Origin: an uncultured Pseudomonadales bacterium | GTDB lineage: Bacteria; Patescibacteriota; Microgenomatia; UBA1400; PJMF01 | Assembly: GCA_964412775.1 (NCBI GenBank) | Contig: CAYPPX010000001.1 | Coordinates: 226,699-290,698, forward strand | Length of the DNA stretch: 64,000 nucleotides | Direction: 5' to 3' | Shown: piece by piece, positions 1 to 64,000 of the stretch | Layout of the letters: each line of letters starts with the position of its first letter | Numbering within the stretch: position 1 is the stretch's first letter | Position numbers and translations under genes: made by a program | Notes under the pieces: generated by a model | What the model saw: the letters and a program-made list of their open reading frames with translations, nothing else | Database searches by the model: none | Told to the model about the DNA's origin: nothing

Positions 1-1
1 G

Positions 2-133
2 ATGATTCGTGGTGGTCGTGTCAAAGACTTGCCTGGTGTGAAGTATCACATTGTTCGTGGTAAGTTTGACTGTGCTGGTGTTGAAGGTCGTAAGACCAGT
101 CGCAGTAAATACGGCGTGAAAAGAGGAAAATAA
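2..133 (+). CDS. rpsL: 30S ribosomal protein S12, C-terminal fragment (gene starts upstream of window)
   Basis: Frame 2 reads ...[43 protein letters not shown] then TAA. This is the typical S12 C-terminus and sits directly upstream of rpsG, as in str operons. Confidence 0.8.
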
Positions 134-136
134 GAT

Positions 137-613
137 ATGAGAACAAAGAAAGCTAAACTCCGTGGAGTTTCTCCAGATGCTAAGTATGGTTCAGTCTTGG
201 TAACTAAACTAATTAATCGTTCCATGCTTGATGGTAAAAAAAGTGTCGCTCAAAAGCAAGTTTATGCTGCTTTAGAGTTGGCTGCTGCTAATACCAAAAA
301 GAAACCTGTTGAGGTTCTTGAAGCAGCAATTCAAAACATTACTCCTCAAATGGAAGTTCGTTCTAGAAGAGTTGGTGGTGCTTCTTACCAGGTGCCAATG
401 CCAGTTCAACCAAGAAGAGCTTCATCTTTGGCTGTTCGTTGGTTAGTTTTAGAATCCAACAAACGCTCAAGTAAAGAGTTTCATTCTTACGCAGAAAAAT
501 TAGCTGCTGAAATTCTTGATGCTATCGACAACACCGGTGGTGCTATTGAAAAGAAATTGGCTTCTCACAGAATGGCTGAAGCTAATAAAGCTTTCTCACA
601 CTTCCGTTGGTAG
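137..613 (+). CDS. rpsG: 30S ribosomal protein S7
   Basis: 158 aa, MRTKKAKLRGVSPDAKYGS...VRWLV; S7 family. Position is between rpsL and fusA. Confidence 0.93.
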   Translation: MRTKKAKLRGVSPDAKYGSVLVTKLINRSMLDGKKSVAQKQVYAALELAAANTKKKPVEVLEAAIQNITPQMEVRSRRVGGASYQVPMPVQPRRASSLAVRWLVLESNKRSSKEFHSYAEKLAAEILDAIDNTGGAIEKKLASHRMAEANKAFSHFRW

Positions 614-718
614 AAGAAATATCACACTTGAACGATTCCTGGCAGGGGAATTCTCTTTATTTTAAGGGCATGTGTGGCTTTGGTTATTGAAAAAAATAAT
701 AATTTAAAAGGTAAAAAT

Positions 719-2854
719 ATGTCAGACAAATCAGCAAATAAAAGAGTTCCTTTGGAAAGAGTTAGAAATATTGGTATTATTGCTCATATTGATGCCGGTA
801 AGACTACTACTACCGAGCGTATTCTTTTTTACACTGGAAGAAACTATAAAATTGGTGAAGTACATGAAGGTGCTGCTACCATGGACTGGATGGCTCAAGA
901 GCAAGAACGTGGTATTACCATCGTATCTGCTGCTACGACCGCTTTTTGGAAACCTTATTTTGAAAGTAATCTTCCAAACGAAGAATATCGTTTTAACATC
1001 ATTGATACACCAGGCCACGTTGACTTTACCGCTGAGGTAGAACGTTCATTACGTGTGCTTGATGGTGGTGTGACGGTTTTGGACGCTTCAGAGGGTGTGC
1101 AATCACAATCTGAGACTGTATGGCGTCAAGCTGATAAATATAACGTCCCTCGTGTTTGTTTTGTTAACAAAATGGATAAATTGGGTGCTGATTTTTTGGC
1201 TACTGTCCAAGATATCCGTGATAAATTTGGGGTGACTCCAGCAGTAATGGTGTTGCCAATGGGTTCTGAGAATGAATTTAAAGGTGTGATCCAACTTTTA
1301 GAACGCAAAGCTTTGTTTTGGAAAGATCATGCTGCTGCTACCGAACCAGAAATCATGGAAATCCCTGAAGAATATAAAGAGAAAACTGAAGAAATGAGAG
1401 CCAAATTAGTGGAAGCTATCGCTGAAACTGATGATGCTTTGATGGAAAAATTCTTTGCTGAAGAAGAAATCTCAGTTAATGAACTCAAAACAGCTTTACG
1501 TAAAGCTGTCATTGGTTACAAATTAGTCCCAGTTTTTGCTGGTTCTTCTTTGAAAAATACTGGTGTTCAAGTACTTTTGGATGCGGTGGTGGAATATTTG
1601 CCATCCCCAATGGACATTGATCACATTGAAGGTACCAGACCAAACTCAGAAGAAAAAGTTGTGCGTAAGTTAGTGCCAGAAGAGAAATTCTCTGGTTTAG
1701 CTTTCAAGATTCAAACCGATCCTCACGTTGGTAAGTTAACTTACTTCCGCGTTTACTCTGGTGTATTGAAAGCTGGTAGTTATGTTTACAACTCTTCCAA
1801 AGAAGAAAAAGAAAGAGTTGGTCGTTTATTGTTAATGCACGCTAACAAGCGTGAAGAAATCGATGAAGCCAGAGCTGGTGAAATTGTGGCTGTGGTTGGT
1901 TTGAAAGAGACCAAAACCGGTGACACCCTTTCTGACGAAAACGATCCAATTATCTTGGAAGGTATTACTTTTGCTGAACCAGTTATCTCTTTGGCGATTG
2001 AACCAAGAACAAAGTCTGACCAAGAGAAAATGGGCTTGGCTTTGAATAAACTTTCAGAAGAAGACCCAACTTTCTCGATTAAGGTCGATCATGAAACTGG
2101 TCAAACCATTATTGGTGGTATGGGTGAACTTCACTTGGAGATCTTGGTTGATCGTATGAAGAGAGAATTTAACGTGGATGCTGATGTGGGTGCTCCTCAA
2201 GTTGCTTACCGTGAAACTATCACTAAAGTTGCTCATGGTGAAGGTAAATACATCAAGCAAACTGGTGGCCGTGGTCAATATGGTCATGTTTTATTGAGAG
2301 TTGAACCAAGAGATCGTGGAACTGGTTATGAATTCTTGAATGAAATTACTGGTGGTGTGGTGCCTCGTGAATACATCGAGCCTACCAACAAAGGTATCAA
2401 AGAATCTTTGGAAAGAGGTTTTTTGGCTGGATATCCAATGACCGATATCAGCGTAGCTCTTTATGATGGTTCTTACCATGATGTTGACTCTAGTGAGTTG
2501 TCATTTAAGATGGCTGGTTCTTTGGGTATGAAGGAAGCCATGAAGACTGCAGGAATGGTTTTAATTGAACCAATCATGAAGTTAGAGGTGACCACTCCAG
2601 AAGAATTTATGGGTGATGTTATCGGTGATTTGGGTAGTAAAAGAGCTCAAATCCAAGGTACCACCAACAGAGGCAAGGCTGTGATTATTACGGCACTTGT
2701 TCCGTTGGCAGAGATGCAAGGCTATGTTACAATCTTGAGAAGTATGACTCAAGGTCGTGCTAGTAGTGTGTTGTTACCTTCTCACTATGAAGAGGTTCCA
2801 AAGAACATTACTGATAAAATTGTAGAAGAACGCAAAGGAGCACACGTTCGTTAG
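719..2854 (+). CDS. fusA: Elongation factor G
   Basis: G1 motif [27 protein letters not shown] and NKMDK motifs; ~710 aa. The track ORF starts at 674, but the conserved start MSDKSANKR is at 719. Confidence 0.93.
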
Positions 2855-2896
2855 TGCTTTTTTGTTCGTATAAGTAATATTTATGGGAATAAAACT

Positions 2897-3049
2897 ATGA
2901 CAGGTGAAAGAGATGAAAGAGCAAAAGATACAGCTGCACTCGAGCGAGTTTTAAGAGCTGCCGAATTAGAGTCAGAAAAAGAAGGAAACCCTTCTGCAGT
3001 TGAAATTGCAAATCCACCAGCTTCTAAAGCTGTTGATATAGAGGATTAA
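2897..3049 (+). CDS. Small acidic hypothetical protein (50 aa) in the fusA-tuf spacer
   Basis: Open frame ATG...TAA reads MTGERDERAKDTAALERVLRAAELESEKEGNPSAVEIANPPASKAVDIED. It is below the 60-aa cutoff of the ORF track. No recognisable domain. Confidence 0.25.
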   Translation: MTGERDERAKDTAALERVLRAAELESEKEGNPSAVEIANPPASKAVDIED

Positions 3050-3092
3050 TTTAAAAAGTAGTAAAAAAAAGTAATAAATAAAAGGAGAAAAT

Positions 3093-4289
3093 ATGTCTGA
3101 CGGTTCAAAATTTGTCCGTAACAAACCTCACGTCAATATTGGAACCATTGGTCACGTTGACCACGGTAAAACCACTTTGACTGCTGCTATTACCACCACT
3201 TTAGCAGCCAAAATCCCAAGTGCCACCAACAAGGCTATGGGTTATTTAGATATTGATAACGCCCCAGAAGAAGCTGCTCGTGGTGTTACCATCAATATCT
3301 CACATCTTGAATATGAAACTGAGAAGAGACACTATGCTCATATTGATGCTCCAGGTCACGCTGACTACATCAAAAACATGATCACTGGTGCTGCTCAAAT
3401 GGATGGTGCTATCTTGGTAGTCGCTGCTACTGATGGTCCAATGCCACAAACTCGTGAGCACATTCTTTTGGCTAACCAAGTTAACGTGCCAAAATTGATC
3501 GTCGCTTTGAACAAATGCGATATGGTCGATGATGCCGAACTTCTTGACTTAGTTGAAATGGAAGTTCGTGAACTTTTGAGTAAATATGGTTTTGATGGTG
3601 ACAACACTCCAGTTGTTCGCGTCTCTGCTCTTAAAGCTTTGGAAGGTGATTCCGCAGCTCAAGATCAAATCATGGAACTCATGAAGCAAGTTGACGAATA
3701 CATTCCAGATCCAGTTCGTGATCTCGATAAGCCATTCTTGATGCCAGTTGAGGACGTTTTCTCAATTAAGGGTCGTGGAACTGTGGCTACCGGTAGAATT
3801 GAAGCTGGTAAAGTTAAAGTTGGTGAAGAAATCGAGTTAGTCGGTTTCACCGCTACTTCAAAGAGTGTGGTTACTGGAGTTGAAATGTTCCGTAAATTAC
3901 TCGATGAAGGTCAAGCTGGTGATAACGTCGGTATCTTGTTAAGAGGTGTCGATAAAGATGATATTCAACGTGGTCAAGTTTTGGCCAAGCCAGGTAGTAT
4001 GACTCCTCATGTTGAGTTTGAAGCTGAAGTTTATATCTTGAAGAAGGAAGAAGGTGGTCGCCACAAACCATTCTTCAGTGGTTATAAACCTCAATTCTAC
4101 ATCAGAACCACTGACGTCACTGGTGAGATCACTCTTCCAGATGGTGTTGAGATGGTTATGCCAGGTGATAATGCCAAGATGCATGTCAAACTTATCGCTC
4201 CAGTTGCTGTGAACGAAGGTTTGAGATTTGCTATCCGTGAAGGTGGTATCACTGTTGGTGCTGGTGCTATTACTAAAATTACTAAATAA
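3093..4289 (+). CDS. tuf: Elongation factor Tu
   Basis: [18 protein letters not shown] and NKCD motifs; 398 aa; AAGGAG RBS 8 nt upstream. Confidence 0.96.
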
Positions 4290-4312
4290 TTTTAGCTAAC
4301 ACAGAAACTAGA

Positions 4313-4339
4313 AAACCCCGCTGTAAGGCGGGGTTTTTG
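4313..4339 (+). terminator. Rho-independent terminator after tuf
   Basis: CCCCGC-TGTAAG-GCGGGG stem-loop followed by TTTTT. Confidence 0.8.
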
Positions 4340-4361
4340 GTGCTAATTAAGTTGTTAACAG

Positions 4362-5195
4362 TTATTGAGTAGTTTTTTTATTGTTTATTAAATAATCAAA
4401 AGTTCCTTCAGTATATTTCTTTTGGGTTATAACAATGGGATAAAGTCTTTTGATTCTTTTATTTTCGCCTACATATACAAATAATGTTTGAAAATTTTTA
4501 TGATAAAAAAAATCAGACATATCCAAATCAGAAAGACTATCTCCAAAACAGATGAAGTTAAAGTTTTTTAAATTTTCACCTTGATCTGATAACCAATCAA
4601 GAATTTTTTTTGCTCCCAGGTTTTTACCAGATTCAATTGGTTTTATATCAATAGCAATAGTAGTAGATGATGGTTTAACGTGTAAGTGAGAATGGTAGTT
4701 TTCCATTATAATGCTGATTTCTTTTTGAAACTTTTCTTGTTCTTTCTTATATTTTTCATATGAATAACTATCATTCATCTCAATAGTTAAAATGACTTCT
4801 TTTGTTTCATCAACAAACATTGATTCACTATATAGCTTAGAAACAATATCTCTAACGGTTTGTTTTAAAGTTTTTGGAATGGTATTTTTATTTAGGATTT
4901 TTTTTATTGGTTTTCCGTTAGAATTGTATGTAACTACTACATTTCCCATTTCACAGATACTGAGTAAGTTTTTTAAAGAAGAATAATTTTTTTCTTTTTG
5001 GAAAATTATTTTTTTTATTGGTTTAATTACTTTTTTTTCTAACCATACAGCTGATCTACCTGTGTTAAAGGCAATTTTATGATTGGTTCTAAGGCTATTT
5101 TCTATGTATTCAAGAATTTTGGGTTGGTTAACTTCTTTAGATTGCGGATCTGTCAGAACGCCATCAATATCAAAAACTAAAATAGTTTTTTGCAT
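4362..5195 (-). CDS. HAD-superfamily hydrolase
   Basis: N-terminal FDIDGVLTD (DxDG motif I); 277 aa. Convergent with tuf. Confidence 0.6.
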   Translation of the reverse strand: MQKTILVFDIDGVLTDPQSKEVNQPKILEYIENSLRTNHKIAFNTGRSAVWLEKKVIKPIKKIIFQKEKNYSSLKNLLSICEMGNVVVTYNSNGKPIKKILNKNTIPKTLKQTVRDIVSKLYSESMFVDETKEVILTIEMNDSYSYEKYKKEQEKFQKEISIIMENYHSHLHVKPSSTTIAIDIKPIESGKNLGAKKILDWLSDQGENLKNFNFICFGDSLSDLDMSDFFYHKNFQTLFVYVGENKRIKRLYPIVITQKKYTEGTFDYLINNKKTTQ

Positions 5196-5295
5196 AGATA
5201 AACAAATTATACATTAGTTGGTCATTTGCTTTTTTTATTAAATGCTTGAATCAATAATTATAAATTGTTATTTTTTTGATATACTTTGACTACTT

Positions 5296-5733
5296 ATGCA
5301 AAACTTTGAAAATAAAGTTGCCAGAGTAGTTGTTGTTAACCCGGATCGATCTATCTTACTCAATCGCCGACCCAGTTGGAGTAAACAAGCTCCAGATAAA
5401 TTACAAATTTTAGGTGGAAAATTTGAAGAAAAAGATCAGACCAGAAAACATGCTGCTCAGAGAGAAGTCATTGAAGAATTGGGTTTGTTAAAAAATATAG
5501 GTGATTTTTTATTTGTAAGTACGAGTGAAAATAATGGTTGGTTAACTTTTGCCTTTTTATTACTACTTGATGAAGAATATGATTCAGATTCAATGCCGGA
5601 TCACCAAGAATTTGATACTTTAGTAAAAGTTCCTCTAGCTGATCTAGAAAAAGTAATTGAAGCTGGTGAGATTGCTTTTGATCATCCTCAGATTTTGAGA
5701 ACTGTTTTACAGGTTTTAGCTACTAATTTATAG
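5296..5733 (+). CDS. NUDIX hydrolase
   Basis: Nudix box GGKFEEKDQTRKHAAQREVIEELGL (G-x5-E-x7-REV-x-EE-x-GL). Confidence 0.75.
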   Translation: MQNFENKVARVVVVNPDRSILLNRRPSWSKQAPDKLQILGGKFEEKDQTRKHAAQREVIEELGLLKNIGDFLFVSTSENNGWLTFAFLLLLDEEYDSDSMPDHQEFDTLVKVPLADLEKVIEAGEIAFDHPQILRTVLQVLATNL

Positions 5734-5894
5734 TCTCTTGCTCATTTTTTTAGTTTTTGCTATAATTACTACCCTCGGTATATCCTCGAGTATTTGTAAT
5801 TTTTTGTACAAAACCTCACATCTGGTCACCAGATAAATTGGCCCTGTACAGATTATTGATTTTTAGTTATAATCACGCCCTGTGATTTTAAATA

Positions 5895-5939
5895 CTCTGG
5901 ATAACCAGAGAAAAAGTGTTGGGTTCAAAACTTTGAACC
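5895..5939 (+). promoter_or_regulatory. S10-operon leader containing two short perfect hairpins
   Basis: Hairpins CTCTGG-ATAA-CCAGAG at 5895-5910 and GGTTCAAA-AC-TTTGAACC at 5922-5939 lie in the 230-nt untranslated region upstream of rpsJ. TATAAT-like hexamers are present at ~5761 and ~5868. Confidence 0.3.
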
Positions 5940-5963
5940 GAATATATAAAAAGTAAAAAAAAT

Positions 5964-6293
5964 ATGGCAAAAAGTACTGGCACACAAACCGTTTATAAAA
6001 TTAGAGTTAGATTGAAATCTTACGACCATCGTGTCGCAGATGAAGCTAGTCGCAAAATTTTACAAACTGCTTTGTCTACTGGTGCTAAAGTCGTGGGTCC
6101 TGTCCCATTGCCAACTCACAAAAAATCTTTTACGGTTTTGATTTCACCTCATACCGATAAAAATGCTCAAGAGCATTACGAAATCAGAACTCATAAGAGA
6201 TTAATCGAAATAGTCAATCCAACTAATAAGACGATTGACTCTTTAATGCATTTGGAATTGCCTGCTGGTGTAGACATCCAAATCAAAATGTAA
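5964..6293 (+). CDS. rpsJ: 30S ribosomal protein S10
   Basis: 109 aa; [19 protein letters not shown]...[17 protein letters not shown], typical of S10. Confidence 0.93.
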
Positions 6294-6388
6294 CAAAGTA
6301 TTAAAGAAAGAGATATGTGAGGGCAAAAATAGGCCCTCGCTTCTTTTGAAAAGCAATTTTCAAAAGAGATAAAGAAATTGGAACACGT

Positions 6389-7165
6389 ATGTTAGACGCA
6401 ATCTTTGCAACCAAATTGGGTATGACTCAAGCTTGGTCAAAAACTGGAAAGAGATTGGCTGTAACCAAGTGTAAGGTTCAACCTAACGCTGTGGTTGGTA
6501 TTACCGAAACTTCCGTTACAGACAAATCTACCCGTACTTGGAATAAAAAACCTCAAACTATTGTTGAGGTTGGTTATGGTGCAAAGAAACTAAAAAACAT
6601 GGATAAGCCACTTCGTACCCGTTTGGAAAAAAGTGGTTTTTCTTTTGGTGTTAGTCAAATTAAGGGTCTAAAACAAAGTAGTGAAACTGAGTCTCCATTA
6701 AAAATTGGGGACTCTATCGTTTTAGAGCAAGTTTTGGAAGTTGGCGATTTAGTTAAAGTTCAAGGGGTTACCAAAGGTCGTGGTTTTGCTGGTGCAATGA
6801 AGCGTTATGGTTTTCATGGTGGCCCAAAAACTCACGGTCAATCAGATAGATCTAGAGCAGTTGGTTCAATTGGCCCTGGTACTACTCCAGGTCGTGTTTG
6901 GAAAGGCAAAAGAATGCCTGGACACTACGGAGTTGATACCAAGACTGTTTATGGTTTGACTGTTTTACACATTGATTTAGCTAACCAAGAAATTTGGTTA
7001 TCTGGTCCAGTCCCTGGTTTTAATTCTAGTTATCTTAAAATCGAGAAAACTGGTAAAAAGAAACCAATTGAACTAGATTTATCATTAATGGGTGTGAAAG
7101 AAGAGGCTCCTGTAGTAGAGACTGCTGAAACTGAAACCGTTACAGCTCAAGAGGAGCAAAACTAA
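6389..7165 (+). CDS. rplC: 50S ribosomal protein L3 (acidic C-terminal tail)
   Basis: GVTKGRGFAGAMKRYGFHGGPKTHGQSDRSRAVGSIGPGTTPGRVWKGKRMPGHYG. Confidence 0.93.
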   Translation: MLDAIFATKLGMTQAWSKTGKRLAVTKCKVQPNAVVGITETSVTDKSTRTWNKKPQTIVEVGYGAKKLKNMDKPLRTRLEKSGFSFGVSQIKGLKQSSETESPLKIGDSIVLEQVLEVGDLVKVQGVTKGRGFAGAMKRYGFHGGPKTHGQSDRSRAVGSIGPGTTPGRVWKGKRMPGHYGVDTKTVYGLTVLHIDLANQEIWLSGPVPGFNSSYLKIEKTGKKKPIELDLSLMGVKEEAPVVETAETETVTAQEEQN

Positions 7166-7166
7166 T

Positions 7167-7847
7167 ATGAAATTGAAAGTAATTACCGCTACTAGCAAAA
7201 GTAGTACTATCGAAGTTAGTGACAGTATTTTTGCTCAAAAGAGCAATTCAGTTTTGTTAGCTCAAGCTATTAGAGTTTACTTATCTAACCTTAGACAAGG
7301 TTCTAGTAAAGTTAAAACCAGATCTGAAGTTAGTCGAACTAAAGCTAAATGGTACAAACAAAAAGGTACTGGTAATGCTCGTCACGGTTCCAAGAATGCT
7401 CCTATCTTTGTTGGTGGTGGTGTTGCTCATGGTCCAACTGGTAATGAGAACTGGACCAAAGCTTTATCTAGAAAAATGAAGGCTCAAGCTCTTCGAGTTG
7501 CTTTGAGTGTTCAAGCTGACAAAGTGGTTGTGACTGATAACTTAAATAGTTTGGGTGGTAAAACTGCTGAAGCTGCTAAGTTGTTAACCAAGATGATTGA
7601 TAATCCAGGCAAAGTTTTAGTTGTTTTGACTGAAGGTAGTGAGTTAATCAGAAGAAGTTTGAGAAATATGGATTTTGTTTTAACTGTTCCAGCTTTGGAA
7701 TTAAATGCTTTGCAAGTAGCCAATGCTGATACTGTCATCTTTACCAAAGAGTCTCTCAAGGTTTTGGAAACTCGTTTAGCTAAAGACAAATCAGAAGAAG
7801 TTCCTGCTAAAAAAACAGCTAAAGCTGTTAAAAAGGAGGAGAAATAA
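7167..7847 (+). CDS. rplD: 50S ribosomal protein L4
   Basis: Position after rplC; KQKGTGNARHGS and GGGVAHGP motifs. Confidence 0.9.
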   Translation: MKLKVITATSKSSTIEVSDSIFAQKSNSVLLAQAIRVYLSNLRQGSSKVKTRSEVSRTKAKWYKQKGTGNARHGSKNAPIFVGGGVAHGPTGNENWTKALSRKMKAQALRVALSVQADKVVVTDNLNSLGGKTAEAAKLLTKMIDNPGKVLVVLTEGSELIRRSLRNMDFVLTVPALELNALQVANADTVIFTKESLKVLETRLAKDKSEEVPAKKTAKAVKKEEK

Positions 7848-7849
7848 TC

Positions 7850-8149
7850 ATGAATCCTTACGTTATTTGTACCCCAGTTATCACTGAAAAAACTCTCCAA
7901 AGAGCTAATTTGGAGAACATCTATACTTTTGAGGTTGAGCGAGTTGCTGATAAAAACAAGATTAAGGCTGCTATTGAAGAGATGTACCAAGTTAAAGTTG
8001 AAGATATCAATACAGTAATGAGACCAAAAAAAGCCAAGAGAACTGGTCAAAAAAGATTAAAAACTTTTGCAGCAAAAACCAAGAAAGCCTTAGTCAAACT
8101 TAAAAAAGGTGATTCTATTAGTGTTTTTGATATTGGAGGAGATAAATAA
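7850..8149 (+). CDS. rplW: 50S ribosomal protein L23
   Basis: 99 aa; PVITEKTLQRANLENIYTFEV. Confidence 0.88.
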   Translation: MNPYVICTPVITEKTLQRANLENIYTFEVERVADKNKIKAAIEEMYQVKVEDINTVMRPKKAKRTGQKRLKTFAAKTKKALVKLKKGDSISVFDIGGDK

Positions 8150-8982
8150 TGTTAGTCAAAGTTAAACCAACTTCTCCTGGTAAACGACACCGAGTTGTCG
8201 TTGACAGATCAGAGTTGCACAAAGGTCAACCAGAAAAGTCTTTATTGGCTTCAGGCCATAAGAAAAGACAAGGTCGTGGTTACAAAGGTAGAGTCACGAT
8301 GCGTCACCGTGGTGGTGGTGTCAAGAAAAGACTTAGAGTAATTGACTGGAAAAGAGACAAAAAAGATATTGTTGGTGTAGTGAAAACTATTGAATACGAT
8401 CCAATGCGTAGTGCCAACATTGCTTTAATTTATTATGTAGATGGTGATAAGAGATATATTTTGGCTCCAATGAACCTTAAAGTTGGTGACAAAATTATTG
8501 CTGGTGAAAAGGTCGATCCAAGACCAGGAAATGCTTTAGCTTTAAAGAATATTCCGGTTGGTATGCCTATTCACAACATTGAATTGAGACCAGGAAAAGG
8601 TGCTCAATTAGTCAAAGGAGCTGGTGTTCATGCTTTAATTCAAGCCAAAGAAGGCAAGTACATTACTGTGCAACTACCTTCACGCGAGCAAAGATTAATT
8701 CATGAAGATTGTTTGGCTACCGTGGGTCAAGTCGGTAATACCGATTGGAAAAACAGAAAGATTGGTAAAGCTGGTTTGAAGAGATTGATGGGTATTAGAC
8801 CATCAGTTAGAGGTACAGCTCAACATCCAGGTTCTCATCCACATGGTGGTGGTGAGGGTCGCAGTGGGGTTGGTTTGAAACATTCTAAGACTCCATGGGG
8901 TAAGAATGCTGCTCCAGGTAAGAAAACTAGAAGTATTAGAAAAAGTAACAAGTGGATTGTTCGTGACAGAAGAACAAAGTAA
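8149..8982 (+). CDS. rplB: 50S ribosomal protein L2
   Basis: HRGGGVKKRLRVIDWKRDK and GSHPHGGGEGRSGVG motifs. Start overlaps the rplW stop (ATAATG). Confidence 0.95.
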   Translation: MLVKVKPTSPGKRHRVVVDRSELHKGQPEKSLLASGHKKRQGRGYKGRVTMRHRGGGVKKRLRVIDWKRDKKDIVGVVKTIEYDPMRSANIALIYYVDGDKRYILAPMNLKVGDKIIAGEKVDPRPGNALALKNIPVGMPIHNIELRPGKGAQLVKGAGVHALIQAKEGKYITVQLPSREQRLIHEDCLATVGQVGNTDWKNRKIGKAGLKRLMGIRPSVRGTAQHPGSHPHGGGEGRSGVGLKHSKTPWGKNAAPGKKTRSIRKSNKWIVRDRRTK

Positions 8983-8992
8983 ATAAAAGCTT

Positions 8993-9277
8993 ATGAGTAG
9001 ATCAACAAAAAAAGGACCATATATTGACCCAAAGCTCATGAAAAAAATCATGAAGCAAAAGGATTCTGGGGATAAAACCCCAATTAAGACTTGGGCTAGA
9101 GAAAGTGTCGTCGCTCCAGATTTCGTCGGTCATACTTTCTTGATTCATCAGGGTAAAAACTTTGTTGAGGTCTTTATTTCAGAGGGTATGGTCGGTCACA
9201 AACTCGGAGAGTTTGCTCCAACTAGAACCTTCAGAGGTCATGGCCGTATCGTCAAGAGAGTCCTTACTAAGACATAA
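8993..9277 (+). CDS. rpsS: 30S ribosomal protein S19
   Basis: [39 protein letters not shown]. Confidence 0.95.
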
Positions 9278-9292
9278 AGGTAAATAAGAGTA

Positions 9293-9739
9293 ATGCAAAT
9301 CATAGCTGAACAAAAAAACACTAGACAATCATCAAGAAAAGTTAGACTCGTGGCTAATGCTGTGCGTAAACTTTCAGTTAAAGCTGCTTTTGAGCAATTA
9401 GCTGTGATGGAGAGAAAAGCTAGTATTGTTGTTGCCAAAGTTTTAAGACAAGCTGTCGCTAATGCTTTGCACAATCATCGTTTGACAGCTGACCAAATCG
9501 AGATTGAAAACATCTTGGTTAATGAAGGTCCAACCTACAAGAGGTTTAGAGCTGTTAGTCGTGGTCGAGCTCACACCATTTTTAAGAGAACTTCTCATGT
9601 GAAAGTTGTCTTAAAAACCAAGGAAGCTAAAAAAGCAGACAAAGCTCCAGTTGTTGCTGAAAAAGCAGCTGTCAAAACTGAAGTTACAGCCGAACCAAAG
9701 AAAACAACTAAAAAAGTAGTTAAGAAAGCAAAGAAATAA
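9293..9739 (+). CDS. rplV: 50S ribosomal protein L22 with K/A-rich C-terminal extension
   Basis: L22 core (RKVRLVANAVRKLSV...FKRFRAVSRGRAHTIFKRTSHVKVVL) plus a ~40-aa lysine/alanine tail. Confidence 0.9.
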   Translation: MQIIAEQKNTRQSSRKVRLVANAVRKLSVKAAFEQLAVMERKASIVVAKVLRQAVANALHNHRLTADQIEIENILVNEGPTYKRFRAVSRGRAHTIFKRTSHVKVVLKTKEAKKADKAPVVAEKAAVKTEVTAEPKKTTKKVVKKAKK

Positions 9740-9742
9740 GAT

Positions 9743-10393
9743 ATGGGACAAAAAGTAAATCCAACTGGTTTCCGCTTGGGCAAGATTTTCTCTTGGAAGT
9801 CTCGTTGGTTTGCCAAACCAGAACAATACTCAGACAAAGTATTAGAAGATCACAAACTCAGAAAATACTTTAGTGACAAACTGGCTAGTGCCGGTTTGGT
9901 CCAAGTCGATATCGAGAGATATATCAGTAAGATGCGTATCGTCTTACAAGTCTCTAGACCAGGTGTAGTTATTGGTAAAGGTGGTTCCAACTTGGAAGAG
10001 ATCAAAAAAGAAGTTGAAAAAGTTATTAATGTTAACAAGGACAAAAAAGAACAAGTCAAAGTTGATTTGAAAGTTGAAGAAGTCAAATCACCAGACCTTA
10101 GTGCTAGATTAGTCGCCGAGCGAATCGTTAACCAGTTGGTTAATCGTTTTCCTCACCGTCGAGCCGTCTTACAAGCTTTGGAAAAAGTGATGGCAGCTGG
10201 TGCAAAAGGGGTGAAAGTTCAACTTTCAGGTAGAGTTGGTGGTGCTGAAATTGGTCGTACTGAAAAATACTTCCAAGGTAGTGTGCCAACCCAAACTTTA
10301 CGTGCCAACATTGATTACTTTGAAGTTCCAGCCAAAACCAGATCAGGTTATGTCGGAATCAAAGTGTGGATTTATAAAGGAGAGATTGTTTAA
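9743..10393 (+). CDS. rpsC: 30S ribosomal protein S3
   Basis: MGQKVNPTGFRLG N-terminus; KH domain. Confidence 0.95.
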   Translation: MGQKVNPTGFRLGKIFSWKSRWFAKPEQYSDKVLEDHKLRKYFSDKLASAGLVQVDIERYISKMRIVLQVSRPGVVIGKGGSNLEEIKKEVEKVINVNKDKKEQVKVDLKVEEVKSPDLSARLVAERIVNQLVNRFPHRRAVLQALEKVMAAGAKGVKVQLSGRVGGAEIGRTEKYFQGSVPTQTLRANIDYFEVPAKTRSGYVGIKVWIYKGEIV

Positions 10394-10401
10394 AAGGTAA
10401 T

Positions 10402-10809
10402 ATGTTACAGCCAAAAAAATCAAAGTACCGCAAACAATTTAGAGGTAAAAACAAAGGTTTAGCCTTACGTGGTAACACCCTCGCTTTCGGAGAATATGGT
10501 CTAAAAGCTGTAACTGGAGGTTGGGTTAGTGCCAAGGAATTAGAAGCCGCTCGTAAGAAAATTACCTATGCCACTAAAAGATTGGGCAAGTATTGGATTA
10601 AAGTGTTTCCACACAAACCAATTACCAAAAAACCAGTCGGTGTCAAAATGGGTTCTGGTAAAGGTGCAATCGATACTTATGTTGCAGTCATCAGACCAGG
10701 TACTATTCTTTTTGAGATCGGTGGCGTAACCGAAGAGATGGCTAATGAGGCTTTTTCTAAAGCTGGTCATAAGATCTCTCTTAAAACAACAGTAGTCAAG
10801 AAATCATAA
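10402..10809 (+). CDS. rplP: 50S ribosomal protein L16
   Basis: MLQPKKSKYRKQFRGKNKG. Confidence 0.95.
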   Translation: MLQPKKSKYRKQFRGKNKGLALRGNTLAFGEYGLKAVTGGWVSAKELEAARKKITYATKRLGKYWIKVFPHKPITKKPVGVKMGSGKGAIDTYVAVIRPGTILFEIGGVTEEMANEAFSKAGHKISLKTTVVKKS

Positions 10810-10814
10810 CTAAC

Positions 10815-11036
10815 ATGAAGAGAACAGATATTAAAGAACTTCGAGCCAAAACAGTTAAAGAACTAAACAAATCACTTGTTGATTTGCAGATGCAACTAGC
10901 TGTTGCCAGAATGGAAAAAAAAGCTGGTAAGTTAGCTAACGTCAGTTTAGTACCTACTTTAGCTGATGATATTGCTCGAATAAAAACTACTCTCAATGAA
11001 AAATCATTGGTTGGAGAAGAGAAAGAGACAAAATAA
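10815..11036 (+). CDS. rpmC: 50S ribosomal protein L29
   Basis: 73 aa; ELRAKTVKELNKSLVDLQMQLA. Confidence 0.85.
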   Translation: MKRTDIKELRAKTVKELNKSLVDLQMQLAVARMEKKAGKLANVSLVPTLADDIARIKTTLNEKSLVGEEKETK

Positions 11037-11269
11037 TGAGAACAATGCTAGGCGAGGTGACTGCTTTAAAGAGAGAAAAAACCGCAACTGTAACGGTTTC
11101 TACTATGTGGCAGCATCCTCTATACCAAAAATTAGTAAAAAGAAGTAAGAAATATGCTTGTCATTATGAAAACCTAGAATTAGTTTTAGGTGATCAGGTT
11201 GAGATTCAAGAATCAAAGCCAATTAGTAAAACCAAGCGTTTTGTAATAGTCAAAAAAGTAGGAAAATAA
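11036..11269 (+). CDS. rpsQ: 30S ribosomal protein S17
   Basis: 77 aa; GEVTALKREKTATVTV; overlaps the rpmC stop. Confidence 0.85.
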   Translation: MRTMLGEVTALKREKTATVTVSTMWQHPLYQKLVKRSKKYACHYENLELVLGDQVEIQESKPISKTKRFVIVKKVGK

Positions 11270-11272
11270 GCG

Positions 11273-11647
11273 ATGATACAACTTAGATCTGTCTTAAAAG
11301 TCGCCGATAATAGCGGAGCCAAAAAGCTACGTACCATCCAAGTTTATGGTGGTTCTAGAAAAAGATTTGGTTATGTTGGTGATATTGTTGTCGCTTCTGT
11401 GATCAGTGCTGATCCAAATGGAACTTTGAAAAAAGGTGCCAAGGTTAGAGCTGTCATTGTCAGAACTGCTAAAGAGTATCGTAGACAATCCGGAGAATAT
11501 ATCCGTTTTGATGAAAATGCTGCAGTGGTGATTGAATCAAGAACTAAAGTAGATCCAATTGGAACTCGTGTTTTTGGCCCAATTGCTCGTGAGGTCAAAG
11601 ATAAAGGTTTTAACAAAATTGCTAGTTTAGCACCGGAGGTTTTGTAA
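11273..11647 (+). CDS. rplN: 50S ribosomal protein L14
   Basis: [18 protein letters not shown]. Confidence 0.95.
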
Positions 11648-11648
11648 T

Positions 11649-11990
11649 ATGAAATTTACTATTGGTGATCAAGTTATTATTACTGCTGGCAAAGATAAAG
11701 GTAAAAAAGGAGAGATCGTTCAGGTTTTTCCAAAGGATAATACTGTCTTAGTCAAAGATATTAATATTTATGCTAAGCATGTTAAACCCTATGCTGGTAG
11801 AGCTGGTGAAATTGTTCGTCGAGAACGTGCTTTACCAACTGCCAAGGTAGCCATTATCAATGATAAGGGTGTAGCTGACAGAATTGGTTATAAAGTAACC
11901 AAAGACGGTAAAAAAGAAAGAGTTTTTAAGAAAACTGGTACTGTTATTGCTCTTAAAAAAGAAACTAAGAAAATCGAGAAGAAGAAATAA
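11649..11990 (+). CDS. rplX: 50S ribosomal protein L24
   Basis: KIKTGDQVIITAGKDKGKKGEIV (KOW motif). Confidence 0.9.
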   Translation: MKFTIGDQVIITAGKDKGKKGEIVQVFPKDNTVLVKDINIYAKHVKPYAGRAGEIVRRERALPTAKVAIINDKGVADRIGYKVTKDGKKERVFKKTGTVIALKKETKKIEKKK

Positions 11991-12006
11991 ATTAAAATAG
12001 GCAAAA

Positions 12007-12570
12007 ATGAATAGACTTAAACAAAAATTCCAGCAAGAAGTGGTGCCAGCTCTACAAAAAGAGTTTGCTCATTCTAATGTTTTTGCTGTCGGCAAAATTC
12101 AAAAAGTAGTTATTAACATGGGGATTAAAGATCCAGCCGATCCAAAAGCTAGACTAAAAGTAATCGAAAATGTGGTTGATCAATTTACAGTAATTTCTGG
12201 GCAAAAACCTCAAATTACCAAAGCTAGAAAATCAGTGGCTAACTTTAAACTTAGAGCTGGTGATCCATTAGGTGTTTCAGTAACTCTTCGTGGTCAAAGA
12301 ATGTGGGAATTTTTAGATAAATTAATTTCAATCGCTTTACCACGTGTCAAAGATTTTAGAGGTATCTCTCGAACAGCTTTTGACGGTCAAGGTAATTATA
12401 GTTTGGGAATTGAAGAACAAATCGTTTTCCCAGAGATTGAATACGATAAAATTGAAAGTATCAGAAGTTTACAAATTAATTTTGTAACTAGTACTAAAAA
12501 TGATAAAGAAGCTTTCAGAATGTTGGAGCTCATGGGCTTACCATTTGAGAAAGAAGAGGATAATAAGTAA
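12007..12570 (+). CDS. rplE: 50S ribosomal protein L5
   Basis: 187 aa; position and [14 protein letters not shown]-like core. Confidence 0.9.
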
Positions 12571-12572
12571 TT

Positions 12573-12803
12573 ATGGCTAAAAAATCAAAAATCGCTAAAG
12601 ATAAGAAAATTTTAGCATTACGCGAAAAATACAACTTATCTGGTGAGAAGAAAACCAATAAAGTATCTACTAGAGGCAAGAACCGTTGCAAACTAACCGG
12701 TCGTCCTCAAGGTTATATGCGTTATTTTGGTTTAAGCAGAATTACTTTTAGAGAATTAGCCATGAAGGGTGAACTCCCAGGCGTGGTAAAGGCAAGTAAA
12801 TAA
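12573..12803 (+). CDS. rpsN: 30S ribosomal protein S14 (short form)
   Basis: 76 aa; [34 protein letters not shown]. Confidence 0.85.
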
Positions 12804-12804
12804 T

Positions 12805-13194
12805 ATGACAGATCCAATCGCAGACATGCTAGCTAGAATCAAGAATGCTTTGCTTGCAAAACGCAAGCAAGTAATCATGCCTCATTCTAAAGTTAAAGAG
12901 GCCATTGCTAAAATTTTAGCTGCTAACAATTATATTGAAAGTTTTGAAACTGTAGCTAAAAAGCCACAATCAGACTTAGTAATCAACCTTGGTTACCAAG
13001 GTAAATTACCAAAGATTTCTGGAGTGAAGAGAGTTTCTAAACCAGGTCGCAGACTTTACTCTACTGTAGATAATGTACCTGCTGCTCTTAACGGTTACGG
13101 AATTACGATTGTATCCACTAGTAAAGGGCTTTTGACTGATAAAGAAGCTCGTCAACAAAATGTCGGAGGGGAACTTCTTTGCCAGATCTGGTAA
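12805..13194 (+). CDS. rpsH: 30S ribosomal protein S8
   Basis: MTDPIADMLARIKNA N-terminus. Confidence 0.93.
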   Translation: MTDPIADMLARIKNALLAKRKQVIMPHSKVKEAIAKILAANNYIESFETVAKKPQSDLVINLGYQGKLPKISGVKRVSKPGRRLYSTVDNVPAALNGYGITIVSTSKGLLTDKEARQQNVGGELLCQIW

Positions 13195-13207
13195 AGGATT
13201 AAGCACT

Positions 13208-13747
13208 ATGTCAAGAATCGGAAAAAAACCAGTTGAATTAGCATCAGGCGTCACAGCTACCATCGATAAGAATCAAGTAACTGTGCAAGGTCCAAAAGGG
13301 ACTTTAGTTGTACCAGTGATGGATGGTATTACTGTGGCCAAAGAAGAAACAACTTTAGTTGTTACTAGAGCTAATGACGAAAAACAAACCAAGGCTTTTC
13401 ATGGTTTAGTGAGAAGTTTGTTAGCAGGAGCAATCAAAGGGGTAACTGAAGGTTACAAAAAAACCTTGAAATTAGTTGGTACTGGATACAGAGCTTCAGC
13501 CAAAGGAACTAATGTCAGTGTGACAGTTGGTTATTCTCACCCTGTTGAGATCAAACCTTTAGCCGGAACCAAACTTACCGTTGAAGGTAATGACACCATT
13601 CATATTGAAGGTATTGATAAACAACTCGTTGGTCAAATGGCTGCTGATGTCAGAGCAATTAGATCACCAGAGCCTTACAAAGGTAAAGGTATTAGATACG
13701 AAGATGAAGTTGTTCGTACTAAACCTGGAAAAACAGCAACTGCTTAA
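13208..13747 (+). CDS. rplF: 50S ribosomal protein L6
   Basis: MSRIGKKPVEL start at 13208. The track ORF begins at 13160 inside rpsH. Confidence 0.9.
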   Translation: MSRIGKKPVELASGVTATIDKNQVTVQGPKGTLVVPVMDGITVAKEETTLVVTRANDEKQTKAFHGLVRSLLAGAIKGVTEGYKKTLKLVGTGYRASAKGTNVSVTVGYSHPVEIKPLAGTKLTVEGNDTIHIEGIDKQLVGQMAADVRAIRSPEPYKGKGIRYEDEVVRTKPGKTATA

Positions 13748-13761
13748 TAAAAAGGTAAATC

Positions 13762-14118
13762 ATGTCAGTAATTAAACACAATGAAACACTAGCTGAAAAA
13801 AGAAAGAAAAGAGTTCGCTCTAGAATGATGGGCACTGCCGACAGACCAAGATTAACTGTTTTGCGTTCCAACGAACATATTTCTTTACAAGTAATTGACG
13901 ATGAAGCAGGTAAAACCCTAGTGGCTGCTAGTGACTTAGGTAAAACCAAGATTGCTGGTAATAAATCAGAAAGAGCCGCCAAGGTAACTGCTGAATTAGT
14001 AAAAGGTTTAAAGAAAGCCAAGATTACCAAACTTCAGTTTGATCGTGGCTCATACAAATATCACGGAAGAGTTAGAGTTGTAGCCGAAGCTCTTCGCGCA
14101 GAAGGAATTAACGTTTAA
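13762..14118 (+). CDS. rplR: 50S ribosomal protein L18
   Basis: 118 aa; RPRLTVLRSNEHISLQVID; spc operon order. Confidence 0.9.
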   Translation: MSVIKHNETLAEKRKKRVRSRMMGTADRPRLTVLRSNEHISLQVIDDEAGKTLVAASDLGKTKIAGNKSERAAKVTAELVKGLKKAKITKLQFDRGSYKYHGRVRVVAEALRAEGINV

Positions 14119-14122
14119 TACT

Positions 14123-14779
14123 ATGTCTAAATTTCAAGGTAACACACCAGAAGTTAAGGAATTTGAAGAAAAAGTTGTTCAAATTTCTAGAGTATCCAAG
14201 AAAACCAAAGGTGGCAACAAAATGGGTTTTTCTGTTTTGATGGTTGTTGGTGATAAAAAAGGTAAAGTTGGAATCGGTTTAGGTAAAGCTCCAGATGTAG
14301 TTTCTGCTATCAAAAAAGGCATCAAAAAAGCCAAGAAAAAAATGTTAGTAGTACCTTTGGATGGCACCACTATTCCTTTCAAGATTGAAGTTAAAAAAGG
14401 TGCTGGTAAAGTTTTACTCAAGCCAGCTCCCAAGGGAACTGGTGTGATCGCTGGTGGTCCAGTTAGAGCTTTAGTCGAAGCTGCTGGTGTTCGAGATATC
14501 TCAGCCAAGATTTTGGGTAGTGATAACCAAGCATCCAGTGTTTATGCTGCCTTTGAGGCTTTGAAAAAAATCGAACAAATTGTCAATATTCGTGGTATTA
14601 AACTTCGTTCAATTATTGATATTGAAAGAGAAGAAAAAGAAAAAATTAAAGAACTTCAAGAGAAAGCTAAAGCTTCTGCTGAAGGTGATAAAAAAGAAGA
14701 ACAAGCTAAGCCAGTTGCTCCAAAGAAAGCTGCTCCTAAAAAAGCTGCTCCAAATGCCAAAGAAACAGCTAAGAAATAA
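14123..14779 (+). CDS. rpsE: 30S ribosomal protein S5 with ~55-aa K/A/E-rich C-terminal extension
   Basis: S5 core (VVQISRVSKKTKGGNKMGFSVLMVVGDKKGKVGIGLGKAPDV) plus a tail EKAKASAEGDKKEEQAKPVAPKKAAPKKAAP. Confidence 0.9.
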   Translation: MSKFQGNTPEVKEFEEKVVQISRVSKKTKGGNKMGFSVLMVVGDKKGKVGIGLGKAPDVVSAIKKGIKKAKKKMLVVPLDGTTIPFKIEVKKGAGKVLLKPAPKGTGVIAGGPVRALVEAAGVRDISAKILGSDNQASSVYAAFEALKKIEQIVNIRGIKLRSIIDIEREEKEKIKELQEKAKASAEGDKKEEQAKPVAPKKAAPKKAAPNAKETAKK

Positions 14780-14791
14780 GGGAATTGAATC

Positions 14792-15229
14792 ATGTCATTA
14801 CTAAACAAATTAGTCAAAACCGTTAAAACTTCCAGTAAAAGACTTGGTCGTGGTTATGGTTCTGGTAAGGGCGGTCACGCTTCAAGTAGAGGTCAAAAAG
14901 GACAAACTTCAAGAGTTGGTTCTAAGATCCCTCTTTGGTTTGAAGGTGGTCAATTACCAGGTGTCAAGAAATACCCAATGATTAGAGGTAAAGGTCGTTT
15001 TAGTGTGTTGAACCCAACTGCTGAACTTACTTTGAGTGATTTAGAGAAAATGCCAGTAACTGATATCTCTTTGGAAACTTTGAAACTACACAAAGTAATC
15101 GAAAAAGGTTTTAAAAAGGCTAAGATTGTTAATAGTGGTAAGTTAACTAAAAAAGTTAACATAAAAGGAATCTCTACAACCAAGAGCGCACTTGAGACTA
15201 TCAAAAAGCTTGGTGGTTCTGTAGAATAA
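14792..15229 (+). CDS. rplO: 50S ribosomal protein L15
   Basis: KRLGRGYGSGKGGHASSRGQKGQ. Note: it follows rpsE directly with no rpmD (L30) between. Confidence 0.92.
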   Translation: MSLLNKLVKTVKTSSKRLGRGYGSGKGGHASSRGQKGQTSRVGSKIPLWFEGGQLPGVKKYPMIRGKGRFSVLNPTAELTLSDLEKMPVTDISLETLKLHKVIEKGFKKAKIVNSGKLTKKVNIKGISTTKSALETIKKLGGSVE

Positions 15230-15236
15230 AAAACCT

Positions 15237-16526
15237 GTGATAGAGACAATAGTAAATAAATTGAGAGCTATTTTCGACAATGATGAGCTCAAAAAGAAGC
15301 TATTGTTTACTGCAACTATTTTCCTGATTTTTAGATTGTTTGCTCATATTCCAGTGCCTGGAGTGAATGTTTTTCAATTACAACAACTGTTTACTGGTAA
15401 TCAATTTTTGAGTTTGCTCAATGTTTTTGCTGGTGGAACTTTATCAAACTTCTCGATCGTGGCTGTAGGTATCAATCCTTATATCACTGCTTCAATTATT
15501 ATGCAGCTGGCTGGAATGGTTTTTCCTAAGCTCAAGGAAATGCAAAAAGAAGAAGGTGAGGCTGGTCGAGCTAAGCTCAACCAATATACCAGACTTTTAA
15601 GTGTGCCGTTTGCAGTTTTCCAGAGTATCTCTATTATTGCTTTACTTCGTTCTCAGAATTTATTAATGGCAACCACGCCATTGACTTTAGTGGCGATGGT
15701 TTTGACTATGGTAGCTGGGGCAATGATTATGTTGTGGTTGGGTGAATTAGTGTCTGAGTATGGCATCGGTAATGGCATCTCGATGGTATTATTGGCTGGG
15801 ATCGTGAGTCAAATCCCAGTGGCTTTAAGTCAGACTTTGGTTGTGGCTTCATCACAGCAAGTTCTGACCTTAATTTCTTTTGCGGCTGTTTTCTTGGGTT
15901 TAATTGCTTTGATTGTTTACATTAATGAGGCAGTTAGAAAAATTAATATTCAATACGCCAAGAGAACTAGAGGTGGTAAGACCGTTGGTGGACAAACTAC
16001 TCACTTGCCAATCAAAGTTAATGTGGCAGGGGTAATGCCGATCATTTTTGCGGTGTCCTTGATGATGGCCCCTTCGTTTATTGGTAAGTTATTTACTTCA
16101 AGTAGTAATACTGACCTCATTTATTGGGGGTTCAAGATTACGGCTTGGTTCCAACAAACTTCACCTGCTTACTTGATTTCTTACTTTTTATTAGTGTTTA
16201 GTTTTACTTTTTTTTCGGCTTTGATTTTTTTCAATGCTCAAGATATCGCTGATGAATTGAAAAAAAGTGGCGCTTTTGTACCAGGTATTAGGCCGGGTGG
16301 TCCAACTAAAAAGTTTTTGGAGTATGTGGTAATTAGAATTACCTTAGTTGGGGCCATTTTCTTGGGTATCTTAGCTATTTTGCCATCACTTGCTCAGATC
16401 TTTACTGGCATCCAATCTTTGGCGATCGGTGGAACCAGTGTTTTAATTGTTGTTTCAGTAATTTTGGAAACAGCCAAACAAGCAGAAAGTATGTTGGTTG
16501 GCCAGAATTACGACAAGTATCAGTAA
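15237..16526 (+). CDS. secY: Preprotein translocase subunit SecY
   Basis: 429 aa, multi-pass membrane protein; GINPYITASIIMQL motif. Confidence 0.93.
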   Translation: MIETIVNKLRAIFDNDELKKKLLFTATIFLIFRLFAHIPVPGVNVFQLQQLFTGNQFLSLLNVFAGGTLSNFSIVAVGINPYITASIIMQLAGMVFPKLKEMQKEEGEAGRAKLNQYTRLLSVPFAVFQSISIIALLRSQNLLMATTPLTLVAMVLTMVAGAMIMLWLGELVSEYGIGNGISMVLLAGIVSQIPVALSQTLVVASSQQVLTLISFAAVFLGLIALIVYINEAVRKINIQYAKRTRGGKTVGGQTTHLPIKVNVAGVMPIIFAVSLMMAPSFIGKLFTSSSNTDLIYWGFKITAWFQQTSPAYLISYFLLVFSFTFFSALIFFNAQDIADELKKSGAFVPGIRPGGPTKKFLEYVVIRITLVGAIFLGILAILPSLAQIFTGIQSLAIGGTSVLIVVSVILETAKQAESMLVGQNYDKYQ

Positions 16527-16550
16527 AAAACTAAAAAGGGAATAATAAAC

Positions 16551-17093
16551 GTGAAAATCGTCTTAGTTGGCATTCAAGGTGCCGGAAAATCAACCCAGGG
16601 TAACTTACTATCAGAAAAGTTAGGTATTCCATACCTTTCTTCTGGACATATTTTTCGCCAAATGGCTAAAAGTAAAACCAAGCTTGGTCGTTGGCTAAAA
16701 GAAACTCTTAACTCTGGGGCATTAGTTCCAGATGAAACTGCTGTTGAGATTGTAATGGAATATCTCAAGAGACCAGAATACGAAAAAGGTTATATTTTAG
16801 ATGGTTTTCCAAGAACAGAAGCTCAAGCCAAAGTTTTGGGCGATGGGGTTGATACGGTAGTTTTGATTGATGTATCAGATAAAGAAGCTCTTTGGAGAAT
16901 TTCTGGTAGAGTGTCTGATCGAGAAGATGAAACCTTACAAGCTATCCGTAAGCGAATTGAGCTTTTTCACCAAGTTACTTCTGAAGTGTTGAGTTATTAC
17001 GAGAAAATTGGTCAATTACATAAAGTAGATGGTGAGCAAACAGTCGAAGAAGTGTTTGCTGATATCATGAAAGCAGTTGAGAAAAAAGGCTAA
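16551..17093 (+). CDS. adk: Adenylate kinase (short form, no zinc lid)
   Basis: P-loop GIQGAGKSTQ; 180 aa; GTG start. Confidence 0.88.
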   Translation: MKIVLVGIQGAGKSTQGNLLSEKLGIPYLSSGHIFRQMAKSKTKLGRWLKETLNSGALVPDETAVEIVMEYLKRPEYEKGYILDGFPRTEAQAKVLGDGVDTVVLIDVSDKEALWRISGRVSDREDETLQAIRKRIELFHQVTSEVLSYYEKIGQLHKVDGEQTVEEVFADIMKAVEKKG

Positions 17094-17105
17094 AAAAACC
17101 TCGAT

Positions 17106-17134
17106 GTGACAAAACTAGTCACTTCTGGTATAAT
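17106..17134 (+). promoter_or_regulatory. Sigma70-like promoter for infA, with an inverted repeat overlapping the -35
   Basis: GTGACA - 17 nt spacer - TATAAT. The -35 lies inside the palindrome GTGAC-aaaacta-GTCAC. Confidence 0.45.
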
Positions 17135-17156
17135 CATGCCTCATTGTTGATATCTT

Positions 17157-17486
17157 ATGGGAAAAGTACAGGATCATAAACGAGCAGCTAAGGTTAGAAG
17201 ACAACTCGATACCACTGCAGAAAAAGCAGAAAGAGCTGATCGTTTGGAAGTTGAAGGAGAAGTTGTCGAGTGTTTACCAAATACGATGTTTCGTGTTCAG
17301 GTAACCGCTTGTGATGTGGATAAAATGATCGGTAAAGTTCTGTTAGGAACTTTAGCCGGTAAAATGCGACTTTTTCGCATTAGAGTTATGCCTGGAGATG
17401 TGGTTAAGGGTTATGTCTCCAAGTACGACTTAACTAAGTGTAAAGTTACGTATCGTGTAAACACAAGAAAAGCGGTACAAAGTTAG
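17157..17486 (+). CDS. infA: Translation initiation factor IF-1 with ~35-aa N-terminal extension
   Basis: S1-like core EGEVVECLPNTMFRVQV...GKMRLFRIRVMPGDVVKGYVSKYDLTKCKVTYR. Confidence 0.85.
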   Translation: MGKVQDHKRAAKVRRQLDTTAEKAERADRLEVEGEVVECLPNTMFRVQVTACDVDKMIGKVLLGTLAGKMRLFRIRVMPGDVVKGYVSKYDLTKCKVTYRVNTRKAVQS

Positions 17487-17511
17487 AAAAGTAAAACCCA
17501 GGACTTGAAAT

Positions 17512-17625
17512 ATGAAAGTCAGAGCTTCGCTGAAGAAGATGTGCAACCAGTGTAAATTTGTAAGACGCAAAGGAAAATTGCGTGTTATTTGTGTAAATAA
17601 AAAACATAAGCAAAGTCAAGGATAA
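17512..17625 (+). CDS. rpmJ: 50S ribosomal protein L36
   Basis: [37 protein letters not shown]; 37 aa; not in the ORF track because it is short. Confidence 0.9.
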
Positions 17626-17628
17626 AAT

Positions 17629-18033
17629 ATGCCACGTATAGCCGGTACAGATATTCCAGAACACAAAAAAGTAGCTTATTCTTTACGCTCTATTTATGGC
17701 GTTGGTTTGAAGGTCGCTCAAGATGTAGTGACTCAAGCTAAAATCGATCCAGATAAAAGAGCTAGAGATTTAACTCCAGATGAAGTTAACAAAATTCAAC
17801 GTATTTTAGAAAAATTTCCTTTAGAAGGTGATCTTCGTAGAATGATTAGTGATAACATTCAACGTTTAAAGAGAATTAAATCTTACCGTGGGATGCGCCA
17901 TAGTATGGGTTTACCAGCTAGAGGTCAAAGAACTAGAGTTAACTCCCGTACTGTTCGTGGTGGTGGTAGAAAAACTGTTGGTTCTATTTCTAAGGAAGCT
18001 GCAGCCGCTAAAGAAGCCGCTGCTGCCAAATAA
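17629..18033 (+). CDS. rpsM: 30S ribosomal protein S13
   Basis: MPRIAGTDIP N-terminus. Confidence 0.95.
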   Translation: MPRIAGTDIPEHKKVAYSLRSIYGVGLKVAQDVVTQAKIDPDKRARDLTPDEVNKIQRILEKFPLEGDLRRMISDNIQRLKRIKSYRGMRHSMGLPARGQRTRVNSRTVRGGGRKTVGSISKEAAAAKEAAAAK

Positions 18034-18048
18034 ATAAGGGAATAATTT

Positions 18049-18453
18049 TTGGAGAAATATATGGTGAAAGCACAAAGTAACACAAAGAAAAAAAATACCA
18101 GAGTCATCCCAAAAGGTAAACTCTATGTTAGTGCCACTTTCAACAACACTTTAGTCAGTATTACTGATGATAAGGGTGCAGTTGTTTGTTGGGCAACTAC
18201 TGGTGGGGCCGGTTTTACTGGTTCCAGAAAATCAACCCCTTATGCTGCAACTATTACTGTTGAAAACGCAGTTAATAAAGCCAAAGCATTCGGTATGAAT
18301 GAAATGGATGTTTATTTAAAGGGCCCAGGCCCAGGTAGAGATGTAGCTCTCCGCGTGTTAAGAGCTCAAGGAATCAAAGTGAGTATGATTGCTGATACCA
18401 CTCCTATTCCTCACAATGGTACAAGACCAAGAAAAGCAAAACACAATAGATAG
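18049..18453 (+). CDS. rpsK: 30S ribosomal protein S11
   Basis: YVSATFNNTLVSITDDKGAVVCWATTGGAGFTGSRKSTPYAA. Confidence 0.95.
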   Translation: MEKYMVKAQSNTKKKNTRVIPKGKLYVSATFNNTLVSITDDKGAVVCWATTGGAGFTGSRKSTPYAATITVENAVNKAKAFGMNEMDVYLKGPGPGRDVALRVLRAQGIKVSMIADTTPIPHNGTRPRKAKHNR

Positions 18454-18467
18454 AGGATTATAAGTAT

Positions 18468-19073
18468 ATGGCAAGATACACAGGCCCAAAACATAAATTA
18501 CAAAGACAAGTTGGTGAAGACTTAGGTTTAAAATCCAATGCTTTGAAAGTAGCTCGTAGACTTCATACCAGACCAGGTATGCATGGTACTAAGAGAAAGA
18601 AGCTTTCTGATTACGGTATTCAACTTCGTGAGAAACAAAAAGTTAAATACATGTATGGTGTGTTGGAAAAACAACTACATCGTTTATATAGTCAAGCAAG
18701 TAAAAATCCTTTAGCTACTGGTTCAGTATTACTTGGTTTGCTTGAGAGAAGACTTGATAACGTGATGTACAGATTAGGTTGGGCTCCAACCAGACCAGCT
18801 GCTCGTCAATTAGTTAGTCATGGTCATTTAATCGTAAACAACAAAAAAATGGATATTCCTTCTTATTCAGTTAAAGTTGGTGATGTAATTAAACTTAATG
18901 ACAAATCCGCTAAGGTGCCAATGATTGCTGAGTTACTAAAAGAAGATATTAAAAACGTTCCAGCTTGGTTAGAGAAAAAAGGTACTATAGCCAAAGTTCA
19001 ACGTTTACCAGAGAGAGAAGATATTAGCGAAGTAATTACTGAACAATTGATTGTTGAGTTCTATAGTCGTTAA
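18468..19073 (+). CDS. rpsD: 30S ribosomal protein S4
   Basis: MARYTGPKHKLQR; S4 domain LVSHGHLIVNNKKMDIPSY. Confidence 0.95.
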   Translation: MARYTGPKHKLQRQVGEDLGLKSNALKVARRLHTRPGMHGTKRKKLSDYGIQLREKQKVKYMYGVLEKQLHRLYSQASKNPLATGSVLLGLLERRLDNVMYRLGWAPTRPAARQLVSHGHLIVNNKKMDIPSYSVKVGDVIKLNDKSAKVPMIAELLKEDIKNVPAWLEKKGTIAKVQRLPEREDISEVITEQLIVEFYSR

Positions 19074-19175
19074 TTAGTAAGTAGTAAAAAAAGTATAAAG
19101 TAAAAGAATATAGAAAATTCTCGAATACAGATTCCTCTTTAGAAAGAGAGGGAGGCGAAACAAAAAGGAAAATCT

Positions 19176-20120
19176 ATGAAACTAAACTTAAATCAATATT
19201 CATACATGAACCCATCATTCACCGTGAGTGAAGTTGAGGCTACTGAGTCTAAAGCTCGTTTGGTTTTTGAACCATTAGAGCAAGGTTATGGTCACACTTT
19301 GGGTAATGCTTTACGCAGAGTGCTTTTGACCTCTTTACCAGGTGCAGCTATTACTTCTGTGATGATTGATGGTGTTGATCATCAATTTGCCACTTTAGAA
19401 GGTCTCAGTGAAGATGTTATTGAATTAATTTTGAACTTGAAACAAATCAGAGTTAAAGCTACTACTGATGAACCAGGAGTGATGAGAATTAGTGTTAAAG
19501 GTCCTAAAGAAGTGACTGCTGCCGATATCGAAGCAGAAGCTGGTTTTGAAGTAGTTAACCCAGAGCAACCAGTTGCTACTTTGGCTAAAGGCAAGAAACT
19601 TGAGGTAGAGATGACCGTCGAAGCTGGTACTGGTTACCGTATGGCTACTGAAGTTGAAAATAGTGTCATTGGGCAAATTCCAGTCGATGCTTTATTTTCA
19701 CCAGTTTTGAAAGTTTCTTATAAAGTCGAAGCCACCCGTGTGGGGCGTCGTACTGACTTTGATAAAGTAGTGATGGATGTTGAGACTGATGGGACCATTT
19801 CTCCACTTGATGCTGTGAATCAAGCGGCCAAGATTTTAGCTAAACAATTTACCCAAGTTTTTGATCCAGTGGTGATTGAAGTTGCAGACGAGGAACCTCA
19901 ACTTTCTCCAGAAGAAGCAGAAACTTTGCGTTTAACTGTAGAAGAGCTAGACTTACCAACCAGAATTGCTAATGCACTGCGTAAGGGTGGTTTCAAAACT
20001 GTAGGTGATTTAGCTGGTGCTTCAAAAGCCGAGGTTTCTAAAGTTAAAAACTTAGGTGGTAAGAGTATTGATTTAATCAATGATGCTTTATTAAAAAAAG
20101 GTGTTAATTTAGAAGATTAA
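19176..20120 (+). CDS. rpoA: DNA-directed RNA polymerase subunit alpha
   Basis: FEPLEQGYGHTLGNALRRVLLTSLPGAAITSV; C-terminal alpha-CTD ELDLPTRIANAL. Confidence 0.95.
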   Translation: MKLNLNQYSYMNPSFTVSEVEATESKARLVFEPLEQGYGHTLGNALRRVLLTSLPGAAITSVMIDGVDHQFATLEGLSEDVIELILNLKQIRVKATTDEPGVMRISVKGPKEVTAADIEAEAGFEVVNPEQPVATLAKGKKLEVEMTVEAGTGYRMATEVENSVIGQIPVDALFSPVLKVSYKVEATRVGRRTDFDKVVMDVETDGTISPLDAVNQAAKILAKQFTQVFDPVVIEVADEEPQLSPEEAETLRLTVEELDLPTRIANALRKGGFKTVGDLAGASKAEVSKVKNLGGKSIDLINDALLKKGVNLED

Positions 20121-20144
20121 TTTAGACAAAAAGGTAGTAATAAC

Positions 20145-20630
20145 ATGAGACATAGACAAAAAACAAAACAATTGGGTAGAGATACCAAGTCTCGCAAAGC
20201 TCTCTTGAGAAATTTAGTTAGATCTTTAGTTGAGCATGGCCAAGTAGAGACCACTGAAGCAAAAGCTAAAGAAGTAAAACGTTGGGCCGACAAGTTAATT
20301 GGTAAAGCTCAAACAGATTCTTTGGCAGTTAGAAGACAGCTTCATACCTTCTTTGGTAAAAGAGACGTCGTTAATACTTTAGTTGATAAAGTTGCTCCAG
20401 CTATGAAAGATCGCAAATCCGGTTTTAGTAAAATCGAAAAGATCGGTAATAGAAGAGGTGATAACTCAAAAGTAGTGATGTTGAGTTTAGTTGAAAAAGC
20501 CGCTCAAAAAGTTGGTCTCAAAGCTCCAAAAGCCGAAGCTAAAGCTGAACAAAAAACTGAAGCTAAAAAATCAACTGTCAAGAAAGCTACTCCAAAAACC
20601 AAAAAAGAAGTGAAGAAGGCAGAAAAATAA
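20145..20630 (+). CDS. rplQ: 50S ribosomal protein L17 with K/A-rich C-terminal extension
   Basis: MRHRQKTKQLGRDTKSRKALLRNLVRSL plus tail. Confidence 0.9.
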   Translation: MRHRQKTKQLGRDTKSRKALLRNLVRSLVEHGQVETTEAKAKEVKRWADKLIGKAQTDSLAVRRQLHTFFGKRDVVNTLVDKVAPAMKDRKSGFSKIEKIGNRRGDNSKVVMLSLVEKAAQKVGLKAPKAEAKAEQKTEAKKSTVKKATPKTKKEVKKAEK

Positions 20631-20631
20631 T

Positions 20632-21060
20632 ATGAAAAAGCAACAGACATTCATGCAACGTAAAGAGGATGTTACCAGAGAGTGGCATGTAGTTGACGTC
20701 AAAGGCCAAATCCTTGGTCAAGTCGCTACCGATATTGCTAAAAAACTTATTGGTAAAGACAAACCAACCTACACTCCACATGTTGATGGTGGTGACTACG
20801 TAGTGGTAATTAATGCTAAACAAGTGGCTGTCACTAGAGGTAAAGAATTGACCAAAATGTATTATAGACACTCTGGTTTTCCAGGTGGTCTGAAACAAAG
20901 AACCTTTGAGGAAATGATTCAAAAAAATCCTGAAGAGGTGGTGCTTTTAGCTGTCAAAAACATGTTACCAAAAAACAGACTTAGAGATGTCCGTCTAGCT
21001 AGATTAAAGATTTATGCTGATGACCAACATAAACATGAGAGTCAATTAGGAGGCAAATAA
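20632..21060 (+). CDS. rplM: 50S ribosomal protein L13
   Basis: 142 aa; WHVVDVKGQILGQVATDIAKKLIGK. Confidence 0.92.
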   Translation: MKKQQTFMQRKEDVTREWHVVDVKGQILGQVATDIAKKLIGKDKPTYTPHVDGGDYVVVINAKQVAVTRGKELTKMYYRHSGFPGGLKQRTFEEMIQKNPEEVVLLAVKNMLPKNRLRDVRLARLKIYADDQHKHESQLGGK

Positions 21061-21061
21061 T

Positions 21062-21577
21062 ATGGCAATTAAAATGAGAAAGAAAGCTAAGGCTTCTGTC
21101 AAAAAAGTGGTCAAGAAACCAACTTTGATTGAAGGCAGAGTAAGTGCTGCTAAAACTTTGAGAAAAGATTTCACTTTTCCAAAAGTTGCCTACATTGAAG
21201 CTGTTGGTCGTAGAAAAGTGGCTACTGCTAGAGTCAGAATTTACGAAGGTAATGGTGACTTTGTAGTTAACAATACTTTAGTTGGTGATTATTTTTCAGG
21301 TATCAACAATGCTCCAGCCATTTACAATCGTCCTTTTGATTTAACTGGAACCAAGGGCAAGTTTGCTGTTTCAGCAACTGTCAAAGGTTCTGGAATCAAT
21401 GCTCAAATTGAGGCTATTGTTCATGGTATTGCTCGAGCTTTAGTTGAGTTCAATCCTGAGTTTAAGATTTTCTTAAAATCTGCTGGTTTGGTAACCAGAG
21501 ATGATAGAATGAAAGAAACTCGTAAGATTGGTATGGGTGGAAAAGCCAGAAGAAAACGCCAATCTCCAAAGCGTTAA
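21062..21577 (+). CDS. rpsI: 30S ribosomal protein S9 with ~40-aa basic N-terminal extension
   Basis: C-terminus GGKARRKRQSPKR. Confidence 0.92.
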   Translation: MAIKMRKKAKASVKKVVKKPTLIEGRVSAAKTLRKDFTFPKVAYIEAVGRRKVATARVRIYEGNGDFVVNNTLVGDYFSGINNAPAIYNRPFDLTGTKGKFAVSATVKGSGINAQIEAIVHGIARALVEFNPEFKIFLKSAGLVTRDDRMKETRKIGMGGKARRKRQSPKR

Positions 21578-21597
21578 GCTTTGATCGATCGAAATTG

Positions 21598-21631
21598 GGA
21601 ATTCCCTCAGTTTACCTGGGGGAATTTTTTT
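21598..21631 (+). terminator. Rho-independent terminator ending the ribosomal super-operon
   Basis: AATTCCCTCAG-tttac-CTGGGGGAATT (11-bp stem, one mismatch) followed by TTTTTTT. Confidence 0.7.
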
Positions 21632-21644
21632 GTAATTTTAGTCC

Positions 21645-21673
21645 AAAAAAAGGGCCTAAATAGGCCCTTTTTC
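21645..21673. terminator. Bidirectional terminator shared with the convergent hup gene
   Basis: AAAAAAA-GGGCC-taaata-GGCCC-TTTTT. Confidence 0.75.
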
Positions 21674-21689
21674 TTGATTCTAATTTAGC

Positions 21690-21965
21690 TTACCAAACTT
21701 CTCTTTTGAGAGGCTTACCAACACGGAAATTAATGACTCTATGGCCTTTAACTACCATCCTTTTATCTTTTTTACCAAATGGTTCAACATGTTTATCATT
21801 GACTTTACTAACATAGAAAGTACCAAAGCCTGACAAAACAACCTTGTCACCTTTTTTTAAGTTGCGAGCAACTTCGGCAAAGATTGTTTCGACTGCCTCT
21901 TCAGCAGCTTTTTTAGTGAGATGGGCTTTTTTGGAAACGATGGTAATCAACTGTGATTTTGTCAT
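21690..21965 (-). CDS. hup: HU family DNA-binding protein
   Basis: 91 aa; MTKSQLITIVSKKAHLTKKAAEEAVETIFAEV...GFGTFYVSKVNDKHVEPFGKKDKRMVVKGHRVINFRVGKPLK. Confidence 0.9.
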   Translation of the reverse strand: MTKSQLITIVSKKAHLTKKAAEEAVETIFAEVARNLKKGDKVVLSGFGTFYVSKVNDKHVEPFGKKDKRMVVKGHRVINFRVGKPLKREVW

Positions 21966-22070
21966 GTTAACCTTTCTTTATTCTTTAATACCTTTATATA
22001 CAGATATACTGACTGTGTCTCAGTGTAACTTGCTTAAAAATACAGTCAAGAGTGAAATAAAGATTAGTAG

Positions 22071-22451
22071 CTAGATATATCCAAGTTTTTTGAAAATTAC
22101 CAACGAACAACCAAGCGCATCAAAACCAACATCTCTGAATGATGGAGATCTCCCTGGTGTCATTGATTGGTGAAGTTCATCAGAAACAGCGTAAGCCAAG
22201 GCAATTAATAGTGGGATAAACCATTTTTTATTACCTTGAGCTAGAGAATATTGCTGAAAAGGAATAAGCAGCAAAAAATAAAGCACAGCGTAAACAAAGA
22301 TATGAGCCGATTTTTTGAATAAAAAGTCCCAAACATCAAGCTTAAGACTCGGCAGCACCTGTTTTGATGATAAGTAAAAAATAAATAAAGCCCAAATAAT
22401 TGCTGGGATGAACGACAATATAACTCTAAAAAAACTCTTGCTTTTTTGCAT
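22071..22451 (-). CDS. VanZ-like family membrane protein
   Basis: 126 aa, 3-4 TM segments; AVSDELHQSMTPGRSPSFRDVGFDALG motif. Confidence 0.6.
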   Translation of the reverse strand: MQKSKSFFRVILSFIPAIIWALFIFYLSSKQVLPSLKLDVWDFLFKKSAHIFVYAVLYFLLLIPFQQYSLAQGNKKWFIPLLIALAYAVSDELHQSMTPGRSPSFRDVGFDALGCSLVIFKKLGYI

Positions 22452-23211
22452 AAATTAAGCCTGGAATGAGCAGTAAGGTAGCTCCTATTATAACATTGAT
22501 GGCGCCGATTTCTAAGTTTGGTGATTCAAAATAAATGCTTTGAAGTTGTCTAGTTTCTTGTTCTGGTAGCTTAACTTTGGGTTTGAGAACCGTTGGTGGG
22601 TATAAGTTGGAGTTAGGTAGCTCAAAGTTAGTTGGTAAACCTGAGCCGGATGAGGTCGGTTGAACTTGGTACTGAGGGTTGGTTTGAGAAGAGGTGGGGA
22701 AGCTATTTGGTGGGGGTAATTGAGTGGGTATTGGGGTTGGTTTGGTTGTTGGGAGTGGTGATGGGCTAACAACTGGGTTATCGAAGCCTGGATTTGGACT
22801 AGTCTCAAAGATTATTGTTAGATTGTTGGAGTTTTTCGCCCAACTCAAGCCTTTAGTTGATGAAGTGTAAGCAAGTGAGTCTTGAACAACTTGATTTTGA
22901 TCGTAAAGAATTACCGTATCACCACTATTGTTTAATACACTTTTTAGTTCAACCACTAGATAAGCTAGACTGGCAAGTTCTTCACCAGAAATAAAAGTAT
23001 AAATATTGCTAGGTTTACTTAGTTGGTCCCACAGTTGCCAACCATCTAGATCAATTGCTTTATCACTAGGGTTATATAGTTCAACCCATTCGGTTTCTTG
23101 GTTATTGGGGTTAGGATAGACTTCAGAGATTATGACTTGGGCTTTGACTTGTTTGACTGAGCAAACTAAATACAAACTCAGCCCAAAAAATAACCTGACT
23201 TGTTTTAACAC
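22426..23211 (-). CDS. Secreted lamin-tail-domain (LTD) protein with Pro/Thr-rich linker and C-terminal membrane anchor
   Basis: Signal peptide; ISEVYPNPNNQETEWVELYNPSDKAIDLDGWQLWD and GDTVILYD motifs; PTTKPTPIPTQLPPP linker; C-terminal hydrophobic segment followed by KKQEFF. Confidence 0.6.
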   Translation of the reverse strand: MLKQVRLFFGLSLYLVCSVKQVKAQVIISEVYPNPNNQETEWVELYNPSDKAIDLDGWQLWDQLSKPSNIYTFISGEELASLAYLVVELKSVLNNSGDTVILYDQNQVVQDSLAYTSSTKGLSWAKNSNNLTIIFETSPNPGFDNPVVSPSPLPTTKPTPIPTQLPPPNSFPTSSQTNPQYQVQPTSSGSGLPTNFELPNSNLYPPTVLKPKVKLPEQETRQLQSIYFESPNLEIGAINVIIGATLLLIPGLIYAKKQEFF

Positions 23212-23242
23212 AAATCAGGTTATATCAAGACAAACTGACTTT

Positions 23243-23974
23243 TTAGGTATTTTTTTTCTTGGCCCAATATTCAGAAGAAGTAAACAGTGAGTGGAAAGTT
23301 CCAGCATCACTCCAAAAGCCTTTTAATTCTTCCCATTTTAACTGGCCTTTATTAATGTAAATATTATTTACTTGAGTAATTTCTAGTTCACCACGACCAG
23401 CATAGTTGGGATCACATTGACGAATAATATCGAAAATATTTTTATCATAAAGATAAACACCAGTAACGGCATAATCTGAAGCAGGATTTTTGGGTTTTTC
23501 ATCAATTCTGATCACTTTAGTTGCATCATTAGGGTCAAAGGCTGGGACACCAAAACGGTTTGGGTCTGGCACTTTCTTCAAGAAAACAGTTGCGCCATCA
23601 GTAAAATTGGTGACAGCATCTTTGATTTTGGCATCAGTGGTATTGTCGCCCAAGATCACGGCAATATCTTCACCGTCAGCAAAGTCTTCAGCTAAGGCCA
23701 AGGCATCGGCGATACCACCATTTGGTTTTTCTTGGTAGGCATAGGCTAAGTGTTTGACACCAAGTTCTTTACCATTTTTTAAGACACTCAAAAAATGACC
23801 AACGTGAGGGCCACTGGTGACGATCAGAATTTCATTTACTCCAGCATCCACTAAAGTCTGGATGGGATAAAAAACCATTGGTTTGTTATAGACAGGGAGT
23901 AAATGCTTGTTGGTAACATGAGTCAAGGGATAAAGTCTTGTACCCAGACCACCAGCGAGAATAACACCTTTCAT
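23243..23974 (-). CDS. Sugar-phosphate nucleotidyltransferase (short RmlA/GlmU-N-like form)
   Basis: MKGVILAGGLGTRLYPLT N-terminus (G-x-G-T-R-L signature). Confidence 0.75.
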   Translation of the reverse strand: MKGVILAGGLGTRLYPLTHVTNKHLLPVYNKPMVFYPIQTLVDAGVNEILIVTSGPHVGHFLSVLKNGKELGVKHLAYAYQEKPNGGIADALALAEDFADGEDIAVILGDNTTDAKIKDAVTNFTDGATVFLKKVPDPNRFGVPAFDPNDATKVIRIDEKPKNPASDYAVTGVYLYDKNIFDIIRQCDPNYAGRGELEITQVNNIYINKGQLKWEELKGFWSDAGTFHSLFTSSEYWAKKKNT

Positions 23975-24065
23975 AAAAGTTCCTTTGTTGTTTTTTAAAC
24001 TAGGCTTTCAATATATCATTGATGGGCAAATTTGCAAATCTCCTGGGAGTGATAGAATAAAACCA

Positions 24066-24869
24066 ATGAAAGATAAAACTAAACGGCTTGGTTTAGCTTT
24101 GGGGAGTGGAGGTTGGCGTGGTTTGGCTCACCTGGGGGTGATGAAAGCTTTGTTAACTCATGGTATTAAATTTGAAATAATTGCTGGGAGTAGTGCTGGT
24201 GCTTTGATGGGTGGAGCCTACGCAGCTACTCAAGACATTGAAAAACTAGAGTCTTTTTTTAAGAGCTTAAAAATAAAAGACTTACTAAAATTGTTTGGGG
24301 ATTTTAGACCAGATCAAGGTTTATTTAGAGGGGAAAGTTTTAAAACAACCATTCAACAAGTGATTGGCGAAGTCAAAATTGAAGATTTACCATTTAGTTA
24401 TGGTGCTACAGCTGTTGATTTTAATTCAGGAGAATTAATTTTTATCAAAGAAGGATCACTAACCACAGCGATTAGAGCTAGCGCTTCTGTACCACTAGTT
24501 TTTCAGCCGGTTAAAATTGGAGGAAAGCAATTGGTTGATGGAGCCACCAGAATGCCTGTGCCGGTAGAGTTGGCTAGAGAGTTGGGTGCTGACAAAGTAA
24601 TTGCCGTAAACCTTTATAAAAATGTTTTTCCGGTAGCAACTGGTCAGTATAGTTCTGTGCAAATGGCTTTAAAAAGTTCTCACTTGTTGCTCAGTGAATT
24701 GGCTAGGAGGGATTGTAAGACAGCAGACCTAGCTCTTTATCCAGATATTCCAGAAGGAAAAAATTATAGTATTTTTAGTAAATTTATTGGTAATGCGGAA
24801 CAAATTATTAAATTTGGTGAGCAGGTAGTGGAACTTAATTTAAGTAAAATTAGGCAGTTAACGTCTTGA
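24066..24869 (+). CDS. Patatin-like phospholipase
   Basis: GSGGWRG oxyanion motif, GSSAG nucleophile elbow, DGA catalytic Asp. Start MKDKTKRLG is chosen over the upstream in-frame ATG at 23985. Confidence 0.75.
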   Translation: MKDKTKRLGLALGSGGWRGLAHLGVMKALLTHGIKFEIIAGSSAGALMGGAYAATQDIEKLESFFKSLKIKDLLKLFGDFRPDQGLFRGESFKTTIQQVIGEVKIEDLPFSYGATAVDFNSGELIFIKEGSLTTAIRASASVPLVFQPVKIGGKQLVDGATRMPVPVELARELGADKVIAVNLYKNVFPVATGQYSSVQMALKSSHLLLSELARRDCKTADLALYPDIPEGKNYSIFSKFIGNAEQIIKFGEQVVELNLSKIRQLTS

Positions 24870-24924
24870 AACAGTTTTTTCGGTTATTTAATTTTCAATC
24901 AAAACTTGAGTTATAATATTTCGA

Positions 24925-26127
24925 TTGATGCACAATCGGAAAGAGTTTTTTTCTGTGATAAAAGAAGAGGGAACGAGAGTTGAAGCAGAGGAAGCTAGGA
25001 GACTAAGCGATTATGGTTTTGTGATTCGCTCTGAGCTTTTTTCTTTGCTTACTGATCAGGCTTTAGGACTGGATCAAGATTTATTAGAGACTTTATCAAC
25101 AAGTTTTTTGGCTTATCCTGATGCTGTTTTTGACCAATTAGGTTTTTTGCTAGAAAAGCCACTGTTTAAAACCCAAGATTCACAAAATGGACATTGGAGT
25201 TATGAGTTAACTATGTCTAAAACGGTTTTAAATTTTGCCGAAGCGATTAAAACCAAGTTTTCAGGAAACAATCAATTGATAGCAGATTTAGTTTTTATGA
25301 TTACTGTAAGTGATATTGGTAAGTCTGGTCCGAGAGTAGTTGAGGCTGATCACTATTCAGCTGTAGTCAGGAAAATGTACAACCACTGTATTTTTGGTCC
25401 AGAACACAAAACTTGGTTAATGAAGTGCAATCCAGCTGATTTTCCAGTTGAGTTACAACAAGCTCTGGCTAATATCAGCAGAGATGATAGCGCTGGTATT
25501 TCTGATTACGATTTAATTTTTAGCAATGGAGTATTTTTTGCTTTGCCAATTGAAGTTTATTTTTATGTGTTGAAGCAGGTGGCTTTGAAAAAAATAACTG
25601 ATGATCCTCAACTTTTGCAACAAGATCCAGACTTAGTTATTAAGATTGAGGAGACATTTACTCTCAAGCCTGAAGAGAGAGCTTTTCTAAAACTAATGGA
25701 TAGTGATCCACAATCAATGCCAATCAGAAGATTTTTTACTAGAAGCCATATTTTATTTGGCAGTTTGTTTTTAAAACAACCAGGATTACTAAACTTAGAA
25801 CAACAAGCTTTAGTGCCATTAGCAATGAGTCATCATTTTTCTCAAAAAATTTTACCTTTGGATCTAGATATAGAAACAGTAATTAATGATGAACTTTGGG
25901 TAAAAAAATGTGCTTTTTTAGAAGTTCTTGATAAATTTAGTGCTTATTTTTCTCGTTGGCATGGAGCCCAAGGGGAAATACCGATTCAGTCAATTAATTC
26001 AACCAAAAATGAAATAAGGGACCATTTGGATAAAAATTATTCAGATCAACCCCAAATAAAAATTTGGTATGAAGAGATTATTAGTTGGATGGAAGAAACA
26101 GAAATCTTTACTCAGTTTGGTAAGTAG
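24925..26127 (+). CDS. Hypothetical protein (400 aa)
   Basis: Long ORF with host-like AT-rich codon usage; no recognised motif. Confidence 0.5.
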   Translation: MMHNRKEFFSVIKEEGTRVEAEEARRLSDYGFVIRSELFSLLTDQALGLDQDLLETLSTSFLAYPDAVFDQLGFLLEKPLFKTQDSQNGHWSYELTMSKTVLNFAEAIKTKFSGNNQLIADLVFMITVSDIGKSGPRVVEADHYSAVVRKMYNHCIFGPEHKTWLMKCNPADFPVELQQALANISRDDSAGISDYDLIFSNGVFFALPIEVYFYVLKQVALKKITDDPQLLQQDPDLVIKIEETFTLKPEERAFLKLMDSDPQSMPIRRFFTRSHILFGSLFLKQPGLLNLEQQALVPLAMSHHFSQKILPLDLDIETVINDELWVKKCAFLEVLDKFSAYFSRWHGAQGEIPIQSINSTKNEIRDHLDKNYSDQPQIKIWYEEIISWMEETEIFTQFGK

Positions 26128-26353
26128 AAGCATCTATTTGTGGCATCATTTCAATGATAAATCTAAGCACCATGACTTGATGGTCTTTGTTTAGATCCTT
26201 AAAATTAATTTCTGGATCAGTAATATTCTCTAAAACTGATAAAACAATTGGGGGTAAATAAAGATTTTCAGTTGATCTTAAACGAACGGCTAAATCAAAA
26301 ACAATTCTAATAATTTTTTCTTCAGGAATAATGATTGTTTCTTTAGTAGCCAT
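26108..26353 (-). CDS. Hypothetical small protein (81 aa)
   Basis: ORF only. Confidence 0.3.
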   Translation of the reverse strand: MATKETIIIPEEKIIRIVFDLAVRLRSTENLYLPPIVLSVLENITDPEINFKDLNKDHQVMVLRFIIEMMPQIDASTYQTE

Positions 26354-26564
26354 TATTTAATATTCAATATTTGTCCTTATAAATTTAAGAATCTATTGCA
26401 GTCTATAATATATTTTTGAGAAATAAATTAGCAATTTTAAAATTGGATAATTAAATTTTATTAGAGTTAAAGTAAAGGTTCAATAAATTTCTATGAATAT
26501 ATAAAACGGCTGGACACTCGGGTCTGGCACCGTTATGTTTTTATAGTTAAAAGAAAATGTAATT

Positions 26565-26942
26565 TTACTCAAATTTAAAAAGAGTTGTCGATCCGTAGAG
26601 CTCGCTTATTACGTGGTCATATGTAATATCAGATTTTATTATCCTGCTCCCTCCTAGTAGCAGTCCTTCAATTATTTCATCACCAATTAGATTGCATTGA
26701 AAACGATCGCCTGTATTTGTAGTGGCGTAATAAATTCTTCCGGGATCGCTCAAGGTGCCAAACTTATGTTCTTTGTCTACTTCCACGGAGATGTTGCCAA
26801 TAGAAACACGTATGTGCGAAGAAGAAACACTCCCAGAACAAGGAATGTAGTCTTTGTCGTTAATAACCATTTTGGGAACTTTATTGTATTTAGTGATCCA
26901 ACTCAGCACCGATATCAGTCTTTTTATCTCAATTTCAGTCAT
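26565..26942 (-). CDS. Hypothetical protein (125 aa)
   Basis: ORF directly downstream of tRNA-Ser(GGA); no motif recognised. Confidence 0.4.
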   Translation of the reverse strand: MTEIEIKRLISVLSWITKYNKVPKMVINDKDYIPCSGSVSSSHIRVSIGNISVEVDKEHKFGTLSDPGRIYYATTNTGDRFQCNLIGDEIIEGLLLGGSRIIKSDITYDHVISELYGSTTLFKFE

Positions 26943-26965
26943 GAAAAAAAATTATAGCATCAAGT

Positions 26966-27051
26966 TGGCGGAGGTGACAGGATTTGAACCTGCGAAGCCG
27001 CGAGGCTCACGCTTTCCAAGCGTGTGCAATTGACCACTATGCGACACCTCC
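26966..27051 (-). tRNA. tRNA-Ser (anticodon GGA), type II with long variable arm
   Basis: Reverse complement GGAGGTGTCGCATAGTGGTC...CACGC-TTGGAAA-GCGTG-[16-nt arm]-GGTTCAAATCC...CACCTCCGCCA; CCA encoded. Confidence 0.85.
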
Positions 27052-27113
27052 TTTGGAATAGCAGTATTATACATTAGGTTGATATGATGTGAATCTAATG
27101 TTTAATCTTTAAA

Positions 27114-27995
27114 TTACTCTTTGGTTTCAGTTGTGTTTTTTTCAATTCCATTTGGTGTTTTTTTTCTGCAAAGTTTGTGGTCGGCATTTAGTTTTTTTTC
27201 AAAGATCTGTCTGACCTGACTTCTTGCATGTTCTTCTTCGCCAAACATAGTCATAATGGCGTAAACATCACTGTAACCCAGTAAGTTTAAACAGTGGGCC
27301 CTATCAGCGGCTCCTTCTTTAACTCGAATTTTTTGTTTAGCATTACTTTCAGTACTTCTATTAGCCAGTGATTGCTTAGTAAATTCGTCATCTTCTGGAA
27401 TAACGACGACAGTAACTGCATCTGGTAACAAATAGTCAACTTCAGATAAAATTCTATTTGGTGGGGCCTCAACAACAATGTTTTTACCTTCTTTTAAGAG
27501 TTCAATGATCCTGTCAATGTTATAACCGTATAAATTTCCATAAGCACTAACAGCCAAAAATAGTTGTCCGGTTCCTTCTAAAATTAAAAATTCTTCACTA
27601 GTAACTTCTTTAGAGCCTTCAACATCACTAGCTCTGAGGTCTCTGGTGGTTACAAATGGAGTTTCATGAAAACCATATTCTTCCTTGAGTAAGTTAACAA
27701 TCATGCCTTTGCCAGCACCAGATTGCCCAGTAATTACACAAACCTGATCACTATGTTGCTGAATAAACTCAATTTTTTTCTTGAGATCTTCTTTTACTGC
27801 TTCATAAGAGTTTTCAAGTGCTCTATCTAGTAGTTCCTGGATACCTTTAACTGATTTTAGAGTTTCAAGTAATTTTAGAATTTGATTCTCTGTATCATTG
27901 ATTAATTCGACCCGACTAAGTAGTAAAAATAGTTGTTTTAGAACTTCACTATTTTCTTCTGTTATTTCTATTGTTTGTTTTTTTGTTTCTGCCAT
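27114..27995 (-). CDS. P-loop kinase with guanylate-kinase-like core and ~90-aa N-terminal coiled-coil extension
   Basis: Walker A ITGQSGAGKG followed by a VTTRDLR motif, as in GMP kinases. Confidence 0.5.
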   Translation of the reverse strand: MAETKKQTIEITEENSEVLKQLFLLLSRVELINDTENQILKLLETLKSVKGIQELLDRALENSYEAVKEDLKKKIEFIQQHSDQVCVITGQSGAGKGMIVNLLKEEYGFHETPFVTTRDLRASDVEGSKEVTSEEFLILEGTGQLFLAVSAYGNLYGYNIDRIIELLKEGKNIVVEAPPNRILSEVDYLLPDAVTVVVIPEDDEFTKQSLANRSTESNAKQKIRVKEGAADRAHCLNLLGYSDVYAIMTMFGEEEHARSQVRQIFEKKLNADHKLCRKKTPNGIEKNTTETKE

Positions 27996-28007
27996 GTTAT
28001 TTCCTAT

Positions 28008-29039
28008 TTATTTTATTAATTTAATAGTTGGTCCTGTTGAGTGCAGTTTAGTTTCAATAATGGTTTTAATTCCAGATTCTTGCAACATTTTACGAACAGC
28101 CTTTGTTTCTCTAGTAATGAAGATCATTGCTGGACCCCCAGATGAGACAAAGAAACAGTTTTTCTTTTGAGAAAGCTGACTAAAAAGTTTTGAGTAAAAA
28201 GTATGGATAAATTCATCCATAAATAGTGAGTGATTTGACCAACGGTTTTTAAAGTAGCTGGGAATATCACCATAAGCACCAATGGTGTAAAAGTTAATCG
28301 ACTCAAATAATGGAGCAAAATTTTGTTTGTTAAATTCTGGAATTATTTGTTCAATTAAGATTTTTTCTTTGATTTTTCCCCAGTCATTGCCCATTTTTTT
28401 GAAAAGCTCAAAGCCTTTTTCAAATAACTGCATGTCCATCATGCCGTCTGGTAGCTTTTCAATTTCTGGAATAGCAATTACGGCTTGATATTCTTCAGGC
28501 AAGTTGCCTTTGGCCCAAATTTGACTTTCTCCACCAATGATAATGGCATCTGAACTAAGTAACCCGGCTGCTGATGCGCCACCAATACTAGCCATAGTAG
28601 TTAGGTAGCCTTCCTTGTCTGATTCTTCACCATAGTTTTGGGCGAGTAAAACAATTAATTCTTCATTAGTGATTTTATTACCAAATAAGTGGTTAATTGC
28701 TATAGCTACAGCTGTTTGTAGTGAAGCTGAAGAACCCAAACCTCCATGCTCAATATTATGTAAGTTTCTAGCAGAAATAGTTAAGCCTTGGGTGAATCCC
28801 AGTGTTTTTTTCATGATTAAGGCTGTGTGTAAAATAATTGGTTTTCTACCAGCAGAATCAATAATGTTAATTGTTTCTTGGTCATTAATTTCAACATGAG
28901 CTTCACTAAATTTATCAATAACAAAGTTAACAGAACCAACAGGATAAATTTGTGGTTTGGGTGGGTTTACAAAATAGTGGTGGTTACACAAAAAGGTATC
29001 AACTCTTGAAGCTACTTTTGAGTAACAAGCTTTAGCCAC
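28008..29039 (-). CDS. GHMP-family kinase
   Basis: GHMP motif II HGGLGSSASLQTAVAIA; second glycine-rich segment IGGASAAG. Confidence 0.65.
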   Translation of the reverse strand: MAKACYSKVASRVDTFLCNHHYFVNPPKPQIYPVGSVNFVIDKFSEAHVEINDQETINIIDSAGRKPIILHTALIMKKTLGFTQGLTISARNLHNIEHGGLGSSASLQTAVAIAINHLFGNKITNEELIVLLAQNYGEESDKEGYLTTMASIGGASAAGLLSSDAIIIGGESQIWAKGNLPEEYQAVIAIPEIEKLPDGMMDMQLFEKGFELFKKMGNDWGKIKEKILIEQIIPEFNKQNFAPLFESINFYTIGAYGDIPSYFKNRWSNHSLFMDEFIHTFYSKLFSQLSQKKNCFFVSSGGPAMIFITRETKAVRKMLQESGIKTIIETKLHSTGPTIKLIK

Positions 29040-29085
29040 TGGTTTTGTAGCTTTAAACTTTTTTTGAGTGGGTTTAGGAGTTCTC

Positions 29086-30339
29086 CTATTTTGTAGTATT
29101 TTTTTTCAGACATTTTTTTATCTCCTTGATAAATAAATCAATTGTTTTTTTGTTAATAGAGTGGTCAATAATAATTTTGTAATAGTCTTGGTTATTATCT
29201 CTAGTTGAAGAGACTGAAAAATTATTACAACACGCTACAAATGATTGATAATTAGCCTCTTTTTCAATGGTGGTTGAAAAGATTAAGTAATTGGCAAATG
29301 GTTGATATAAAACATTAATTTGTTTAAGTTTACTTAGTTTTTTATATAAGTAAGTTGTTTTTTCACTTGCTAATTTAATTTCTTTTTTTAAACTTTTCTT
29401 TTTATATTGCCACAGCTGATAAATTTGGATAGCGCTAATACCATTTCTACTACCCAATAAAGTATAGTCAGCATGACCTTGAATATAACTAGAAAAAACT
29501 TCTGAATATTGATACAAACCATGATTTAACCAAATAGCTCCTGAGCCAATTGGGCCACCAAAAGTTTTGTGGAAATCGACAGCAATAGAAGATATTTCTG
29601 GATAAGAAAAAATATTTTGATATTTTTTTAATAATGGTAAAACAAAACCTGAGAAACAAGCATCAATATGTAAAAAAATATTTTTTAGTTTATTTTTCCT
29701 AAGGTAATTAATTGTTTCTGAAATTGGATCGATTAACCCAAATTCAGTCGTCATGGCTGTTAAAGCTATAACGATAAAATCATCTTTTTTAAATTTAGCT
29801 AAGATTTGTTTGATAGCTGTGAAATCTGTTATTTTTTCAGAATTTTTGTCTAAGTAGTAAAGCTGGTGTTTGGGATTGTTTTCTAAACCAAGCAAATTAA
29901 TAGCTTTATTAAAGCTATAGTGAGAAGTTTTTGGAATTAACCAATTCACTTGTTTAGGGCTATTTTTTTCTGCCCAATTTCTGGCAACCCACATAGCATA
30001 AATATTGGCCTCAGTGCCACCAGCGGTAATATAACCAGATAAACTGTCAAAATCTAATTTTAAAAATTTAGCAAGATCAATTAAAACTTTTTTTTCTACA
30101 TAACGGCTAGCGTTAAAAGTGCCGTTAGTGGTTAATTCTAGTTGGCTATTTTTAGTCTGGTCTTTAAGGTGAAGTAAAATATTATTATAGTTTAATTCGC
30201 CAACCTGATTATAAGTTTTAACTGAAATAGGGTGTTGTTTTGCCCAGGCACGACCGAGTACTCGGTTTTGAAGAATTTTTTTATCGACCGATTTTAGTTC
30301 GGGCAGGGATAGTATTTTTTGACTATTCCTTCTTTTCAA
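29086..30339 (-). CDS. PLP-dependent group II amino-acid decarboxylase (MfnA/GadB-like)
   Basis: LHIDACFSGFVLP and AVDFHKTFGGPIGSG (Lys in DFHK as PLP-binding residue); 417 aa. Confidence 0.65.
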   Translation of the reverse strand: MKRRNSQKILSLPELKSVDKKILQNRVLGRAWAKQHPISVKTYNQVGELNYNNILLHLKDQTKNSQLELTTNGTFNASRYVEKKVLIDLAKFLKLDFDSLSGYITAGGTEANIYAMWVARNWAEKNSPKQVNWLIPKTSHYSFNKAINLLGLENNPKHQLYYLDKNSEKITDFTAIKQILAKFKKDDFIVIALTAMTTEFGLIDPISETINYLRKNKLKNIFLHIDACFSGFVLPLLKKYQNIFSYPEISSIAVDFHKTFGGPIGSGAIWLNHGLYQYSEVFSSYIQGHADYTLLGSRNGISAIQIYQLWQYKKKSLKKEIKLASEKTTYLYKKLSKLKQINVLYQPFANYLIFSTTIEKEANYQSFVACCNNFSVSSTRDNNQDYYKIIIDHSINKKTIDLFIKEIKKCLKKNTTK

Positions 30340-30498
30340 TTTTTTATTATAAGATCCATTTTATAAAGAAAATTCGATTATACTCCTTATGAATATTGAT
30401 TACAATAGTAAGTTGTCTAATATAAATATAGGATTTTTTTTAGTTATTTATAAGCCAAAATCTTAGAATAATTTTTTGTTTAAATTTGGGCTAAAACG

Positions 30499-30535
30499 AG
30501 AATGACCCCCACCGGGGTGAGGGTCATCTTTTGAG
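30499..30535 (-). terminator. GC-rich hairpin terminator of the foreign small gene
   Basis: Minus strand reads ATGACCCTCACC-CC-GGTGGGGGTCAT (12-bp stem, one mismatch) then TCTCGTTTT. Confidence 0.6.
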
Positions 30536-30584
30536 GAGAACGGGGCCAGAGGAAGCTGTTTGGTTGTTGAGGGCGTGAGAGCCA

Positions 30585-30764
30585 CTACGAGTTCATGTAT
30601 TCAGCATAGTTCTCGCGGGCGGCGTTCTTCGCCTGGTAGTCAGCCTTGGCTTCAGCCAGGGCCTTCTCCAGTTCGTTCACGCGCTCTTCAGCGGCGTTGG
30701 CGAGGTCGTCCAGGCGGACGAGTTCACGAGCCTTTTCAACAGCGAGTTTGGTTTTGTCTTTCAT
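30585..30764 (-). CDS. 59-aa coiled-coil protein encoded in a GC-rich micro-insertion (foreign codon usage)
   Basis: Minus-strand ORF MKDKTKLAVEKARELVRLDDLANAAEERVNELEKALAEAKADYQAKNAARENYAEYMNS with GGAG RBS 8 nt upstream. Codons are GCC/CTG/CGC-rich, unlike every other gene in the window. Below the ORF-track length cutoff. Confidence 0.5.
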   Translation of the reverse strand: MKDKTKLAVEKARELVRLDDLANAAEERVNELEKALAEAKADYQAKNAARENYAEYMNS

Positions 30765-30831
30765 GTTGTCTTACTCCTTCGAGTGTGGGATCTGCTGCAA
30801 CATGTTACCGCTGGCGCATGGCCAGTGGTCT

Positions 30832-30875
30832 CATGGCATGGTTATAGATAATAAATTATCCATAACCATGCCATG
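30832..30875. repeat. Perfect 14-bp inverted repeat with 16-nt spacer at the junction of the GC island and the DUF488 gene
   Basis: CATGGCATGGTTAT-agataataaattatcc-ATAACCATGCCATG. Confidence 0.8.
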
Positions 30876-31077
30876 AAGTTAGATAAAACCTTTTCTCTTT
30901 GTCTTGATGAAACCAAACAACCAACTCTCGCGGTGGGGCAATTTCCTTCTCCCATCTATCAATACAAACGTCTTTTTTGCTAATACCTCGAGGCCAAAAC
31001 CGATCTACCAAGATTCGATGGTAATTGTTCTCACTAAAGTCATCATAAATACGTCTAACAATAAGGTTTTTCATCAT
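30856..31077 (-). pseudogene. DUF488 (YeaO-like) gene, C-terminally truncated at the insertion junction
   Basis: NLIVRRIYDDFSENNYHRILVDRFWPRGISKKDVCIDRWEKEIAPPRELVVWFHQDKEKR matches the DUF488 N-terminal half. The ORF then ends after SWHGYG, which is encoded by the inverted repeat. Only 73 aa versus ~115 expected. Confidence 0.5.
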
Positions 31078-31158
31078 ATGCGTTGTAATAAAAATTTTTA
31101 TTACTTATCAACATCTGTGCAACTAAACTCGCCTACAGTGAAAATTTATTTAGCAATC

Positions 31159-31545
31159 TTACTTAATCATAGTAAGCAACATTTTGAATTGCTGGGTTGC
31201 CTTTAATGCGTGAGGGGAATTTGCCGGCATGATAAGTGCTTCACCTTCTTTTACCAGATGAGCTTTTCCATTTACTAAAATAGTTGCTTCCCCCTCTAGT
31301 ATTTGCACAAAAGCAGTAAAAGGGGTGGTGTGTTCACTCAATCCCTGTCCTTTGGCAAAGGCAAATGCGGTAATGGTAGTTTTGGGAGTTCTCACAATCT
31401 CTCGGCTAACAACTGATCCTTCTTGATAAGAGACTAATGCGGCAGTCTTGTGAGGGTGAGTTGTGAGAGTGCTGATTGGTTCTGTCATAGTTGTGATTTT
31501 ATCACTCACATTATATTTATTTAAGTTGTTCAATAATACTTTCAA
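31159..31545 (-). CDS. Cupin-domain protein
   Basis: 128 aa; HTHPHKT...GEALIMPANSPHALKA two-His cupin motifs. Confidence 0.55.
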   Translation of the reverse strand: MKVLLNNLNKYNVSDKITTMTEPISTLTTHPHKTAALVSYQEGSVVSREIVRTPKTTITAFAFAKGQGLSEHTTPFTAFVQILEGEATILVNGKAHLVKEGEALIMPANSPHALKATQQFKMLLTMIK

Positions 31546-31963
31546 CCCATTCTCTTACTCCTTTAAAAGTATCCTCATTCGGGTATCCATCAATCTTAAA
31601 AATTGGTTTAAGAACATTACCATTCATTGATGAAATTTTTTCACTACTTAATTGACCACTTGTAGAAAAATTTGGGTAACTGGAGTCTCCAAGTGAAAAA
31701 AAAGCAAAACGTGTATTATTGCAATTATGCCTCTGTGAATCTGCTGTGGAAAGAAATAACTCTGTAATAGGATTTAAATCGCCATTGCCATAGGTAGAAC
31801 TTCCAAAAAAAACTAAATCATAGTCTTTTAAATCATCCGGATCTACACTCATGGCATCAAATAATTTTACTTTATGGTTGCTATCTTTTAAGTAACTCAC
31901 AATATTTTCTGAAATTAATAATGTGGTTCCAGATAGCGTTGAGAATACTACTGCAATTTTCAT
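31517..31963 (-). CDS. Flavodoxin (short-chain)
   Basis: MKIAVVFSTLSGTTLLISENI (flavodoxin T/S-x-T-G-x-T FMN loop); 148 aa. Confidence 0.65.
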   Translation of the reverse strand: MKIAVVFSTLSGTTLLISENIVSYLKDSNHKVKLFDAMSVDPDDLKDYDLVFFGSSTYGNGDLNPITELFLSTADSQRHNCNNTRFAFFSLGDSSYPNFSTSGQLSSEKISSMNGNVLKPIFKIDGYPNEDTFKGVREWVESIIEQLK

Positions 31964-32141
31964 AAATTATTTACTTCCTTTTATTAAAAATGGTAAATAA
32001 AGTGAGATAAATGTCAATAATTTATTTTTTCTCACTTACACGGCTGTTAAACTAAAAAATGTTCAAATCAGGAAAATTTAGCAAGCCCCATCAACCCATT
32101 TGAGGGTATTAGACGGGTCTATCAGAACTTTTCGATTGTTG

Positions 32142-32226
32142 CGGAGAGGGCGGGATTTGAACCCGCGGTAGCTTTCACCACGGCGGTTTAGTAAACCGCT
32201 GCACTAGACCACTATGCGACCTCTCC
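32142..32226 (-). tRNA. Type II (long-arm) tRNA, Ser-like, with apparent anticodon ACT in the loop TTACTAA
   Basis: Reverse complement GGAGAGGTCGCATAGTGGTCTAGTGCA-GCGGT-TTACTAA-ACCGC-[18-nt arm]-GCGGGTTCAAATCCCGC-CCTCTCC-G. CCA is not encoded. Confidence 0.6.
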
Positions 32227-32393
32227 TAGTTATGTGATTGATTTTATCATTAATTTTATCATTTTTACGGTTAGTTTATTAATATATTCTGATATATTAA
32301 GTCAGGTATTAGCTTAAAATAATTATTTCTTTGCTTTATTGGTCAATAAACAACTATTTAATTTTTCAATGGAAGTTATTATATTCTCAATGT

Positions 32394-32852
32394 ATGAAAA
32401 CTAATCGAATCCCTTTATCAGTAGAAGCAGTTGAAGAGAAGAAAAATAAGTTAAAGCAATTACTTGGTCTTAAAAAAGAAGTAATGAAACGTCTCATTAT
32501 TGCTCGTGAGATGGGAGATCTTTCAGAAAATGGTGCCTACAAGGCTGCTAAATTTGAGTTGGGTGGGATTAATCGTCAACTTAGAGAACTCAACTTTATT
32601 TTAAAGCATGCTTATGTTCCAGAAGTTACAACTGAAGTTATTGCTGGATTTGGTAAAACCATTACCCTTAAAAATAAAGAAAAAGAATTAGTTTTTACTT
32701 TGGTTGGTGAATATGAGTCAGATCCAGAAAAAATGAAGTTTTCTTTGAGTAGTCCAATTGGTTCGGCTGTTAATGGTAAGCAAATTGGTGACAAAATAGT
32801 GGTGGTTTCTCCCAATGGAAAACTAAATTATTCAGTGATTAAAATTGAATAA
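32394..32852 (+). CDS. greA: Transcription elongation factor GreA
   Basis: IIAREMGDLSENGAYKAAKFELGGINRQLRELN. Start MKTNRIP at 32394 is chosen over the track start at 32331. Confidence 0.85.
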   Translation: MKTNRIPLSVEAVEEKKNKLKQLLGLKKEVMKRLIIAREMGDLSENGAYKAAKFELGGINRQLRELNFILKHAYVPEVTTEVIAGFGKTITLKNKEKELVFTLVGEYESDPEKMKFSLSSPIGSAVNGKQIGDKIVVVSPNGKLNYSVIKIE

Positions 32853-32932
32853 TCGGATAATTATTTTTAGTAATTTAATCAATTTTTGGTGCTATGTTCA
32901 AGACAGTTAGTCATTTAGAATAAGAAACTATT

Positions 32933-33616
32933 ATGCAAGCTTTAATTAATTGGTTAGAAGTTTTTTCTGGTCAGGTGCCAGTTACTTGGTTTATTTTTGT
33001 GGGAGCGCTAGTAGAAGAGCTGGTAGCGCCAATTCCGTCTCCACTGGTAATGATGTTGGGTGGTTCAATTGCTGCTGGTCAGGGTAGTCCATTGTTATTT
33101 ATTTTGTTCTTAGCCCTAATTGGTGCTTTAAGTAAAACTTTGGGTAGTTTGTTGATTTATATCATCTCAGATAAAGCAGAAGATGTAATTATTGATAAAT
33201 TTGGTAAATTTTTAGGTGTGTCACACTCTGACACCGAAGGCTTGGGAAAGTTTTTTGGGCAGGGTAAACGAGATGATATTGCAATTTTTTTAATGCGAGC
33301 TGTGCCTGTCATGCCAACCGCACCAGTTTCAGTGATTGCTGGTCTTATTAAGATAGATTTAAAAACTTACTTGCTCAGTACTTTTTTGGGGTTAATAGTG
33401 AGAAACACTATTTATTTATATCTCGGCTACACTAGTTTGGGAGCTTTAGAATCTTTGAGTGAAGGTTTTGATAGTTTGGAAAAAATTGGTTATTTTATTT
33501 TAGCTATTTTTGCTGGTATGGCCCTATTATGGATGTATCGTCAACGTCGTCAGGGTTCAGTCCTTACAATGATTGAATCAATGCTTGATAGAACCAAAAG
33601 GGTCTTCAAAAAGTAA
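32933..33616 (+). CDS. DedA/SNARE-associated family membrane protein
   Basis: 227 aa with multiple TM segments; FIFVGALVEELVAPIPSPLVMMLGG and LMRAVPVMPTAPVSVIAGL motifs. Confidence 0.6.
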   Translation: MQALINWLEVFSGQVPVTWFIFVGALVEELVAPIPSPLVMMLGGSIAAGQGSPLLFILFLALIGALSKTLGSLLIYIISDKAEDVIIDKFGKFLGVSHSDTEGLGKFFGQGKRDDIAIFLMRAVPVMPTAPVSVIAGLIKIDLKTYLLSTFLGLIVRNTIYLYLGYTSLGALESLSEGFDSLEKIGYFILAIFAGMALLWMYRQRRQGSVLTMIESMLDRTKRVFKK

Positions 33617-33630
33617 ACTAATCTCTGGTT

Positions 33631-34053
33631 TCAGAGCAGCATATCAGGTAAATTTTCATAACGACCAGCCTCATATGGTGGGTAGCATATTTCGAAAACT
33701 ACCAAAGCTTCTTTTTCAGTTGCTCGCCATTGCATAATGTCGCCAACTTCTATGTTTTGGGCAAAACCTTCACTGTCCGGACCGACCTTGAAGACCAATC
33801 TTTCTCCACTACTTTTTCTGATAATGAGTTCACCTTTGCCAGAAACATAACCTTCTATAGTCTGATCACCATTTAACACTCTTTGAGGTAGAGTTCTTCT
33901 ATCTGCTTCTATGTAAATAACCCCCAGATCTCTTTCTTTGGTTTCTGGATGAAGATAGGCATCACAGACTACTCCAGGAAAAACTTCTGTTGTTTCGATT
34001 AGTTGGGTAGTTAATGTTTCACCACGGAAACTGAATGATTCTAGTTTTGACAT
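33631..34053 (-). CDS. Hypothetical protein, possibly cupin-like beta-barrel
   Basis: 140 aa; no firm motif. Confidence 0.35.
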   Translation of the reverse strand: MSKLESFSFRGETLTTQLIETTEVFPGVVCDAYLHPETKERDLGVIYIEADRRTLPQRVLNGDQTIEGYVSGKGELIIRKSSGERLVFKVGPDSEGFAQNIEVGDIMQWRATEKEALVVFEICYPPYEAGRYENLPDMLL

Positions 34054-34082
34054 AAGTAAGTTACTAAAGTTTATTCTTGTTT

Positions 34083-34130
34083 TGGCGGAGCACCCGGGTC
34101 TGGAACCCGTACGGCCTTATAACCGCTCAC
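34083..34130 (-). other. tRNA 3'-half-like fragment (T-arm, acceptor 3' strand and CCA); candidate left attachment-site remnant
   Basis: Reverse complement ends ...GGGTTCCAGACCCGGGTGCTCCGCCA. No matching 5' acceptor strand (GG[AG]G[CT][AG][CT]) exists upstream. It shares the core GTTTGGCGGAG with the 3' end of tRNA-Ser(GCT) at 56397. Confidence 0.35.
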
Positions 34131-34226
34131 TACACTAGGTGTGATTATACTCAAAATGAGACAAATAGGACACTATAAAAAGGGAGTGTCTTGTTTTAGA
34201 GTTGATGTGTTTTGATATATTAAATA

Positions 34227-35594
34227 CTACTTATCCCTTTTCAATTCCTCGAATCTCTCTTGCATAGTTGGATTACCCATGGTGAGTCGCTTGATAGTCA
34301 GGTCATCTATCTTGTTTTCGGCTGTGAGCAAATGTTTATCTGAAAGTGTTAGAGCATCTCGTACTTTTTCAAGATTTTTAATTGCATTATTAATTTGCTC
34401 AACCGCTTCAACATGCTTTTGACCTGCGAATTTCATTGATTTCAACCAGCTATTTTTCCATACATTTACCTCATCTTCAAACTTAGTAATATCTATATTC
34501 TGACTCCTAACTATAGCTAATTCAGTTTTATACTTAAGCGAATTTAAAGCGGCATTCCTGAGCAAAGTAATCATTGGAATAAAGAATTGAGGCCTAATGA
34601 CATACATTTTGGGATATTTATGTGATACGTCTACAATTCCGGTGTTATATAGCTCGTTATCAGCTTCTAGTAATGAAACGAGCACTGCATACTCACAACC
34701 CTTGTCATTTCTATCTTTATCGAGCTTTTTAAAGAAATCTTCATTTTTCTTCTTATTCTCTGTATCATCACCCTCGTTCTTCATTTCAAACATGATGCTA
34801 ATGATTTCTACACCTTGATCATTAGTCTCACGATAGATGTAATCTCCTTTTGTACTGCCCTTTGCGTTTCCCTCATTATCTTTTTCAAAGTAGGCATTTT
34901 GAAAAGCAGTGGCTCTAAGCTTATTGAATTCAATTTCACAGTGCTGTTCAAGGGTTTCACCTAGCATTTTGGTCGAGGCTTTGACCTTCAAATCCTTGTA
35001 ATACTCAATCATTTCCTCTTTACTCTTGAGCTCATTTTCATATTTTTCTTTGATAGAGGTAGTAAGAAGTTTTGACTCAGAATCCTTTTTATCAAGCTTG
35101 TGAATTAGTTCATCTCGTTCTTTTTCAACCACCTTGAGAGCTTCTGTGACAGCTAATTTCTTTTCTGTTTGTGCAGCTTCTATTTGAGATTGAAGCTTGC
35201 TAATTTCAGCTTCTTTTTTAGCAATATCTTCTTGCGATGAGCTTTTAGCATTAGCTTCAGCCAACTTAACAGCTGATTCTTTTTCTTTCTCTAAGACCGC
35301 AATTTTTTCTAGTAGTTTTTGCTCTTTTAACTGGGACTCTAATTCTTTTTGTTGTTCAACATTTTTGCGTACTTTCTCAACTTCTGCATCAAAAGTATCT
35401 TTTTTTATCGAATCAACGACACTTTTGATAGTAGTTTTATCGATATCTAGGTCATGTAGTGAAGATAGGTCAATGAGATCACCCTTTTGACCGTCTTCTT
35501 GTAACTCTAGTGTTTGTTCATCACGGATGGATACTTTGATTTTCTTGCTCATATTATTCCAATCTACTCCATAGTTCTGGGAAATTTTCTTCAA
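34227..35594 (-). CDS. DUF2130-like coiled-coil protein with C-terminal nuclease-like globular domain
   Basis: 455 aa; long E/K-rich coiled coil (residues ~70-200) followed by a C-terminal domain with DKGCEYAVLVSLLE. Confidence 0.45.
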   Translation of the reverse strand: MKKISQNYGVDWNNMSKKIKVSIRDEQTLELQEDGQKGDLIDLSSLHDLDIDKTTIKSVVDSIKKDTFDAEVEKVRKNVEQQKELESQLKEQKLLEKIAVLEKEKESAVKLAEANAKSSSQEDIAKKEAEISKLQSQIEAAQTEKKLAVTEALKVVEKERDELIHKLDKKDSESKLLTTSIKEKYENELKSKEEMIEYYKDLKVKASTKMLGETLEQHCEIEFNKLRATAFQNAYFEKDNEGNAKGSTKGDYIYRETNDQGVEIISIMFEMKNEGDDTENKKKNEDFFKKLDKDRNDKGCEYAVLVSLLEADNELYNTGIVDVSHKYPKMYVIRPQFFIPMITLLRNAALNSLKYKTELAIVRSQNIDITKFEDEVNVWKNSWLKSMKFAGQKHVEAVEQINNAIKNLEKVRDALTLSDKHLLTAENKIDDLTIKRLTMGNPTMQERFEELKRDK

Positions 35595-35976
35595 CTACCT
35601 GATAAATATATTGTGTTTCTTTCGTGTTTTTTGGCAGATTATTTTTGCAATAAACAAACAAAATATTTTGTTTGTGTGTTTTGCTGTCAAGAAAAACAAT
35701 GCAACGATTTCCAGACGCTTTAGGAGAAACTCCAGATTGTGCTATAGCAAAATCATATTTGTAAAGCTTGCAATCAGTACCATGTTTCAACTCATCAACT
35801 TGTTGGGTTCTTTGCAATGATGCAATGCGTTTTAATTCTTGAAAAATTGATTCCAAGGTCACCTGCCATCTTTTGCCTTTATATTTCTTGGCAAAACTTT
35901 TTAAATAATGTCGATCAGCGTAGTCACTGAAAAACACTAAGTAATCAACATCATCAGTCAAGAGGCTTGTAAACAT
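35554..35976 (-). CDS. Small basic protein translationally coupled to the Panacea-domain gene; toxin candidate
   Basis: In-frame starts at 36024 (MANISPTV) or 35976 (MFTSLLTDD); either overlaps the 3' end of the upstream antitoxin-like gene. No recognised toxin fold. Confidence 0.35.
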   Translation of the reverse strand: MFTSLLTDDVDYLVFFSDYADRHYLKSFAKKYKGKRWQVTLESIFQELKRIASLQRTQQVDELKHGTDCKLYKYDFAIAQSGVSPKASGNRCIVFLDSKTHKQNILFVYCKNNLPKNTKETQYIYQVVEENFPELWSRLE

Positions 35977-36685
35977 GATTTGGGTCCTCTTGAATGATGA
36001 GACTGTAGGGGATATATTCGCCATCACGACACATCTTCCATGGTTTTTGTTCATGGGTAAAATTAACAATCTCTTGAGTATTTTTGTCTTTCCAAAGGGT
36101 GCATATTTCTTCAATTAAACTTATTTCTTCTTTGCTAAGTAAATCAAATGTCTCATCTCTAGTATTTGAAGAGATGACAAGTGATTTGTCCATAGGAGTA
36201 ATTTTAATTTTACCGGTATCAAATAATTCATCAGTAGTTTGAAAAAAAATATCAGCCACTGGACCGTATTCCATCCGACGATATTTGACTCCACTCATTG
36301 GTTCTAGTTCACTGAAAAACTTAGCAAAGTCAGCAAGATACAACATCTTGGCTAGTTTTGTTTTCTTTATGCCACCAATTTTTTTATCGCTCGCAAATTT
36401 TATAACAGCAAAATACATCTGACGAAACTTCTTAACATTTGGTGTCTCTTCAAAAAAATCAGCAACATCTATGCCGAATAGAGCAGCTAGAGTGGTCAGT
36501 TCTTCAGTGTTTAAATCACGCTCTCCTTTTTCGACTAAGATCCAACGTTGTCTACTTATACCTAGTTTTTTAGCGACATCTTCTTGAGTGAGACCACTTT
36601 GTTCTCGAAGCTTTATTACTTTTTCAGCTAGGGAATTGTAATTATTCATATTTTTCATTGTAACAGGATTTAAAGTTACTGTCAA
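35954..36685 (-). CDS. HTH-XRE + Panacea (DUF4065/SocA-like) domain protein, antitoxin-like
   Basis: N-terminal LREQSGLTQEDVAKKLGISRQRWILVEKGER (XRE HTH), then KTKLAKMLYLADFAKFFSE, characteristic of the Panacea/GepA domain. Confidence 0.55.
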   Translation of the reverse strand: MTVTLNPVTMKNMNNYNSLAEKVIKLREQSGLTQEDVAKKLGISRQRWILVEKGERDLNTEELTTLAALFGIDVADFFEETPNVKKFRQMYFAVIKFASDKKIGGIKKTKLAKMLYLADFAKFFSELEPMSGVKYRRMEYGPVADIFFQTTDELFDTGKIKITPMDKSLVISSNTRDETFDLLSKEEISLIEEICTLWKDKNTQEIVNFTHEQKPWKMCRDGEYIPYSLIIQEDPNHVYKPLD

Positions 36686-36739
36686 TAAAACATAACATAT
36701 GATGTTGCATTTTAGTAACTATTGAGATAGGATCTCACT

Positions 36740-37054
36740 ATGACGCTATCTATACCAACTCAATCAAATAACTATGTTTTTAATGGACCTCACCTAAATG
36801 CGAGCTCCCTTCCAACGAGATCAGGTGTATATGTTATTACTAGAAAATTGGTAAACGGTTCGTACGAAATAATTGATGTTGGCGAATCGCATAATATTTC
36901 CGAGCGTATACCGAGTCACGATCGTATGAATCAATGGAATTTAGCATCAAATAATGTATTCAATGTATGGACATTCTTGGCAGATCAAAATCAGAGGATG
37001 ATTATCGAAAGAGATATTAGAATTACCTACAATCCAATCTGTGGACAGAGATAA
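36740..37054 (+). CDS. Hypothetical protein (104 aa), weak GIY-YIG-like N-terminus
   Basis: SGVYVITRK...IIDVGESHNISERIPSH loosely resembles GIY-x10-YIG. Confidence 0.3.
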   Translation: MTLSIPTQSNNYVFNGPHLNASSLPTRSGVYVITRKLVNGSYEIIDVGESHNISERIPSHDRMNQWNLASNNVFNVWTFLADQNQRMIIERDIRITYNPICGQR

Positions 37055-37059
37055 TTTAG

Positions 37060-38496
37060 ATGAAACTAACAAAATCACTCTTCTTAAGCTACCTAGAATC
37101 TCCACTACATATGTGGTTGTCAGTGCACAGTGATACTCCACCAAAGCCACCATCCCTGTACGACCAACATACGATAAAGCAAGGGTATAGCATTGAAAAA
37201 TTAGCGAAAGAATTTCTACAACGAAAAGTTGCGACTCAGTATCCTGCTGGCACAACACTCTCATTCGAAGCAACACTAACTGATGGGAACTATGAATCTC
37301 GCATTGATGCGTTGGTTCATGACACCGTAAACAATACCTATGATCTGTATGAAATCAAAAGTAGCACCACCATCCACCCTGAGCACAAATATGACGTGAC
37401 CTTTCAGTATTTAGTAGGCAAAGCCACTCTTCCGATCAACAAAGTTTATTTAGTCAGGGTCAACAGTGACTATCAACGAGCTGGGGAGATTGATATCAAT
37501 GAACTCTTCATCGTGGAAGACATGACTGACCACATTGCCAAAAAAGAAGATGAGGTGTATCAACTCAGGTCTGAAGCATGGGGAGTGATGCGACTTGAAC
37601 AAGAACCAAGTGACGAGCATTGTTTTAATCCAGGTACCTGTATCTATCCTGAACACTGCTTCTCTCATCTACCCGATGGCTCAATCTATGAGCTGGGCAG
37701 AGCCAGCAAGAAACAATATAGCGAGCTCCTGGATATGGGAGTGAAGTTGGTCAAAGATATTCCCGATACGTTTACCAGTAACTATAAGCAAAGACTGCAA
37801 ATTCAATCCGCCAGACAAGACCAACCAATCATTGATCACGATGCCATTGCAGAAGAATTAAGTAGGCTGGAATATCCCATCTACTTCTTAGACTATGAAA
37901 CTTATGGCGAAGCCTTACCCATGTACGATGGCTACAAGCCGTATCAGCAGGCAGTAACACAGTTTTCCATCCATGTAGTTCGTCATCCTGGTAGCGATGA
38001 CTTTGAACATTACGAGTGTCTAGCCACAGAATCTGGCGATCCAGCACGACATCTAGCTACAGAGCTGTGCAATGTCATTGGCGACACTGGCTCAGTGATT
38101 GTCTGGAACAAAGGCTTTGAGTGTGGCAGGAATGATGAGTTAGCTATTTTATGCCCTGATCTTTCATCACAACTCAAAAGTATTAATGAGCGAGTTTATG
38201 ACTTGATGGATGTGTTCAAAAATGGCTTGTATGTCGATCACCGTTTCCATGGCAGTGCATCGATCAAAAAAGTCTTGCCCGTGCTATGTCCTGAACTGAG
38301 TTACAAAGAACTAGAAATTGGTGAGGGTACCAAAGCTATGCTTGCTTGGCATGAGATGGTCTATGGAGCTATAACTGCGGAAGAAAAAGAACAAATTAGA
38401 CAAAACCTACTGACCTACTGCAAACTCGATACCTGGGCAATGGTGGAGATTTGGAGAAAACTTAAGCAAGAGCCTCTGAAAGAGACAGCTTTGTAA
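37060..38496 (+). CDS. DUF2779-like protein: N-terminal PD-(D/E)xK (Cas4/RecB-like) plus C-terminal DnaQ/RNase-H-like exonuclease fold
   Basis: D-x-YEIK motif (YDLYEIKSST); Cys cluster CFNPGTCIYPEHC; exonuclease-like YFLDYETYG and KLDTWAMVEIW. Confidence 0.5.
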   Translation: MKLTKSLFLSYLESPLHMWLSVHSDTPPKPPSLYDQHTIKQGYSIEKLAKEFLQRKVATQYPAGTTLSFEATLTDGNYESRIDALVHDTVNNTYDLYEIKSSTTIHPEHKYDVTFQYLVGKATLPINKVYLVRVNSDYQRAGEIDINELFIVEDMTDHIAKKEDEVYQLRSEAWGVMRLEQEPSDEHCFNPGTCIYPEHCFSHLPDGSIYELGRASKKQYSELLDMGVKLVKDIPDTFTSNYKQRLQIQSARQDQPIIDHDAIAEELSRLEYPIYFLDYETYGEALPMYDGYKPYQQAVTQFSIHVVRHPGSDDFEHYECLATESGDPARHLATELCNVIGDTGSVIVWNKGFECGRNDELAILCPDLSSQLKSINERVYDLMDVFKNGLYVDHRFHGSASIKKVLPVLCPELSYKELEIGEGTKAMLAWHEMVYGAITAEEKEQIRQNLLTYCKLDTWAMVEIWRKLKQEPLKETAL

Positions 38497-38967
38497 CATC
38501 ATCACGTACAACTAAAACTATTCTCATATTTAAATCGGTCGGAAGAAGGTTTATTGCTTCTGTTAATTTATGTGCTGATATTTCTACTGGAATCTGATTT
38601 ATGCCAATTCCCAAAGCTGGAAAGGCAATAGATTCCAAACTATTTTTTTGAGACAGCAAAATACTGTTTAAGTAACAATCGGAAAGAGTATCTACACCAT
38701 GTTGATAAAACTTTGGCACAGCGGTATGAATAATACGCTTGAACGGAAGATTAAAAGCAGGAGTGATTATAGCTTTACCGAGTTCTAGAGTATTCTTGTT
38801 TATTTTTGTAATTCTAAGCGACAGTGATTTTCCAATTGAATTTTTCCAGCCCACTTAAATATTTCACCACATAAACCACTTCCAGCCAGCAGGCTTGGAT
38901 GTGCAGGATTAACAATTGCATCGACTTGCTGTTCAAAAATGTCATCTAGCAAGACTTCAATTTGCAT
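38462..38967 (-). pseudogene. Macro-domain (ADP-ribose-binding / deacylase) gene split by a -1 frameshift in an A5 run
   Basis: 38967-38800 encodes MQIEVLLDDIFEQQVDAIVNPAHPSLLAGSGLCGEIFKWAGK (macro N-terminal half). 38854-38462 encodes ...RIIHTAVPKFYQ...SIAFPALGIGINQIPVE (C-terminal half) in the -1 frame. Restoring one A in GGAAAAATTC joins them. Confidence 0.6.
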
Positions 38968-39925
38968 ATGAGAGCAATTCGATAGGAATGTTTTCAGGGA
39001 TAATCGTTGGAATCTTATTTTCTGTTGTTCTGATTCTTGGAAACTTGCTTGAGAAAATTGAGAGCAGACTACTCAGGGGATCAAAAGCTAATCTATTCTC
39101 ATTGAAATAGTTACTTGCTTCAAGCAAATCTTGATCATTATCAGCAATTTTTTCTAAATGATCTTGATTACGCTGATCCCACCTTACTCTGGATTCTTCT
39201 ACCATTCTTTTTACTTCATCTTCAGGTGTTTGAAATGCTTCAAGTTCATTCCAATCGATTGTTTTCCAACTATCATTCTCTAGTGCTGTAATAAACATCT
39301 TATTGAGGTGATCATACCCATCTGCTGTCTTCACAAGATAGTCATGAAACTCTTGGTTGACGTGGTCTGCCTTAAGTAGGCTATCAGCATTTTGTTTAAT
39401 TTTTGTAACATCTGCTGGAAGTTGATCTAACGTGAGCAGCCAATTGTCATAATCCTTAATGTCGTAAATGGATTGATCAATCTGAACTACCAGCATTAAG
39501 GTCTCTGTCATCAAATGTTCATTTCGTTTGCGGTTGCGAAAACTCTCCGAGAGTTTGTGATATTCCAACAAACTTGACTGTTTTAACCCAAGATAATGCT
39601 TATATTTATTTGGTAGAAAGAAGAATATTTTTTCTTGTTTAGAGTTGTACAAAGAGGCTTGTTCTAGTGATGAAAGAGCATTATCCAATTCATTCTCTAT
39701 GGCCTTGCCCAAACTGGCAAAGATCTCATCATCCACACGTTCAGGACCTTGCTGCCGAAGTGAAATACCTTGCTCTGCTTTACCTATAGAAATGTATGCA
39801 TTAGAAAAATTCTGCCGAAAACCTAATTCTAGTTCGTTGAAGTAGAATCTAGGAAACCAAGAAATGAATATGAAAATAGAGACTAGAATTACAAAGATGG
39901 GTATGAAGATATGAATTGTCTTCAT
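38957..39925 (-). CDS. Membrane-anchored hypothetical protein (N-terminal TM helix, 322 aa)
   Basis: MKTIHIFIPIFVILVSIFIFISWF TM segment. 4-nt overlap (ATGA) with the upstream methyltransferase gene, so same operon. Confidence 0.45.
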   Translation of the reverse strand: MKTIHIFIPIFVILVSIFIFISWFPRFYFNELELGFRQNFSNAYISIGKAEQGISLRQQGPERVDDEIFASLGKAIENELDNALSSLEQASLYNSKQEKIFFFLPNKYKHYLGLKQSSLLEYHKLSESFRNRKRNEHLMTETLMLVVQIDQSIYDIKDYDNWLLTLDQLPADVTKIKQNADSLLKADHVNQEFHDYLVKTADGYDHLNKMFITALENDSWKTIDWNELEAFQTPEDEVKRMVEESRVRWDQRNQDHLEKIADNDQDLLEASNYFNENRLAFDPLSSLLSIFSSKFPRIRTTENKIPTIIPENIPIELLSYAN

Positions 39926-42900
39926 TTAGACTGAGCTTCAATAATTTTAATTTCATCATCAGTTAAATTGTATAAGTGGTAAACCATTTCATCGATTTTT
40001 TTCTCTAAATTAATTTGTTCAATTGGTGGCCTTTCTGGATCATATCCATCAACTGAAGTAATTGCCAGCACTTGGTCAGTGAGATCAATAAAAGGCTGTT
40101 GCTCAGTTTCTGAAATTACTTTTATAGGAATTTCTGATAAAGGTCCTTTATAAAGTTCAAGAATATCGCCTTTTCTTTTACCTCTATTATATAGCCACAA
40201 ATAAATCAATTTAGAATTTAAAACAGATAGCAAATAAGCAATTTTCAAATTATTTTTTATAGAAGTTATGTAATAAACATCCCCAGCGCCAATAAGATTG
40301 CCGTTGGTTTTAGCAAATACATTCTTTTTAGAACGATACGGACACACAATATGGTCACCAGTGTCAACCAAGAAACTTCTTTTTGATCCTCTGAGCCAAT
40401 ACCAAGAGTTTTCATCATCGTTGACCTGTTCTCTAGCTTTTAATATTGGACGAAATTTTAAAAGGTAATTCTTTATCCAAGGATAATTTTGAATATTTAC
40501 TTCTGAATCAACATATATGTAGAACATTTCCTTTTTCAAAGAAACAAAAAACCTATGAATATCAGAATTCTTAATAAATGGCTTAATTATTTCATGTCTC
40601 TCAAACTGAGGAACTTTCTCATAAGTTTCAAAATCAATAATATAAATGTTTGATCCAACTTGAATATTATTTTTTGATAGATAATCATGAGTCACAAATT
40701 TATTTTCTAGAGCTCTATTAAGCAAAGCCTTACCAACAACATCTGCTCCAGATTGAACACCCATGTTTATATAACTGAGTTCACCCAAATTGACGCAGTT
40801 TGTTTTTATCTTGTTTAATAATTTTGATTTCTTAGAATCAGAATTATTTATACCTTCAAATCTAATATAGTTATTCTCACCATCATATATCTGACTTTGA
40901 GATAAAGTTAAATACTTGCTTTCATCATTCTTATTGTGAATTATCTCTGTTAACAAGCTTTCGCTAGCCGTACCATTTTTGTTTGTGACAATTATTTTTG
41001 CATGGTTATCTTTATCAATTTGTTTTTCAAAAATAGTGATCATGTTATGTTGCCCAAGAGCAGACTTAAATATTCTAAGTTCATTAAAATTAATTAAATT
41101 CCTAATAACAGATCTAGTTTTTAAGTCTAATCTAAGCTTTTTTGCACCATCAGCTGTAATAAAATAATTAGTTGTAATAAAAGCATTTTGAGATTCTTCT
41201 TTACCAATATTTAATGCTAAATGAAAGAAAAAATAAAAAAGATCCATTTTTCTTTGGTAAAATGACTTTAGATTTCCATTGCTGATTTCTCTAAAGATTT
41301 TTTTATTGCCTTTTTCTCCTACATAAGGTGGGTTCCCAATAACTATATCGAAACCTCCTTTTTCCTTGAATACATCACTGAATTCTAGTTTCCAAATAAA
41401 AAATGGTTTAATATTTTTATGTCTTAGCTTAATTAAATTGTTAAGCTCTTTAATCTTCTTCTGTTCTTTGAATGATTCCTCAATAATTTCCCATTTCAAG
41501 TTATCAATATCTTCTTTTAGTGTCTGTTTTTTTGTTTTCTGTGATTCGTCCACATACTGACTTATTTTATTTTGCAGATCTTCAAGTTTTATTTCTGAGT
41601 TTGATTTGCCAAAACCAAAAGGCAACTGCTCAGCCTTGAATTCTTTAGATTTCTTAAATATTCCTTCATCAAATAACTTAATTCCTTCATACTCCGAAAT
41701 CAGACTATTGCCTTGCATTATTTTGTGGTCAAGGTTGGGGAGTGGACTTGGAGTAGATTCCTCCACAATAAGAGTTAGCCATAAACGTAGTTTGGCGATT
41801 TCTACTGCACCCGGATCGATATCAACTCCATGAATTGAATTAGATATTGCATGTTTTTTAAGTTGGTAGTCAGTTAGTCTCTTATCCAAATAAATGTTTA
41901 ATATTTTTCTAGCTCTAACAATCTCATTTATCATCCCTAACGGAAAAGCTCCTGACCCGACAGCTGGATCAGCCACTTTAATGTTCATTAGAAGTTCATC
42001 CAATTCATCTGCTTTCTTTATAATAGATTCAGCTAATAAGAGCTTGTAAGTCCCAGAATACTTATACCCCTTATTTTCCTTTTCTCTAATCTTTTTTAAA
42101 GCGATGCTGTCATTTTCAATAATTCTATCCCCAGTATAGATAAAACTTTCAATATCTTTTCTATCAATATTGTCAGTTTCTGATTCTAAGTAATTAATCA
42201 AACACTCTTGGCACATGTAATGAACAATTTCTCTAGGAGTATAGAAGGCACCCTTGCTTTTTCTATCTCTGACTTGGAGCAAATTTTCAAAAACCTTGCC
42301 GAGCATTTCTGGATCAACAGCAACCTCCTTTTCCAGTGGTTCATTTTCATTAACCGTAAAGTTATACCTATCAAAAACGTCTAGGATGCCATTACCCCTA
42401 TCTCCATTTTTTGTGGGGATATTATTAGAGAATACTTCGTCAGGAATGTTAATATCAGTTGTTTCCCAAGCGTAATCATTCATTGGCTCAAATAATCCAC
42501 CGTTTAAAAATGGCATCCTACAGTTGTTGAGTTTTGGGTAAAATGAGTTCTTGCCTCTATCCTGAGCCAGTGCCTCATAAAATAGTGGCTCTAATACATC
42601 ATCAAAAAAGTTTTTTCCATATTTTGATCTTCTATCAAATAGCTCTCTTAAAAAGTTTTTAGGTCCATCTCCCCAAGATTTATTTGGAGCTACCCCAAAC
42701 CAACCTTTCTTTTGAAGAAAGTAGAGAAATACAATTTGACCCATTGTCTTCTTTGCAAAATCAACAGTATCAATTTCTTTCGAACTAAACTCGTTTTTGA
42801 TATTTTCATCACTTAAAATTATTTTGTCTAAATTCTCTTTGAAAACCAAGAAAAGCTCCTTGTACTTTTCAAAGAACTCATTGGTTACAACTTCAATATC

Positions 42901-43455
42901 AAATGCTGATTCAAATTCCTCTAAGTTTGGTTTCTGATTGTTTACTAGAAGATTAACAAATCTACTCTGTGCAGTATGAGTACCTTCGTTTTTTCCAACC
43001 AAAAAAGACCATCTTTTTGCTGGAGTAATTTCTTCTATCGTAGTTATCTTGTTGTTTTTAACTTCTAGAGAGTGATCAAGCTTAATAAGTGAAAAACGCC
43101 AATCACTTTTACTTTGAGGGATGAACGCAACCAATGCAGCTAATTTATTATTAGATTTTAGATAGTCTGCAACAAAATTCCTTTGGGCAGTTCTTGCTTT
43201 ATCCAGAGATTTATCATTTGTTAAGCTTACTTCTAAAATATCTATCTTTTGTGATCTATCGTCTTCAAAATAGCCAATGACCTTATAGTTATCTATAAAT
43301 GGCTTAAAAGAATCTTTTACATACGTATTGTCAACATTTTTGTTAACTCTCGTAAAAACTTTCAGCAAATTACTAATAAATAGCTGAAACTTACTATCGT
43401 TAAACTCTGTACTAAAAACTTCCTTGATTATTCTTTTAGCATCATTCTGATTCAT
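39922..43455 (-). CDS. MmeI/PglX-like large N6-adenine DNA methyltransferase (1177 aa) with degenerate N-terminal nuclease-like domain and C-terminal specificity region
   Basis: Motif I ADPAVGSGAFPLG and motif IV VIGNPPYVG (gamma-class amino-MTase). N-terminal KIDILEVSLTNDKSLDKA aligns with the MmeI D-x-EMK-x-DLDKA nuclease motif, but Lys is replaced by Ser. Confidence 0.7.
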   Translation of the reverse strand: MNQNDAKRIIKEVFSTEFNDSKFQLFISNLLKVFTRVNKNVDNTYVKDSFKPFIDNYKVIGYFEDDRSQKIDILEVSLTNDKSLDKARTAQRNFVADYLKSNNKLAALVAFIPQSKSDWRFSLIKLDHSLEVKNNKITTIEEITPAKRWSFLVGKNEGTHTAQSRFVNLLVNNQKPNLEEFESAFDIEVVTNEFFEKYKELFLVFKENLDKIILSDENIKNEFSSKEIDTVDFAKKTMGQIVFLYFLQKKGWFGVAPNKSWGDGPKNFLRELFDRRSKYGKNFFDDVLEPLFYEALAQDRGKNSFYPKLNNCRMPFLNGGLFEPMNDYAWETTDINIPDEVFSNNIPTKNGDRGNGILDVFDRYNFTVNENEPLEKEVAVDPEMLGKVFENLLQVRDRKSKGAFYTPREIVHYMCQECLINYLESETDNIDRKDIESFIYTGDRIIENDSIALKKIREKENKGYKYSGTYKLLLAESIIKKADELDELLMNIKVADPAVGSGAFPLGMINEIVRARKILNIYLDKRLTDYQLKKHAISNSIHGVDIDPGAVEIAKLRLWLTLIVEESTPSPLPNLDHKIMQGNSLISEYEGIKLFDEGIFKKSKEFKAEQLPFGFGKSNSEIKLEDLQNKISQYVDESQKTKKQTLKEDIDNLKWEIIEESFKEQKKIKELNNLIKLRHKNIKPFFIWKLEFSDVFKEKGGFDIVIGNPPYVGEKGNKKIFREISNGNLKSFYQRKMDLFYFFFHLALNIGKEESQNAFITTNYFITADGAKKLRLDLKTRSVIRNLINFNELRIFKSALGQHNMITIFEKQIDKDNHAKIIVTNKNGTASESLLTEIIHNKNDESKYLTLSQSQIYDGENNYIRFEGINNSDSKKSKLLNKIKTNCVNLGELSYINMGVQSGADVVGKALLNRALENKFVTHDYLSKNNIQVGSNIYIIDFETYEKVPQFERHEIIKPFIKNSDIHRFFVSLKKEMFYIYVDSEVNIQNYPWIKNYLLKFRPILKAREQVNDDENSWYWLRGSKRSFLVDTGDHIVCPYRSKKNVFAKTNGNLIGAGDVYYITSIKNNLKIAYLLSVLNSKLIYLWLYNRGKRKGDILELYKGPLSEIPIKVISETEQQPFIDLTDQVLAITSVDGYDPERPPIEQINLEKKIDEMVYHLYNLTDDEIKIIEAQSK

Positions 43456-43460
43456 AAGAA

Positions 43461-46400
43461 TTAGTTACCTTTAAAGTATTCTGAGAGAATTATTTCCTTT
43501 TTTGTTGACGTGTTCATATTTACACCACTATCTGAATCTTCTAAAAATTCTGATGGAAGAGTAGTTTTTAAAATCCCCAAAATTTTAATTGGATTATTAA
43601 TAATCTCAATATTTTGAGATAGTTCTTGATAAATTTTCTGAGTTATTTTTTTGGGGATACCTCCACTATTAAGTTCAATGATAACTCTTCGGACATAGTC
43701 TTCATCATCTTCAGTAAATTTTTCATAATTTTTAACTTGCTTAGCGTTTAATATTTTATAAAGTCTAGCGGCATTATCTCTACTTCCTCTTTTGGTTGAA
43801 AATTCGTTTTCTTCATAATCTTCCATCTGATTTAACATAGAAAGATTTTTTTCAAGCAATTTGTAGAACAATTCATCAATTGCTAGTTTCTTCTCATTAA
43901 CATCAGCATGTAATATTTTTGCTGCTTCAATAAAGTCTATTTCACGCGCATCTGCAGAAGCAGAATTTTCGACAATAAAGAATTTTTGAATTTTCCCTTT
44001 TCTAAAGTATGTTAAAAGTTCTGTTTTTAAATTCTGGGATCTTCTTGCGGTACGAGCTTTTTTTGGGAGTCTTTTTATTTTTGCAAATAGCTTGGGATCA
44101 TTATCTCTGATATTTCTAATTTCTTGCAAATACCCCAAATCGCTTTCTTCATTTTGGTCTTCTCCCTCAATCATTTCCTTTGAAAGCATTCGGCTAAATA
44201 AGCTATGGCCTTCTGGAACTTCGTCATCTGTGAGAAGCTTGGCGTCAGCACCAAGCAAGGTAATGAATGCTTGGATTTTTGCTTCAGCTAGCTCCTTTAG
44301 CTTAATTTGCTCATTTGATTGTTCAGTGGGGAATAAAGTATAGGTGTAAATTTCTTTATGCTTGGTATCTACTCTGTTTATACGTCCCACTCTTTGCATA
44401 ATCTTGGTTGGATTCCAAGGAATATCATAGTTAATTACTACATTGGCTTGATGAAGATTAGCACCTTCAGAAAGAACATCAGTAGTTATTAAGACTTTAT
44501 AGTCGTCTTTTAGAATTCTAGAATTTGCATCAAAATTTTCCATCACAATTTCTCTCTCTGCTAGAGAACTGCCTCCGGAAAAATAAATGATTCGTTCTGG
44601 GAAAATGTCTTGTAGGTTTTTCAACAAATATTCTGCTGTTTCTTTTGATTCAGTAAAAATAATTGATTTCCCATTTTTTACCGGTTCTTCCAAAGACAAC
44701 TTTTCTTTAAAAGCTAAAATTTTAGGATCTCTAGAGATATTGGCCCACAGTCGCTTTATATTTCTCAAAATTTCTAAATCTTCATGTAAGTTCTTAATAA
44801 ATTCATCAGTAAAATCTTTTGTCTCAAATTTTTCAGCTTTTTTATCTTCTACTAGCTTATCGATTGACTCTAAATTTCCCTCATCTAAATAGTCAAATAT
44901 TTTTTGTATATGGCTTCTACTGACATAAACGCTTCCGTCCTCATATGCTTCAATAAATTTCTCGTAAGAGGAAATAAATCGATCAATTGTTTTGTTAAAT
45001 GCGTAGAAGCTACTTTCTAGTCTTTTTATCAACAGCATTTTCATGAATTTCATCATGTTTTTCTGTTGGTGCTTTTCTTGGTTGGTAATTCCTTTGTAAT
45101 ATAGAAGCGGAGTGTAACGAGAGTACTTAAAATCATTCGTAATTATTTTTAAAGTCTCAAAAAATACAGTGTCTTCTTCTTTACTAAATTCATAAAAGAT
45201 AGGCGCAGGATCGGCAATTTTAGGAAAACTCATTTTTTGATTTTGTAGATCATCCCCGTAATATTTAACAATCTCGGCTCTAGTTCTTCTGACCATCAAA
45301 TATTTAAGAACTTTTTCCCTAATAAGCCTGGAGTTTTCTTTTGTTACATCAATGTATTTCTGCTTATCTTTTTTACGATCTAAATCTTCTAATTTTTTAT
45401 CCAAAACCTTAAAAAAGCCTTCCAAGTTTGGTAAGTTGGGAATTGTACTTTGTTTAGATCTTTGAAAGAGTTTTATTTGAGAAAGTAGGTCTTTTGGCGA
45501 ATTATTATATGGAGTAGCTGTAACAAGAATAACTTTTTTTCCTCGACAAATTTGGGCTAGCTTTGCATAAGTTTCAGTTTCTTCTGTGCGGAAACGATGT
45601 GATTCGTCAATCAAAACTATGTCAAATTCTTTATGCAAATCCTTATCGATGATTTTATCCAGCATTCCAATTGACTCACATCTATAATCTTTAGATCTGA
45701 AACCAAAGTTTTTGAAAGAATTCTTCCAGCTACCTTCATTATTTTCATCGATCAAGTGAGGAGGAGCTAATACCAAAATTCTTCCAGCTAATTCCTGGCA
45801 AAGCATGGTGCCCATGTATGTCTTACCAAGACCAACAACATCTGATAAGAATACACCACCATATTCATCAACAATTTTCTTTGCATTGATAACAGCATGA
45901 TCTTGATATTTCAGTTCTTTAAAATTATCTGGTCTGTAATTATGACTTAAATTTTCTTCTTCATTAATTTCTTCTCTGAAGTATTCATAGAGAAATTTTA
46001 AATAGAGTTCATATGGAGTAATGTCTTCTCTAATCCAGGTATCATTTTCAATTGTTTCAATATACTTTTCACTGACATCGATGCCATTTTCCCAGAGTTC
46101 GTTAAATTTATTTAATGCAAATTTATAGTCTGAGGGATTTTTAAGTTCAACGTTAAACTCTAAATTATCTACTAAACCACTTTGTGTAAAATTGCTAGAA
46201 CCCGTAATCACCCTTCCAAGATCTCGATCATCTTCATCAAAAGTCATTATGTAGAGTTTTGAATGGATCTTTTCCTCAGGGTAAGCCCTGACTTCAAGCT
46301 TTCCAGATTTTAACCATTCAAGAAACTTATGTACTCCTGCCTCAACCTTATGGTTATTTTCACTCTCATCCATTTCATTTTTAATACTTTCTCCAATATC

Positions 46401-46658
46401 ATCACCAATTTCCTTATATGATTTTGAAACCTGAAGAAGATTGTATGTTTGTCTATTGGTACTAATCCCGATTAAGATTCTGATCTTTTCAGTTTTTTCA
46501 AGCTGAGGGTAGATAGCATAAAATCCACTAGTATAAAAATATCCAACCAAAATATCGAATAAACGAGTGTCTTTAACTAAAACATTAAATCTACTTTTTA
46601 GGTTTTCGCCATTTTCATTAGTAATAAATGTTAAGTCTGTACTCATATTTATACGCAT
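43461..46658 (-). CDS. Fusion of PLD-family (HKD) nuclease domain and SF2/SNF2-like helicase (1065 aa)
   Basis: HKD motif IHSKLYIMTF...GRVITGSSNFT; helicase motifs I VGLGKTY, II VLIDESHRF, III LVTATP, VI QRVGRINR. A 5-nt gap separates it from the downstream MTase gene, so it is co-transcribed. Confidence 0.7.
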   Translation of the reverse strand: MRINMSTDLTFITNENGENLKSRFNVLVKDTRLFDILVGYFYTSGFYAIYPQLEKTEKIRILIGISTNRQTYNLLQVSKSYKEIGDDIGESIKNEMDESENNHKVEAGVHKFLEWLKSGKLEVRAYPEEKIHSKLYIMTFDEDDRDLGRVITGSSNFTQSGLVDNLEFNVELKNPSDYKFALNKFNELWENGIDVSEKYIETIENDTWIREDITPYELYLKFLYEYFREEINEEENLSHNYRPDNFKELKYQDHAVINAKKIVDEYGGVFLSDVVGLGKTYMGTMLCQELAGRILVLAPPHLIDENNEGSWKNSFKNFGFRSKDYRCESIGMLDKIIDKDLHKEFDIVLIDESHRFRTEETETYAKLAQICRGKKVILVTATPYNNSPKDLLSQIKLFQRSKQSTIPNLPNLEGFFKVLDKKLEDLDRKKDKQKYIDVTKENSRLIREKVLKYLMVRRTRAEIVKYYGDDLQNQKMSFPKIADPAPIFYEFSKEEDTVFFETLKIITNDFKYSRYTPLLYYKGITNQEKHQQKNMMKFMKMLLIKRLESSFYAFNKTIDRFISSYEKFIEAYEDGSVYVSRSHIQKIFDYLDEGNLESIDKLVEDKKAEKFETKDFTDEFIKNLHEDLEILRNIKRLWANISRDPKILAFKEKLSLEEPVKNGKSIIFTESKETAEYLLKNLQDIFPERIIYFSGGSSLAEREIVMENFDANSRILKDDYKVLITTDVLSEGANLHQANVVINYDIPWNPTKIMQRVGRINRVDTKHKEIYTYTLFPTEQSNEQIKLKELAEAKIQAFITLLGADAKLLTDDEVPEGHSLFSRMLSKEMIEGEDQNEESDLGYLQEIRNIRDNDPKLFAKIKRLPKKARTARRSQNLKTELLTYFRKGKIQKFFIVENSASADAREIDFIEAAKILHADVNEKKLAIDELFYKLLEKNLSMLNQMEDYEENEFSTKRGSRDNAARLYKILNAKQVKNYEKFTEDDEDYVRRVIIELNSGGIPKKITQKIYQELSQNIEIINNPIKILGILKTTLPSEFLEDSDSGVNMNTSTKKEIILSEYFKGN

Positions 46659-46784
46659 GCCTTTGTCAGTCAGTAATTAATTAGGGTCTTGCCTAGAATT
46701 TATCCACTACATGATTAATTATAGACCATAAACTCTTAGCTTGGGTTATCAATATCAATGAAAGTAACAGTACATGCTTCTATG

Positions 46785-46830
46785 TCAACGCATGTGCGTT
46801 TATATGCGCGCATATGCGTATATATGCATT
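46785..46830. repeat. Cluster of overlapping ATGCG/CGCAT palindromes in the divergent intergenic region
   Basis: ACGCATGTGCGTTTATATGCGCGCATATGCGTATATATGCAT. It contains the 10-bp perfect palindrome ATGCGCGCAT and repeated TATATGCG units. Confidence 0.7.
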
Positions 46831-47031
46831 GAAATATCAATCTAATTTGCCATTTTTCCTATTGTATTTTCGTTTGGAATGATTTAGCATGAATTTACTC
46901 GCAAGAGTCGTGTGCGGACACGTTAAATGACGCATTTCAAAATAGTTCTTTGTTGTCTCCAGGAGGCAACTAAAAGGTATTTTGGGATGCGTCTTTTTTT
47001 TATCAATTTTTCCGCAGATGAAAGGAGTGAT

Positions 47032-48330
47032 ATGCCCAAAAGCATACAGCAATCGTACAAAGTAAAGGAGCTTCGTATCACTGAAGTGCCGATCGAACAG
47101 ATAAAAGAAGCAGACTACAACCCTCGCTTTTTATCGCAGAAAGCAGAAGCGGATCTGACCAAAAGCTTGGAGATTTACGGCTGTACTGAGCCTTTGATAA
47201 TTAACATGTTTCCTGGTCGTGAATACACGCTCGTCTCTGGTCATCAAAGGCTGAAAATCTTAAAGAAACTTGGATATACATTAGTGCCAACAGTCAGTGT
47301 GAATTTGCCACTAGAAGCAGAGATGAAGTTGAACCTTCGTATGAACCGTAATATTGGCGAATTCGATCTAAACTTGCTACGTAATTTCGAGCTTGATGTA
47401 CTGCTTGAGACTGGATTTGACGATTCCGACTTGTCAGCAATCTGGGATGAGGCACTAGAAATTCAGGATGATGATTTTGATGTTGAGCAGGCAGTCATCC
47501 AGCACGCTGAACCAAGAACCAAACCAGGCGATCTGTATCAGTTGGGCCCGCATAGGCTACTTTGCGGTGATGCCACTTCACTTGCTGACATTCAGCGACT
47601 GGTGGGAAATGAAAGAATCGACATGGCGTACTGCGATTCTCCCTTTAATATCAGTCTCGACTACGCCAACGGCGTCAGCACTAAGGGCAAGTATGGAGCG
47701 ACTAAAACCAATGACTCAAAGACAACTGAAGAATATCGTCAATTTCTCCACGATGCAATTAGTAATGCCATTGCAGTGAGTAAGCCAGATGCTCACTACT
47801 TCTACTATATGGACCAAAACTGGATTTGGTTGCTACAGATGCTCTACATGGAGCTTGGCATTAAGCACGAGCGGGTGTGTTTATGGATTAAAAATAATTT
47901 TTCACCCACAAGTGGCAACAGTTTTAACAAATGTTATGAACCTGTAATTTATGGTGTGCGTGGCAAGCCATACCGCAACCCAAAGTTACTCAATCTTAAC
48001 GAGATTTTAAACAAAGAGGTCGGGACTGGTAATAGGTTGCACGATGACATTCTAGACCTAATGGAAATTTGGTTGGTCAAACGTAAGGCTGGGCAGGACT
48101 ATCTTCACCCAACTGAAAAATTGCCATCTCTTCACGAAAAAGCTTTAAGGCGATGCACGAAACCAGGAGACCTTGTGCTCGATACTTTCGGTGGTAGTGG
48201 TTCCCTAATGGTGTCCTGTGAACAGTTAAAACGTAGAGCCTACCTTTGCGAACTCGATCCAGTCTTTTGCGACGTGGTTATTGACCGCTATACAAAATTA
48301 ACCGGAAAGGAACCAATCTTATGCAAATAA
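47032..48330 (+). CDS. ParB-like nuclease domain fused to N6/N4 DNA methyltransferase
   Basis: N-terminal ParB/Srx fold (KELRITEVPIEQIKEADYNPR...LVSGHQRLKIL), then MTase motifs CDSPFN and LDTFGGSGS. AGGAG RBS before the ATG at 47032. GC-richer than the host. Confidence 0.65.
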   Translation: MPKSIQQSYKVKELRITEVPIEQIKEADYNPRFLSQKAEADLTKSLEIYGCTEPLIINMFPGREYTLVSGHQRLKILKKLGYTLVPTVSVNLPLEAEMKLNLRMNRNIGEFDLNLLRNFELDVLLETGFDDSDLSAIWDEALEIQDDDFDVEQAVIQHAEPRTKPGDLYQLGPHRLLCGDATSLADIQRLVGNERIDMAYCDSPFNISLDYANGVSTKGKYGATKTNDSKTTEEYRQFLHDAISNAIAVSKPDAHYFYYMDQNWIWLLQMLYMELGIKHERVCLWIKNNFSPTSGNSFNKCYEPVIYGVRGKPYRNPKLLNLNEILNKEVGTGNRLHDDILDLMEIWLVKRKAGQDYLHPTEKLPSLHEKALRRCTKPGDLVLDTFGGSGSLMVSCEQLKRRAYLCELDPVFCDVVIDRYTKLTGKEPILCK

Positions 48331-49070
48331 AACCAGGCATGATTTTACAACTCGGCGAGCATGTCCTCGCCTGTGGTAATAGCACTGACAAAGAGTTTGT
48401 CAAAAAAGTAGTTGGCGATACCAGTATTGCCTCAGTGCAGTCAGACCCTCCATATGGGGTCGCAATTGCTGATTCGTCACTTAATCCATCCAAACACAAG
48501 TCACTTGTGAATGATCACCTGCAATCTGATCAGGAGTATGCCGAATTCACACAGAACTGGCTAGAGGCAGTCAAGCCCTTTCTAGCCAAGAAAAACTCAG
48601 CCTATGTGTGGAACTCAGACAAGATGGTCTTTGCTCTGAGACAAGGACTGTTGCAGTCAGGATTCAAGGTGTCTCAGATGCTGATTTGGGTTAAATCTCA
48701 GCCAGTCATCGGTAGGTTGGATTACTTGCCCATGCATGAACTCTGCCTTTATGGCTGGCATGGCACTCATAAATTCCACAAAGCCAAAGACAAGTCGGTA
48801 CTGTTTGCTCCCAAGCCACAGAAAAGTAAATGGCATGCAACTCAAAAACCAGTCACCTTAATTCGGCGACTCATCCTCAACAGCACTGAAATTGGCGACA
48901 CGGTCTACGACCCATTTTTGGGTAGTGGCACTACTATGCTTGCCAGCCAGCAAACCCTTCGCAAATGCATTGGCATCGAGCTTGTGCCCGAATATTGCCA
49001 AGTTGCAGTTGAGCGCTGGGAGCGTTTAACAGGGCTAAAGGCAACCGTGAGAAAGGAATCCCATGAATAA
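48321..49070 (+). CDS. DNA methyltransferase (N6/N4, beta class)
   Basis: SDPPYG motif IV near the N-terminus and FLGSGTT motif I near the C-terminus. 10-nt overlap with the upstream gene. Confidence 0.65.
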   Translation: MQIKPGMILQLGEHVLACGNSTDKEFVKKVVGDTSIASVQSDPPYGVAIADSSLNPSKHKSLVNDHLQSDQEYAEFTQNWLEAVKPFLAKKNSAYVWNSDKMVFALRQGLLQSGFKVSQMLIWVKSQPVIGRLDYLPMHELCLYGWHGTHKFHKAKDKSVLFAPKPQKSKWHATQKPVTLIRRLILNSTEIGDTVYDPFLGSGTTMLASQQTLRKCIGIELVPEYCQVAVERWERLTGLKATVRKESHE

Positions 49071-49491
49071 AGACCTACAAGACCGCACTGCTATCAATCG
49101 ACAACTCATGCTAGAACAGCTCCAGAAGACCCCAGTGGTGCAGGTGTGCTGTGAAAAGCTGGGCATAGCCCGTTCGACCTACTACCGCTGGAGGGAGGAA
49201 GACCCAGAATTTGCCAAGCAGGCGGATAAAGCTTTAGCGGAAGGAGTGGCACTGATTAATGATCTTACCGAATCTCAACTTTTATCTGCTATTAAAGATC
49301 GCAACATCTCTGCAATTTTTTATTGGTTGAACCACAGACACTCTGCCTACAGCAATAAGCTAGAGATCACTGCCAAGGTGAAGGATGAGGCACTAACGTC
49401 AGAGCAGGAGGCATTGATTAAAAAAGCTCTGGAGCATGCATCGCTCTTAATTGACCCTAGTAGAAAGGAGCATGATGACGGCCAGCATTAA
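49063..49491 (+). CDS. Terminase small subunit-like HTH protein
   Basis: VQVCCEKLGIARSTYYRWREEDPEF HTH, typical of phage TerS/Nu1-like proteins; directly precedes TerL. Confidence 0.45.
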   Translation: MNKDLQDRTAINRQLMLEQLQKTPVVQVCCEKLGIARSTYYRWREEDPEFAKQADKALAEGVALINDLTESQLLSAIKDRNISAIFYWLNHRHSAYSNKLEITAKVKDEALTSEQEALIKKALEHASLLIDPSRKEHDDGQH

Positions 49492-51040
49492 ATTAAACCC
49501 AGAAGAAATTCAATCAATCATCGCCGACAAAAATGTTAGAGTGAACTTAGCCAAACAAAGCTGTTTGTGGTTCTCATCCATTTACTTCTCACACTACTTT
49601 ACGCACGATTTTGCAAAGTTCCACTATGATTTGTTTAATCTGGCTTCCCAGCGAGAATTGCAACTACTCATAGCCATCATGTTTCGTGGGTCTGGCAAGA
49701 GTACGATCATGACCACCATTTACCCGCTGTACGCTTTGTTCGGAAAACCTGAGAAAAAGCTCATTGTGATTGTGAGTCAAACAGCTGATCTGGCTCGGAC
49801 ACATCTAAAAAACATTAAAAGTGAGTTGACTACCAATCAACTACTCAAGGAAGACCTGGGACCATTCAAGGAAGTGGATAATCTGTGGAATGCCCAAGCC
49901 ATTGAACTACCCAAGCAGGGAGCAATGATTGTGGCTATCTCTATAGACCAAAGCATTCGTGGTTTGCGGTACAAACAACATCGACCAGACCTCATTATTT
50001 GTGACGACATTGAGGACAGTCAGTCGGTTAAGACAGAAGAAGGTCGCAGACGCACTCAGGAGCTGTACAGTAGTGAAATTGCTCCGCTTGGTGATCTTGG
50101 TACTCAAATTGTGATGGTTGGTAATTATCTCCATCCCAATGGCTTGCTGAGCAAATTAAAGACCGACATTAACGAAGGAAAGATACTGGGTAAGGCTTTG
50201 TTCGTACCACTAGTTACTGAGGATAAAAAAATCATGTGGCCTGAAAAGTTTCCAACGCTTGACGATGTGTACAGGCTGAAGGCACTGATAGCCGACGAAA
50301 TAATTTGGCTTAGAGAATATGAACTTAGAATTGTGGCGGACTACGACCTCTACTACACCTTTGAAAACATTCATTTTTATGACGAGGTTAACCCAGCCTG
50401 GAAACCATATTTTCAGTATCGACTAGTTGCTGCCGACCTAGCCATTTCGCAGGAAAATACGGCTGACTTTACTGCCATTGCACAGGCAGACGTATATAAA
50501 GTGAACGATCTGTTTCACATCTTCATTCTGCCTTACCTTATTAACAAGCGAATGACATTTCATGAGATCTGTAACACCTTAGAGAGTATTGGTGTTCAGC
50601 AAAATCCCCGCCCTTTTATTTATGTAGAAGATACAGGCTTTCAGAGGATATTTTCACAGGAACTTCAAAGCAGAGGCACCATTATAGTGTCCCCATTCAG
50701 TGTCAAAGGCATGAGTAAAAGAGAACGGCTTTCACTTACAGTCATGTGGCATCAGCAGGGACAAATCCACTTTCCTAGATTTGGTGTAGAACCTTTACTA
50801 AACCAGCTAACTGGCTTCGGTAGGGAAAAACATGACGACTTAGTTGATGCATACACGATGTTGGTAATGCAGGTTCAACGATTAGTGCATGAGCATGATA
50901 CTCCGTATGATCCGCACCAACCCAGCATCGTAATAGTTAGAAATAGTAATCATTGGCAACGTGGCTCTTTTGATCAGAAAATGGACCCAAGAACACTCAG
51001 GAATGATCCTTATGATTTTGACACTAAACGAGGTCGCTAA
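49451..51040 (+). CDS. Phage terminase large subunit
   Basis: Walker A FRGSGKST; Walker B/coupling LIICDDIED; C-terminal nuclease-fold region; 529 aa. Confidence 0.65.
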   Translation: MTLVERSMMTASIKLNPEEIQSIIADKNVRVNLAKQSCLWFSSIYFSHYFTHDFAKFHYDLFNLASQRELQLLIAIMFRGSGKSTIMTTIYPLYALFGKPEKKLIVIVSQTADLARTHLKNIKSELTTNQLLKEDLGPFKEVDNLWNAQAIELPKQGAMIVAISIDQSIRGLRYKQHRPDLIICDDIEDSQSVKTEEGRRRTQELYSSEIAPLGDLGTQIVMVGNYLHPNGLLSKLKTDINEGKILGKALFVPLVTEDKKIMWPEKFPTLDDVYRLKALIADEIIWLREYELRIVADYDLYYTFENIHFYDEVNPAWKPYFQYRLVAADLAISQENTADFTAIAQADVYKVNDLFHIFILPYLINKRMTFHEICNTLESIGVQQNPRPFIYVEDTGFQRIFSQELQSRGTIIVSPFSVKGMSKRERLSLTVMWHQQGQIHFPRFGVEPLLNQLTGFGREKHDDLVDAYTMLVMQVQRLVHEHDTPYDPHQPSIVIVRNSNHWQRGSFDQKMDPRTLRNDPYDFDTKRGR

Positions 51041-51236
51041 GCTTCACCTTCAGCACCTTAGCGATTTTCTGAAGCACTTCCAGCGAGGGGACGTTGCGTC
51101 CTTGCTCTATGTAACCCATGTAGGCACGACTGACACCAACCTTAAAAGCAACTGTTTCCTGTGACAAACCAGTTTCTTTACGAGCTTTCTGGACTTTTTG
51201 GCCAAGCACTTTGGGCAATTTGGCATTTTTTCTCAT
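51024..51236 (-). CDS. XRE-family HTH transcriptional regulator
   Basis: 70 aa; GLSQETVAFKVGVSRAYMGYIEQGRNVPSLEVLQKIAKVL. Confidence 0.65.
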   Translation of the reverse strand: MRKNAKLPKVLGQKVQKARKETGLSQETVAFKVGVSRAYMGYIEQGRNVPSLEVLQKIAKVLKVKLSDLV

Positions 51237-51348
51237 GCCCTAATTGTTTAGTGAAAAGGCGTTTCACTCCACTTAGTGAGAGTTAGCAATTTCTTCTGGT
51301 ATTGAGCTTGCTTTTATGCTAACTCTGGCTTATCATTAGTCAGGAAAT

Positions 51349-52452
51349 ATGCCAATAATTGTGTCCCAAAATGGGAGAAACGCCACTAAATTAGACAAAA
51401 TAAGCTTCGGTTTGGAGAATAAACTGCAAGCTTACATCTACGATAACCCAGAAAGTATTCCTTTGTATGACATCAAAGATGATATTCGACTACTCATCCT
51501 TGCTCGGGAGTTTGGGACGACTAGTGGACCCATAGATGCAGTCGGTATTGATGGGGATGGTCAACTCTATTTAGTAGAAACGAAGCTGTATAAAAATCCA
51601 GACAAGAGAACTGTGGTCGCTCAAGTTCTGGATTACGGAGCATCACTTTGGAAAAGTCTTAACGACTTTGACGATTTCCTCCTCCAACTCAATGGTCATG
51701 TGCAAAAGAAATTTAGCATGTCGGCAACTGAAAAGATCAAAACCTTTTTTGGTATTGATGATGAACGATTGCAGACTGTACTAGAGCAAATGAAGCTTAA
51801 CTTAGACGAAGGCAATTTCAAGTTTGTAGTGCTAATGGACAGCATGGAAGACAGGCTTAAAGATCTAATCGTCTACATGAACCAAAACAGCAAATTTGAT
51901 ATTTATGGAGTGGAACTGGAGTACTACCAACATGACAGTTTTGAAATACTGATCCCCAAAATCTATGGAGCCCAAGTCAAAAAAGATGTGGGAAGTAAGC
52001 GAGTTAATACAGCTGTGATCACCGATGAGGAATTTATCCAAGCCTTTGAACAGGCAGTGCAACCAGTTGTGCAAAGTATCATGCAACTGAGTGCTGACAT
52101 ATCCGCAGGAGGCATATCCATTCAGGGATTATCGAGTCGCAAAACTCCCAAAAACATTAACTTTTACTTCACCCACTCTGACCAAGAGAAAAATGCACTC
52201 ACCGTAACTATTGGAGTAAATGGTGGCATTGCTGGCAAAACCCTAGATTTCTGGTGCAATAACCCAGATAGATTGGGACAAGTAACTACCGCAATTCAGC
52301 AAGTACTTGGGATAGAGACTAAGCAACTACCAACTGGGACAGGCTATGGCATCGTGGCGAAGTGGGATTTGAAGGAAGTGAGTGTAGACAAGCTAATTTT
52401 ATTGTTTGAACATATTGTGAAACTTAGAACAATCGAAGGTTCTAGTTTATAA
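51349..52452 (+). CDS. PD-(D/E)xK nuclease-family protein (NucS/DUF91-like core)
   Basis: GPIDAVGIDGDGQLYLVETKLYKN...VVAQVLDY (D...E-x-K...Q). Confidence 0.4.
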   Translation: MPIIVSQNGRNATKLDKISFGLENKLQAYIYDNPESIPLYDIKDDIRLLILAREFGTTSGPIDAVGIDGDGQLYLVETKLYKNPDKRTVVAQVLDYGASLWKSLNDFDDFLLQLNGHVQKKFSMSATEKIKTFFGIDDERLQTVLEQMKLNLDEGNFKFVVLMDSMEDRLKDLIVYMNQNSKFDIYGVELEYYQHDSFEILIPKIYGAQVKKDVGSKRVNTAVITDEEFIQAFEQAVQPVVQSIMQLSADISAGGISIQGLSSRKTPKNINFYFTHSDQEKNALTVTIGVNGGIAGKTLDFWCNNPDRLGQVTTAIQQVLGIETKQLPTGTGYGIVAKWDLKEVSVDKLILLFEHIVKLRTIEGSSL

Positions 52453-52459
52453 TGAGTAT

Positions 52460-52657
52460 ATGAATAAAATAATGATTAGTGTGTTTCTGCTATTAGCTGG
52501 TATTGCTATCACATTTCATTATTTACTCCCTGCATTTGCGAGAAACCAGTGTGCTCACAATCTTCAAGACAAGTCTAACTATCAATTGGAGCGAGAGAAG
52601 GATGTTTATAGATATCGTTTCTTCACCTGCCTTTCGTATTATGGAGTTGAAAAATGA
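52460..52657 (+). CDS. Small membrane protein (65 aa)
   Basis: N-terminal TM helix; ORF only. Confidence 0.25.
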   Translation: MNKIMISVFLLLAGIAITFHYLLPAFARNQCAHNLQDKSNYQLEREKDVYRYRFFTCLSYYGVEK

Positions 52658-53064
52658 CAAGGAAGCAACTTTCATTATCTGATCTGAGAGAAAAACTAAA
52701 TAAAAATAAAGCCTTTCCGATTTATAAGAAAAAGATTAGTAATGATGATTTGAAGCTGGTATTTTCTGACAAAGAACTCAAGAAAAAATCTGGTCTTAAA
52801 ACTTACACACTTATATTTGGAATATTTGTTTTACTAACTGGCTTATTTTCAATTGACCTTGTACGAATGTTCGTTGGATTAGTTTTTGTATTTGTGTCAA
52901 TGTTTATGGAAAACCCAAATATTAAATTCTTGAAGGAAAGAATTAAAAAAAGCCCAGATCATCTAATTAGTGCATTTGAAAATGGTTTAGTAACTTTTCA
53001 CCTAATGGGCGGTTTCGGAACTATTTCTAAAGATGATACTCAGTTGGTTGAAGATGAGGAATAG
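52654..53064 (+). CDS. Membrane protein (136 aa, two TM helices)
   Basis: ORF with hydrophobic segments. Confidence 0.3.
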   Translation: MTRKQLSLSDLREKLNKNKAFPIYKKKISNDDLKLVFSDKELKKKSGLKTYTLIFGIFVLLTGLFSIDLVRMFVGLVFVFVSMFMENPNIKFLKERIKKSPDHLISAFENGLVTFHLMGGFGTISKDDTQLVEDEE

Positions 53065-53067
53065 CAT

Positions 53068-53985
53068 ATGAGTAAAGTTGTGAAACATGGTGACTCGCAT
53101 GGTATCTATAGAACTGAGGACGGTGAGATTATTTATGGAGAAAGTCGTTTTGTTTTCATCAAAAACTTAAGCTATTACCTTGCTGAGTTAAAAATTTATG
53201 CCGATGGAATGGTTGATTGCTGGGGGTTGATGGATCTTGATGAATTAAAAGAAAAACTTGATAGTGGTTGGATAACCTTAAGTATTCCCAATGGAGCAAG
53301 TGTTGATATCCACATGTTAAGCTCACTTAAAGTCAGTGAAGCAAATAACTACATATCAAATCAGGAATTCCTCAAAGAAATTCAAGACACCATCTCTGAT
53401 CTGAATGACCAGCCGACTTCTTTAGAATTGTGCAGAAATGCATATGAACAATACCTAGACGATAAAAGTACTGAAAACAAAATAAAGTTAAGAAAAGCTT
53501 ATTATGCTATGCCGGAGCATATGAGACACTTTGTTTTGGGAGATATGCAGGCGAAAGATTCGCCAATTACATCAATTATCGATACAGTAGACTTAGATGA
53601 AGTTGAACCAAAATTTCCATTTAAAAAAGATGAAAAATTCATTGAGTTATATAAGCAAGTTGCTCAAGATGAAATTCCTTATTATTGGGCAGTGATAAAA
53701 ATTGATGGCATTAAGCCGTTTAGTGATGCTGATGTTGAAATTGAAGATAGTTTTAGAAAACATTTCTTAGAAAAATATACTGAGGGCAAGCCTATTTCAA
53801 TTCATGTATATCAGGATGGTGATGTTTTCATTATGAGTGATGACTATATGAGTTTTACTCTTTATAAGGGACTAGGTGTGAAAACAATACCTTGTTTAGT
53901 AATGGGAGAACCTGTCGGAGACCACGTGATTGATAAAATGAAAATCCGCTTTCAAGCACCAGCAGTTGTGGTTAATCAGGAGTAA
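53068..53985 (+). CDS. Hypothetical protein (305 aa)
   Basis: ORF only; AT-rich. Confidence 0.4.
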   Translation: MSKVVKHGDSHGIYRTEDGEIIYGESRFVFIKNLSYYLAELKIYADGMVDCWGLMDLDELKEKLDSGWITLSIPNGASVDIHMLSSLKVSEANNYISNQEFLKEIQDTISDLNDQPTSLELCRNAYEQYLDDKSTENKIKLRKAYYAMPEHMRHFVLGDMQAKDSPITSIIDTVDLDEVEPKFPFKKDEKFIELYKQVAQDEIPYYWAVIKIDGIKPFSDADVEIEDSFRKHFLEKYTEGKPISIHVYQDGDVFIMSDDYMSFTLYKGLGVKTIPCLVMGEPVGDHVIDKMKIRFQAPAVVVNQE

Positions 53986-54011
53986 CTTTCTAGCCTAGAC
54001 TTTCCATCCTT

Positions 54012-54224
54012 TCGCGGTACCTTGTCGCTGTATGGACAAGATGAAACTACTAAAACTCATTAAACGGTGTGAGTACTATTTCTATCGCTATCTCATTACT
54101 GGAGATAAGCGATACATTGATAAGTATTTTCAGAACAGTAAACGAATCAAAAATGAGGTTGGCAAATGATGCCAAACAACCTCAATTCCACAGCTAGACT
54201 TACCAGAAAATCGCGGTACCTTGT
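54012..54224. repeat. Two 14-bp direct repeats TCGCGGTACCTTGT, 199 bp apart, upstream of the recombinase gene
   Basis: Exact copies at 54012-54025 and 54211-54224. An inverted repeat TTGGCA-aatga-TGCCAA lies at ~54155-54171. Confidence 0.7.
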
Positions 54225-54408
54225 GTCCTTGATGAAAGACCAAATACCAGATTATAAGCTCCAAAAAGCAATCAAGATTATGGACCAATGCATATTTGCC
54301 ATCAGGTTTTACGAAAAAACTGGACAAGACAAATACATTGATGAACTTAGTTGGGCTGTAAAAAGACTTCACCAATTGTTTAGCGAGAAAGGAGATAAAA
54401 ATGACTGA
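54166..54408 (+). CDS. Small hypothetical protein (80 aa) overlapping the recombinase start; possible accessory/directionality factor
   Basis: ORF with 8-nt overlap onto the recombinase gene. A competing antisense ORF at 54130-54375 makes the call uncertain. Confidence 0.25.
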   Translation: MMPNNLNSTARLTRKSRYLVSLMKDQIPDYKLQKAIKIMDQCIFAIRFYEKTGQDKYIDELSWAVKRLHQLFSEKGDKND

Positions 54409-55705
54409 TATTCGCTACTGCCTATATGCCAGAAAATCCAGTGAATCTGATGAACGCCAAGCGATGAGTATTGATGGACAAATTAGTGAAATGCTCAAAA
54501 TCGCCAAACGGGAAAAAGTAAATGTGGTTGAAACAATTACTGAAAGTCATTCTGCCAAAGAGTCTGGACAGCGACCAGAGTTCAACATTCTGCTCAGTAA
54601 ACTATCTGAAGGAAAATTCAACGCCATTTTGACATGGGCACCCGACCGCCTCAGTCGTAATGCTGGGGATCTAGGAAGAATAGTTGATTTAATGGACCAA
54701 GGCAAGTTACTTCAAATAAAAACCTATTCACAATCATTCACCAACAATCCTAACGAAAAATTCCTCCTCATGATTTTATGCAGTCAAGCAAAACTTGAAA
54801 ATGATAATCGCGGTGTGAATGTAAAACGAGGATTAAGAAATAAATGTGAGTTTGGTATCAGACCAGGCCTTGCTCCTATCGGTTACACCAATGTGTTGAA
54901 AGCTAACCGCATCTCAACAGTTGAACAAGATACACAGCGAGCACCGATTATCAAAGAAATATTTGAAAAAGTAGCCTACCAAGGATACTCAGGAAGAATG
55001 GTTAAAAAGTGGCTTGACGACATTGATTTTAGAACTAAAAGTGGTTGTCGGATGCCACTGAGTAAAGTCTATGTAGCTTTGCAAAATCCATTTTATTATG
55101 GTGAGTTTCAATATGGAGATAAGTGGTATAAAGGAACCCATAAACCTCTGATCAGTAAGACTCTATTCGAGAAGGTGCAGATCCAACTACAGGTTGCTCC
55201 CAAGCAATGGAACAAACAACTCTTTCCATTCAAAAAGATTTGTAAATGCGGATCATGCGGTGGAAGCGTGACAGCTGAAATTAAGTATCGAAGAACAAAG
55301 GCAAACCAAGTAAACACTCACATTTACTACCACTGCAATCGCATCAAAAAATATGACTGCAAAGAGCCATACATTACTGAGCAGGAACTCATTACTCAGC
55401 TTATCGGACACCTGCCAGAAATTAAGCTCAACACAAAATATTTGATGACAGAATTTGAGACTGAGGTCAAACGACTTCAGCATCTAAAAGCTACAGTGAT
55501 AGATAAATTTACGCCACGATTTGAATTAACTCAACATAATACTGGTGCTGGAAATACTGAAGAGGTATCTAGCTCGCAAACAGAAATCCTTCGAGAGTAT
55601 TTACTTCATGTTCTTCAGTACGGAACTCCAGAGGAGAGATTGAAAATATTAGGTGGAGTGAAGTCAAAATTTGAATTGAAAGACAGAAAAATTGAGTTGC
55701 TCTAA
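54401..55705 (+). CDS. Large serine recombinase (phage integrase/transposase type)
   Basis: N-terminal catalytic domain YCLYARKSSESDERQAMSIDGQ; recombinase domain; zinc-ribbon CKCGSCGG...HIYYHCNR; C-terminal coiled coil; 434 aa. Confidence 0.75.
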   Translation: MTDIRYCLYARKSSESDERQAMSIDGQISEMLKIAKREKVNVVETITESHSAKESGQRPEFNILLSKLSEGKFNAILTWAPDRLSRNAGDLGRIVDLMDQGKLLQIKTYSQSFTNNPNEKFLLMILCSQAKLENDNRGVNVKRGLRNKCEFGIRPGLAPIGYTNVLKANRISTVEQDTQRAPIIKEIFEKVAYQGYSGRMVKKWLDDIDFRTKSGCRMPLSKVYVALQNPFYYGEFQYGDKWYKGTHKPLISKTLFEKVQIQLQVAPKQWNKQLFPFKKICKCGSCGGSVTAEIKYRRTKANQVNTHIYYHCNRIKKYDCKEPYITEQELITQLIGHLPEIKLNTKYLMTEFETEVKRLQHLKATVIDKFTPRFELTQHNTGAGNTEEVSSSQTEILREYLLHVLQYGTPEERLKILGGVKSKFELKDRKIELL

Positions 55706-55710
55706 AAAAA

Positions 55711-56214
55711 TTAAACAACTGGTTCAAAATCCCATTTTGATTCGTAGTTTACAGCCAGTGGGGTGTCAATTGGGTAGCCATCATTTTCCAAGCCTATTCT
55801 AAATCTTCTCAAATTTGTGTCACTTTCTTCAGTCTTTGTGGACAACCAATACTGATGTTGTTCTCTAACGTAGTTGGCCACAATTCTGCTTGGCACGACA
55901 AAAAATCTAAATACCTGGTCAGAAGAGATATTTACGAAAATATAAAATAGATTGGGATCAACAATAGTTTCATGCTTCTCAGACATCATCCAGTCAAATG
56001 TATTGCCAAACATTCTTGATTTATATGCGTTGTCTCTATAGTGAGTTTTAACCTCAATTTTAAACAACCTTCCTGTTTCGGGGTCAGCCACCAAGATATC
56101 AACACTTTTAGTATTACCCAATGTCATGTTGGCATCATAACCATACAGAGTAAGTTGAGATAAAACAGCAAACTCACCTGCCAAAGCAATAGAATTATTT
56201 GAAAGATTACGCAT
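55711..56214 (-). CDS. PD-(D/E)xK nuclease-fold protein (Hjc/restriction-endonuclease-like)
   Basis: AGEFAVLSQLTLYGYDANM...SVDILVADPETGRLFKIEVKT (D...E-x-K). Confidence 0.4.
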   Translation of the reverse strand: MRNLSNNSIALAGEFAVLSQLTLYGYDANMTLGNTKSVDILVADPETGRLFKIEVKTHYRDNAYKSRMFGNTFDWMMSEKHETIVDPNLFYIFVNISSDQVFRFFVVPSRIVANYVREQHQYWLSTKTEESDTNLRRFRIGLENDGYPIDTPLAVNYESKWDFEPVV

Positions 56215-56396
56215 TCATTCAGTATAACAAGGAACCAAAAAGCTTAGAACCAACGACTTTTCCTTATGAGCGTTTTTAGGCGATTTTCTAGCTTACAGGC
56301 CTCTTTTGCGACCCTCATCAATTACGTCGATAATTAAGCAGGTAGCATCAAGCTATTTAATGGTAGTTGATTGGTCTTGGAGCAACAAAGGGTGTT

Positions 56397-56484
56397 TGGC
56401 GGAGATGATGGGATTCGAACCCATGAACCGGAGAACCGGTCAGGTTTAGCAAACCTGTGCAATTGGCCACTATGCGACACCTCC
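56397..56484 (-). tRNA. tRNA-Ser (anticodon GCT), type II
   Basis: Reverse complement GGAGGTGTCGCATAGTGGCC...CAGGT-TTGCTAA-ACCTG-[long arm]-GGTTCGAATCC...CATCTCCGCCA. Confidence 0.85.
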
Positions 56485-56580
56485 TGCTGAATATTTCCAG
56501 ATTATACCAGTCTTCTTTTCACAGGACTATCTTAAACTCAACTCTTGAGAGTGTAACCATAAATTAGTAGACTGTTACTT

Positions 56581-57108
56581 ATGAAAAATTATTTATTGTT
56601 GTTGGTGCTATTAGTTTTTTCAGTGTTTTTTTCTGCATGCCAGGCCCCAGATGGTAGTGGAAAAGATTCTATTTTAGGCAACATTTTTGGTGGTAATAGT
56701 GATGGCACTACCACGGAAGAAAAAGAAGTGGTACCTCAAGTTGGTAAACCAGTGGCAGATGATTTTTCCCAGCCACTCACAGAAATGGCGCTGAAAAGTG
56801 GCTTAACAGATGCAGATTTACAAGCTGTTCGGCAAAAATTGGCTGAGGGTTTTGGTATGGATTTGGCTGAGGTTCAGATTACTGCCGAAAGCGAAAGTAA
56901 CCCTGATTTTATGACTGGTTATGTCAATGTGGGTGAAGGTGAGAGTGGTGGAATTTATTTTGCAGCAAAAACTGCCAGTGGTTGGGAAGTGGCGTATAAC
57001 GGAGTTGGTTTAGTTTATTGTGAAATTATTGATCAATACAATTTTCCAGTAGGGATGGTACCAAAATGCTATGATGTAAGTACTGGTACATCAAAAGATA
57101 GGGAATAA
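56581..57108 (+). CDS. Lipoprotein (signal peptide with lipobox)
   Basis: MKNYLLLLVLLVFSVFFSAC...; 175 aa. Confidence 0.5.
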   Translation: MKNYLLLLVLLVFSVFFSACQAPDGSGKDSILGNIFGGNSDGTTTEEKEVVPQVGKPVADDFSQPLTEMALKSGLTDADLQAVRQKLAEGFGMDLAEVQITAESESNPDFMTGYVNVGEGESGGIYFAAKTASGWEVAYNGVGLVYCEIIDQYNFPVGMVPKCYDVSTGTSKDRE

Positions 57109-57110
57109 AA

Positions 57111-58319
57111 ATGAAGTCATCTTTACTGAAAAAGTCGTTGATAATAGATCAGGCTGCTGCTGATATTTCTTTATACGATTCTTATTTTCAGCATCGGACC
57201 AAAAATAATTTACCATTTTTGGTAACAGCTGAAACACTACATCTTGAAAAAAGTGACAAGATTAAGTTGTTAGCTTTGGGACCAGCATTGAAAGAACTTT
57301 TAACTAATGCCTCAGAGTTGTACCAAAAGCCTTTTAATACTTATTTTATTAGGCCAGATGTTCTAGTTACAAGAGAAGGTATTAAAGTTTGCGAGATAGA
57401 AACACAACCATTTGGTTTAGCTTTAACTATTTTTTTACAAACTTCTCAACGTGAATGGAACAAGGTGCTTGGTCAGGATATAAGATATATTTTTACTGGT
57501 TTTATTGATTGGTGGAAACAAAATACAGGTGGTAATAAGGGAATTTTTGTTTATTCTGATCATACAGATCGATTTAAGGGGCAGCTTACTTATTTGGCTA
57601 ATAGTTTAAATAGTTATGGTGGTGATTTTTCTATTAGGTTTGTTGAAGATTTAACTAATGAAGATATTAAAAATAATTTCTTTTACCGTGCTTTTTATAC
57701 TTATGAAGCCGGTTTAGATAAATCAGTTGGTCATTTTTTGGCTAACAAACCAAAACTTTTTCCGCAAATAGATCCTTATTTTGAGGGCAAGTATTTATTA
57801 GCTGATTATTTTGCAGATAATAACTTAAGAAAAACACTATCTACTGAAACAATAAAGGTTTTAGATCAACTATTCTTACCAACTTGGTTTGTTAAGGATT
57901 CAGTTCCAGCTAATTTTCCTCTGGAAATTAAGAGTTGGGATGAAATTGTTAGTCATTCGAGAGATAAGTTGAAATTTGTAATTAAAATGGCAGGCAACCA
58001 TCCTGATGCTTCTTGGGCAAAAAGTGTAAATTTTTTACATAAAAAATCTAAGGTTCAGTTAACCCAGCTTTTTAAATCTATTAAAAATAGCAACCAGGAT
58101 TGGTTGATTCAACCTTTTATTGGTAATGAAAAAGTTAGTATTACTTATGCTACTGAAGATTTTGCTGACTTACTGGTTATGAGAGGGCGTATTAGGTTAA
58201 CTCCATATTTTGAATATAAAAGTGGTGCTTTACTTAATGTTAAAGCCACCATCAGAAGAAATACTTTATTAGTTCATGCTTCTAGTGATAGTGTTAATAC
58301 TGTTGTAAGTGATGATTAA
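57111..58319 (+). CDS. Hypothetical protein (402 aa)
   Basis: ORF with host codon usage; no motif recognised. Confidence 0.45.
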   Translation: MKSSLLKKSLIIDQAAADISLYDSYFQHRTKNNLPFLVTAETLHLEKSDKIKLLALGPALKELLTNASELYQKPFNTYFIRPDVLVTREGIKVCEIETQPFGLALTIFLQTSQREWNKVLGQDIRYIFTGFIDWWKQNTGGNKGIFVYSDHTDRFKGQLTYLANSLNSYGGDFSIRFVEDLTNEDIKNNFFYRAFYTYEAGLDKSVGHFLANKPKLFPQIDPYFEGKYLLADYFADNNLRKTLSTETIKVLDQLFLPTWFVKDSVPANFPLEIKSWDEIVSHSRDKLKFVIKMAGNHPDASWAKSVNFLHKKSKVQLTQLFKSIKNSNQDWLIQPFIGNEKVSITYATEDFADLLVMRGRIRLTPYFEYKSGALLNVKATIRRNTLLVHASSDSVNTVVSDD

Positions 58320-58325
58320 AAGCCG

Positions 58326-58901
58326 ATGATAAATTTAAAAAATAAAAAATACTTAGTTTTTGATTTTGATGGGACACTGGATGATTTGATTATTGATTGG
58401 AGTGGTTCAAGTAAAGGTTGGGTGGAGTTAGCAGAAAAACTAACAGGTAAAAAACAAAAAATTATTGGTAATTCATATGTTTTTCAGGGTGAGATTATTA
58501 AACAAGTTGGCAAAAGAGCTGCAACTGCCTTTCAAGAATTTACTAGAACTTATGAGATGGCTAATTACTCTGGTCATGAGCCCAAGATGATGTTAATCAA
58601 TTTTATTGAAAAAAATCAAGATAAATATCAGTTTTTTTTGTGGACTAGTAATCATAGCGAGGTGGTATTACCAGTGCTCAAAGAGTTGGGCTTAGTTGGT
58701 TTATTTAAAGTGATTGTTTCTAGGGATAGTGTAGCTTTACCCAAGCCAGATCCAGAAGGTTTTTCCCAAATTTTTATTCCTCAGACTGATAAAACTGACT
58801 ATTTAATGATTGGTGATAGTGATAACGATCGTTTATCAGCTGGTGCCGCTGGGATTGATTTTATTGATGTGCTTGATTTTATTAAACTAATTAACCAATA
58901 G
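58326..58901 (+). CDS. HAD-superfamily hydrolase
   Basis: YLVFDFDGTLDD motif I; MIGDSDND motif III/IV. Confidence 0.65.
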   Translation: MINLKNKKYLVFDFDGTLDDLIIDWSGSSKGWVELAEKLTGKKQKIIGNSYVFQGEIIKQVGKRAATAFQEFTRTYEMANYSGHEPKMMLINFIEKNQDKYQFFLWTSNHSEVVLPVLKELGLVGLFKVIVSRDSVALPKPDPEGFSQIFIPQTDKTDYLMIGDSDNDRLSAGAAGIDFIDVLDFIKLINQ

Positions 58902-59834
58902 ACCACTAACTGTCCCAGTTATAACTGCAAGGTCTGAAGTGATTTGTAAAACTGGTAACCAATACCAGCCAGTTTTTACATATTTTAGGTTTTTTTTGAT
59001 TGCCCAAAGACAATAACTAAAAAATAATAAAATTAAAACCATTTCCCCAAAATTAGTTAATAGTAATGAGAACTGAAATAAATAATTTAGAAAAATAAAA
59101 AATATTAATAAAAATAATAAAAAATAACGGATAAAAATTAAAGCTACCTTTGGTCTAAATAAATTCGCTTCGGCATCACCATAAGCAAAACGATAAATCA
59201 TCCTTATAAATGAATTAAGATTAGTCCTGGGCAACCAACCAACTTGAGCTTCTTTAGCAAAGGAAATCTGAATATTATTTTTGACCAATTGGTGAGCAAA
59301 GGCATAATCTTCGTTATGATTTAAAGTCTCATTAAAACCATCAGCTTTTTCCCAAGCTTTTTTGGTTATCAACATTGATCTTGTGGCCGGCAGAAAATTG
59401 TTTTCATTGACTTTATCTGGCATAACTAGAACATAAGGAATAACTGCTTGTTCGAAGTTATTGTTAGCTAAGCCATAATAGTAACCAGCAATCACTGGTG
59501 ATTTAGTTTGTTGGTATTTTTCAACTAGTTTTTCTAACCAATTTTTTTGTGGAATACAGCCAGCATCAGTAATGGCAATTAGTTCATTAGTCGTTTGTTT
59601 AATTGCCCAGTTTCTGCCAAGGCTGCGATTGCCTTTTTTTATAAAAATTTTTAGTTTATTTTTAAAGAATTTTTCTTGTTGAATTTTTTCTAAAACTTTT
59701 AGGCTGTTATCAGAAGAACCACCATCAGTAATAATAATTTCGGTTGGAGTTATGGTTTGCTTTTCAATAGCCGTTAGTAGTTGGTTGAGTGTGTTTTCTT
59801 CATTAAAGATAGTTATTACTAGACTTAATTTCAT
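58887..59834 (-). CDS. Family 2 glycosyltransferase with C-terminal membrane segments
   Basis: LSLVITIFNEENTL...IIITDGGSSDNS, AITDAGC (DxD-equivalent). Confidence 0.7.
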   Translation of the reverse strand: MKLSLVITIFNEENTLNQLLTAIEKQTITPTEIIITDGGSSDNSLKVLEKIQQEKFFKNKLKIFIKKGNRSLGRNWAIKQTTNELIAITDAGCIPQKNWLEKLVEKYQQTKSPVIAGYYYGLANNNFEQAVIPYVLVMPDKVNENNFLPATRSMLITKKAWEKADGFNETLNHNEDYAFAHQLVKNNIQISFAKEAQVGWLPRTNLNSFIRMIYRFAYGDAEANLFRPKVALIFIRYFLLFLLIFFIFLNYLFQFSLLLTNFGEMVLILLFFSYCLWAIKKNLKYVKTGWYWLPVLQITSDLAVITGTVSGLLVN

Positions 59835-59861
59835 CTTCGGTTATTATAGCTTTAAATACTG

Positions 59862-60875
59862 TTGTTTTTAATGAAAAAAATCTTAATTTTTACTCCATCA
59901 TTCTTTCCCAAATTGGGTGGTGTTGAGCGTCATGTTTTGGAAACCACCAATCAACTGATTAAAAAAGGCTATTCAGTTAAAGTTCTCACGGAAAAAACTA
60001 CTGAGCTTAAAAAGTTTGAGAAAAAATCTTTGTTGAGGATTTATCGGTTTAGTTATCCCAAAATTAAATATGTTGGTTTGTTTAGTATTTGGTGGCGACT
60101 CTTAACCCAGTACTATTCTTTAATTAAAGAAGCTGATGTAATTCATATTCATGATATTTTTGTATGGTACTTACCGTTTAGATTGATGTTCTGGCGCAAA
60201 CCAGTGGTAACTACTTTTCATGGTTGGGAGGGGGTATTTCCGTTACCACCACAAAATAAATTTTGGAGGAAATTAGGAGTGTTACTTTCATCCAAGACTG
60301 TAGCTGTTGGTCACTATTTAGAAAAACATTACCACTTTAAAGCTGATCACGTTATTTATGGTGGAGTCCATTTACCAAAGACAAATTATCAAAAAAAAGA
60401 TCTGTTACTTTATGTCGGTCGGTTAGATTATGATACTGGGCTACCTTTATTGTTACAAAGTCTGAAAAATAAACCATGGTTAGGTGAAGTAGTTTTTTGT
60501 GGTGATGGAGTCTTAAAAGATCAAGCTAGACTTTATGGTCAGGTAGTTGGTTTCAAAAATCCATTACCATACTTGAAAAAAGCCAAAGTAGTATTTGCAG
60601 GTGGTTATTTGTCAATTTTGGAAGCTTTTGCTTATAGGTGTTTAGTGGTGGCTGCTTATAATAACCCTCTAAAAAGAGACTATTTTTCTTTATCGCCATT
60701 AGGAAGGTTTGTTCAAGTCGTTAGTAATGACCAAGAACTGACAATGAAACTTAATTTTTTGGCTAAGAAAAATAATTTTAACCAAAGTAAGCTAGATCAA
60801 GCTTATTCATTGGCTAAAGAACAAAGTTGGGTAAGGGTGGCTGATCTTTATCAACAAATTTATCAGCAGTTATAG
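59862..60875 (+). CDS. Glycosyltransferase (GT4/GT1-like, GT-B fold)
   Basis: ILIFTPSFFPKLGGVERHVLE N-terminal motif. Confidence 0.55.
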   Translation: MFLMKKILIFTPSFFPKLGGVERHVLETTNQLIKKGYSVKVLTEKTTELKKFEKKSLLRIYRFSYPKIKYVGLFSIWWRLLTQYYSLIKEADVIHIHDIFVWYLPFRLMFWRKPVVTTFHGWEGVFPLPPQNKFWRKLGVLLSSKTVAVGHYLEKHYHFKADHVIYGGVHLPKTNYQKKDLLLYVGRLDYDTGLPLLLQSLKNKPWLGEVVFCGDGVLKDQARLYGQVVGFKNPLPYLKKAKVVFAGGYLSILEAFAYRCLVVAAYNNPLKRDYFSLSPLGRFVQVVSNDQELTMKLNFLAKKNNFNQSKLDQAYSLAKEQSWVRVADLYQQIYQQL

Positions 60876-61895
60876 TTTTCTAATCTTTTTTCTAATGGTT
60901 TCAAATAGATAAGTTGGCCAGTAAAAGAGTGATGTTGGAATATCATGGGCTGGTAAGTAGTTAACTTCTTGTCCACCAAAACCACGTTTGAACAGTGATA
61001 CTCCAGCAAAGCGATGGTTTAGTTCTTCTTTTGGTGCAATCCCCCAAAAATTATAAGTTTTACAAGTTCTTTTTTTAGCTTCATGAATAGCTGCTACTTG
61101 GCAAGCATAGGCACCAGGTAGTTTATAATTAGCTTCGGTAGAAATACCATAATGATAGACAGCTTCATGGTTGTAGAAAATTACAAAAGCTGAAGCTAAT
61201 AATTGGTTGTTTTGGTAGCTAGAGAATAACACCACTTGGTTATTTTTTAGAAAAGTCTCAAACTGTTTAAATAAAAATTCGTATGAGAAAGGGATAAAAT
61301 GGTGTTTTTGGGCAACTGTTAATTGTTGTTCATAGAATTCTTTAATTTTTTTTGGATCTTGTGATTGTTTAACTGTAATCCCTTTTTTTTCTATCTGTTT
61401 GATTTCATAGCGAGTATTTTTTCTCATTTCTTTGAGCAAGGTTTCATAGTCTTTGGTGAGATCTAGTTGTAAAGTTAGATCGGCGGTCAAATGCATAGGA
61501 GAAGGAATAATCTTGAAATTATTTAGTTTTTCTCTTATTTCTGGTGAATCAGTAACTTGTGGCCTAAATCTAATAAATAGACACTGTTCTTGTTGAGCCA
61601 ATTTTTTCAAAAACTCTACTAATTTTTGAAATAATTTATTTTCCAATTTTTTCCAATCTAAGAGTGGACCACCGGCAATAGTTAGATAATTACCTCGTTT
61701 GGCGTTTTCCTTAACGGCTTGAAAGATTACTTTGGTTTCGTTATTTTCTTTTAGGACAAATCTAAAAACTTTTTTATTTAGTTTTTGTTCAAACTCACCC
61801 CAATAGTATGATTGTAAAAAATTGGCCTCAGGAAAACTAGCGACTAGTTTTTCCCACTCTTGTTCGGTAGTAATTTCTTGAAATTCACCTGACAT
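60870..61895 (-). CDS. FemAB-family / GNAT-fold peptidyl-transferase-like protein
   Basis: 341 aa; FLQSYYWGEFEQ N-terminal motif typical of FemAB/Acetyltransf_6 proteins. Confidence 0.45.
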   Translation of the reverse strand: MSGEFQEITTEQEWEKLVASFPEANFLQSYYWGEFEQKLNKKVFRFVLKENNETKVIFQAVKENAKRGNYLTIAGGPLLDWKKLENKLFQKLVEFLKKLAQQEQCLFIRFRPQVTDSPEIREKLNNFKIIPSPMHLTADLTLQLDLTKDYETLLKEMRKNTRYEIKQIEKKGITVKQSQDPKKIKEFYEQQLTVAQKHHFIPFSYEFLFKQFETFLKNNQVVLFSSYQNNQLLASAFVIFYNHEAVYHYGISTEANYKLPGAYACQVAAIHEAKKRTCKTYNFWGIAPKEELNHRFAGVSLFKRGFGGQEVNYLPAHDIPTSLFYWPTYLFETIRKKIRKL

Positions 61896-63096
61896 GGTTT
61901 TTTATTATAGTCACAATTTGTTCTGCATCGCTAATGCTTATTTGTGGGTGAGTTGGCAAATTGATGATTTTATTAGCGACTAGTTCCGCATTTGGACAAG
62001 AATTTTTTTGGTAAGTTGTCATACACTGAGCCTGACCACAGTCAACTGGTTGCCGATACCATCGGTCAGCTAAGTAAATCTGTTTTTGTGCTAAAGTATC
62101 AATCAATTTTGGCCAGTTTTTAATTAGTAAGGCGAATCTTAGTAGTGAACCATGGGTTAAAAATTGTTGGTTAGTAAAAATTTCTAAGTTCAATTTTTTT
62201 AGTTCATCAAAGTAAAACTGACTAATTTTTTGTCTATGTTGATGAGTTATTTTTAGTTTATCAATTTGCAAGCTTACTAACTTTGCAAAGTAACTGGGCA
62301 ATCCACATACAGTTTGAGTTGGTGAATTGATTGGTGAGTAAAACCAGTGAGTTTTTTTTACTAACCAATGAATTATTTTCCCAAAACCAATATGATAAGT
62401 TTTTCTGATTAGCCAACTGATAATTGGATAACTTAAATCTTTTAGAATAATTTTTTTGCTAGGTAAGTTTAATTTTTGGGTTTTGATGGTCGAATTTTTA
62501 AAAATAACCGCTCCACCAGTAACTCCATCGAGAATTTTATCTCTGCCAAATGAAAGAATGATTGCATCAGCATTAGTACCCAAAAGTTGGTTATTTTCAT
62601 CGGTAGCGCCAAAAGCTTGTGCCAGATCTTCGATTAAGATTATTTGGTTTTTTTTACACCAAACCTCTATTTTTTTAATTTCTGCTGGATGACCCAGACT
62701 ATGTTGAACAATGACGGCTTTAATGTCCAAAGTTGAGTTATTTTTAGCTTTTTCTAGGGTTTCAACAGTTAAGTTGAGTTGGCCTTGGCCAAGATCAGCA
62801 TAGACCGCAGTTGCTCCAGCGCGATTGATCCCTTCTTCAATTGCTATACAAGTGAAAGCTTGAGTAATTACTCCATGATTTTTATTAGTGATAGCCAATT
62901 CCTTAAGGCATAACTCGATAGCATCACGTCCTTTGTAAACAAAATTAATTTGACCAGCGAAATATTTGTTTAGTTTTGCTGTTAGTTCTTTTAAAGCAGT
63001 TTGTTGTTCTAGGCCAATTAGAGCTAAAACAAGTTGTTTAAAGCTTTCTAAAACAAATAAATTGGCGTAATTAGCCCCTAGGCTGGCATTAATCAT
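61885..63096 (-). CDS. DegT/DnrJ/EryC1/StrS-family PLP-dependent aminotransferase
   Basis: DAIILSFGRDKILDGVTGGAVIF (Lys in SFGRDK as PLP lysine). Confidence 0.65.
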   Translation of the reverse strand: MINASLGANYANLFVLESFKQLVLALIGLEQQTALKELTAKLNKYFAGQINFVYKGRDAIELCLKELAITNKNHGVITQAFTCIAIEEGINRAGATAVYADLGQGQLNLTVETLEKAKNNSTLDIKAVIVQHSLGHPAEIKKIEVWCKKNQIILIEDLAQAFGATDENNQLLGTNADAIILSFGRDKILDGVTGGAVIFKNSTIKTQKLNLPSKKIILKDLSYPIISWLIRKTYHIGFGKIIHWLVKKTHWFYSPINSPTQTVCGLPSYFAKLVSLQIDKLKITHQHRQKISQFYFDELKKLNLEIFTNQQFLTHGSLLRFALLIKNWPKLIDTLAQKQIYLADRWYRQPVDCGQAQCMTTYQKNSCPNAELVANKIINLPTHPQISISDAEQIVTIIKNHVR

Positions 63097-64000
63097 TTTT
63101 TCTTTGTAATAGTTTAGCTAATTCTAACGGAATGTGACCTTCAATGAGCAGGACATCATCTTGGTTGAATTTAGGTACAAGAGTAATTAGGGTTGGTAAG
63201 TGGTCAGTCATTTGGTGAGCAAAGACTTCTTTAAAAGCAGCTTTACCATCAGAACCAGTATAAAAAACTAGATCGACTACTGGTTTAGCAGCTCTAGCTA
63301 AATCTAGGTGAATTGATTCTGTTTCGTCACCTAGGTCAACAATTCCACCAGTAATTAAAATAGTGTTTTTATGTTGTTTTTTATAGTGGTTCAAAATAGC
63401 CAAAGCAGCTCTAAAACCTTTGGGATTAGTAGTTTTACCATCATTAATAATTAAGCAGTTAGTTTTGGGGTGAAAGTATGATTGGGTAAAGACATTTTCT
63501 GGTATAAATGATTTGATACCTTTAATAATTTTTTCTTTGGGAATATCTAAAACAAGCCCCAATTTAATAGCGGCAGCGATTGTTTCGGTATGATGTAAGC
63601 CAATTAAATTGGTAGTTAGTTTATCTTCAGCCCAGTAAACGTTCAAACGAGCTTTCTCATCTAACTGTTCTTTATGGAGGAGTGATTCTTGGTTGTGTGG
63701 TGAGTATGTTTGTCTTTTCTTACTTTCATCTTCTAAACAGATTTTTTCAGTACCTGGATCCATAGCATTGTGTAGGATTAAGCCATCTATCTTGGTTGCT
63801 TTAACTAGCTCTCCTTTGGCTTTGATAATGTTTTCTAAACTGCCAAAGAGAGCTAAATGCTGACTAGTTAGACCAGTAATCAAGGCAATATCTGGAGGAA
63901 AAAACTTGGCTAGTTTTTTGATTTCACCTTGTTTATAAGCAGCAAATTCGAGAAACAAAATTTCTTGGTTTTTATAGTTTTTGATCAGATCTAGAGCAAT
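63089..64000 (-). CDS. Mur-ligase family protein (MurF-like), N-terminus beyond window end
   Basis: Mur ligase central/C-terminal region (LITGLTSQHLALFGSLENIIKAKGEL); the frame remains open to the window edge. Confidence 0.5.
   Translation of the reverse strand: MALDLIKNYKNQEILFLEFAAYKQGEIKKLAKFFPPDIALITGLTSQHLALFGSLENIIKAKGELVKATKIDGLILHNAMDPGTEKICLEDESKKRQTYSPHNQESLLHKEQLDEKARLNVYWAEDKLTTNLIGLHHTETIAAAIKLGLVLDIPKEKIIKGIKSFIPENVFTQSYFHPKTNCLIINDGKTTNPKGFRAALAILNHYKKQHKNTILITGGIVDLGDETESIHLDLARAAKPVVDLVFYTGSDGKAAFKEVFAHQMTDHLPTLITLVPKFNQDDVLLIEGHIPLELAKLLQRKND

Follow-up and report, generated by a model that had tools for sequence, protein, structure and literature searches.

An integrative element carrying terminase and defense genes at the 3' end of a tRNA-Ser gene in a Patescibacteria genome

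The locus described here raises the question of how a 22.3-kb block of recombinase, terminase, methyltransferase, and defense-type genes came to lie beside a tRNA gene in the tiny genome of a member of the Patescibacteria (CPR), and of what kind of element it represents. We analyzed it within a window of 64,000 nucleotides, the whole stretch of DNA under study. The insert (34,091-56,398) lies at the very end of a tRNA-Ser(GCU) gene (attB; 56397-56484, minus strand), which both ARAGORN and Rfam called, in agreement with the initial annotation of an intact gene, and whose 3' end points toward the island. The contig of the closest relative (L001; 89% amino acid identity in a neighboring gene) holds an empty site, in which a lipoprotein gene is followed by tRNA-Ser(GCU), 9 nt, and then a gene of 140 amino acids (aa); the same tRNA-to-gene distance in the window is 22,314 bp. 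Homology between the two breaks exactly at 34047/56393. A related element in L009, with a large serine recombinase (LSR) 88% identical to that of the window, is found at this tRNA too, joined in the same way. The claim that an island had integrated at this tRNA was thus confirmed by the empty site, by the recombinase at the tRNA-proximal end, and by the defense genes carried, and synteny with the relative restarts exactly at both ends, where host genes had been said to resume.

We then located the recombination core. The exact repeat shared by the two ends is TTTGGCGGAG (10 bp; 34081-34090 and 56395-56404, with a spacing of 22,314 bp); the shared sequence reported at first, GTTTGGCGGAG, is not exact, as its left copy reads GTTTTGG. 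In the junction alignment (A2), CTCCGC was the one sequence that all junctions had in common, whether on the tRNA side or on the far side. It lies at 56399-56404 (minus strand) on the tRNA side and at 34085-34090 (minus strand; GCGGAG on the plus strand) at the far junction, with host DNA to the left, and its 6 bp take in the acceptor end and the discriminator G and stop at the first C of CCA. The contig L151 narrowed the core to TCCGC. Furthermore, each of the window's three tRNA-Ser genes has a half-site of the form GTTCGAATCC-N6-CTCCGC (half-site scan, 4 matches versus 0 expected). These results show that site-specific recombination put the element into the last bases of the tRNA-Ser(GCU) gene, with the crossover inside CTCCGC. 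The tRNA end is rebuilt by the element's P-prime arm (attP P-prime region, 56215-56398, minus strand; conserved with L009, L011, and L151), which reads CAAAC-ACCCTTTGTTGCTCCAAGACC beside the core (56373-56386) and then TTGATG...TGCTTAATT, its first bases resupplying the CA end of the tRNA. After integration, the other arm, which mimics a T-arm and acceptor, ends up 22.3 kb away beside the host 140-aa gene. The same P-prime arm comes after P arms in L033, L150, L088, L120, and L131. Scans for the P arm and the half-site gave no internal att sites by which the 22 kb could be split into stacked insertions, and we saw no excised circle or attP junction of the window element (terminal overlaps in 0 contigs).

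The recombination was probably catalyzed by the element's own LSR (54401-55705, plus strand), to judge from its homology and position. The gene is intact, with a resolvase domain (Y9-x-R11-x-S13), a recombinase domain, and a zinc ribbon (Pfam PF00239, PF07508, and PF13408), matches the phrog_95 integrase family (E = 3e-57), and lies 0.7 kb from the tRNA, at the end to which it had originally been assigned. Its best solved relative is SPbeta SprA/YokA (E = 1e-13). An 80-aa open reading frame (ORF) overlaps the LSR start (from 54166, plus strand), and a 167-aa ORF (orf167; 55711-56214, minus strand; weak PADLOC REase_II match, E = 5e-4) runs inward from the tRNA side, convergent with the LSR; almost every relative has a convergent gene here. 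The enzyme would recognize T-arm-like half-sites of the form GTTCnAnnCC-N6-CTCCGC. Textbook LSR sites show dyad symmetry; the P and P-prime arms of the window subfamily show little. In L151, the LSR gene equals that of the window at 1305/1305 nt, with neighbors 99% identical, and the junction, at TCCGCCAAAC, is with another tRNA-like gene in a flank of about 51% GC, which indicates that the element moved recently. The P-prime regions of the window and L151 differ by 15% despite the identical LSR gene, pointing to an end-swapping for which our model accounts only in part.

At the far end, the P arm (GGTTCCAGACCCGGGTGCTCCGC; 34085-34107, minus strand) mimics the T-arm and 3' acceptor strand of tRNA-Ser and has a single match in the window (pattern search, 1 match versus 0 expected in shuffles). 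The stretch 34085-34112 resembles the 3' 28 nt of tRNA-Ser genes (71% to GCU, 68% to ACU). One explanation, which we consider very unlikely, makes it host sequence, either a 3' part of the tRNA that was displaced or a small tRNA-like RNA gene whose processed RNA would end at ...GCTCCGCCA. In its favor, besides the resemblance itself, some metagenome modules are flanked by host-like genes (NUDIX, MacB, LD-carboxypeptidase), the module takes the tRNA's place beside the LSR in L127 and L140, and in L002 a terminator of its own comes after it. However, the fragment differs from the resident tRNA at 10/31 positions, while the intact tRNA is self-consistent, and the sequence is missing from the empty site in L001. 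ARAGORN called no tRNA at 34085-34112, Rfam gave no match even at E ≤ 1, the fold was no better than that of shuffles (z = −1.04), and RNAalifold on 113 distinct copies found no covarying structure. Moreover, the P arm sits at the far ends of related elements from other contexts (L002, L003, and L008), and the mimic GGTTCCAGACCCnnnTGCTCCGC turns up on over 120 metagenome contigs; what comes after it there is mostly unrelated sequence, the pattern predicted if such copies mark junctions between element and host. By these comparisons, the fragment is the element's own attP arm and very probably not displaced host tRNA; the initial annotation of a tRNA 3'-like fragment is borne out as to the likeness, but not if read as a leftover of host tRNA.

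The P arm is followed by a conserved end module (34108-34200, minus strand), kept in L002, L003, and L008 and represented by a 116-copy consensus. It contains a box (GTTATAAGGCC; 34113-34123), an outward-facing −10-like TATAAT (34144-34149), two GTCYYATTT repeats (34154-34171), and an inverted repeat, AGACACT/AGTGTC (34169-34191); about 60% of copies have the repeats and TAnAAT, a hexamer also kept in the consensus. In the box upstream of the P arm, covariation takes the form of direct and inverted DNA repeats, a pattern that suggests a protein-binding site and speaks against an RNA gene. We assign a putative outward promoter from the −10 hexamer only, as a simple promoter scanner made no call in the end module and there is no −35 element. 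Both in the window and in the L003 array, the hexamer points the same way as the genes downstream of it. The gene downstream of it is normally directly behind the tRNA. In addition, the P arm is directly joined to the P-prime arm inside contigs of 0.25 to 0.7 Mb, so some of these joints at least are chromosomal and reflect tandem elements or the use of a resident arm as a target, not free circles.

We next considered the genes that define the element. Its core begins with a ParB-N domain fused to an N6/N4 DNA methyltransferase (46927-48330, plus strand; Pfam PF02195 and PF01555, phrog_498), found at the same position in 19/22 related loci. A second DNA methyltransferase (48321-49070, plus strand; PF01555, E = 2e-32), assigned also by synteny, is followed by a candidate terminase small subunit (TerS; 49063-49491, plus strand; PHROG terS families, E = 6e-9; Pfam HTH_Tnp_1_2; synteny) and the large subunit (TerL; 49451-51040, plus strand; phrog_38, E = 1e-72). 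Both terminase subunits had been recognized from the start; of the four methyltransferases counted then, we recover three, the third at 39922-43455. TerL is about 25% identical to the TerL proteins of cultured phages and carries Walker A (G80-S-G-K83-S-T), Walker B (D185-D186), and nuclease residues (D329 and D462/D463/D466); none of these ATPase and nuclease residues changes across 23 family members, whose identity is only 34 to 47%. The order and orientation methylase-TerS-TerL-LSR recur in 19 to 22 of 22 loci, and the core across 21 viral-database relatives reads ParB-methylase, (methylase), TerS, TerL (once or twice), LSR.

Structural genes were not found by Pfam and PHROGs on any island ORF, and no capsid, portal, or tail family was among the 25 most recurrent of the 86 PHROG families matched by 95 non-core proteins of the relatives, a scope that leaves room for a lone structural match in one relative. 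Within this survey, family members have no portal, capsid, or tail genes. More distant TerL relatives (29 to 37% identity) are followed by a portal gene (E = 1e-84 to 1e-112), whereas island-type TerLs have Type I restriction-modification (RM) genes in its place. It is extremely improbable that the island is a complete small temperate virus with structural proteins too divergent to recognize: several ORFs are indeed without annotation (orf322, orf104, the DUF7638/9 protein, and orf136), but they lack the family-wide conservation expected of structural genes; the same tool finds portals of the related phage clade at E < 1e-84; and the island has only about 22 genes, at least 12 of them with nonstructural annotations.

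An alternative that we find unlikely is a decayed prophage, left when a complete temperate phage that had integrated at the tRNA was stripped of its genes for portal, capsid, tail, and lysis; TerS and TerL would then be inert remnants and the defense genes later arrivals. The TerS-TerL and ParB-methylase genes are of phage type, the TerL clade includes portal-carrying phages, and relatives of the island appear in IMG/VR as viral contigs. The island is also a GC mosaic, in line with the visual impression of AT-rich and GC-richer sub-blocks: its cargo blocks differ in GC, and the sub-blocks measure 31.9% at 38957-46658, 44.0% at 46927-51040, and 41.3% at 37060-38900, compared with 36.7% for the whole island and 36.6% and 33.1% for the host DNA to the left and right. 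Nevertheless, about 20 relatives with LSRs only 44 to 88% identical share this truncated layout, TerL often directly abutting the LSR; some relatives have two intact TerL copies, catalytic residues are invariant, and the identical LSR at a second tRNA-like gene shows current mobility. Independent decay would not converge on one recurring architecture. On this comparison, methylase-TerS-TerL-LSR without structural genes is a conserved architecture in 20 or more divergent relatives, which makes random decay unlikely. Of the description as a composite defense island or degraded prophage, the defense genes and GC-differing blocks stand, but the wording passes over this conserved core.

A mobile element whose TerS, TerL, and ParB-methylase form an anti-phage interference or defense device (for instance, one that hijacks or cuts phage DNA or keeps a helper from being packaged) or serve another DNA transaction, with spread by other routes, is a less probable reading. 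The cargo is overwhelmingly defensive, and satellite-encoded terminase small subunits can interfere with helper packaging (PMC9618062). We identified no helper phage and recognized no replication initiator, primase, or excisionase/RDF in the island. Known satellites usually have a replication module; unlike them, the island has none recognized, and packaging from concatemers is unexplained by our model. In contrast, both TerL enzymatic centers, TerS, and the LSR are kept as a co-oriented block in all family members, which fits a family-wide mobility function better than another defense gene. We therefore favor one integrative element, probably a capsid-less, packaging-competent, satellite-like defense island and not a randomly decayed prophage.

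In such an element, the remaining space holds interchangeable cargo: the Type IIG-like RM and HKD-Snf2 genes, the Panacea pair, the Macro-domain gene, and the PDC-S11-like gene. From the far end, a DUF2130 protein (34227-35594, minus strand; PF09903, E = 2e-79), 94% identical in amino acids in L008 at the same position, is the last gene before the end. Next to it lies a toxin-antitoxin-like pair (35554-36685, minus strand; PF13274 and PF01381; gene calls in L152), composed of an XRE-HTH and SocA/Panacea antitoxin (35954-36685, minus strand) and its downstream partner ORF (within 35554-36114, minus strand; called as 140 aa in public contigs); together with a 70-aa XRE-type regulator (51024-51236, minus strand; HTH_3, E = 2e-15; conserved in L010 and L011), it bears out the pair and regulators noted originally. 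A 104-aa ORF (36740-37054, plus strand), also called in L152 and L153, had no Pfam or PHROG match and precedes a recurrent backbone gene for a DUF2779 protein (37060-38496, plus strand; PF11074, E = 3e-40; homologues in L008, L025, L032, L043, L088, L095, and L119). The Macro-domain protein (38462-38854, minus strand; PF01661, E = 1e-18) is followed by a 322-aa protein with an N-terminal hydrophobic stretch (38957-39925, minus strand), 88% identical to a homologue in L043 and without a family match in Pfam, PADLOC, or PHROG. The AT-rich block then holds, as variable defense cargo, a Type IIG-like RM enzyme/methylase with an Eco57I/MmeI methylase and TaqI_C specificity domain (39922-43455, minus strand; Pfam; PADLOC REase_MTase_IIG, E = 2e-194), apparently co-operonic with an HKD(PLD) nuclease and Snf2-family helicase (43461-46658, minus strand; PLDc_2, ResIII, and Helicase_C; PADLOC candidate "HKD+Snf2," E = 9e-54). 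Beyond the core, a 367-aa protein related to the PADLOC candidate defense family PDC-S11 (51349-52452, plus strand; E = 2e-13; homologues in L011 and L020) is followed by three ORFs without a PHROG match (52460-53985, plus strand), of 65 aa, 136 aa (membrane-like), and a DUF7638/DUF7639 protein (53068-53985, plus strand; PF24644 and PF24645). At least five nuclease-fold proteins are plausible, counting PLD, the TerL nuclease, ParB-N, DUF2779, the PDC-S11-like protein, and the weakly REase-like orf167. Cargo varies, is swapped between relatives, where it includes Type I RM, SMODS, and reverse transcriptase genes, and looks defensive.

The element can be compared with several known systems. The staphylococcal SCC elements (SCCmec) use the large serine recombinases CcrA/B/C, insert at rlmH, carry cargo, and stack in tandem. 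Like them, the window element has an LSR, inserts at the very 3' tip of a conserved housekeeping gene, which stays intact, and carries variable cargo, and as in SCC, where elements and recombinase-less cassettes lie in tandem with repeated att sequences between them, relatives are stacked at tRNA-Ser (five sites in L003 and a one-gene recombinase-less cassette in L001). It differs in targeting a tRNA gene with an arm that mimics the tRNA, in its family's invariant TerS-TerL-methylase module, in its Patescibacteria host, and in an LSR only distantly related to characterized ones (SprA, E = 1e-13). Phage satellites (PICI/SaPI, cf-PICI, PLE, and marine VEIMEs) are likewise integrated, have no full virion gene set, and combine packaging genes with anti-phage cargo. 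Classical satellites have TerS only, or TerS and TerL with capsid genes (cf-PICI), whereas the window element has both subunits without any capsid gene, is larger (22 kb) than most satellites, and has no identified replication or helper-sensing module. Temperate-phage serine integrases typically target protein-coding genes, tRNA targets being a hallmark of tyrosine integrases; the LSR shares with phiC31, Bxb1, A118, and SPbeta SprA its domain architecture, a short crossover core, and a gene adjoining attP but differs in its tRNA-Ser 3'-end target and the T-arm mimic in attP. PLEs and one VEIME module do use serine recombinases (PMC9618062). The tycheposons of Prochlorococcus are also integrative elements with cargo that live in streamlined genomes, target tRNA genes, pile up beside them, and leave partial-tRNA repeats; a minority use LSRs, and some resemble PICIs and carry TerS or a capsid gene (bioRxiv 10.1101/2020.12.28.424599). 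Most, however, use tyrosine recombinases, and their hallmark is a replication module (primase/helicase), of which none was recognized in the window element; they are not reported to have an invariant core that includes a large terminase subunit.

In the least secure steps of our model, the outward −10 element would keep the downstream host or cassette gene expressed and, in the excised circle, would read across attP into the LSR-adjacent gene. After excision, the element's own terminase may load its DNA into helper-phage capsids, in the manner of a phage satellite, and its methylases may protect the transferred DNA. The family to which the element belongs is widespread and apparently undescribed.

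All three tRNA genes that ARAGORN and Rfam called in the window are tRNA-Ser genes on the minus strand, namely, tRNA-Ser(GGA) (26966-27051), tRNA-Ser(ACU) (32141-32226), and tRNA-Ser(GCU) (56397-56484; Rfam score, 55 bits), and the 3' end of the last points left, to the island (34,091-56,398). At the island's far end, a 28-nt fragment (34081-34108) shared 71% identity with the tRNA-Ser(GCU) 3' end and 68% with that of tRNA-Ser(ACU). The 11-mer that the initial annotation placed at both borders was one base off (its left copy reads GTTTTGG); the exact repeat is instead TTTGGCGGAG, at 34081-34090 and 56395-56404 (spacing, 22,314 bp). The tRNA 3' end is directly repeated on both sides of the island, and the tRNA is still intact. 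We scanned a genome collection with the 140-aa host gene left of the island, which returned Patescibacteria MAGs as relatives; the closest, L001, matched with 89% amino acid identity. In L001, tRNA-Ser(GCU) ends 9 nt ahead of the ATG of the 140-aa gene, a lipoprotein gene lies on the tRNA's other side, and window segments 33635-34047 and 56393-64000 map 12 nt apart (blastn). L001 carries the empty site sought for the island, and the comparison shows that the island entered the 3' end of tRNA-Ser site-specifically and restored the tRNA.

Next, we aligned the two ends across related elements. An IMG/VR relative (L009; large serine recombinase [LSR] 88% identical) occupies the same tRNA with the same junction as in the window, CTCCGCCAAAC followed by ACCCTTGGTTGCTCCAAGACC. 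In a 26-kb IMG/VR contig (spanned by L008 and L011), the two ends are the same, but the far junction reads GCTCCGC followed by AACAATCG. CTCCGC was the sole sequence common to all junctions aligned, and L151, a metagenome contig with an identical LSR gene, trimmed this att core to TCCGC. Since the junctions share nothing else, the crossover falls at the very end of the acceptor stem, at the discriminator, or at the first CCA base (C), and the element's own arm (CAAAC...) provides the terminal bases of the tRNA. LSRs typically use a 2-bp crossover inside minimal attP and attB sites and are unidirectional without an RDF; none was recognised in the island. The pattern GTTCnAnnCC-N6-CTCCGC, the likely half-site, is common to the three window tRNA-Ser genes and the fragment (4 matches versus 0 expected). 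A search at ≤3 mismatches for internal att sites, which would have marked the 22 kb as a stack, found none.

The fragment at 34.08 kb had been described as folding into a T-arm/acceptor piece of a tRNA. Its single-sequence fold was no better than that of shuffles (z = -1.04), ARAGORN did not call it as a tRNA, and Rfam gave no match at the gathering threshold or at an E value of ≤1; in 14 related loci, Rfam found ordinary tRNAs only. The fragment is also absent from the L001 empty site and is kept, with no other common flanking sequence, at the far ends of three relatives (L002, L003, and L008). This presence across the element family, together with its absence from the empty site, led us to reject a displaced host tRNA end, and the fragment is best described as the attP arm borne by the element (the P arm). 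Its pattern, GGTTCCAGACCCnnnTGCTCCGC, matched once in the window (0 expected) and in >120 metagenome contigs among the matches listed; most of these listed P arms are followed by unrelated sequence, as expected of element-host junctions.

Upstream of the P arm, a module is kept in approximately 60% of the listed copies. An inverted repeat (AGACAC/GTGTCT) is accompanied by two GTCYCATTT repeats in direct orientation, often with a third that is inverted, and a TGnTAnAAT-like hexamer and a GTTATAAGGAC box complete the module. The repeats vary in concert as DNA copies in direct and inverted orientation, and RNAalifold found no covarying helix across 113 distinct copies, only an invariant 4-bp hairpin that is fixed by the search pattern itself. 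We therefore read the far-end module as a putative protein-binding DNA region; an RNA gene was rejected in favor of a DNA site on these results and those of ARAGORN, Rfam, and the fold. The module also contains a conserved outward -10 element in the orientation of the downstream 140-aa gene, which at the empty site lies directly behind the tRNA and is presumably cotranscribed with it; in L003, this module stands at the head of a series of small open reading frames (ORFs) that share its orientation. Both observations make the -10 element a candidate replacement for the promoter that the 140-aa gene would lose by insertion. A simple sigma-70 scan of the module called no promoter.

The LSR gene (54401-55705), at the tRNA side of the island, encodes a catalytic domain (PF00239, E = 1e-20) with the motif YARKSSE and S13 (Y-x-R-x-S), followed by a recombinase domain (PF07508, E = 4e-14) and a zinc ribbon (PF13408, E = 9e-7). 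Its best solved relatives are SprA of SPbeta, with which it aligns across residues 9 to 341, and TP901-1 Int. By exact-protein look-up of the LSR we found L151, from a 29.4-kb Logan contig of another run (SRR29352951_207830), whose LSR gene is identical to the window's (1,305/1,305 nt). There, orf167 and orf80 are 99.6% identical to their window counterparts and the DUF7638 gene is 99.1% identical; despite the identical LSR gene, identity is 85% in the 184-nt P-prime region (56215-56398) and 88% in the PDC-S11 gene. The L151 element adjoins a different tRNA-like gene (5000-5140) with a flank of ~51% GC; this gene has tRNA-Ser(UGA)-like arms and a variable arm of ~60 nt (9-bp stem, large loop), and ARAGORN did not call it. 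These identities show that the window element has moved recently, and the mosaic of an identical LSR and a divergent P-prime region suggests an exchange of ends between co-resident elements. Exact-protein look-ups of the DUF2130 and Panacea proteins for the far junction of the L151 copy gave other short contigs only, and none of the contigs fetched had the terminal overlaps of a circle, so that excision circles were not seen. A more distant family member, L012 (6040-7513; LSR 47% identical), has the same arrangement at a tRNA-Gln(CUG), 114 nt from its 3' end, so that the target may be a different tRNA in other subfamilies.

From left to right, the island encodes a DUF2130 protein, an XRE-Panacea antitoxin with its partner ORF, a 104-aa ORF, a DUF2779 protein, a Macro-domain protein, a 322-aa ORF, a Type IIG-like restriction-modification (RM) protein/methylase, an HKD(PLD)-Snf2 protein, a ParB-N::methylase, a second methylase, the small and large terminase subunits (TerS and TerL; the latter matching phrog_38, E = 1e-72), an XRE regulator, a PDC-S11-like protein, three small or unannotated ORFs including DUF7638/7639, an 80-aa ORF, the LSR, and a convergent 167-aa ORF. 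Three methyltransferases were recognised rather than the four first counted. The Type IIG-like protein joins an Eco57I/MmeI-type gamma-methylase and a target-recognition domain in one polypeptide (PF07669, PF20473, and PF12950; PADLOC REase_MTase_IIG, E = 2e-194), which makes it a candidate RM enzyme. TerL had no match among solved structures by sequence. Mean GC is 36.7% in the island versus 36.6% in the host, and the contrast between sub-blocks noted by eye was borne out: GC was 31.9% in the RM block, 44.0% in the methylase-terminase block, and 41.3% in the DUF2779 block. An imperfect GC-rich palindrome (46781-46836; TATGTCAACGCATGTGCGTTTATATGCGCGC / GCGCGCATATGCGTATATATGCATTGAAATA) occupies the gap where the AT-rich RM block gives way to the GC-richer methylase-terminase block; it may serve as a regulatory site or mark a boundary of cargo exchange.

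In 21 IMG/VR loci found through the LSR (44 to 88% identity), gene order was invariant: a ParB-methylase, in some loci a further methylase, TerS, one TerL or two in tandem, zero to three small genes, and the LSR, with the gene past the LSR almost always convergent with it. The Walker A, Walker B, and nuclease aspartates of TerL were invariant in 23 sequences that are 34 to 47% identical. Six loci (L014, L021, L022, L024, L026, and L029) have two full-length tandem TerLs, each 38 to 40% identical to that of the window. The remaining genes vary and are largely defensive (Type I RM, SMODS, reverse transcriptase). Among 95 non-core proteins of the relatives, the 25 most recurrent PHROG families include methylases, helicases, reverse transcriptase, and repressors, and no portal, capsid, or tail family.

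No island ORF matched a portal, capsid, tail, lysis, or replication family, so that the terminase is not accompanied by the portal, major capsid, and tail genes of a complete tailed (Caudoviricetes) prophage. Two other accounts of this gap, random decay of a prophage and structural genes that elude detection, were weighed with a scan using the TerL profile as a control. Distant TerLs (29 to 37% identity) lay on ordinary phage contigs with a portal gene directly after them (E = 1e-84 to 1e-112), so portals of the related phage clade are readily detected, and island-type TerLs (38 to 52%) were followed by Type I RM genes. This points to a packaging module that is phage derived and to structural genes that are, on these profiles, truly absent. 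The comparison argues against undetectable structural genes and, with the conserved architecture, disfavors random decay.

We also looked into stacking at tRNA-Ser genes. L003 contains five P-arm sites in 1.6 kb, each behind a small ORF, the 140-aa gene itself included. Its array (8170-10500) starts with tRNA-Ser(CGA), followed by a duplicated tRNA 3' fragment with a P-prime arm, a promoter-like module, and four co-oriented ORFs (64 aa, PhzF-like 222 aa, 64 aa, and the 140-aa "host" gene), each with a P-arm site behind it, and closes with the tRNA's own terminator; it looks integron- or SCC-like. At tRNA-Ser(ACU) in L001 (11040-11600), the tRNA's CTCCGC is followed by ATCCTAGGATTAGAAC, a 138-aa ORF, the P arm, and then TTATAAT. 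A P-prime arm and the P arm bound this one-gene cassette, which has no recombinase near it. In about two dozen of the listed metagenome copies, the P arm runs directly into a P-prime arm of one of four classes (approximately seven of class 1, as read by eye). Because several of these joints lie inside very large contigs (0.25 to 0.7 Mb) with host-like neighbours, we did not take them as circles; the arrangements in L003, L001, and these copies fit tandem accretion, in which resident tRNA-mimic arms would serve as targets.

The window has a second att junction, directly 3' of tRNA-Ser(ACU) (32040-32140, minus strand), in which CTCCGC is joined to a class-3 P-prime module of ~100 nt, very similar to the modules of L087, L084, and L140 (76% mean column identity in the alignment). 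Nothing in L001 matches the adjoining 5 kb on the left (27.1-32.1 kb) at the nucleotide level; this segment codes for flavodoxin, cupin, PLP-decarboxylase, GHMP-kinase, and kinase-like proteins, and neither an LSR nor a P arm was found in it. Between the 3' end of tRNA-Ser(GGA) and a patatin gene, ~2.1 kb (24834-26965) with ORFs of 400 and 125 aa (no Pfam match) corresponds to a gap of ~68 nt in L001 and may be a third tRNA-Ser-adjacent insertion. A tRNA-Ser(ACU) accompanies tRNA-Ser(GCU) in the window, in L001 (10976-11061), and in L013 (15923-16010); its anticodon loop is TT-ACT-AA (Rfam, 56.6 bits). To our knowledge, A34 is almost unheard of in bacterial tRNAs except tRNA-Arg(ACG); if it were deaminated to inosine, AGA would be read too. 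The public records of four relatives (L002, L003, L004, and L006) name them "Pseudomonadales" or "Gammaproteobacteria"; Patescibacteria fits their isolate name (HK-STAS-PATE-15), their gene content, and their contigs of ~1 Mb, and the records are probably mislabelled.

In the mechanism that we propose, the LSR would bind T-arm-like half-sites and exchange strands inside TCCGC, and the circle junction after excision would read ...GGTTCCAGACCCGGGTGCTCCGC joined to CAAACACCCTTTGTTGCTCC... The terminase would package the excised element into the capsids of a helper phage, the methylases would protect element DNA, and the cargo would defend the host. An integrase and packaging genes (LSR, TerS, and TerL) without a virion module are as in a satellite; a primase, replicative helicase, or Rep domain, the replication module of satellites, was absent from every island ORF, and no helper phage was identified. 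Taken together, and held with somewhat more doubt than conviction, our reading is that of a large and as yet undescribed family of elements in Patescibacteria that insert by LSR at tRNA-Ser 3' ends with a tRNA-mimic attP arm and always carry TerS, TerL, and methylase but never capsid genes. They would be terminase-bearing satellites ferrying defence into supposedly defence-poor genomes, and their att system would also mobilise recombinase-less one-gene cassettes, stacked as promoter-led arrays behind tRNA-Ser in an integron- or SCC-like capture. We found no description of such a family in the literature on Patescibacteria or Saccharibacteria prophages, satellites, and serine recombinases.

SCC elements combine an LSR, 3'-end insertion, and tandem and recombinase-less cassettes. 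The window element likewise enters a tRNA 3' end by a serine recombinase, stacking and cassettes occur in L003 and L001, and the window has its second P-prime junction at tRNA-Ser(ACU); however, the target is a tRNA rather than rlmH, and no Ccr-specific similarity was found. Tycheposons are tRNA-targeting cargo elements of streamlined genomes that are stacked and accompanied by partial tRNAs (bioRxiv 10.1101/2020.12.28.424599). We saw tRNA targeting, cargo, and stacking here too, but their hallmark replicative module was not found in the island ORFs. Together with phage satellites (PMC9618062), SCC elements and tycheposons are the closest analogues. The element differs from all three in its serine integrase combined with a tRNA target and a tRNA-mimic attP, its invariant complete terminase without a capsid gene, and its CPR host.

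Little is known about gene acquisition and phage resistance in Patescibacteria (CPR), whose genomes are of ~1 Mb, mostly without CRISPR, and which are difficult to grow in culture. With its att core and both arms defined, its recombinase intact, and a second tRNA-like gene found next to an identical recombinase gene, the locus offers a concrete, sequence-defined mechanism. The family, with >120 att arms among the public-metagenome matches listed, ferries restriction systems, toxin-antitoxin pairs, and CBASS-like and reverse-transcriptase genes. As its tRNA-Ser target is compact and universal and its attP is known, the serine integrase would be a candidate genetic tool for CPR bacteria. Moreover, a complete terminase of its own without a capsid is an unusual satellite design that could point to CPR helper phages.

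Follow-up and report, generated by a model that had tools for sequence, protein, structure and literature searches.

The two genes read from the minus strand within positions 35554-36685 of the window (i.e., the whole 64,000-nucleotide stretch of DNA analyzed here) quite probably form a bicistronic type II PanA-PanT module, in which a divergent toxin with a RelE/HigB-2 fold, most likely an mRNase, would be neutralized by PanA. We lay out below the evidence from the two genes, from their homologues in other genomes and from the toxin-antitoxin systems already described.

The panA gene and the organization of the operon

The upstream gene, panA (35954-36649, minus strand), encodes an antitoxin candidate of 231 aa with a pI of 5.5. 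The longest ORF at this position runs from a TTG at 36685 to a stop codon at 35954-35956 and yields 243 aa, which is the length given in an earlier, sequence-only reading of this DNA. That length is correct for the ORF, but the ATG at 36649 is the likely true start, because the TTG lies in the -35 box of the promoter described below and homologues are 230-232 aa long. The same reading had seen an XRE helix-turn-helix (HTH) and a Panacea/DUF4065 domain with a YLADF motif, and database searches bear out both. The HTH (approximately 36455-36613) matches Pfam HTH_3 with an E value of 2.4e-10, and the Panacea domain (approximately 36035-36355) matches SocA_Panacea (PF13274) over profile positions 1-113 of 113 with an E value of 3.4e-16 and a bit score of 60.6 (cutoff 25.7); the motif is present as KMLYLADF. 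The C-terminal tail of the protein (...IPYSLIIQEDP) is conserved as well. A homologue search yielded 809 clusters, and the best 120 of these 809 are all about 231 aa long, with the HTH and PF13274 in each. The AlphaFold2 monomer of PanA has an overall pLDDT of 70.6, with the HTH and the Panacea helices predicted confidently, and in Foldseek this moderate-confidence model found a match to the HTH alone. The HTH resembles the R-M controller (C) protein C.BclI (2b5a, TM 0.76), and PADLOC reports a match to Control_protein (E 1.8e-7).

A sigma-70-type promoter for the operon lies at 36657-36685 on the minus strand (TTGACA and TACAAT separated by 17 nt, with a TG extension), and this is the top promoter match within 34000-37200, with 11 of 12 positions matching. 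The end of the -10 box is 8 nt from the panA ATG, which suggests that the panA mRNA may be leaderless or near-leaderless, and the same layout is found in the Saccharimonadales relatives (loci L002-L018), where the -10 box lies 6-8 nt from the ATG. A candidate operator (36694-36706, minus strand), consisting of the inverted repeat AACAT-N3-ATGTT with the core palindrome CATATG, is located 9 nt upstream of the -35 box, and a second inverted repeat, AGTTACT/AGTAACT (36674-36680 and 36714-36720, minus strand), flanks the -35 box on both sides. In related loci, the motif ACAT..ATGTaAyGT.TTA is found again just upstream of the -35 box. We infer from the sequence that PanA might bind the candidate operator.

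The 3' end of panA and the 5' end of the toxin gene overlap out of frame by 23 nt (35954-35976, minus strand, per the ORF coordinates), such that the toxin ORF starts at an ATG (35976) inside the last panA codons, just as the sequence-only reading had stated. An SD-like AGAGGA, read from the sequence within the QED codons of panA (35985-35990, minus strand), lies 9-10 nt upstream of this ATG. At the same position in other loci, a purine-rich cAGGAAGA/cAAGAGGA is kept, with a GGA/GAG/AGG motif in 68 of the 80 loci compared. Of these 80 loci, 65 show an overlap of 11-32 nt between the two genes (modes 20, 23, and 26), and the remaining 15 have a 4-12 nt gap.

The small downstream ORF and its predicted fold

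The downstream gene, panT (35554-35976, minus strand), encodes a toxin candidate of 140 aa with a RelE/HigB-2-like fold, an assignment based on homologues, an AlphaFold2 model, Foldseek and a profile match. Before these analyses, the ORF had been described as encoding a basic protein of about 140-160 aa with no recognizable fold, and as a toxin of possibly new type. The length agrees, the charge is only mildly basic (pI 8.9; 21 K+R against 17 D+E), and the results that follow contradict the lack of a fold and give no support to a new toxin type. A 186-aa version of the protein starting at a TTG (36114) was considered and dropped, as close homologues begin at a conserved MF... and are 140-148 aa long, with the distant ones at 128-138 aa.

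That the ORF is more than a chance reading frame follows from its homologues, which make up about 207 clusters at 50% identity (256 at 90%, with 89 close clusters), come mostly from Saccharibacteria/Patescibacteria, are nearly all 130-145 aa long and share the invariant residues K73, R91, K111, and E120. F76, S84, Y109, and T121 are near-invariant, with Y109 at least 90% conserved. A single-sequence search of the toxin retrieved no match in Pfam, NCBIfam, PADLOC or PDB sequences. Similarly, none of 47 diverse family members passes any Pfam model, those for RelE/ParE/HigB included (e.g., PF06296, PF05016, PF05973, and PF15723), the best score being that of a single member to PF06296 (E 0.014), and the MqsR family was absent from the Pfam scans of the toxin family at E values up to 1.

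The AlphaFold2 model of the toxin (pLDDT 88.5, pTM 0.85) shows a RelE-type alpha/beta fold with N-terminal helices on a four-stranded antiparallel sheet. When this model was compared to the PDB with Foldseek, the top 40 or so matches were nearly all RelE, HigB-2, YoeB or HigB. The best were archaeal RelE (1wmi, E 9.6e-5, TM 0.70 on the target), HigB-2 (8a0x), and RelE2 (3g5o), and MqsR structures were absent among the top 50. The query-normalized TM-scores are only 0.4-0.47, because the toxin is about 30-50 aa longer than the classical RelE toxins. The modeled fold is that of the RelE/ParE superfamily, i.e., a known fold rather than a new one.

At the sequence level, a broad toxin-family profile (A2) searched against PDB sequences retrieved the Vibrio cholerae HigB-2 chains at an E value of 0.015, a weak match over only 39 residues. 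These chains are the only PDB sequence matches of the profile at E < 1, the next being an unrelated dehydrogenase at E 1.4, and no other sequence search with the toxin, whether with a single sequence or a profile, gave anything significant in Pfam, NCBIfam, PADLOC or PDB sequences. In this alignment, R91 of the toxin falls on R64 of HigB-2, Y109 on Y82, and K111 on K84, and Ala substitutions at these HigB-2 residues lower activity 350-fold (R64), 1200-fold (Y82), and 3000-fold (K84) (PMC5416850). R51, the fourth catalytic residue of HigB-2, aligns with no toxin residue; a candidate counterpart is K73, likewise invariant, which lies on that strand (beta2) but four residues further N-terminal. 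On the model and the alignment, the small ORF probably encodes a divergent RelE/HigB-2 family member acting as a ribosome-dependent mRNase.

Pairing, genomic neighborhood and alternative readings

In 74 of 76 species-representative genomes, located by exact peptide patterns from an alignment of close homologues (A1), an HTH-Panacea gene lies directly upstream of the toxin homologue on the same strand, and the two exceptions are one contig end and one truncated panA. The small ORF is therefore both conserved and syntenic with Panacea genes. Over 70 loci, the pairwise identities of PanA and toxin are correlated (r = 0.90), and the pI values of the two proteins point to complementary charges. The other flanking genes are heterogeneous across loci, which marks the pair as the mobile unit. 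Taken together, the synteny, the overlaps, the correlated identities and the varied neighbors strongly support the PanA-PanT-like pair that the sequence-only reading had proposed. Many of the toxin-family loci come from termite-gut MAGs. At one locus, L036, the toxin gene looks intact although just the final 33 residues of PanA remain, an odd arrangement if the toxin is active. Because tblastn of the toxin against the PLSDB plasmids and INPHARED phages gave no match and IMG/VR contained only one toxin locus, the module is, as judged by these searches, not typically plasmid- or phage-borne.

Close to the module in the window are a Type IIG RM enzyme, an HKD-Snf2 helicase and a methyltransferase, which confirms the defense-island location suggested earlier. 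Of 97 flanking genes across loci, 8 carry ResIII and 5 carry HsdR, and in L001 the module sits inside a type I hsd operon. Downstream of the toxin is a DUF2130 gene (34227-35552, minus strand; Pfam DUF2130 E 1.5e-79) encoding 441 aa with an N-terminal coiled coil and a second domain that is presumably of the PD-(D/E)XK type, an assignment reportedly going back to Steczkiewicz et al. in 2012. Its ATG lies 1 nt past the toxin stop codon, and the gene is probably co-transcribed with panA-panT. Only 5 of the 82 loci have a DUF2130 gene immediately after the toxin gene, namely the one in the window and L002, L018, L031, and L033, and a place for it as a core third component was therefore rejected in favor of that of an occasional third gene.

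Several other readings of the locus need to be weighed. The same architecture could carry a toxin that acts like ParE, i.e., as a DNA-gyrase poison rather than an mRNase. RelE and ParE share one fold, ParE structures are found in the toxin's Foldseek list (6xrw at rank 40, 5cw7 at ranks 45 and 48), and ParE is among the PanT toxin domains found by Kurata et al. (2022, PNAS 119:e2102212119). However, all better-ranked Foldseek matches are mRNases (RelE, HigB-2, YoeB or HigB), the sole sequence-level match is to HigB-2, and the three catalytic residues aligned with it are invariant or near-invariant, and we consider gyrase poisoning quite unlikely. A toxin of new type without a known fold would agree with the empty single-sequence searches, but it is refuted at the fold level by the confident RelE-superfamily model and the profile-level HigB-2 match, and hardly any credence is left for it.

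Two further readings draw on the neighboring genes. Were panA, panT and the DUF2130 gene a three-gene system, the DUF2130 protein would be an extra effector or accessory of a defense system, and it is true that the close coupling of the window recurs in L002, L018, and L031 (-18 to +2 nt), even though their toxins are only 46-66% identical to that of the window, and that conserved third 'accessory' genes occur in some PanAT loci (Kurata et al. 2022). Nevertheless, the two-gene core exists without DUF2130 at most loci, DUF2130 has no PADLOC match, and it is not found in the portions of the Kurata et al. (2022) supplementary files that were searched; we give this reading a chance smaller again than that of the gyrase poison. 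It is very improbable, in our estimation, that the pair is no growth-arresting toxin-antitoxin system and instead combines an XRE-HTH regulator with a non-toxic RelE-fold co-factor, e.g., as a controller of neighboring R-M genes. The likeness of the PanA HTH to C proteins, the frequent location of the module in or beside R-M loci and the nearly PanA-less L036 toxin gene would suit such a controller. On the other hand, a likeness to C proteins is common to XRE HTHs at large, only a minority of the neighbors are R-M genes and the set changes from locus to locus, and the conserved catalytic-type residues favor an active enzyme. A PanA-PanT module with an mRNase toxin remains our preferred reading.

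Known systems, proposed mechanism and significance

PanA partners of the RelE superfamily, including HigB-2-like ones, are already catalogued, and the pairing is thus of a known kind; together with the HigB-2-like fold and the conserved catalytic Arg, Tyr, and Lys, this gives no support to a new toxin type. In Dataset S1 of Kurata et al. (2022), the PanT cluster T14 (pT15) is HigB-2-like (HHpred 99.7%; marked 'notest') and paired with PanA. Its members include proteins of two Saccharibacteria, Ca. Saccharimonas aalborgensis (WP_015641600.1) and TM7 HOT_356 (WP_129619247.1), and of termite-gut methanogens, as well as WP_067091868.1. As with the pair described here, the antitoxin gene of T14 precedes that of the toxin (spacing -17 to +12 nt), PanA is of the HTH type in the bacterial members, and the toxins are annotated as hypothetical proteins. 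The top HHpred matches of T14 (HigB-2, aRelE PHS013/1wmi, Rv2865/3g5o, and YoeB) are also the structures retrieved by our fold search. The T14 architecture of HTH-PanA, upstream antitoxin, short overlap and HigB-2 as best remote match thus recurs here, although the likeness is one of description, T14 being known by its accessions. Cluster look-ups of 10 toxin-family members returned no T14 accession, and the S. aalborgensis and TM7 genomes are absent among the 76 genome loci, the search for which needed exact peptide patterns.

The V. cholerae HigB-2/HigA-2 system (PDB 5JA8, 5MJE, and 8A0X; Hadzi et al. 2017) shares with the pair a toxin of RelE-type fold, in which the core motif GxR-[IV]-[IV]...LL.[IV]YxKN aligns and the beta2-beta3 loop is basic (SPKASGNR in our toxin, GKGKRGGSR in HigB-2). 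The sequence similarity is marginal, and identity in the structural alignments is 9-16%. Our toxin, at 140 aa, is longer than HigB-2 (110 aa), has additional residues at the N terminus and ends in two C-terminal helices. Unlike in HigB-2/HigA-2, the antitoxin gene comes first, and whereas HigA-2 consists of a disordered N-terminal neutralizing segment and a C-terminal HTH, the antitoxin here is an HTH-Panacea protein. The beta-sheet core of the toxin is best superposed on archaeal RelE of RelE-RelB (Pyrococcus horikoshii PHS013, 1WMI) and M. tuberculosis RelBE2 (3G5O), with TM-scores of 0.70-0.73 on the target, an rmsd of 3.1-3.6 A and 14-19% identity, but the RelB antitoxins of these systems are unrelated to Panacea. 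Among PanA systems, MqsR-like toxins are the commonest PanT class (n = 90; Kurata et al. 2022), and the MqsR(D2):PanA pairs of Lactobacillus rossiae and Bacillus fungorum have been validated experimentally (Ernits et al. 2023, PNAS 120:e2305393120). Their PanA proteins bear an HTH, as does ours, and neutralize a RelE-superfamily RNase. In contrast, our toxin is not MqsR-like, and our PanA does not have the extra Zn-binding domain through which B. fungorum PanA neutralizes.

The module would then work as follows. PanA, made from a strong promoter and a probably leaderless mRNA, would repress that same promoter via its HTH, and translation of the toxin would be coupled to that of panA by the 23-nt overlap and the internal SD-like sequence. 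The toxin would most likely enter the ribosomal A site and cut translating mRNA with a RelE-type basic active site (K73 as the beta2 Lys, plus R91, Y109, and K111), leading to translation arrest, and PanA would bind and neutralize it. Since PanA has no other dedicated neutralizing domain, the Panacea domain and/or the conserved C-terminal tail is the likely neutralizing or sensing element. We infer toxicity, neutralization, RNase activity, autoregulation and any part in phage defense from the features laid out above. A more far-reaching proposal, which we regard as unlikely, is that this Pfam-less, Patescibacteria-centered RelE/HigB-2 branch, with its extra C-terminal helices and strict pairing with a single HTH-Panacea lineage, embodies an undescribed form of control, in which the Panacea domain directly neutralizes or senses the RNase in three dimensions without a disordered or Zn-binding element, and that it serves, sometimes with the DUF2130 nuclease, as a phage-triggered abortive-infection switch in the R-M islands of ultra-small episymbionts.

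The locus reveals no new toxin mechanism and no new system type. What it adds is a well-delimited family of about 200 clusters outside Pfam and NCBIfam, which would join the RelE/HigB-2-like toxins that partner Panacea antitoxins and which is concentrated in Saccharibacteria/Patescibacteria, organisms with tiny genomes and few characterized toxin-antitoxin or defense systems. The near-perfect synteny would allow annotations to be transferred, naming the toxin 'RelE/HigB-2-like PanT' and its regulator 'PanA antitoxin', and the pair may offer a simple test case for the control of a RelE-fold RNase by an HTH-Panacea protein that carries no extra neutralizing domain.

Layout of the gene pair and start of panA

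At its longest, the antitoxin candidate gene panA is a 243-aa ORF read from a TTG (35954-36685, minus strand), and in a family-model scan its product matched HTH_3 (E 2.4e-10) and the entire Panacea profile (PF13274; 60.6 bits, cutoff 25.7, E 3.4e-16), with KMLYLADF present. The toxin candidate ORF downstream, panT (35554-35976, minus strand; 140 aa), is read from a conserved ATG at 35976-35974, which lies in another frame within the last panA codons, yielding a 23-nt overlap up to the panA stop (35956-35954); AGAGGA is found 9-10 nt 5' of this ATG (35985-35990, minus strand). Computed pI values are 8.9 for the small protein and 5.5 for PanA. The sequence-only reading, which described an XRE-HTH/Panacea gene overlapping a small basic ORF, had this anatomy right save for details of strand and size.

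The best promoter in the region is sigma-70-like (TTGACA-17-TACAAT plus a TG extension, 11/12 positions; 36685-36657, minus strand). The TTG "start" of the 243-aa ORF belongs to this promoter's -35 hexamer, and 8 nt lie between the end of its -10 hexamer and an ATG at 36649. Since the -35 box covers the TTG, PanA homologues are 230-232 aa long, and the spacing is kept in Saccharimonadales relatives (loci L002-L018, with 6-8 nt from the end of the -10 box to the panA ATG and no Shine-Dalgarno), PanA probably starts at 36649 (MNNYNS..., 231 aa). The short spacing and missing Shine-Dalgarno, in the window as in these relatives, imply leaderless translation, i.e., the panA mRNA is probably leaderless. 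Distant family members, e.g., from Clostridia and Coriobacteriia, have AGGAGG before panA instead. Candidate operators are a CATATG palindrome just upstream of the -35 box, extendable to AACAT-N3-ATGTT (36694-36706, minus strand), a 7-bp inverted repeat flanking the -35 box on both sides, and a related ACAT..ATGT motif that recurs upstream of panA in relatives.

Conservation, synteny and genomic neighbourhood

A word-indexed search with the toxin retrieved 89 clusters, nearly all of 140-147 aa and none annotated, an exhaustive HMM search (E <= 1e-3) retrieved 207 clusters at 50% identity, and a profile search with the toxin family retrieved 256 clusters at 90% identity. Across 47 diverse aligned members, K73, R91, K111 and E120 are invariant, and conservation is 90% or higher at F76, S84, Y109 and T121. 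Judged by sequence comparison, the small ORF is a real, conserved gene. Homologues occupied 76 loci in a scan of species-representative genomes, the majority in Saccharibacteria/Patescibacteria and the remainder in Coriobacteriia, Clostridia, Bacilli, Endomicrobium and Sphaerochaetaceae MAGs, many from termite or animal guts. Many of the non-Patescibacteria carriers are termite-gut MAGs of several phyla (Coriobacteriia, Clostridia, Endomicrobium and Ca. Ancillula; loci L019, L020, L024, L042, L049, L051, L063, L065 and L067-L069). A published PanT cluster, T14, also includes the termite-gut methanogens Methanobrevibacter cuticularis and M. curvatus (Kurata et al. 2022, PNAS 119:e2102212119), and together these carriers hint at horizontal spread of the module within this habitat.

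Using HMMs made from the window's proteins, an HTH-Panacea ORF was found immediately upstream on the same strand in 74/76 species-representative loci, the exceptions being L039, at a contig end, and L036, with a PanA remnant only. In L036 (2000-2525, a Saccharibacteria MAG), an intact-looking 146-aa toxin ORF follows a PanA reduced to its last 33 residues, which is either an orphan toxin, possibly inactivated, or an assembly artefact. Each of three distant homologues carried by long metagenomic contigs likewise had the HTH+Panacea gene directly upstream, inside a type I hsd operon, beside DUF2130 and beside ribosomal protein genes, respectively. With start codons aligned, the two genes overlap by 11-32 nt in 65/80 loci and are separated by 4-12 nt in the other 15. 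The immediate outer neighbours belong to many unrelated families (commonest ResIII, 8/97; HsdR, 5/97; DUF2130, 4/97), and pairwise identities of PanA and toxin are correlated (r = 0.90). From the strict PanA adjacency, mixed outer neighbours and correlated identities, we infer that panA and the toxin gene are a conserved, mobile unit. The proposal of a PanA-PanT-like toxin-antitoxin pair, which required the small ORF to be conserved and syntenic with Panacea genes, is thereby strongly supported. A single viral contig among 2.9 million carried the pair (L083 2289-4481, IMG/VR UViG_3300027891_000022), adjoining an endolysin-like Amidase_2+PG_binding_1 gene; the module would thus occasionally be phage- or prophage-borne.

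In the window, a 104-aa ORF (36740-37054, plus strand) diverges from panA; a GIY-YIG-like motif was seen in it by eye (GVYVI...YEIIDVGES), and PADLOC gave weak PDC-S14 matches only (E ~1e-3). Six bases downstream lies a DUF2779 gene (37060-38496, plus strand; 478 aa, E 3.4e-40), with which it may form another two-gene nuclease module. A Macro-domain gene follows, divided between two overlapping ORFs in different frames (38462-38967, minus strand): 38800-38967 codes for 55 aa and 38462-38854 for 130 aa. In the latter, Pfam Macro is matched from profile position 21 onwards. The split looks like a frameshift, by pseudogene formation or sequencing error. A 322-aa uncharacterised gene (38957-39925) overlaps the start of the Type IIG gene in a restriction/defence cluster (39922-48330) comprising a Type IIG restriction-modification enzyme (REase-MTase; 39922-43455, 1177 aa, PADLOC E 1.8e-194), an HKD/PLD+Snf2 helicase (43461-46658, 1065 aa; best PADLOC model HKD+Snf2, DrmD/BrxH weaker) and a ParB-N + N6/N4 methyltransferase (46927-48330). 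Placing the module in a defence island was fair, although in relatives it is not confined to such islands.

On the other side, a single nucleotide separates the toxin stop from a DUF2130 gene (34227-35552, minus strand), which is followed by GreA, flavodoxin and metabolic genes. The DUF2130 product, presumably a coiled coil plus a PD-(D/E)XK-type domain, had no PADLOC match. In 5/82 loci, the spacing between toxin stop and DUF2130 is tight (-18 to +2 nt; in relatives, L002 4405-5688, L018 3425-4681, L031 3435-4607 and L033 3429-3683), and the toxins of the coupled loci are only 46-66% identical. DUF2130 may recur here as an accessory gene, or the site may be one preferred for insertion.

Fold and predicted activity of the toxin

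No curated family in Pfam, NCBIfam or PADLOC matched the toxin, nor did any PDB sequence when a single sequence or narrow profile was used. A confident AlphaFold2 model on the narrow family alignment (pLDDT 88.5, pTM 0.85) begins with a short strand and helices, followed by a four-stranded sheet (60-110) and a C-terminal pair of helices. In Foldseek searches against the PDB, nearly all of the top ~40 matches were RelE/ParE-superfamily toxins, among them archaeal RelE (1wmi, E 9.6e-5), V. cholerae HigB-2 (7e-4), M. tuberculosis RelE2 and RelE1, YoeB, HigB and E. coli RelE. Among PDB sequences, a broader family profile retrieved HigB-2 alone at E below 1 (E 0.015), its stretch '...SakasgnRcivlvd....iLLvYsKnd' aligning to HigB-2 'GKRGGSRIIYYFLDEKRRFYLLTIYGKNEMSD'.

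In this weak alignment (E 0.015), toxin R91, Y109 and K111 correspond to HigB-2 R64, Y82 and K84. Alanine substitution of R51, R64, Y82 or K84 cuts HigB-2 activity 170- to 3000-fold (Hadzi et al. 2017, PMC5416850). No equivalent of R51 was aligned in this match; a plausible stand-in on the same strand is K73, which is invariant. Taken together, the model, the Foldseek matches and the profile match argue for a known superfamily, and the small protein is predicted to be a divergent HigB-2/RelE-like toxin, most likely acting as a ribosome-dependent mRNase. ParE-like activity, with which the fold is also compatible, is less likely because the family keeps RNase-type residues. The sequence-only reading had seen no recognisable fold and inferred a toxin of possibly new type; neither is supported, as the structure prediction of the 35554-35976 product points to a RelE/HigB-2-like fold and the profile match aligns HigB-2 catalytic residues.

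PanA and relation to catalogued systems

PanA homologues form 809 clusters at E <= 1e-10, and the best 120 of these all share this domain content and a length of about 231 aa, being labelled at source only as "XRE family regulator". The PanA AlphaFold2 model is moderately confident (pLDDT 70.6), with well-defined HTH and Panacea helices. Solved relatives were found for the HTH only (e.g., C.BclI, the CapH N-terminal domain and ClgR); the matches included no solved structure of a Panacea domain, and that part of the model is only moderately confident. The two stretches richest in invariant residues, 112-130 (LEPMSGVKYRR..GPV) and 196-226 (VNFTHEQKPW..C..GE.IPY.LI.QE.P; together about 35972-36316), were modelled at pLDDT below 50, which may reflect a shallow alignment or segments ordered only on partner binding.

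Toxins of at least 88 domain types have been found paired with PanA, most commonly MqsR-like ones, and 343 PanAs have an HTH N-terminal domain (Kurata et al. 2022). An L. rossiae HTH-PanA:MqsR pair has been validated, and in B. fungorum PanA the ZBD neutralises, not HTH-Panacea (Ernits et al. 2023, PNAS 120:e2305393120). The window's PanA has no extra ZBD, PAD1 or Phd-C-like domain, so by the same logic its Panacea domain or conserved tail is the likely neutralising or sensing element.

T14 (pT15; 16 entries, all labelled "notest") has HigB-2 as its HHpred match at 99.7%, then aRelE PHS013, Rv2865 and YoeB, and its members include Ca. Saccharimonas aalborgensis and an oral TM7 (Kurata et al. 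2022, Dataset S1). Like the window's pair, it has the antitoxin gene before the toxin gene and, in bacterial members, HTH-PanA; its intergenic gaps range from -17 to +12 nt. Compared by description only, the window's toxin family is somewhat more probably T14 itself than a sister family, and either way its kind is already catalogued. On the comparative evidence, the two genes make up a genuine type II TA module of the PanA-PanT kind, with a candidate toxin that is RelE/HigB-2-like, and would represent a new, or newly delimited, family within a catalogued kind, with a clean comparative signature.

Follow-up and report, generated by a model that had tools for sequence, protein, structure and literature searches.

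Type ISP enzymes, such as LlaGI and LlaBIII, carry an Mrr nuclease, an SF2 translocase, a gamma-class adenine methylase and a C-terminal target-recognition domain (TRD) in a single polypeptide; they recognize an asymmetric site, methylate one strand and translocate in an ATP-driven manner. In Type III systems, the Mod methylase is of the beta class with an internal TRD, and Res carries a C-terminal PD-(D/E)XK nuclease. SauUSI, a Type IV enzyme, works without a methylase and targets modified DNA through its own SRA-like domain. The ATP-dependent Type II systems CglI and NgoAVII use a cytosine-5 methylase and keep PLD nuclease and helicase on separate proteins. MANTIS, also known as Gao_RL or BR type 2, is a DUF499-centred, BREX-related system (MtsA-D) in which a PLD-SF2 dimer (MtsD) acts together with an adenine methylase; the latter hemimethylates 6-bp sites that are asymmetric, and it directs modification as well as restriction (bioRxiv 10.64898/2026.09.23.753747). 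Methylation by MANTIS depends on MtsA and MtsB, its methylase cannot bind DNA without the AAA+ loader, and nuclease activity of MtsD in vitro has not yet been shown (bioRxiv 10.64898/2026.09.23.753747).

A two-gene arrangement of a PLD-helicase and a methylase has been noted in passing. In 2018, orf33 and orf34 of the L. lactis plasmid pLd8 were described as a protein with PLD, SNF2 and helicase C domains followed by a 'Type IIG' methylase with no recognisable nuclease, for which the PLD-helicase was proposed to supply restriction (PMC6098607). Milman et al. list a pair of the same architecture in 2023 (PMC9881135), and plasmid pJM1F of L. cremoris carries an annotated helicase/methylase pair. 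Our literature search for a name of the two-gene system returned passing mentions only.

We analysed a 64,000-nucleotide window of a Pacebacteria (Patescibacteria) genome, whose best named SecY matches are 85-89% identical, in line with the CPR host assigned in the first-pass annotation of this DNA. That annotation described four closely spaced genes on the minus strand with a self-contained restriction-like core of two genes, the PLD nuclease being carried on the helicase. Both the arrangement and the core hold on inspection. Gene 1 (43461..46658, 1065 aa) and gene 2 (39922..43455, 1177 aa) are 5 nt apart (43456-43460), with a stop codon between the ORFs, and the ends of genes 2 and 3 share 4 nt (39922-39925); the bounds given for the macro-domain gene, gene 4, were wrong. 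The domain content, the motif conservation, the strict pairing, the hypervariability of the TRD, the lack of any other conserved partner and the recent horizontal exchange were all obtained by computation. Our preferred reading, to which we assign a probability of about 0.62, is that genes 1 and 2 form a minimal, horizontally moving, two-protein, ATP-dependent restriction-modification-like defence cassette from which genes 3 and 4 are excluded.

Gene 1 encodes, as judged from its motifs, a PLD nuclease with a single HKD motif that is joined to a full SNF2-type SF2 ATPase, as first annotated, and is the predicted restriction effector. The PLD/HKD domain (aa ~20-195, 46074..46601, minus strand; Pfam PLDc_2 at aa 48-189) has one HKD motif per chain, H132-S-K134 ... 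G153-S-S-N156. The motor (aa ~245-800, 44259..45926, minus strand) contains motifs I (GLGKT, 276), II (DESH, 351), III (TATP, 380) and VI (QRVGRINR, 755). Its fold matches SNF2 translocases, and the ResIII match in Pfam reflects the generic ATPase N-lobe only. In 59 diverse homologues, H132, K134, G153-S-S-N156 and the ATPase motifs are kept in at least 95% of the sequences, which points to an active effector. The C-terminal region (aa ~840-1065, 43461..44138, minus strand) is poorly conserved, with a mean column conservation of 0.34-0.43 past aa 900, and is modelled as a beta-sheet followed by a helical bundle. No modified-base reader (SRA, DUF3427) was detected in gene 1 by Pfam, and a search of its helicase against a phage collection gave two weak matches and no close relative. 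The top PADLOC match, 'C3a139 HKD+Snf2' (181 bits), belongs to a type III CRISPR accessory-protein family (Shah et al. 2018) and was rejected.

Gene 2, an N6-adenine methyltransferase from the Eco57I/MmeI lineage, is predicted to be the specificity and modification subunit. Motif I (DPAVGSG, 496) precedes motif IV (NPPY, 708) in its catalytic domain (aa 431-830, 40966..42165, minus strand), which is the gamma-class order that the first-pass annotation had recognized. Both motifs are invariant in our homologue alignment (A1), suggesting an active methylase. The Pfam matches, all over their cut-offs, are Eco57I (121 bits, 6e-35), MmeI_Mtase (45 bits) and TaqI_C (30 bits); PADLOC assigned the REase_MTase_IIG model with 647 bits, from REBASE-derived models that yield a Type IIG label, and PDB profile matches included CamA, M.BseCI, PglX/BrxX, TaqI and MmeI. 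A helical spacer (aa 161-430, 42166..42975, minus strand) resembles the N-terminal helical regions of MmeI, PglX and Type I HsdM. At the C-terminus, a TRD (aa 831-1177, 39922..40965, minus strand; TaqI_C at aa 961-1111) is present as previously suggested. It is hypervariable: its identity to the related loci L006, L019 and L081 is 37-47%, whereas the remaining methylase is 88-100% identical. Against L081, the core is 100% and the TRD 47% identical, and nucleotide similarity is absent across positions 40222-41027. Such divergence on a near-identical scaffold indicates specificity swapping. The reading frames of genes 1 and 2 are both intact.

The N-terminal alpha/beta domain of gene 2 (aa 1-160, 42976..43455, minus strand) had been aligned to the MmeI nuclease motif with the catalytic lysine replaced by serine. 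The string D65-x9-E75-x-S77 is indeed present, but the likeness is confined to this short motif. Homology to the MmeI nuclease was dropped, as Pfam searches with six family members at E <=10 gave zero matches over aa 1-380, and the PDB profile search matched MmeI in the TRD region only. Neither a nuclease Pfam domain nor MmeI_N or MmeI_hel was detected in gene 2. Among 36 diverse homologues, D65 is found in 31, E75 in 10 and K77 in 3, the present copy having S77, so that, on the alignment, the canonical D-x9-E-x-K motif is degenerate family-wide and not in this copy alone; the degeneracy claimed earlier thus extends to the family. Ten other residues of the domain are conserved in 36/36, and E157 is invariant. 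Structure prediction, proposed earlier as a way to confirm loss of the active site, gave a moderate-confidence model with weak matches to a restriction-endonuclease-like fold. The invariant E157 and the mostly conserved D65 may form a non-canonical nuclease site. With the canonical D...ExK lost and other residues invariant, we read the domain as most likely a coupling or DNA-handling platform rather than a nuclease.

Conserved neighbourhoods, which the first-pass annotation had suggested looking for, were found across bacteria and archaea. In the 48 informative loci, defined by a full helicase and at least 3 kb of downstream sequence, the methylase lies downstream of the helicase on the same strand in 45; the gap is 30 nt or less in 41 of these paired loci (range -11 to +18). 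Methylase-anchored look-ups recovered a helicase upstream in 3/3 cases. No neighbour family occurs as a third partner in more than 5 of ~70 related loci. The pair is distributed over many bacterial phyla and methanogenic archaea and is found on prophages, plasmids and islands in very different hosts, near Gabija-like/OLD ATPases, toxin-antitoxin pairs, ArdA and TIR proteins. In the present window, the cassette has a GC content of 0.30-0.33 versus 0.37-0.45 in its flanks. Its core is ~100% identical to L081, whereas the flanks are 80-90% identical; the ~100%-identical tract spans genes 1 and 2, while genes 3 and 4 reach only 94-96%. Genes 1 and 2 are therefore a conserved mobile two-gene unit that was recently exchanged horizontally.

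The first-pass annotation placed Type III and DISARM as the nearest kin; by architecture, the closest characterised relative is instead MANTIS/Gao_RL. In each, the effector joins a single-HKD PLD domain at its N-terminus to an SF2/SNF2-like ATPase, and a separate large gamma-class N6-adenine methylase carries the specificity domain. They differ in that the DUF499 AAA+ ATPase (MtsA) and the DUF3780 protein (MtsB) are absent from the present locus and its relatives, in the ~160-aa extra N-terminal domain of the present methylase, which MANTIS-like plasmid methylases lack, and in the gene order, which here is helicase and then methylase. Additionally, gene 1 scores 80 bits with PADLOC PLD_Helicase and 148 with NCBIfam NF042964 against a cut-off of 1100. 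We take these two models to represent the MANTIS effector family, and the low NF042964 score indicates a common architecture and not orthology.

It is unlikely, although it is the best of the alternatives, that the pair is part of a larger DISARM class 1, BREX-related or MANTIS-like system whose remaining components (DrmA/B, a DUF499 ATPase, DUF3780) lie elsewhere or are supplied by the host, or that it acts like BREX without cleaving DNA. DISARM class 1 likewise has a DrmD-related SNF2 helicase, a DrmMI-related large adenine methylase and a PLD nuclease somewhere in the system, and gene 1 matches the DrmD, BrxHII, HmaA and PLD_Helicase/'phospholipase D-like anti-phage protein' models just as gene 2 matches those of DrmMI and PglX; the dependence of MANTIS methylation on MtsA and MtsB also speaks for additional partners. 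However, these scores are far under the cut-offs: gene 1 reaches 125 bits with PADLOC DrmD and 144 with NCBIfam NF038317 (cut-off 610), and gene 2 reaches 78 bits with the best PglX model (cut-off 500) and 102 bits with PADLOC DrmMI, far under the 647 bits of the Type IIG model. DrmA and DrmB (DUF1998) are absent here, and the PLD domain sits on the SNF2 helicase, where DISARM would have a separate DrmC. ORFs of the size of PglZ and BrxC are likewise absent from the window, in which the only ORF of at least 530 aa besides genes 1 and 2 is one of 726 aa at 674-2854; the absence of such partners was claimed earlier, and none recurs in the ~70 related loci. The two-gene unit also moves among very different hosts, prophages and plasmids as such. 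Distant MANTIS-like plasmid methylases align to gene 2 from ~aa 184 onward only and are without the family-specific N-domain.

No named defence system matched above its cut-off in the PADLOC and NCBIfam models, in line with the first-pass annotation, which had matched the operon to none; its impression of novelty has to be reduced, given the 2018 and 2023 mentions of the architecture. The Lactococcus pairs of pLd8 and pJM1F share this architecture but are distant, with the methylase ~31% identical over aa 229-775, and their locus has an added TRD shufflon with an Mpi invertase. The pair is best read as working like Type ISP, Type III or MANTIS (Gao_RL), yet as a member of none. Its set of parts (nuclease, SF2 translocase, gamma-class adenine methylase, C-terminal TRD) is that of Type ISP, as if such an enzyme had been divided into a motor protein and a methylase; here, however, there are two ORFs, and the nuclease is PLD and not Mrr. 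Unlike in Type III systems, gene 2 has a gamma-class layout with a C-terminal TRD, and gene 1 carries its nuclease at the N-terminus as a PLD/HKD domain; none of the gene 2 matches is to a Type III methylase model of PADLOC. In contrast to CglI and NgoAVII, PLD is fused to the helicase and the methylase acts on adenine.

A considerably less probable reading makes gene 2 a stand-alone Type IIG/IIL, MmeI-like enzyme whose own N-terminal nuclease does the cutting, with gene 1 independent or auxiliary, for example a SauUSI-like modification-dependent protein. Enzymes of the MmeI-family Type IIL and the Eco57I-family Type IIG, including Cj0031 of C. jejuni, do have a homologous methylase core, a helical spacer and a TaqI_C-type TRD. 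Nevertheless, Type IIG enzymes carry a functional PD-(D/E)XK nuclease in the same chain, and the corresponding catalytic residues of gene 2, E and K above all, appear unconserved across the family, a decay that a working nuclease beside a second nuclease would leave unexplained. An obligate ATPase-nuclease partner gene lies beside gene 2, and this near-obligatory pairing, with overlapping or abutting stop and start codons, argues against autonomy. Likewise, gene 1 is without the C-terminal DUF3427/SRA-like reader of SauUSI and, in the 45/48 loci, has a methylase adjacent to it.

Genes 3 and 4 had been regarded as add-ons to the core. Gene 3 (38957..39925, minus strand) encodes a 322-aa protein with a single N-terminal hydrophobic segment (~aa 3-24), consistent with the membrane anchor first noticed; its family has no match in Pfam, NCBIfam, PADLOC or PHROGs, counts 35 representatives among 1.84 billion, and gave one locus in a single-sequence metagenome scan. 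Of the related loci, L081 and L084 alone have gene 3. Gene 4 (38462..38967, minus strand) does have the macro domain previously assigned (Pfam Macro, 9.7e-19). Its start codon is the ATG at 38967, which gives an 11-nt overlap with the end of gene 3, and not the GTG at 38854 (the 130-aa ORF). Read directly, the sequence has a one-base frameshift in the assembly at an A-run near 38803-38810, and when the intact L081 orthologue is aligned to the window, its residues 1-55 fall in one frame and its residues 51-168 in another; intact 168-aa orthologues occur in L081 and L084. An operon of four genes, with the membrane protein and the macro domain taking part in defence, e.g., by sensing linked to the membrane or by ADP-ribose signals that feed into restriction, would fit the co-orientation, the 4-nt and 11-nt overlaps and the same layout in L081 and probably L084. 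We consider it very improbable. The four-gene co-orientation is limited to the present lineage: the two genes are absent from the other ~70 related loci, in the syntenic relative L005 their place is taken by unrelated ORFs, gene 3 belongs to a tiny family, the macro gene carries a frameshift and the identical L081 tract excludes both. Comparison of loci thus rules them out as system components, and from their sequence context they are local passengers, outside the conserved system.

At the other end of the cassette, a conserved upstream leader with a putative promoter (46659..46753, minus strand; promoter-like site at 46752-46725) precedes gene 1. Nucleotide homology to L005 is 88% over 39947 to 46753 and then drops to ~68%. 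Promoter and terminator scans were no better than on shuffled sequence, in which promoter-like sites were as common as at the leader. The genes flanking the pair are a ParB-methylase, gene 3 and the macro gene. As for the integrated island described in the first-pass annotation, the locus adjoins a prophage-like island, and the search for att-type direct repeats bounding it found only similarity among tRNA-Ser genes.

As remote as the four-gene operon is a non-defence epigenetic regulator made of an orphan-like methylase and a DNA-remodelling or repair translocase. The SNF2 fold is common to remodelers and RapA, and gene expression is regulated by phase-variable Type IIG methylases, of which Cj0031 is an example (cited in PMC9881135). 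This reading is opposed by the conserved PLD nuclease fused to the motor, by the hypervariable TRD, by the horizontal exchange of the pair and by its location on prophages, plasmids and islands, with other defence genes nearby.

In the two-protein restriction-modification-like cassette that we favour, the methylase would use its exchangeable C-terminal TRD to read a short DNA sequence, which is probably asymmetric, with methylation probably on one strand only, and would mark host DNA by N6-adenine methylation. At an unmodified site, the bound methylase would recruit or license the PLD-SNF2 protein. Having one HKD motif per chain, this protein would need to dimerise to form a single PLD active site; its motor would track along double-stranded DNA, and it would cut the invader. 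Hemimethylation, N-domain-mediated recruitment, dimerisation, translocation and any influence of site orientation are proposed by analogy with Type ISP, Type III, SauUSI and MANTIS. The analogy with MANTIS may fail at the first step, since the AAA+ loader that its methylase needs is absent here.

More tentatively, and with somewhat less than even odds, the pair may represent a widespread class of two-protein, ATP-dependent restriction-modification systems of bacteria and archaea, in which the methylase loads and methylates without an AAA+ loader and an inactivated restriction-endonuclease-like N-domain has taken on the new task of linking site recognition to a dimeric PLD-SNF2 motor nuclease. 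Such a class would amount to a new restriction-modification 'type' that bridges Type IIG/ISP and BREX-related systems.

If two genes suffice, the pair would be the smallest known member of the methylation-guided, motor-driven PLD nucleases, which include MANTIS and are related to DISARM class 1. It would then offer a tractable model for the way in which a methylase bound at its site licenses a nuclease that translocates, and for why larger systems need extra ATPases. Current pipelines label the methylase 'Type IIG restriction enzyme/methyltransferase' and its partner 'helicase-related protein', which, across thousands of genomes, attributes the nuclease function to the wrong one of the two genes. 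Exchangeable TRDs, set on a scaffold that is otherwise the same, could be put to use as programmable adenine methylases. For CPR biology, the locus means that a Pacebacteria genome has acquired a prophage-associated cassette, with a predicted role in defence, that is common to distant phyla.

Four ORFs in the same orientation span positions 38462-46658 of the minus strand. Gene 1 (43461-46658) encodes a 1065-aa protein with PLDc_2/RE_NgoFVII matches at aa 48-190 and ResIII, SNF2-rel_dom and Helicase_C matches at aa 248-763, while gene 2 (39922-43455) encodes a 1177-aa adenine methylase that matches Eco57I (6e-35), MmeI_Mtase and TaqI_C, the last in its target-recognition domain (TRD). The 322-aa product of gene 3 (38957-39925) has a single hydrophobic segment at its N-terminus and gave zero matches across Pfam, NCBIfam, PADLOC and PHROGs; gene 4 (38462-38967) encodes a macro domain in a split reading frame. 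The ORF layout agrees with the first-pass annotation, with genes 1 and 2 separated by 5 nt and genes 2 and 3 overlapping by 4 nt, and both large genes are intact, being uninterrupted and of the lengths found in their homologues (1058-1068 aa and ~1140-1240 aa, respectively).

Scanning one genome per GTDB species, we identified 72 loci with gene 1 relatives, distributed among many bacterial phyla and methanogens. Cultured carriers include Proteocatella sphenisci DSM 23131, Robertmurraya massiliosenegalensis JC6, Haloimpatiens lingqiaonensis KCTC 15321, Clostridium guangxiense WZ_1, Methanoculleus methanifontis and L. cremoris JM1 (pJM1F). The pairing count was limited to the 48 loci in which the helicase is complete and followed by 3 kb or more of sequence; in 45 of these, a homologue of gene 2 lies downstream in the orientation of the helicase. 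The gap between the two genes is -11 to +18 nt in 41 of these 45, and one or two unrelated genes sit between them in the remaining four. Three look-ups anchored on the methylase each found a PLD-SNF2 gene upstream, one with a HigBA pair between both genes and another within a Peregrinibacteria prophage. When all other neighbouring ORFs were clustered, no family occurred in more than five of the ~70 loci, and the few that recurred were mobile-element genes of close relatives. The conserved unit is genes 1 and 2.

The four-gene operon originally proposed is not supported as a unit. No homologues of gene 3 or the macro gene were found at any locus of the species scan; outside the window they are confined to L081 and L084, two related loci from the same lineage. 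In the syntenic relative L005, the corresponding slot (14727-16236) is filled instead by two unrelated ORFs (269 and 179 aa), each with a hydrophobic segment at its N-terminus, and the 269-aa ORF overlaps the methylase stop by 4 nt, as gene 3 does in the window. Gene 3 belongs to a small family, with 35 representatives in a set of 1.84 billion proteins. The macro gene had been assigned a GTG start at 38854; based on sequence reading and alignment with the L081 orthologue, its start is the ATG at 38967, with an 11-nt overlap with the gene 3 stop. The orthologues in L081 and L084 are intact (168 aa). Since residues 1-55 and 51-168 of the L081 protein align in different frames of the window, with the break at the A-run CAAAAATAAAC near 38803-38810, the window copy is a pseudogene unless the break is an assembly error in the homopolymer.

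Two further arrangements concern gene order. Modules including HigB/HigA, an AAA-ATPase with a 241-aa ORF, ~275-aa ORFs and a possible transposase are inserted at the helicase/methylase junction of five related loci (L079, 5340-5996; L041, 11306-13358; L026, 10628-11455; L018, 11586-13711; L011, 5825-6322); such insertions seem either to be tolerated at this junction or to be drawn to it. A four-gene variant in Nostoc cf. commune pANSO36A (2482-10915) encodes, in this order, a methylase of 1111 aa, ORFs of 183 and 418 aa and a helicase-related protein of 1100 aa, an arrangement unlike both the two-gene layout and the annotated MANTIS layout.

Across 59 diverse helicase homologues, the HKD residues of gene 1 (H132, K134 and G153-S-S-N156) and ATPase motifs I, II, III and VI are at least 95% conserved; the PLD part contains one HKD motif. 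Homologues of gene 2 show no variation in motif I (DPAVGSG) or motif IV (NPPY). The N-domain of the methylase (aa 1-160) contains the literal string D65-x9-E75-x-S77, so the would-be MmeI-type motif with Ser for the catalytic Lys was correctly read, and Lys is present at position 77 in 3 of 36 diverse homologues. The homology to the MmeI nuclease proposed along with it was not borne out: a Pfam search found nothing over aa 1-380, and PDB profile matches (CamA, M.BseCI, PglX/BrxX, TaqI, MmeI and DrdV) were confined to the methylase and TRD parts. Among the other candidate catalytic positions, D65 is kept in 31/36, D72 in 23/36 and E75 in 10/36. Because E75 and K77 are poorly kept and ten other residues (R88, Q91, R92, W119, R120, S122, R148, S150, E157 and T161) are each present in 36/36, a pattern with which a 117-sequence set agrees, the conservation indicates that the N-domain is under strong selection, though not for a canonical D...ExK site.

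Compared with the window methylase, those of three related loci (L006, L019 and L081) are 88-100% identical over aa 1-830 and 37-47% identical over aa 831-1177; gene 2 is thus hypervariable past aa 830. At the DNA level, window positions 41500-46700, which take in the helicase plus the first two-thirds of the methylase, are ~100% identical to L081 (GCA_040960375.1, JBFOMN010000025.1), whereas the flanks are 80-90% identical and no nucleotide similarity was detectable in the TRD segment 40222-41027. These differences point to a helicase/methylase core that was transferred, or spread by gene conversion, very recently, with the TRD replaced as well. Homology with L005 is 88% over 39947-46753 versus ~68% in the flanks, which sets the cassette borders, with a 95-nt leader included. 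The GC content is 0.30-0.33 in the cassette versus 0.37-0.45 in the flanks. In L. cremoris pJM1F (566-9059), a distant form of the same two-gene pair has behind it part of a TaqI_C TRD gene in inverted orientation and a gene for an Mpi-family invertase, an arrangement that looks like a phase-variable TRD shufflon.

The host belongs to the Pacebacteria/Patescibacteria, its SecY being 85-89% identical to those of named members. The cassette adjoins phage-derived genes in a prophage-like island (46927-56484) with a ParB-N6/N4 methylase (46927-48330), a second methylase (48321-49070), small and large terminase subunits (49063-49491 and 49451-51040), DUF7638/7639 (53068-53985) and a large serine recombinase (54401-55705) adjoining tRNA-Ser(gct) (56397-56484); no att repeats of this island were found. 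Given this SecY and these neighbours, the earlier placement of the operon in an island of a CPR genome is reasonable. On its other side, the cassette is flanked by DUF2130 (34227-35594), an HTH + SocA/Panacea antitoxin-like gene (35954-36685) and a DUF2779 protein gene (37060-38496) convergent with the macro gene (35-nt overlap), kinds of genes typical for mobile or defence regions. In the Peregrinibacteria prophage, too, DUF2130 comes after the helicase/methylase pair. Additionally, ARAGORN reported a tRNA-Ser with anticodon ACT on the minus strand (32141-32226), unusual for bacteria; the 3' halves of the tRNA-Ser GGA and GCT genes are similar to it.

Among characterised architectures, the nearest is that of the Type-2 DUF499-centred BREX-related system described by Rakesh and Krishnan (2026) and studied experimentally as MANTIS/Gao_RL (bioRxiv 10.64898/2026.09.23.753747). 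In MANTIS, a SauUSI-like PLD-SF2 dimer, MtsD, restricts DNA with unmethylated asymmetric 6-bp sites, MtsC hemimethylates the sites, and this methylation depends on both MtsA, an AAA+ loader, and the small protein MtsB. No counterparts of MtsA or MtsB were found at the window locus, and none recur among the ~70 related loci. The more distant MANTIS-like plasmid methylases align with gene 2 from ~aa 184 onward only, which argues that the N-domain is specific to the two-gene family. Every match to a named defence family was partial and far under cut-off: gene 1 scored 144 bits against DrmD (cut-off 610), 148 against NF042964 'phospholipase D-like anti-phage protein' (cut-off 1100) and 80 against PADLOC PLD_Helicase, and gene 2 scored 78 against PglX (cut-off 500) and 102 against PADLOC DrmMI. 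Assignment of gene 1 to its best PADLOC match, the type III CRISPR accessory family C3a139 'HKD+Snf2' (181 bits), was rejected.

Our computational observations support the domain content and the conservation of the motifs, the pairing of the genes, the variability of the TRD and mobility. We propose, with a probability of about 0.6 for the mechanism as a whole, that the methylase-TRD subunit would recognise its site and methylate adenine and, at unmodified sites, would license the PLD-SNF2 protein, which would dimerise to form one PLD active site, translocate on dsDNA with ATP and then cleave. Hemimethylation, recruitment, dimerisation and translocation, like any dependence on orientation, are suggested by analogy with Type ISP, Type III, SauUSI and MANTIS. 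For the coupling surface, the methylase's degenerate N-domain and its helical spacer are the strongest candidates.

Literature searches found no paper naming or testing the two-gene system; passing mentions exist. In L. lactis pLd8 (orf33/orf34), the PLD protein was proposed as the restriction source for a 'Type IIG' methylase without such activity (PMC6098607), and a table in Milman et al. (2023) lists a 'Type II RM CDS homologous to Cj0031' beside a PLD + SNF helicase CDS (PMC9881135). The general idea of a restriction-like core stands, as a paired and conserved unit, but it is less novel than first thought. The two-gene system is very widespread and mis-annotated, and its architecture itself has precedents.
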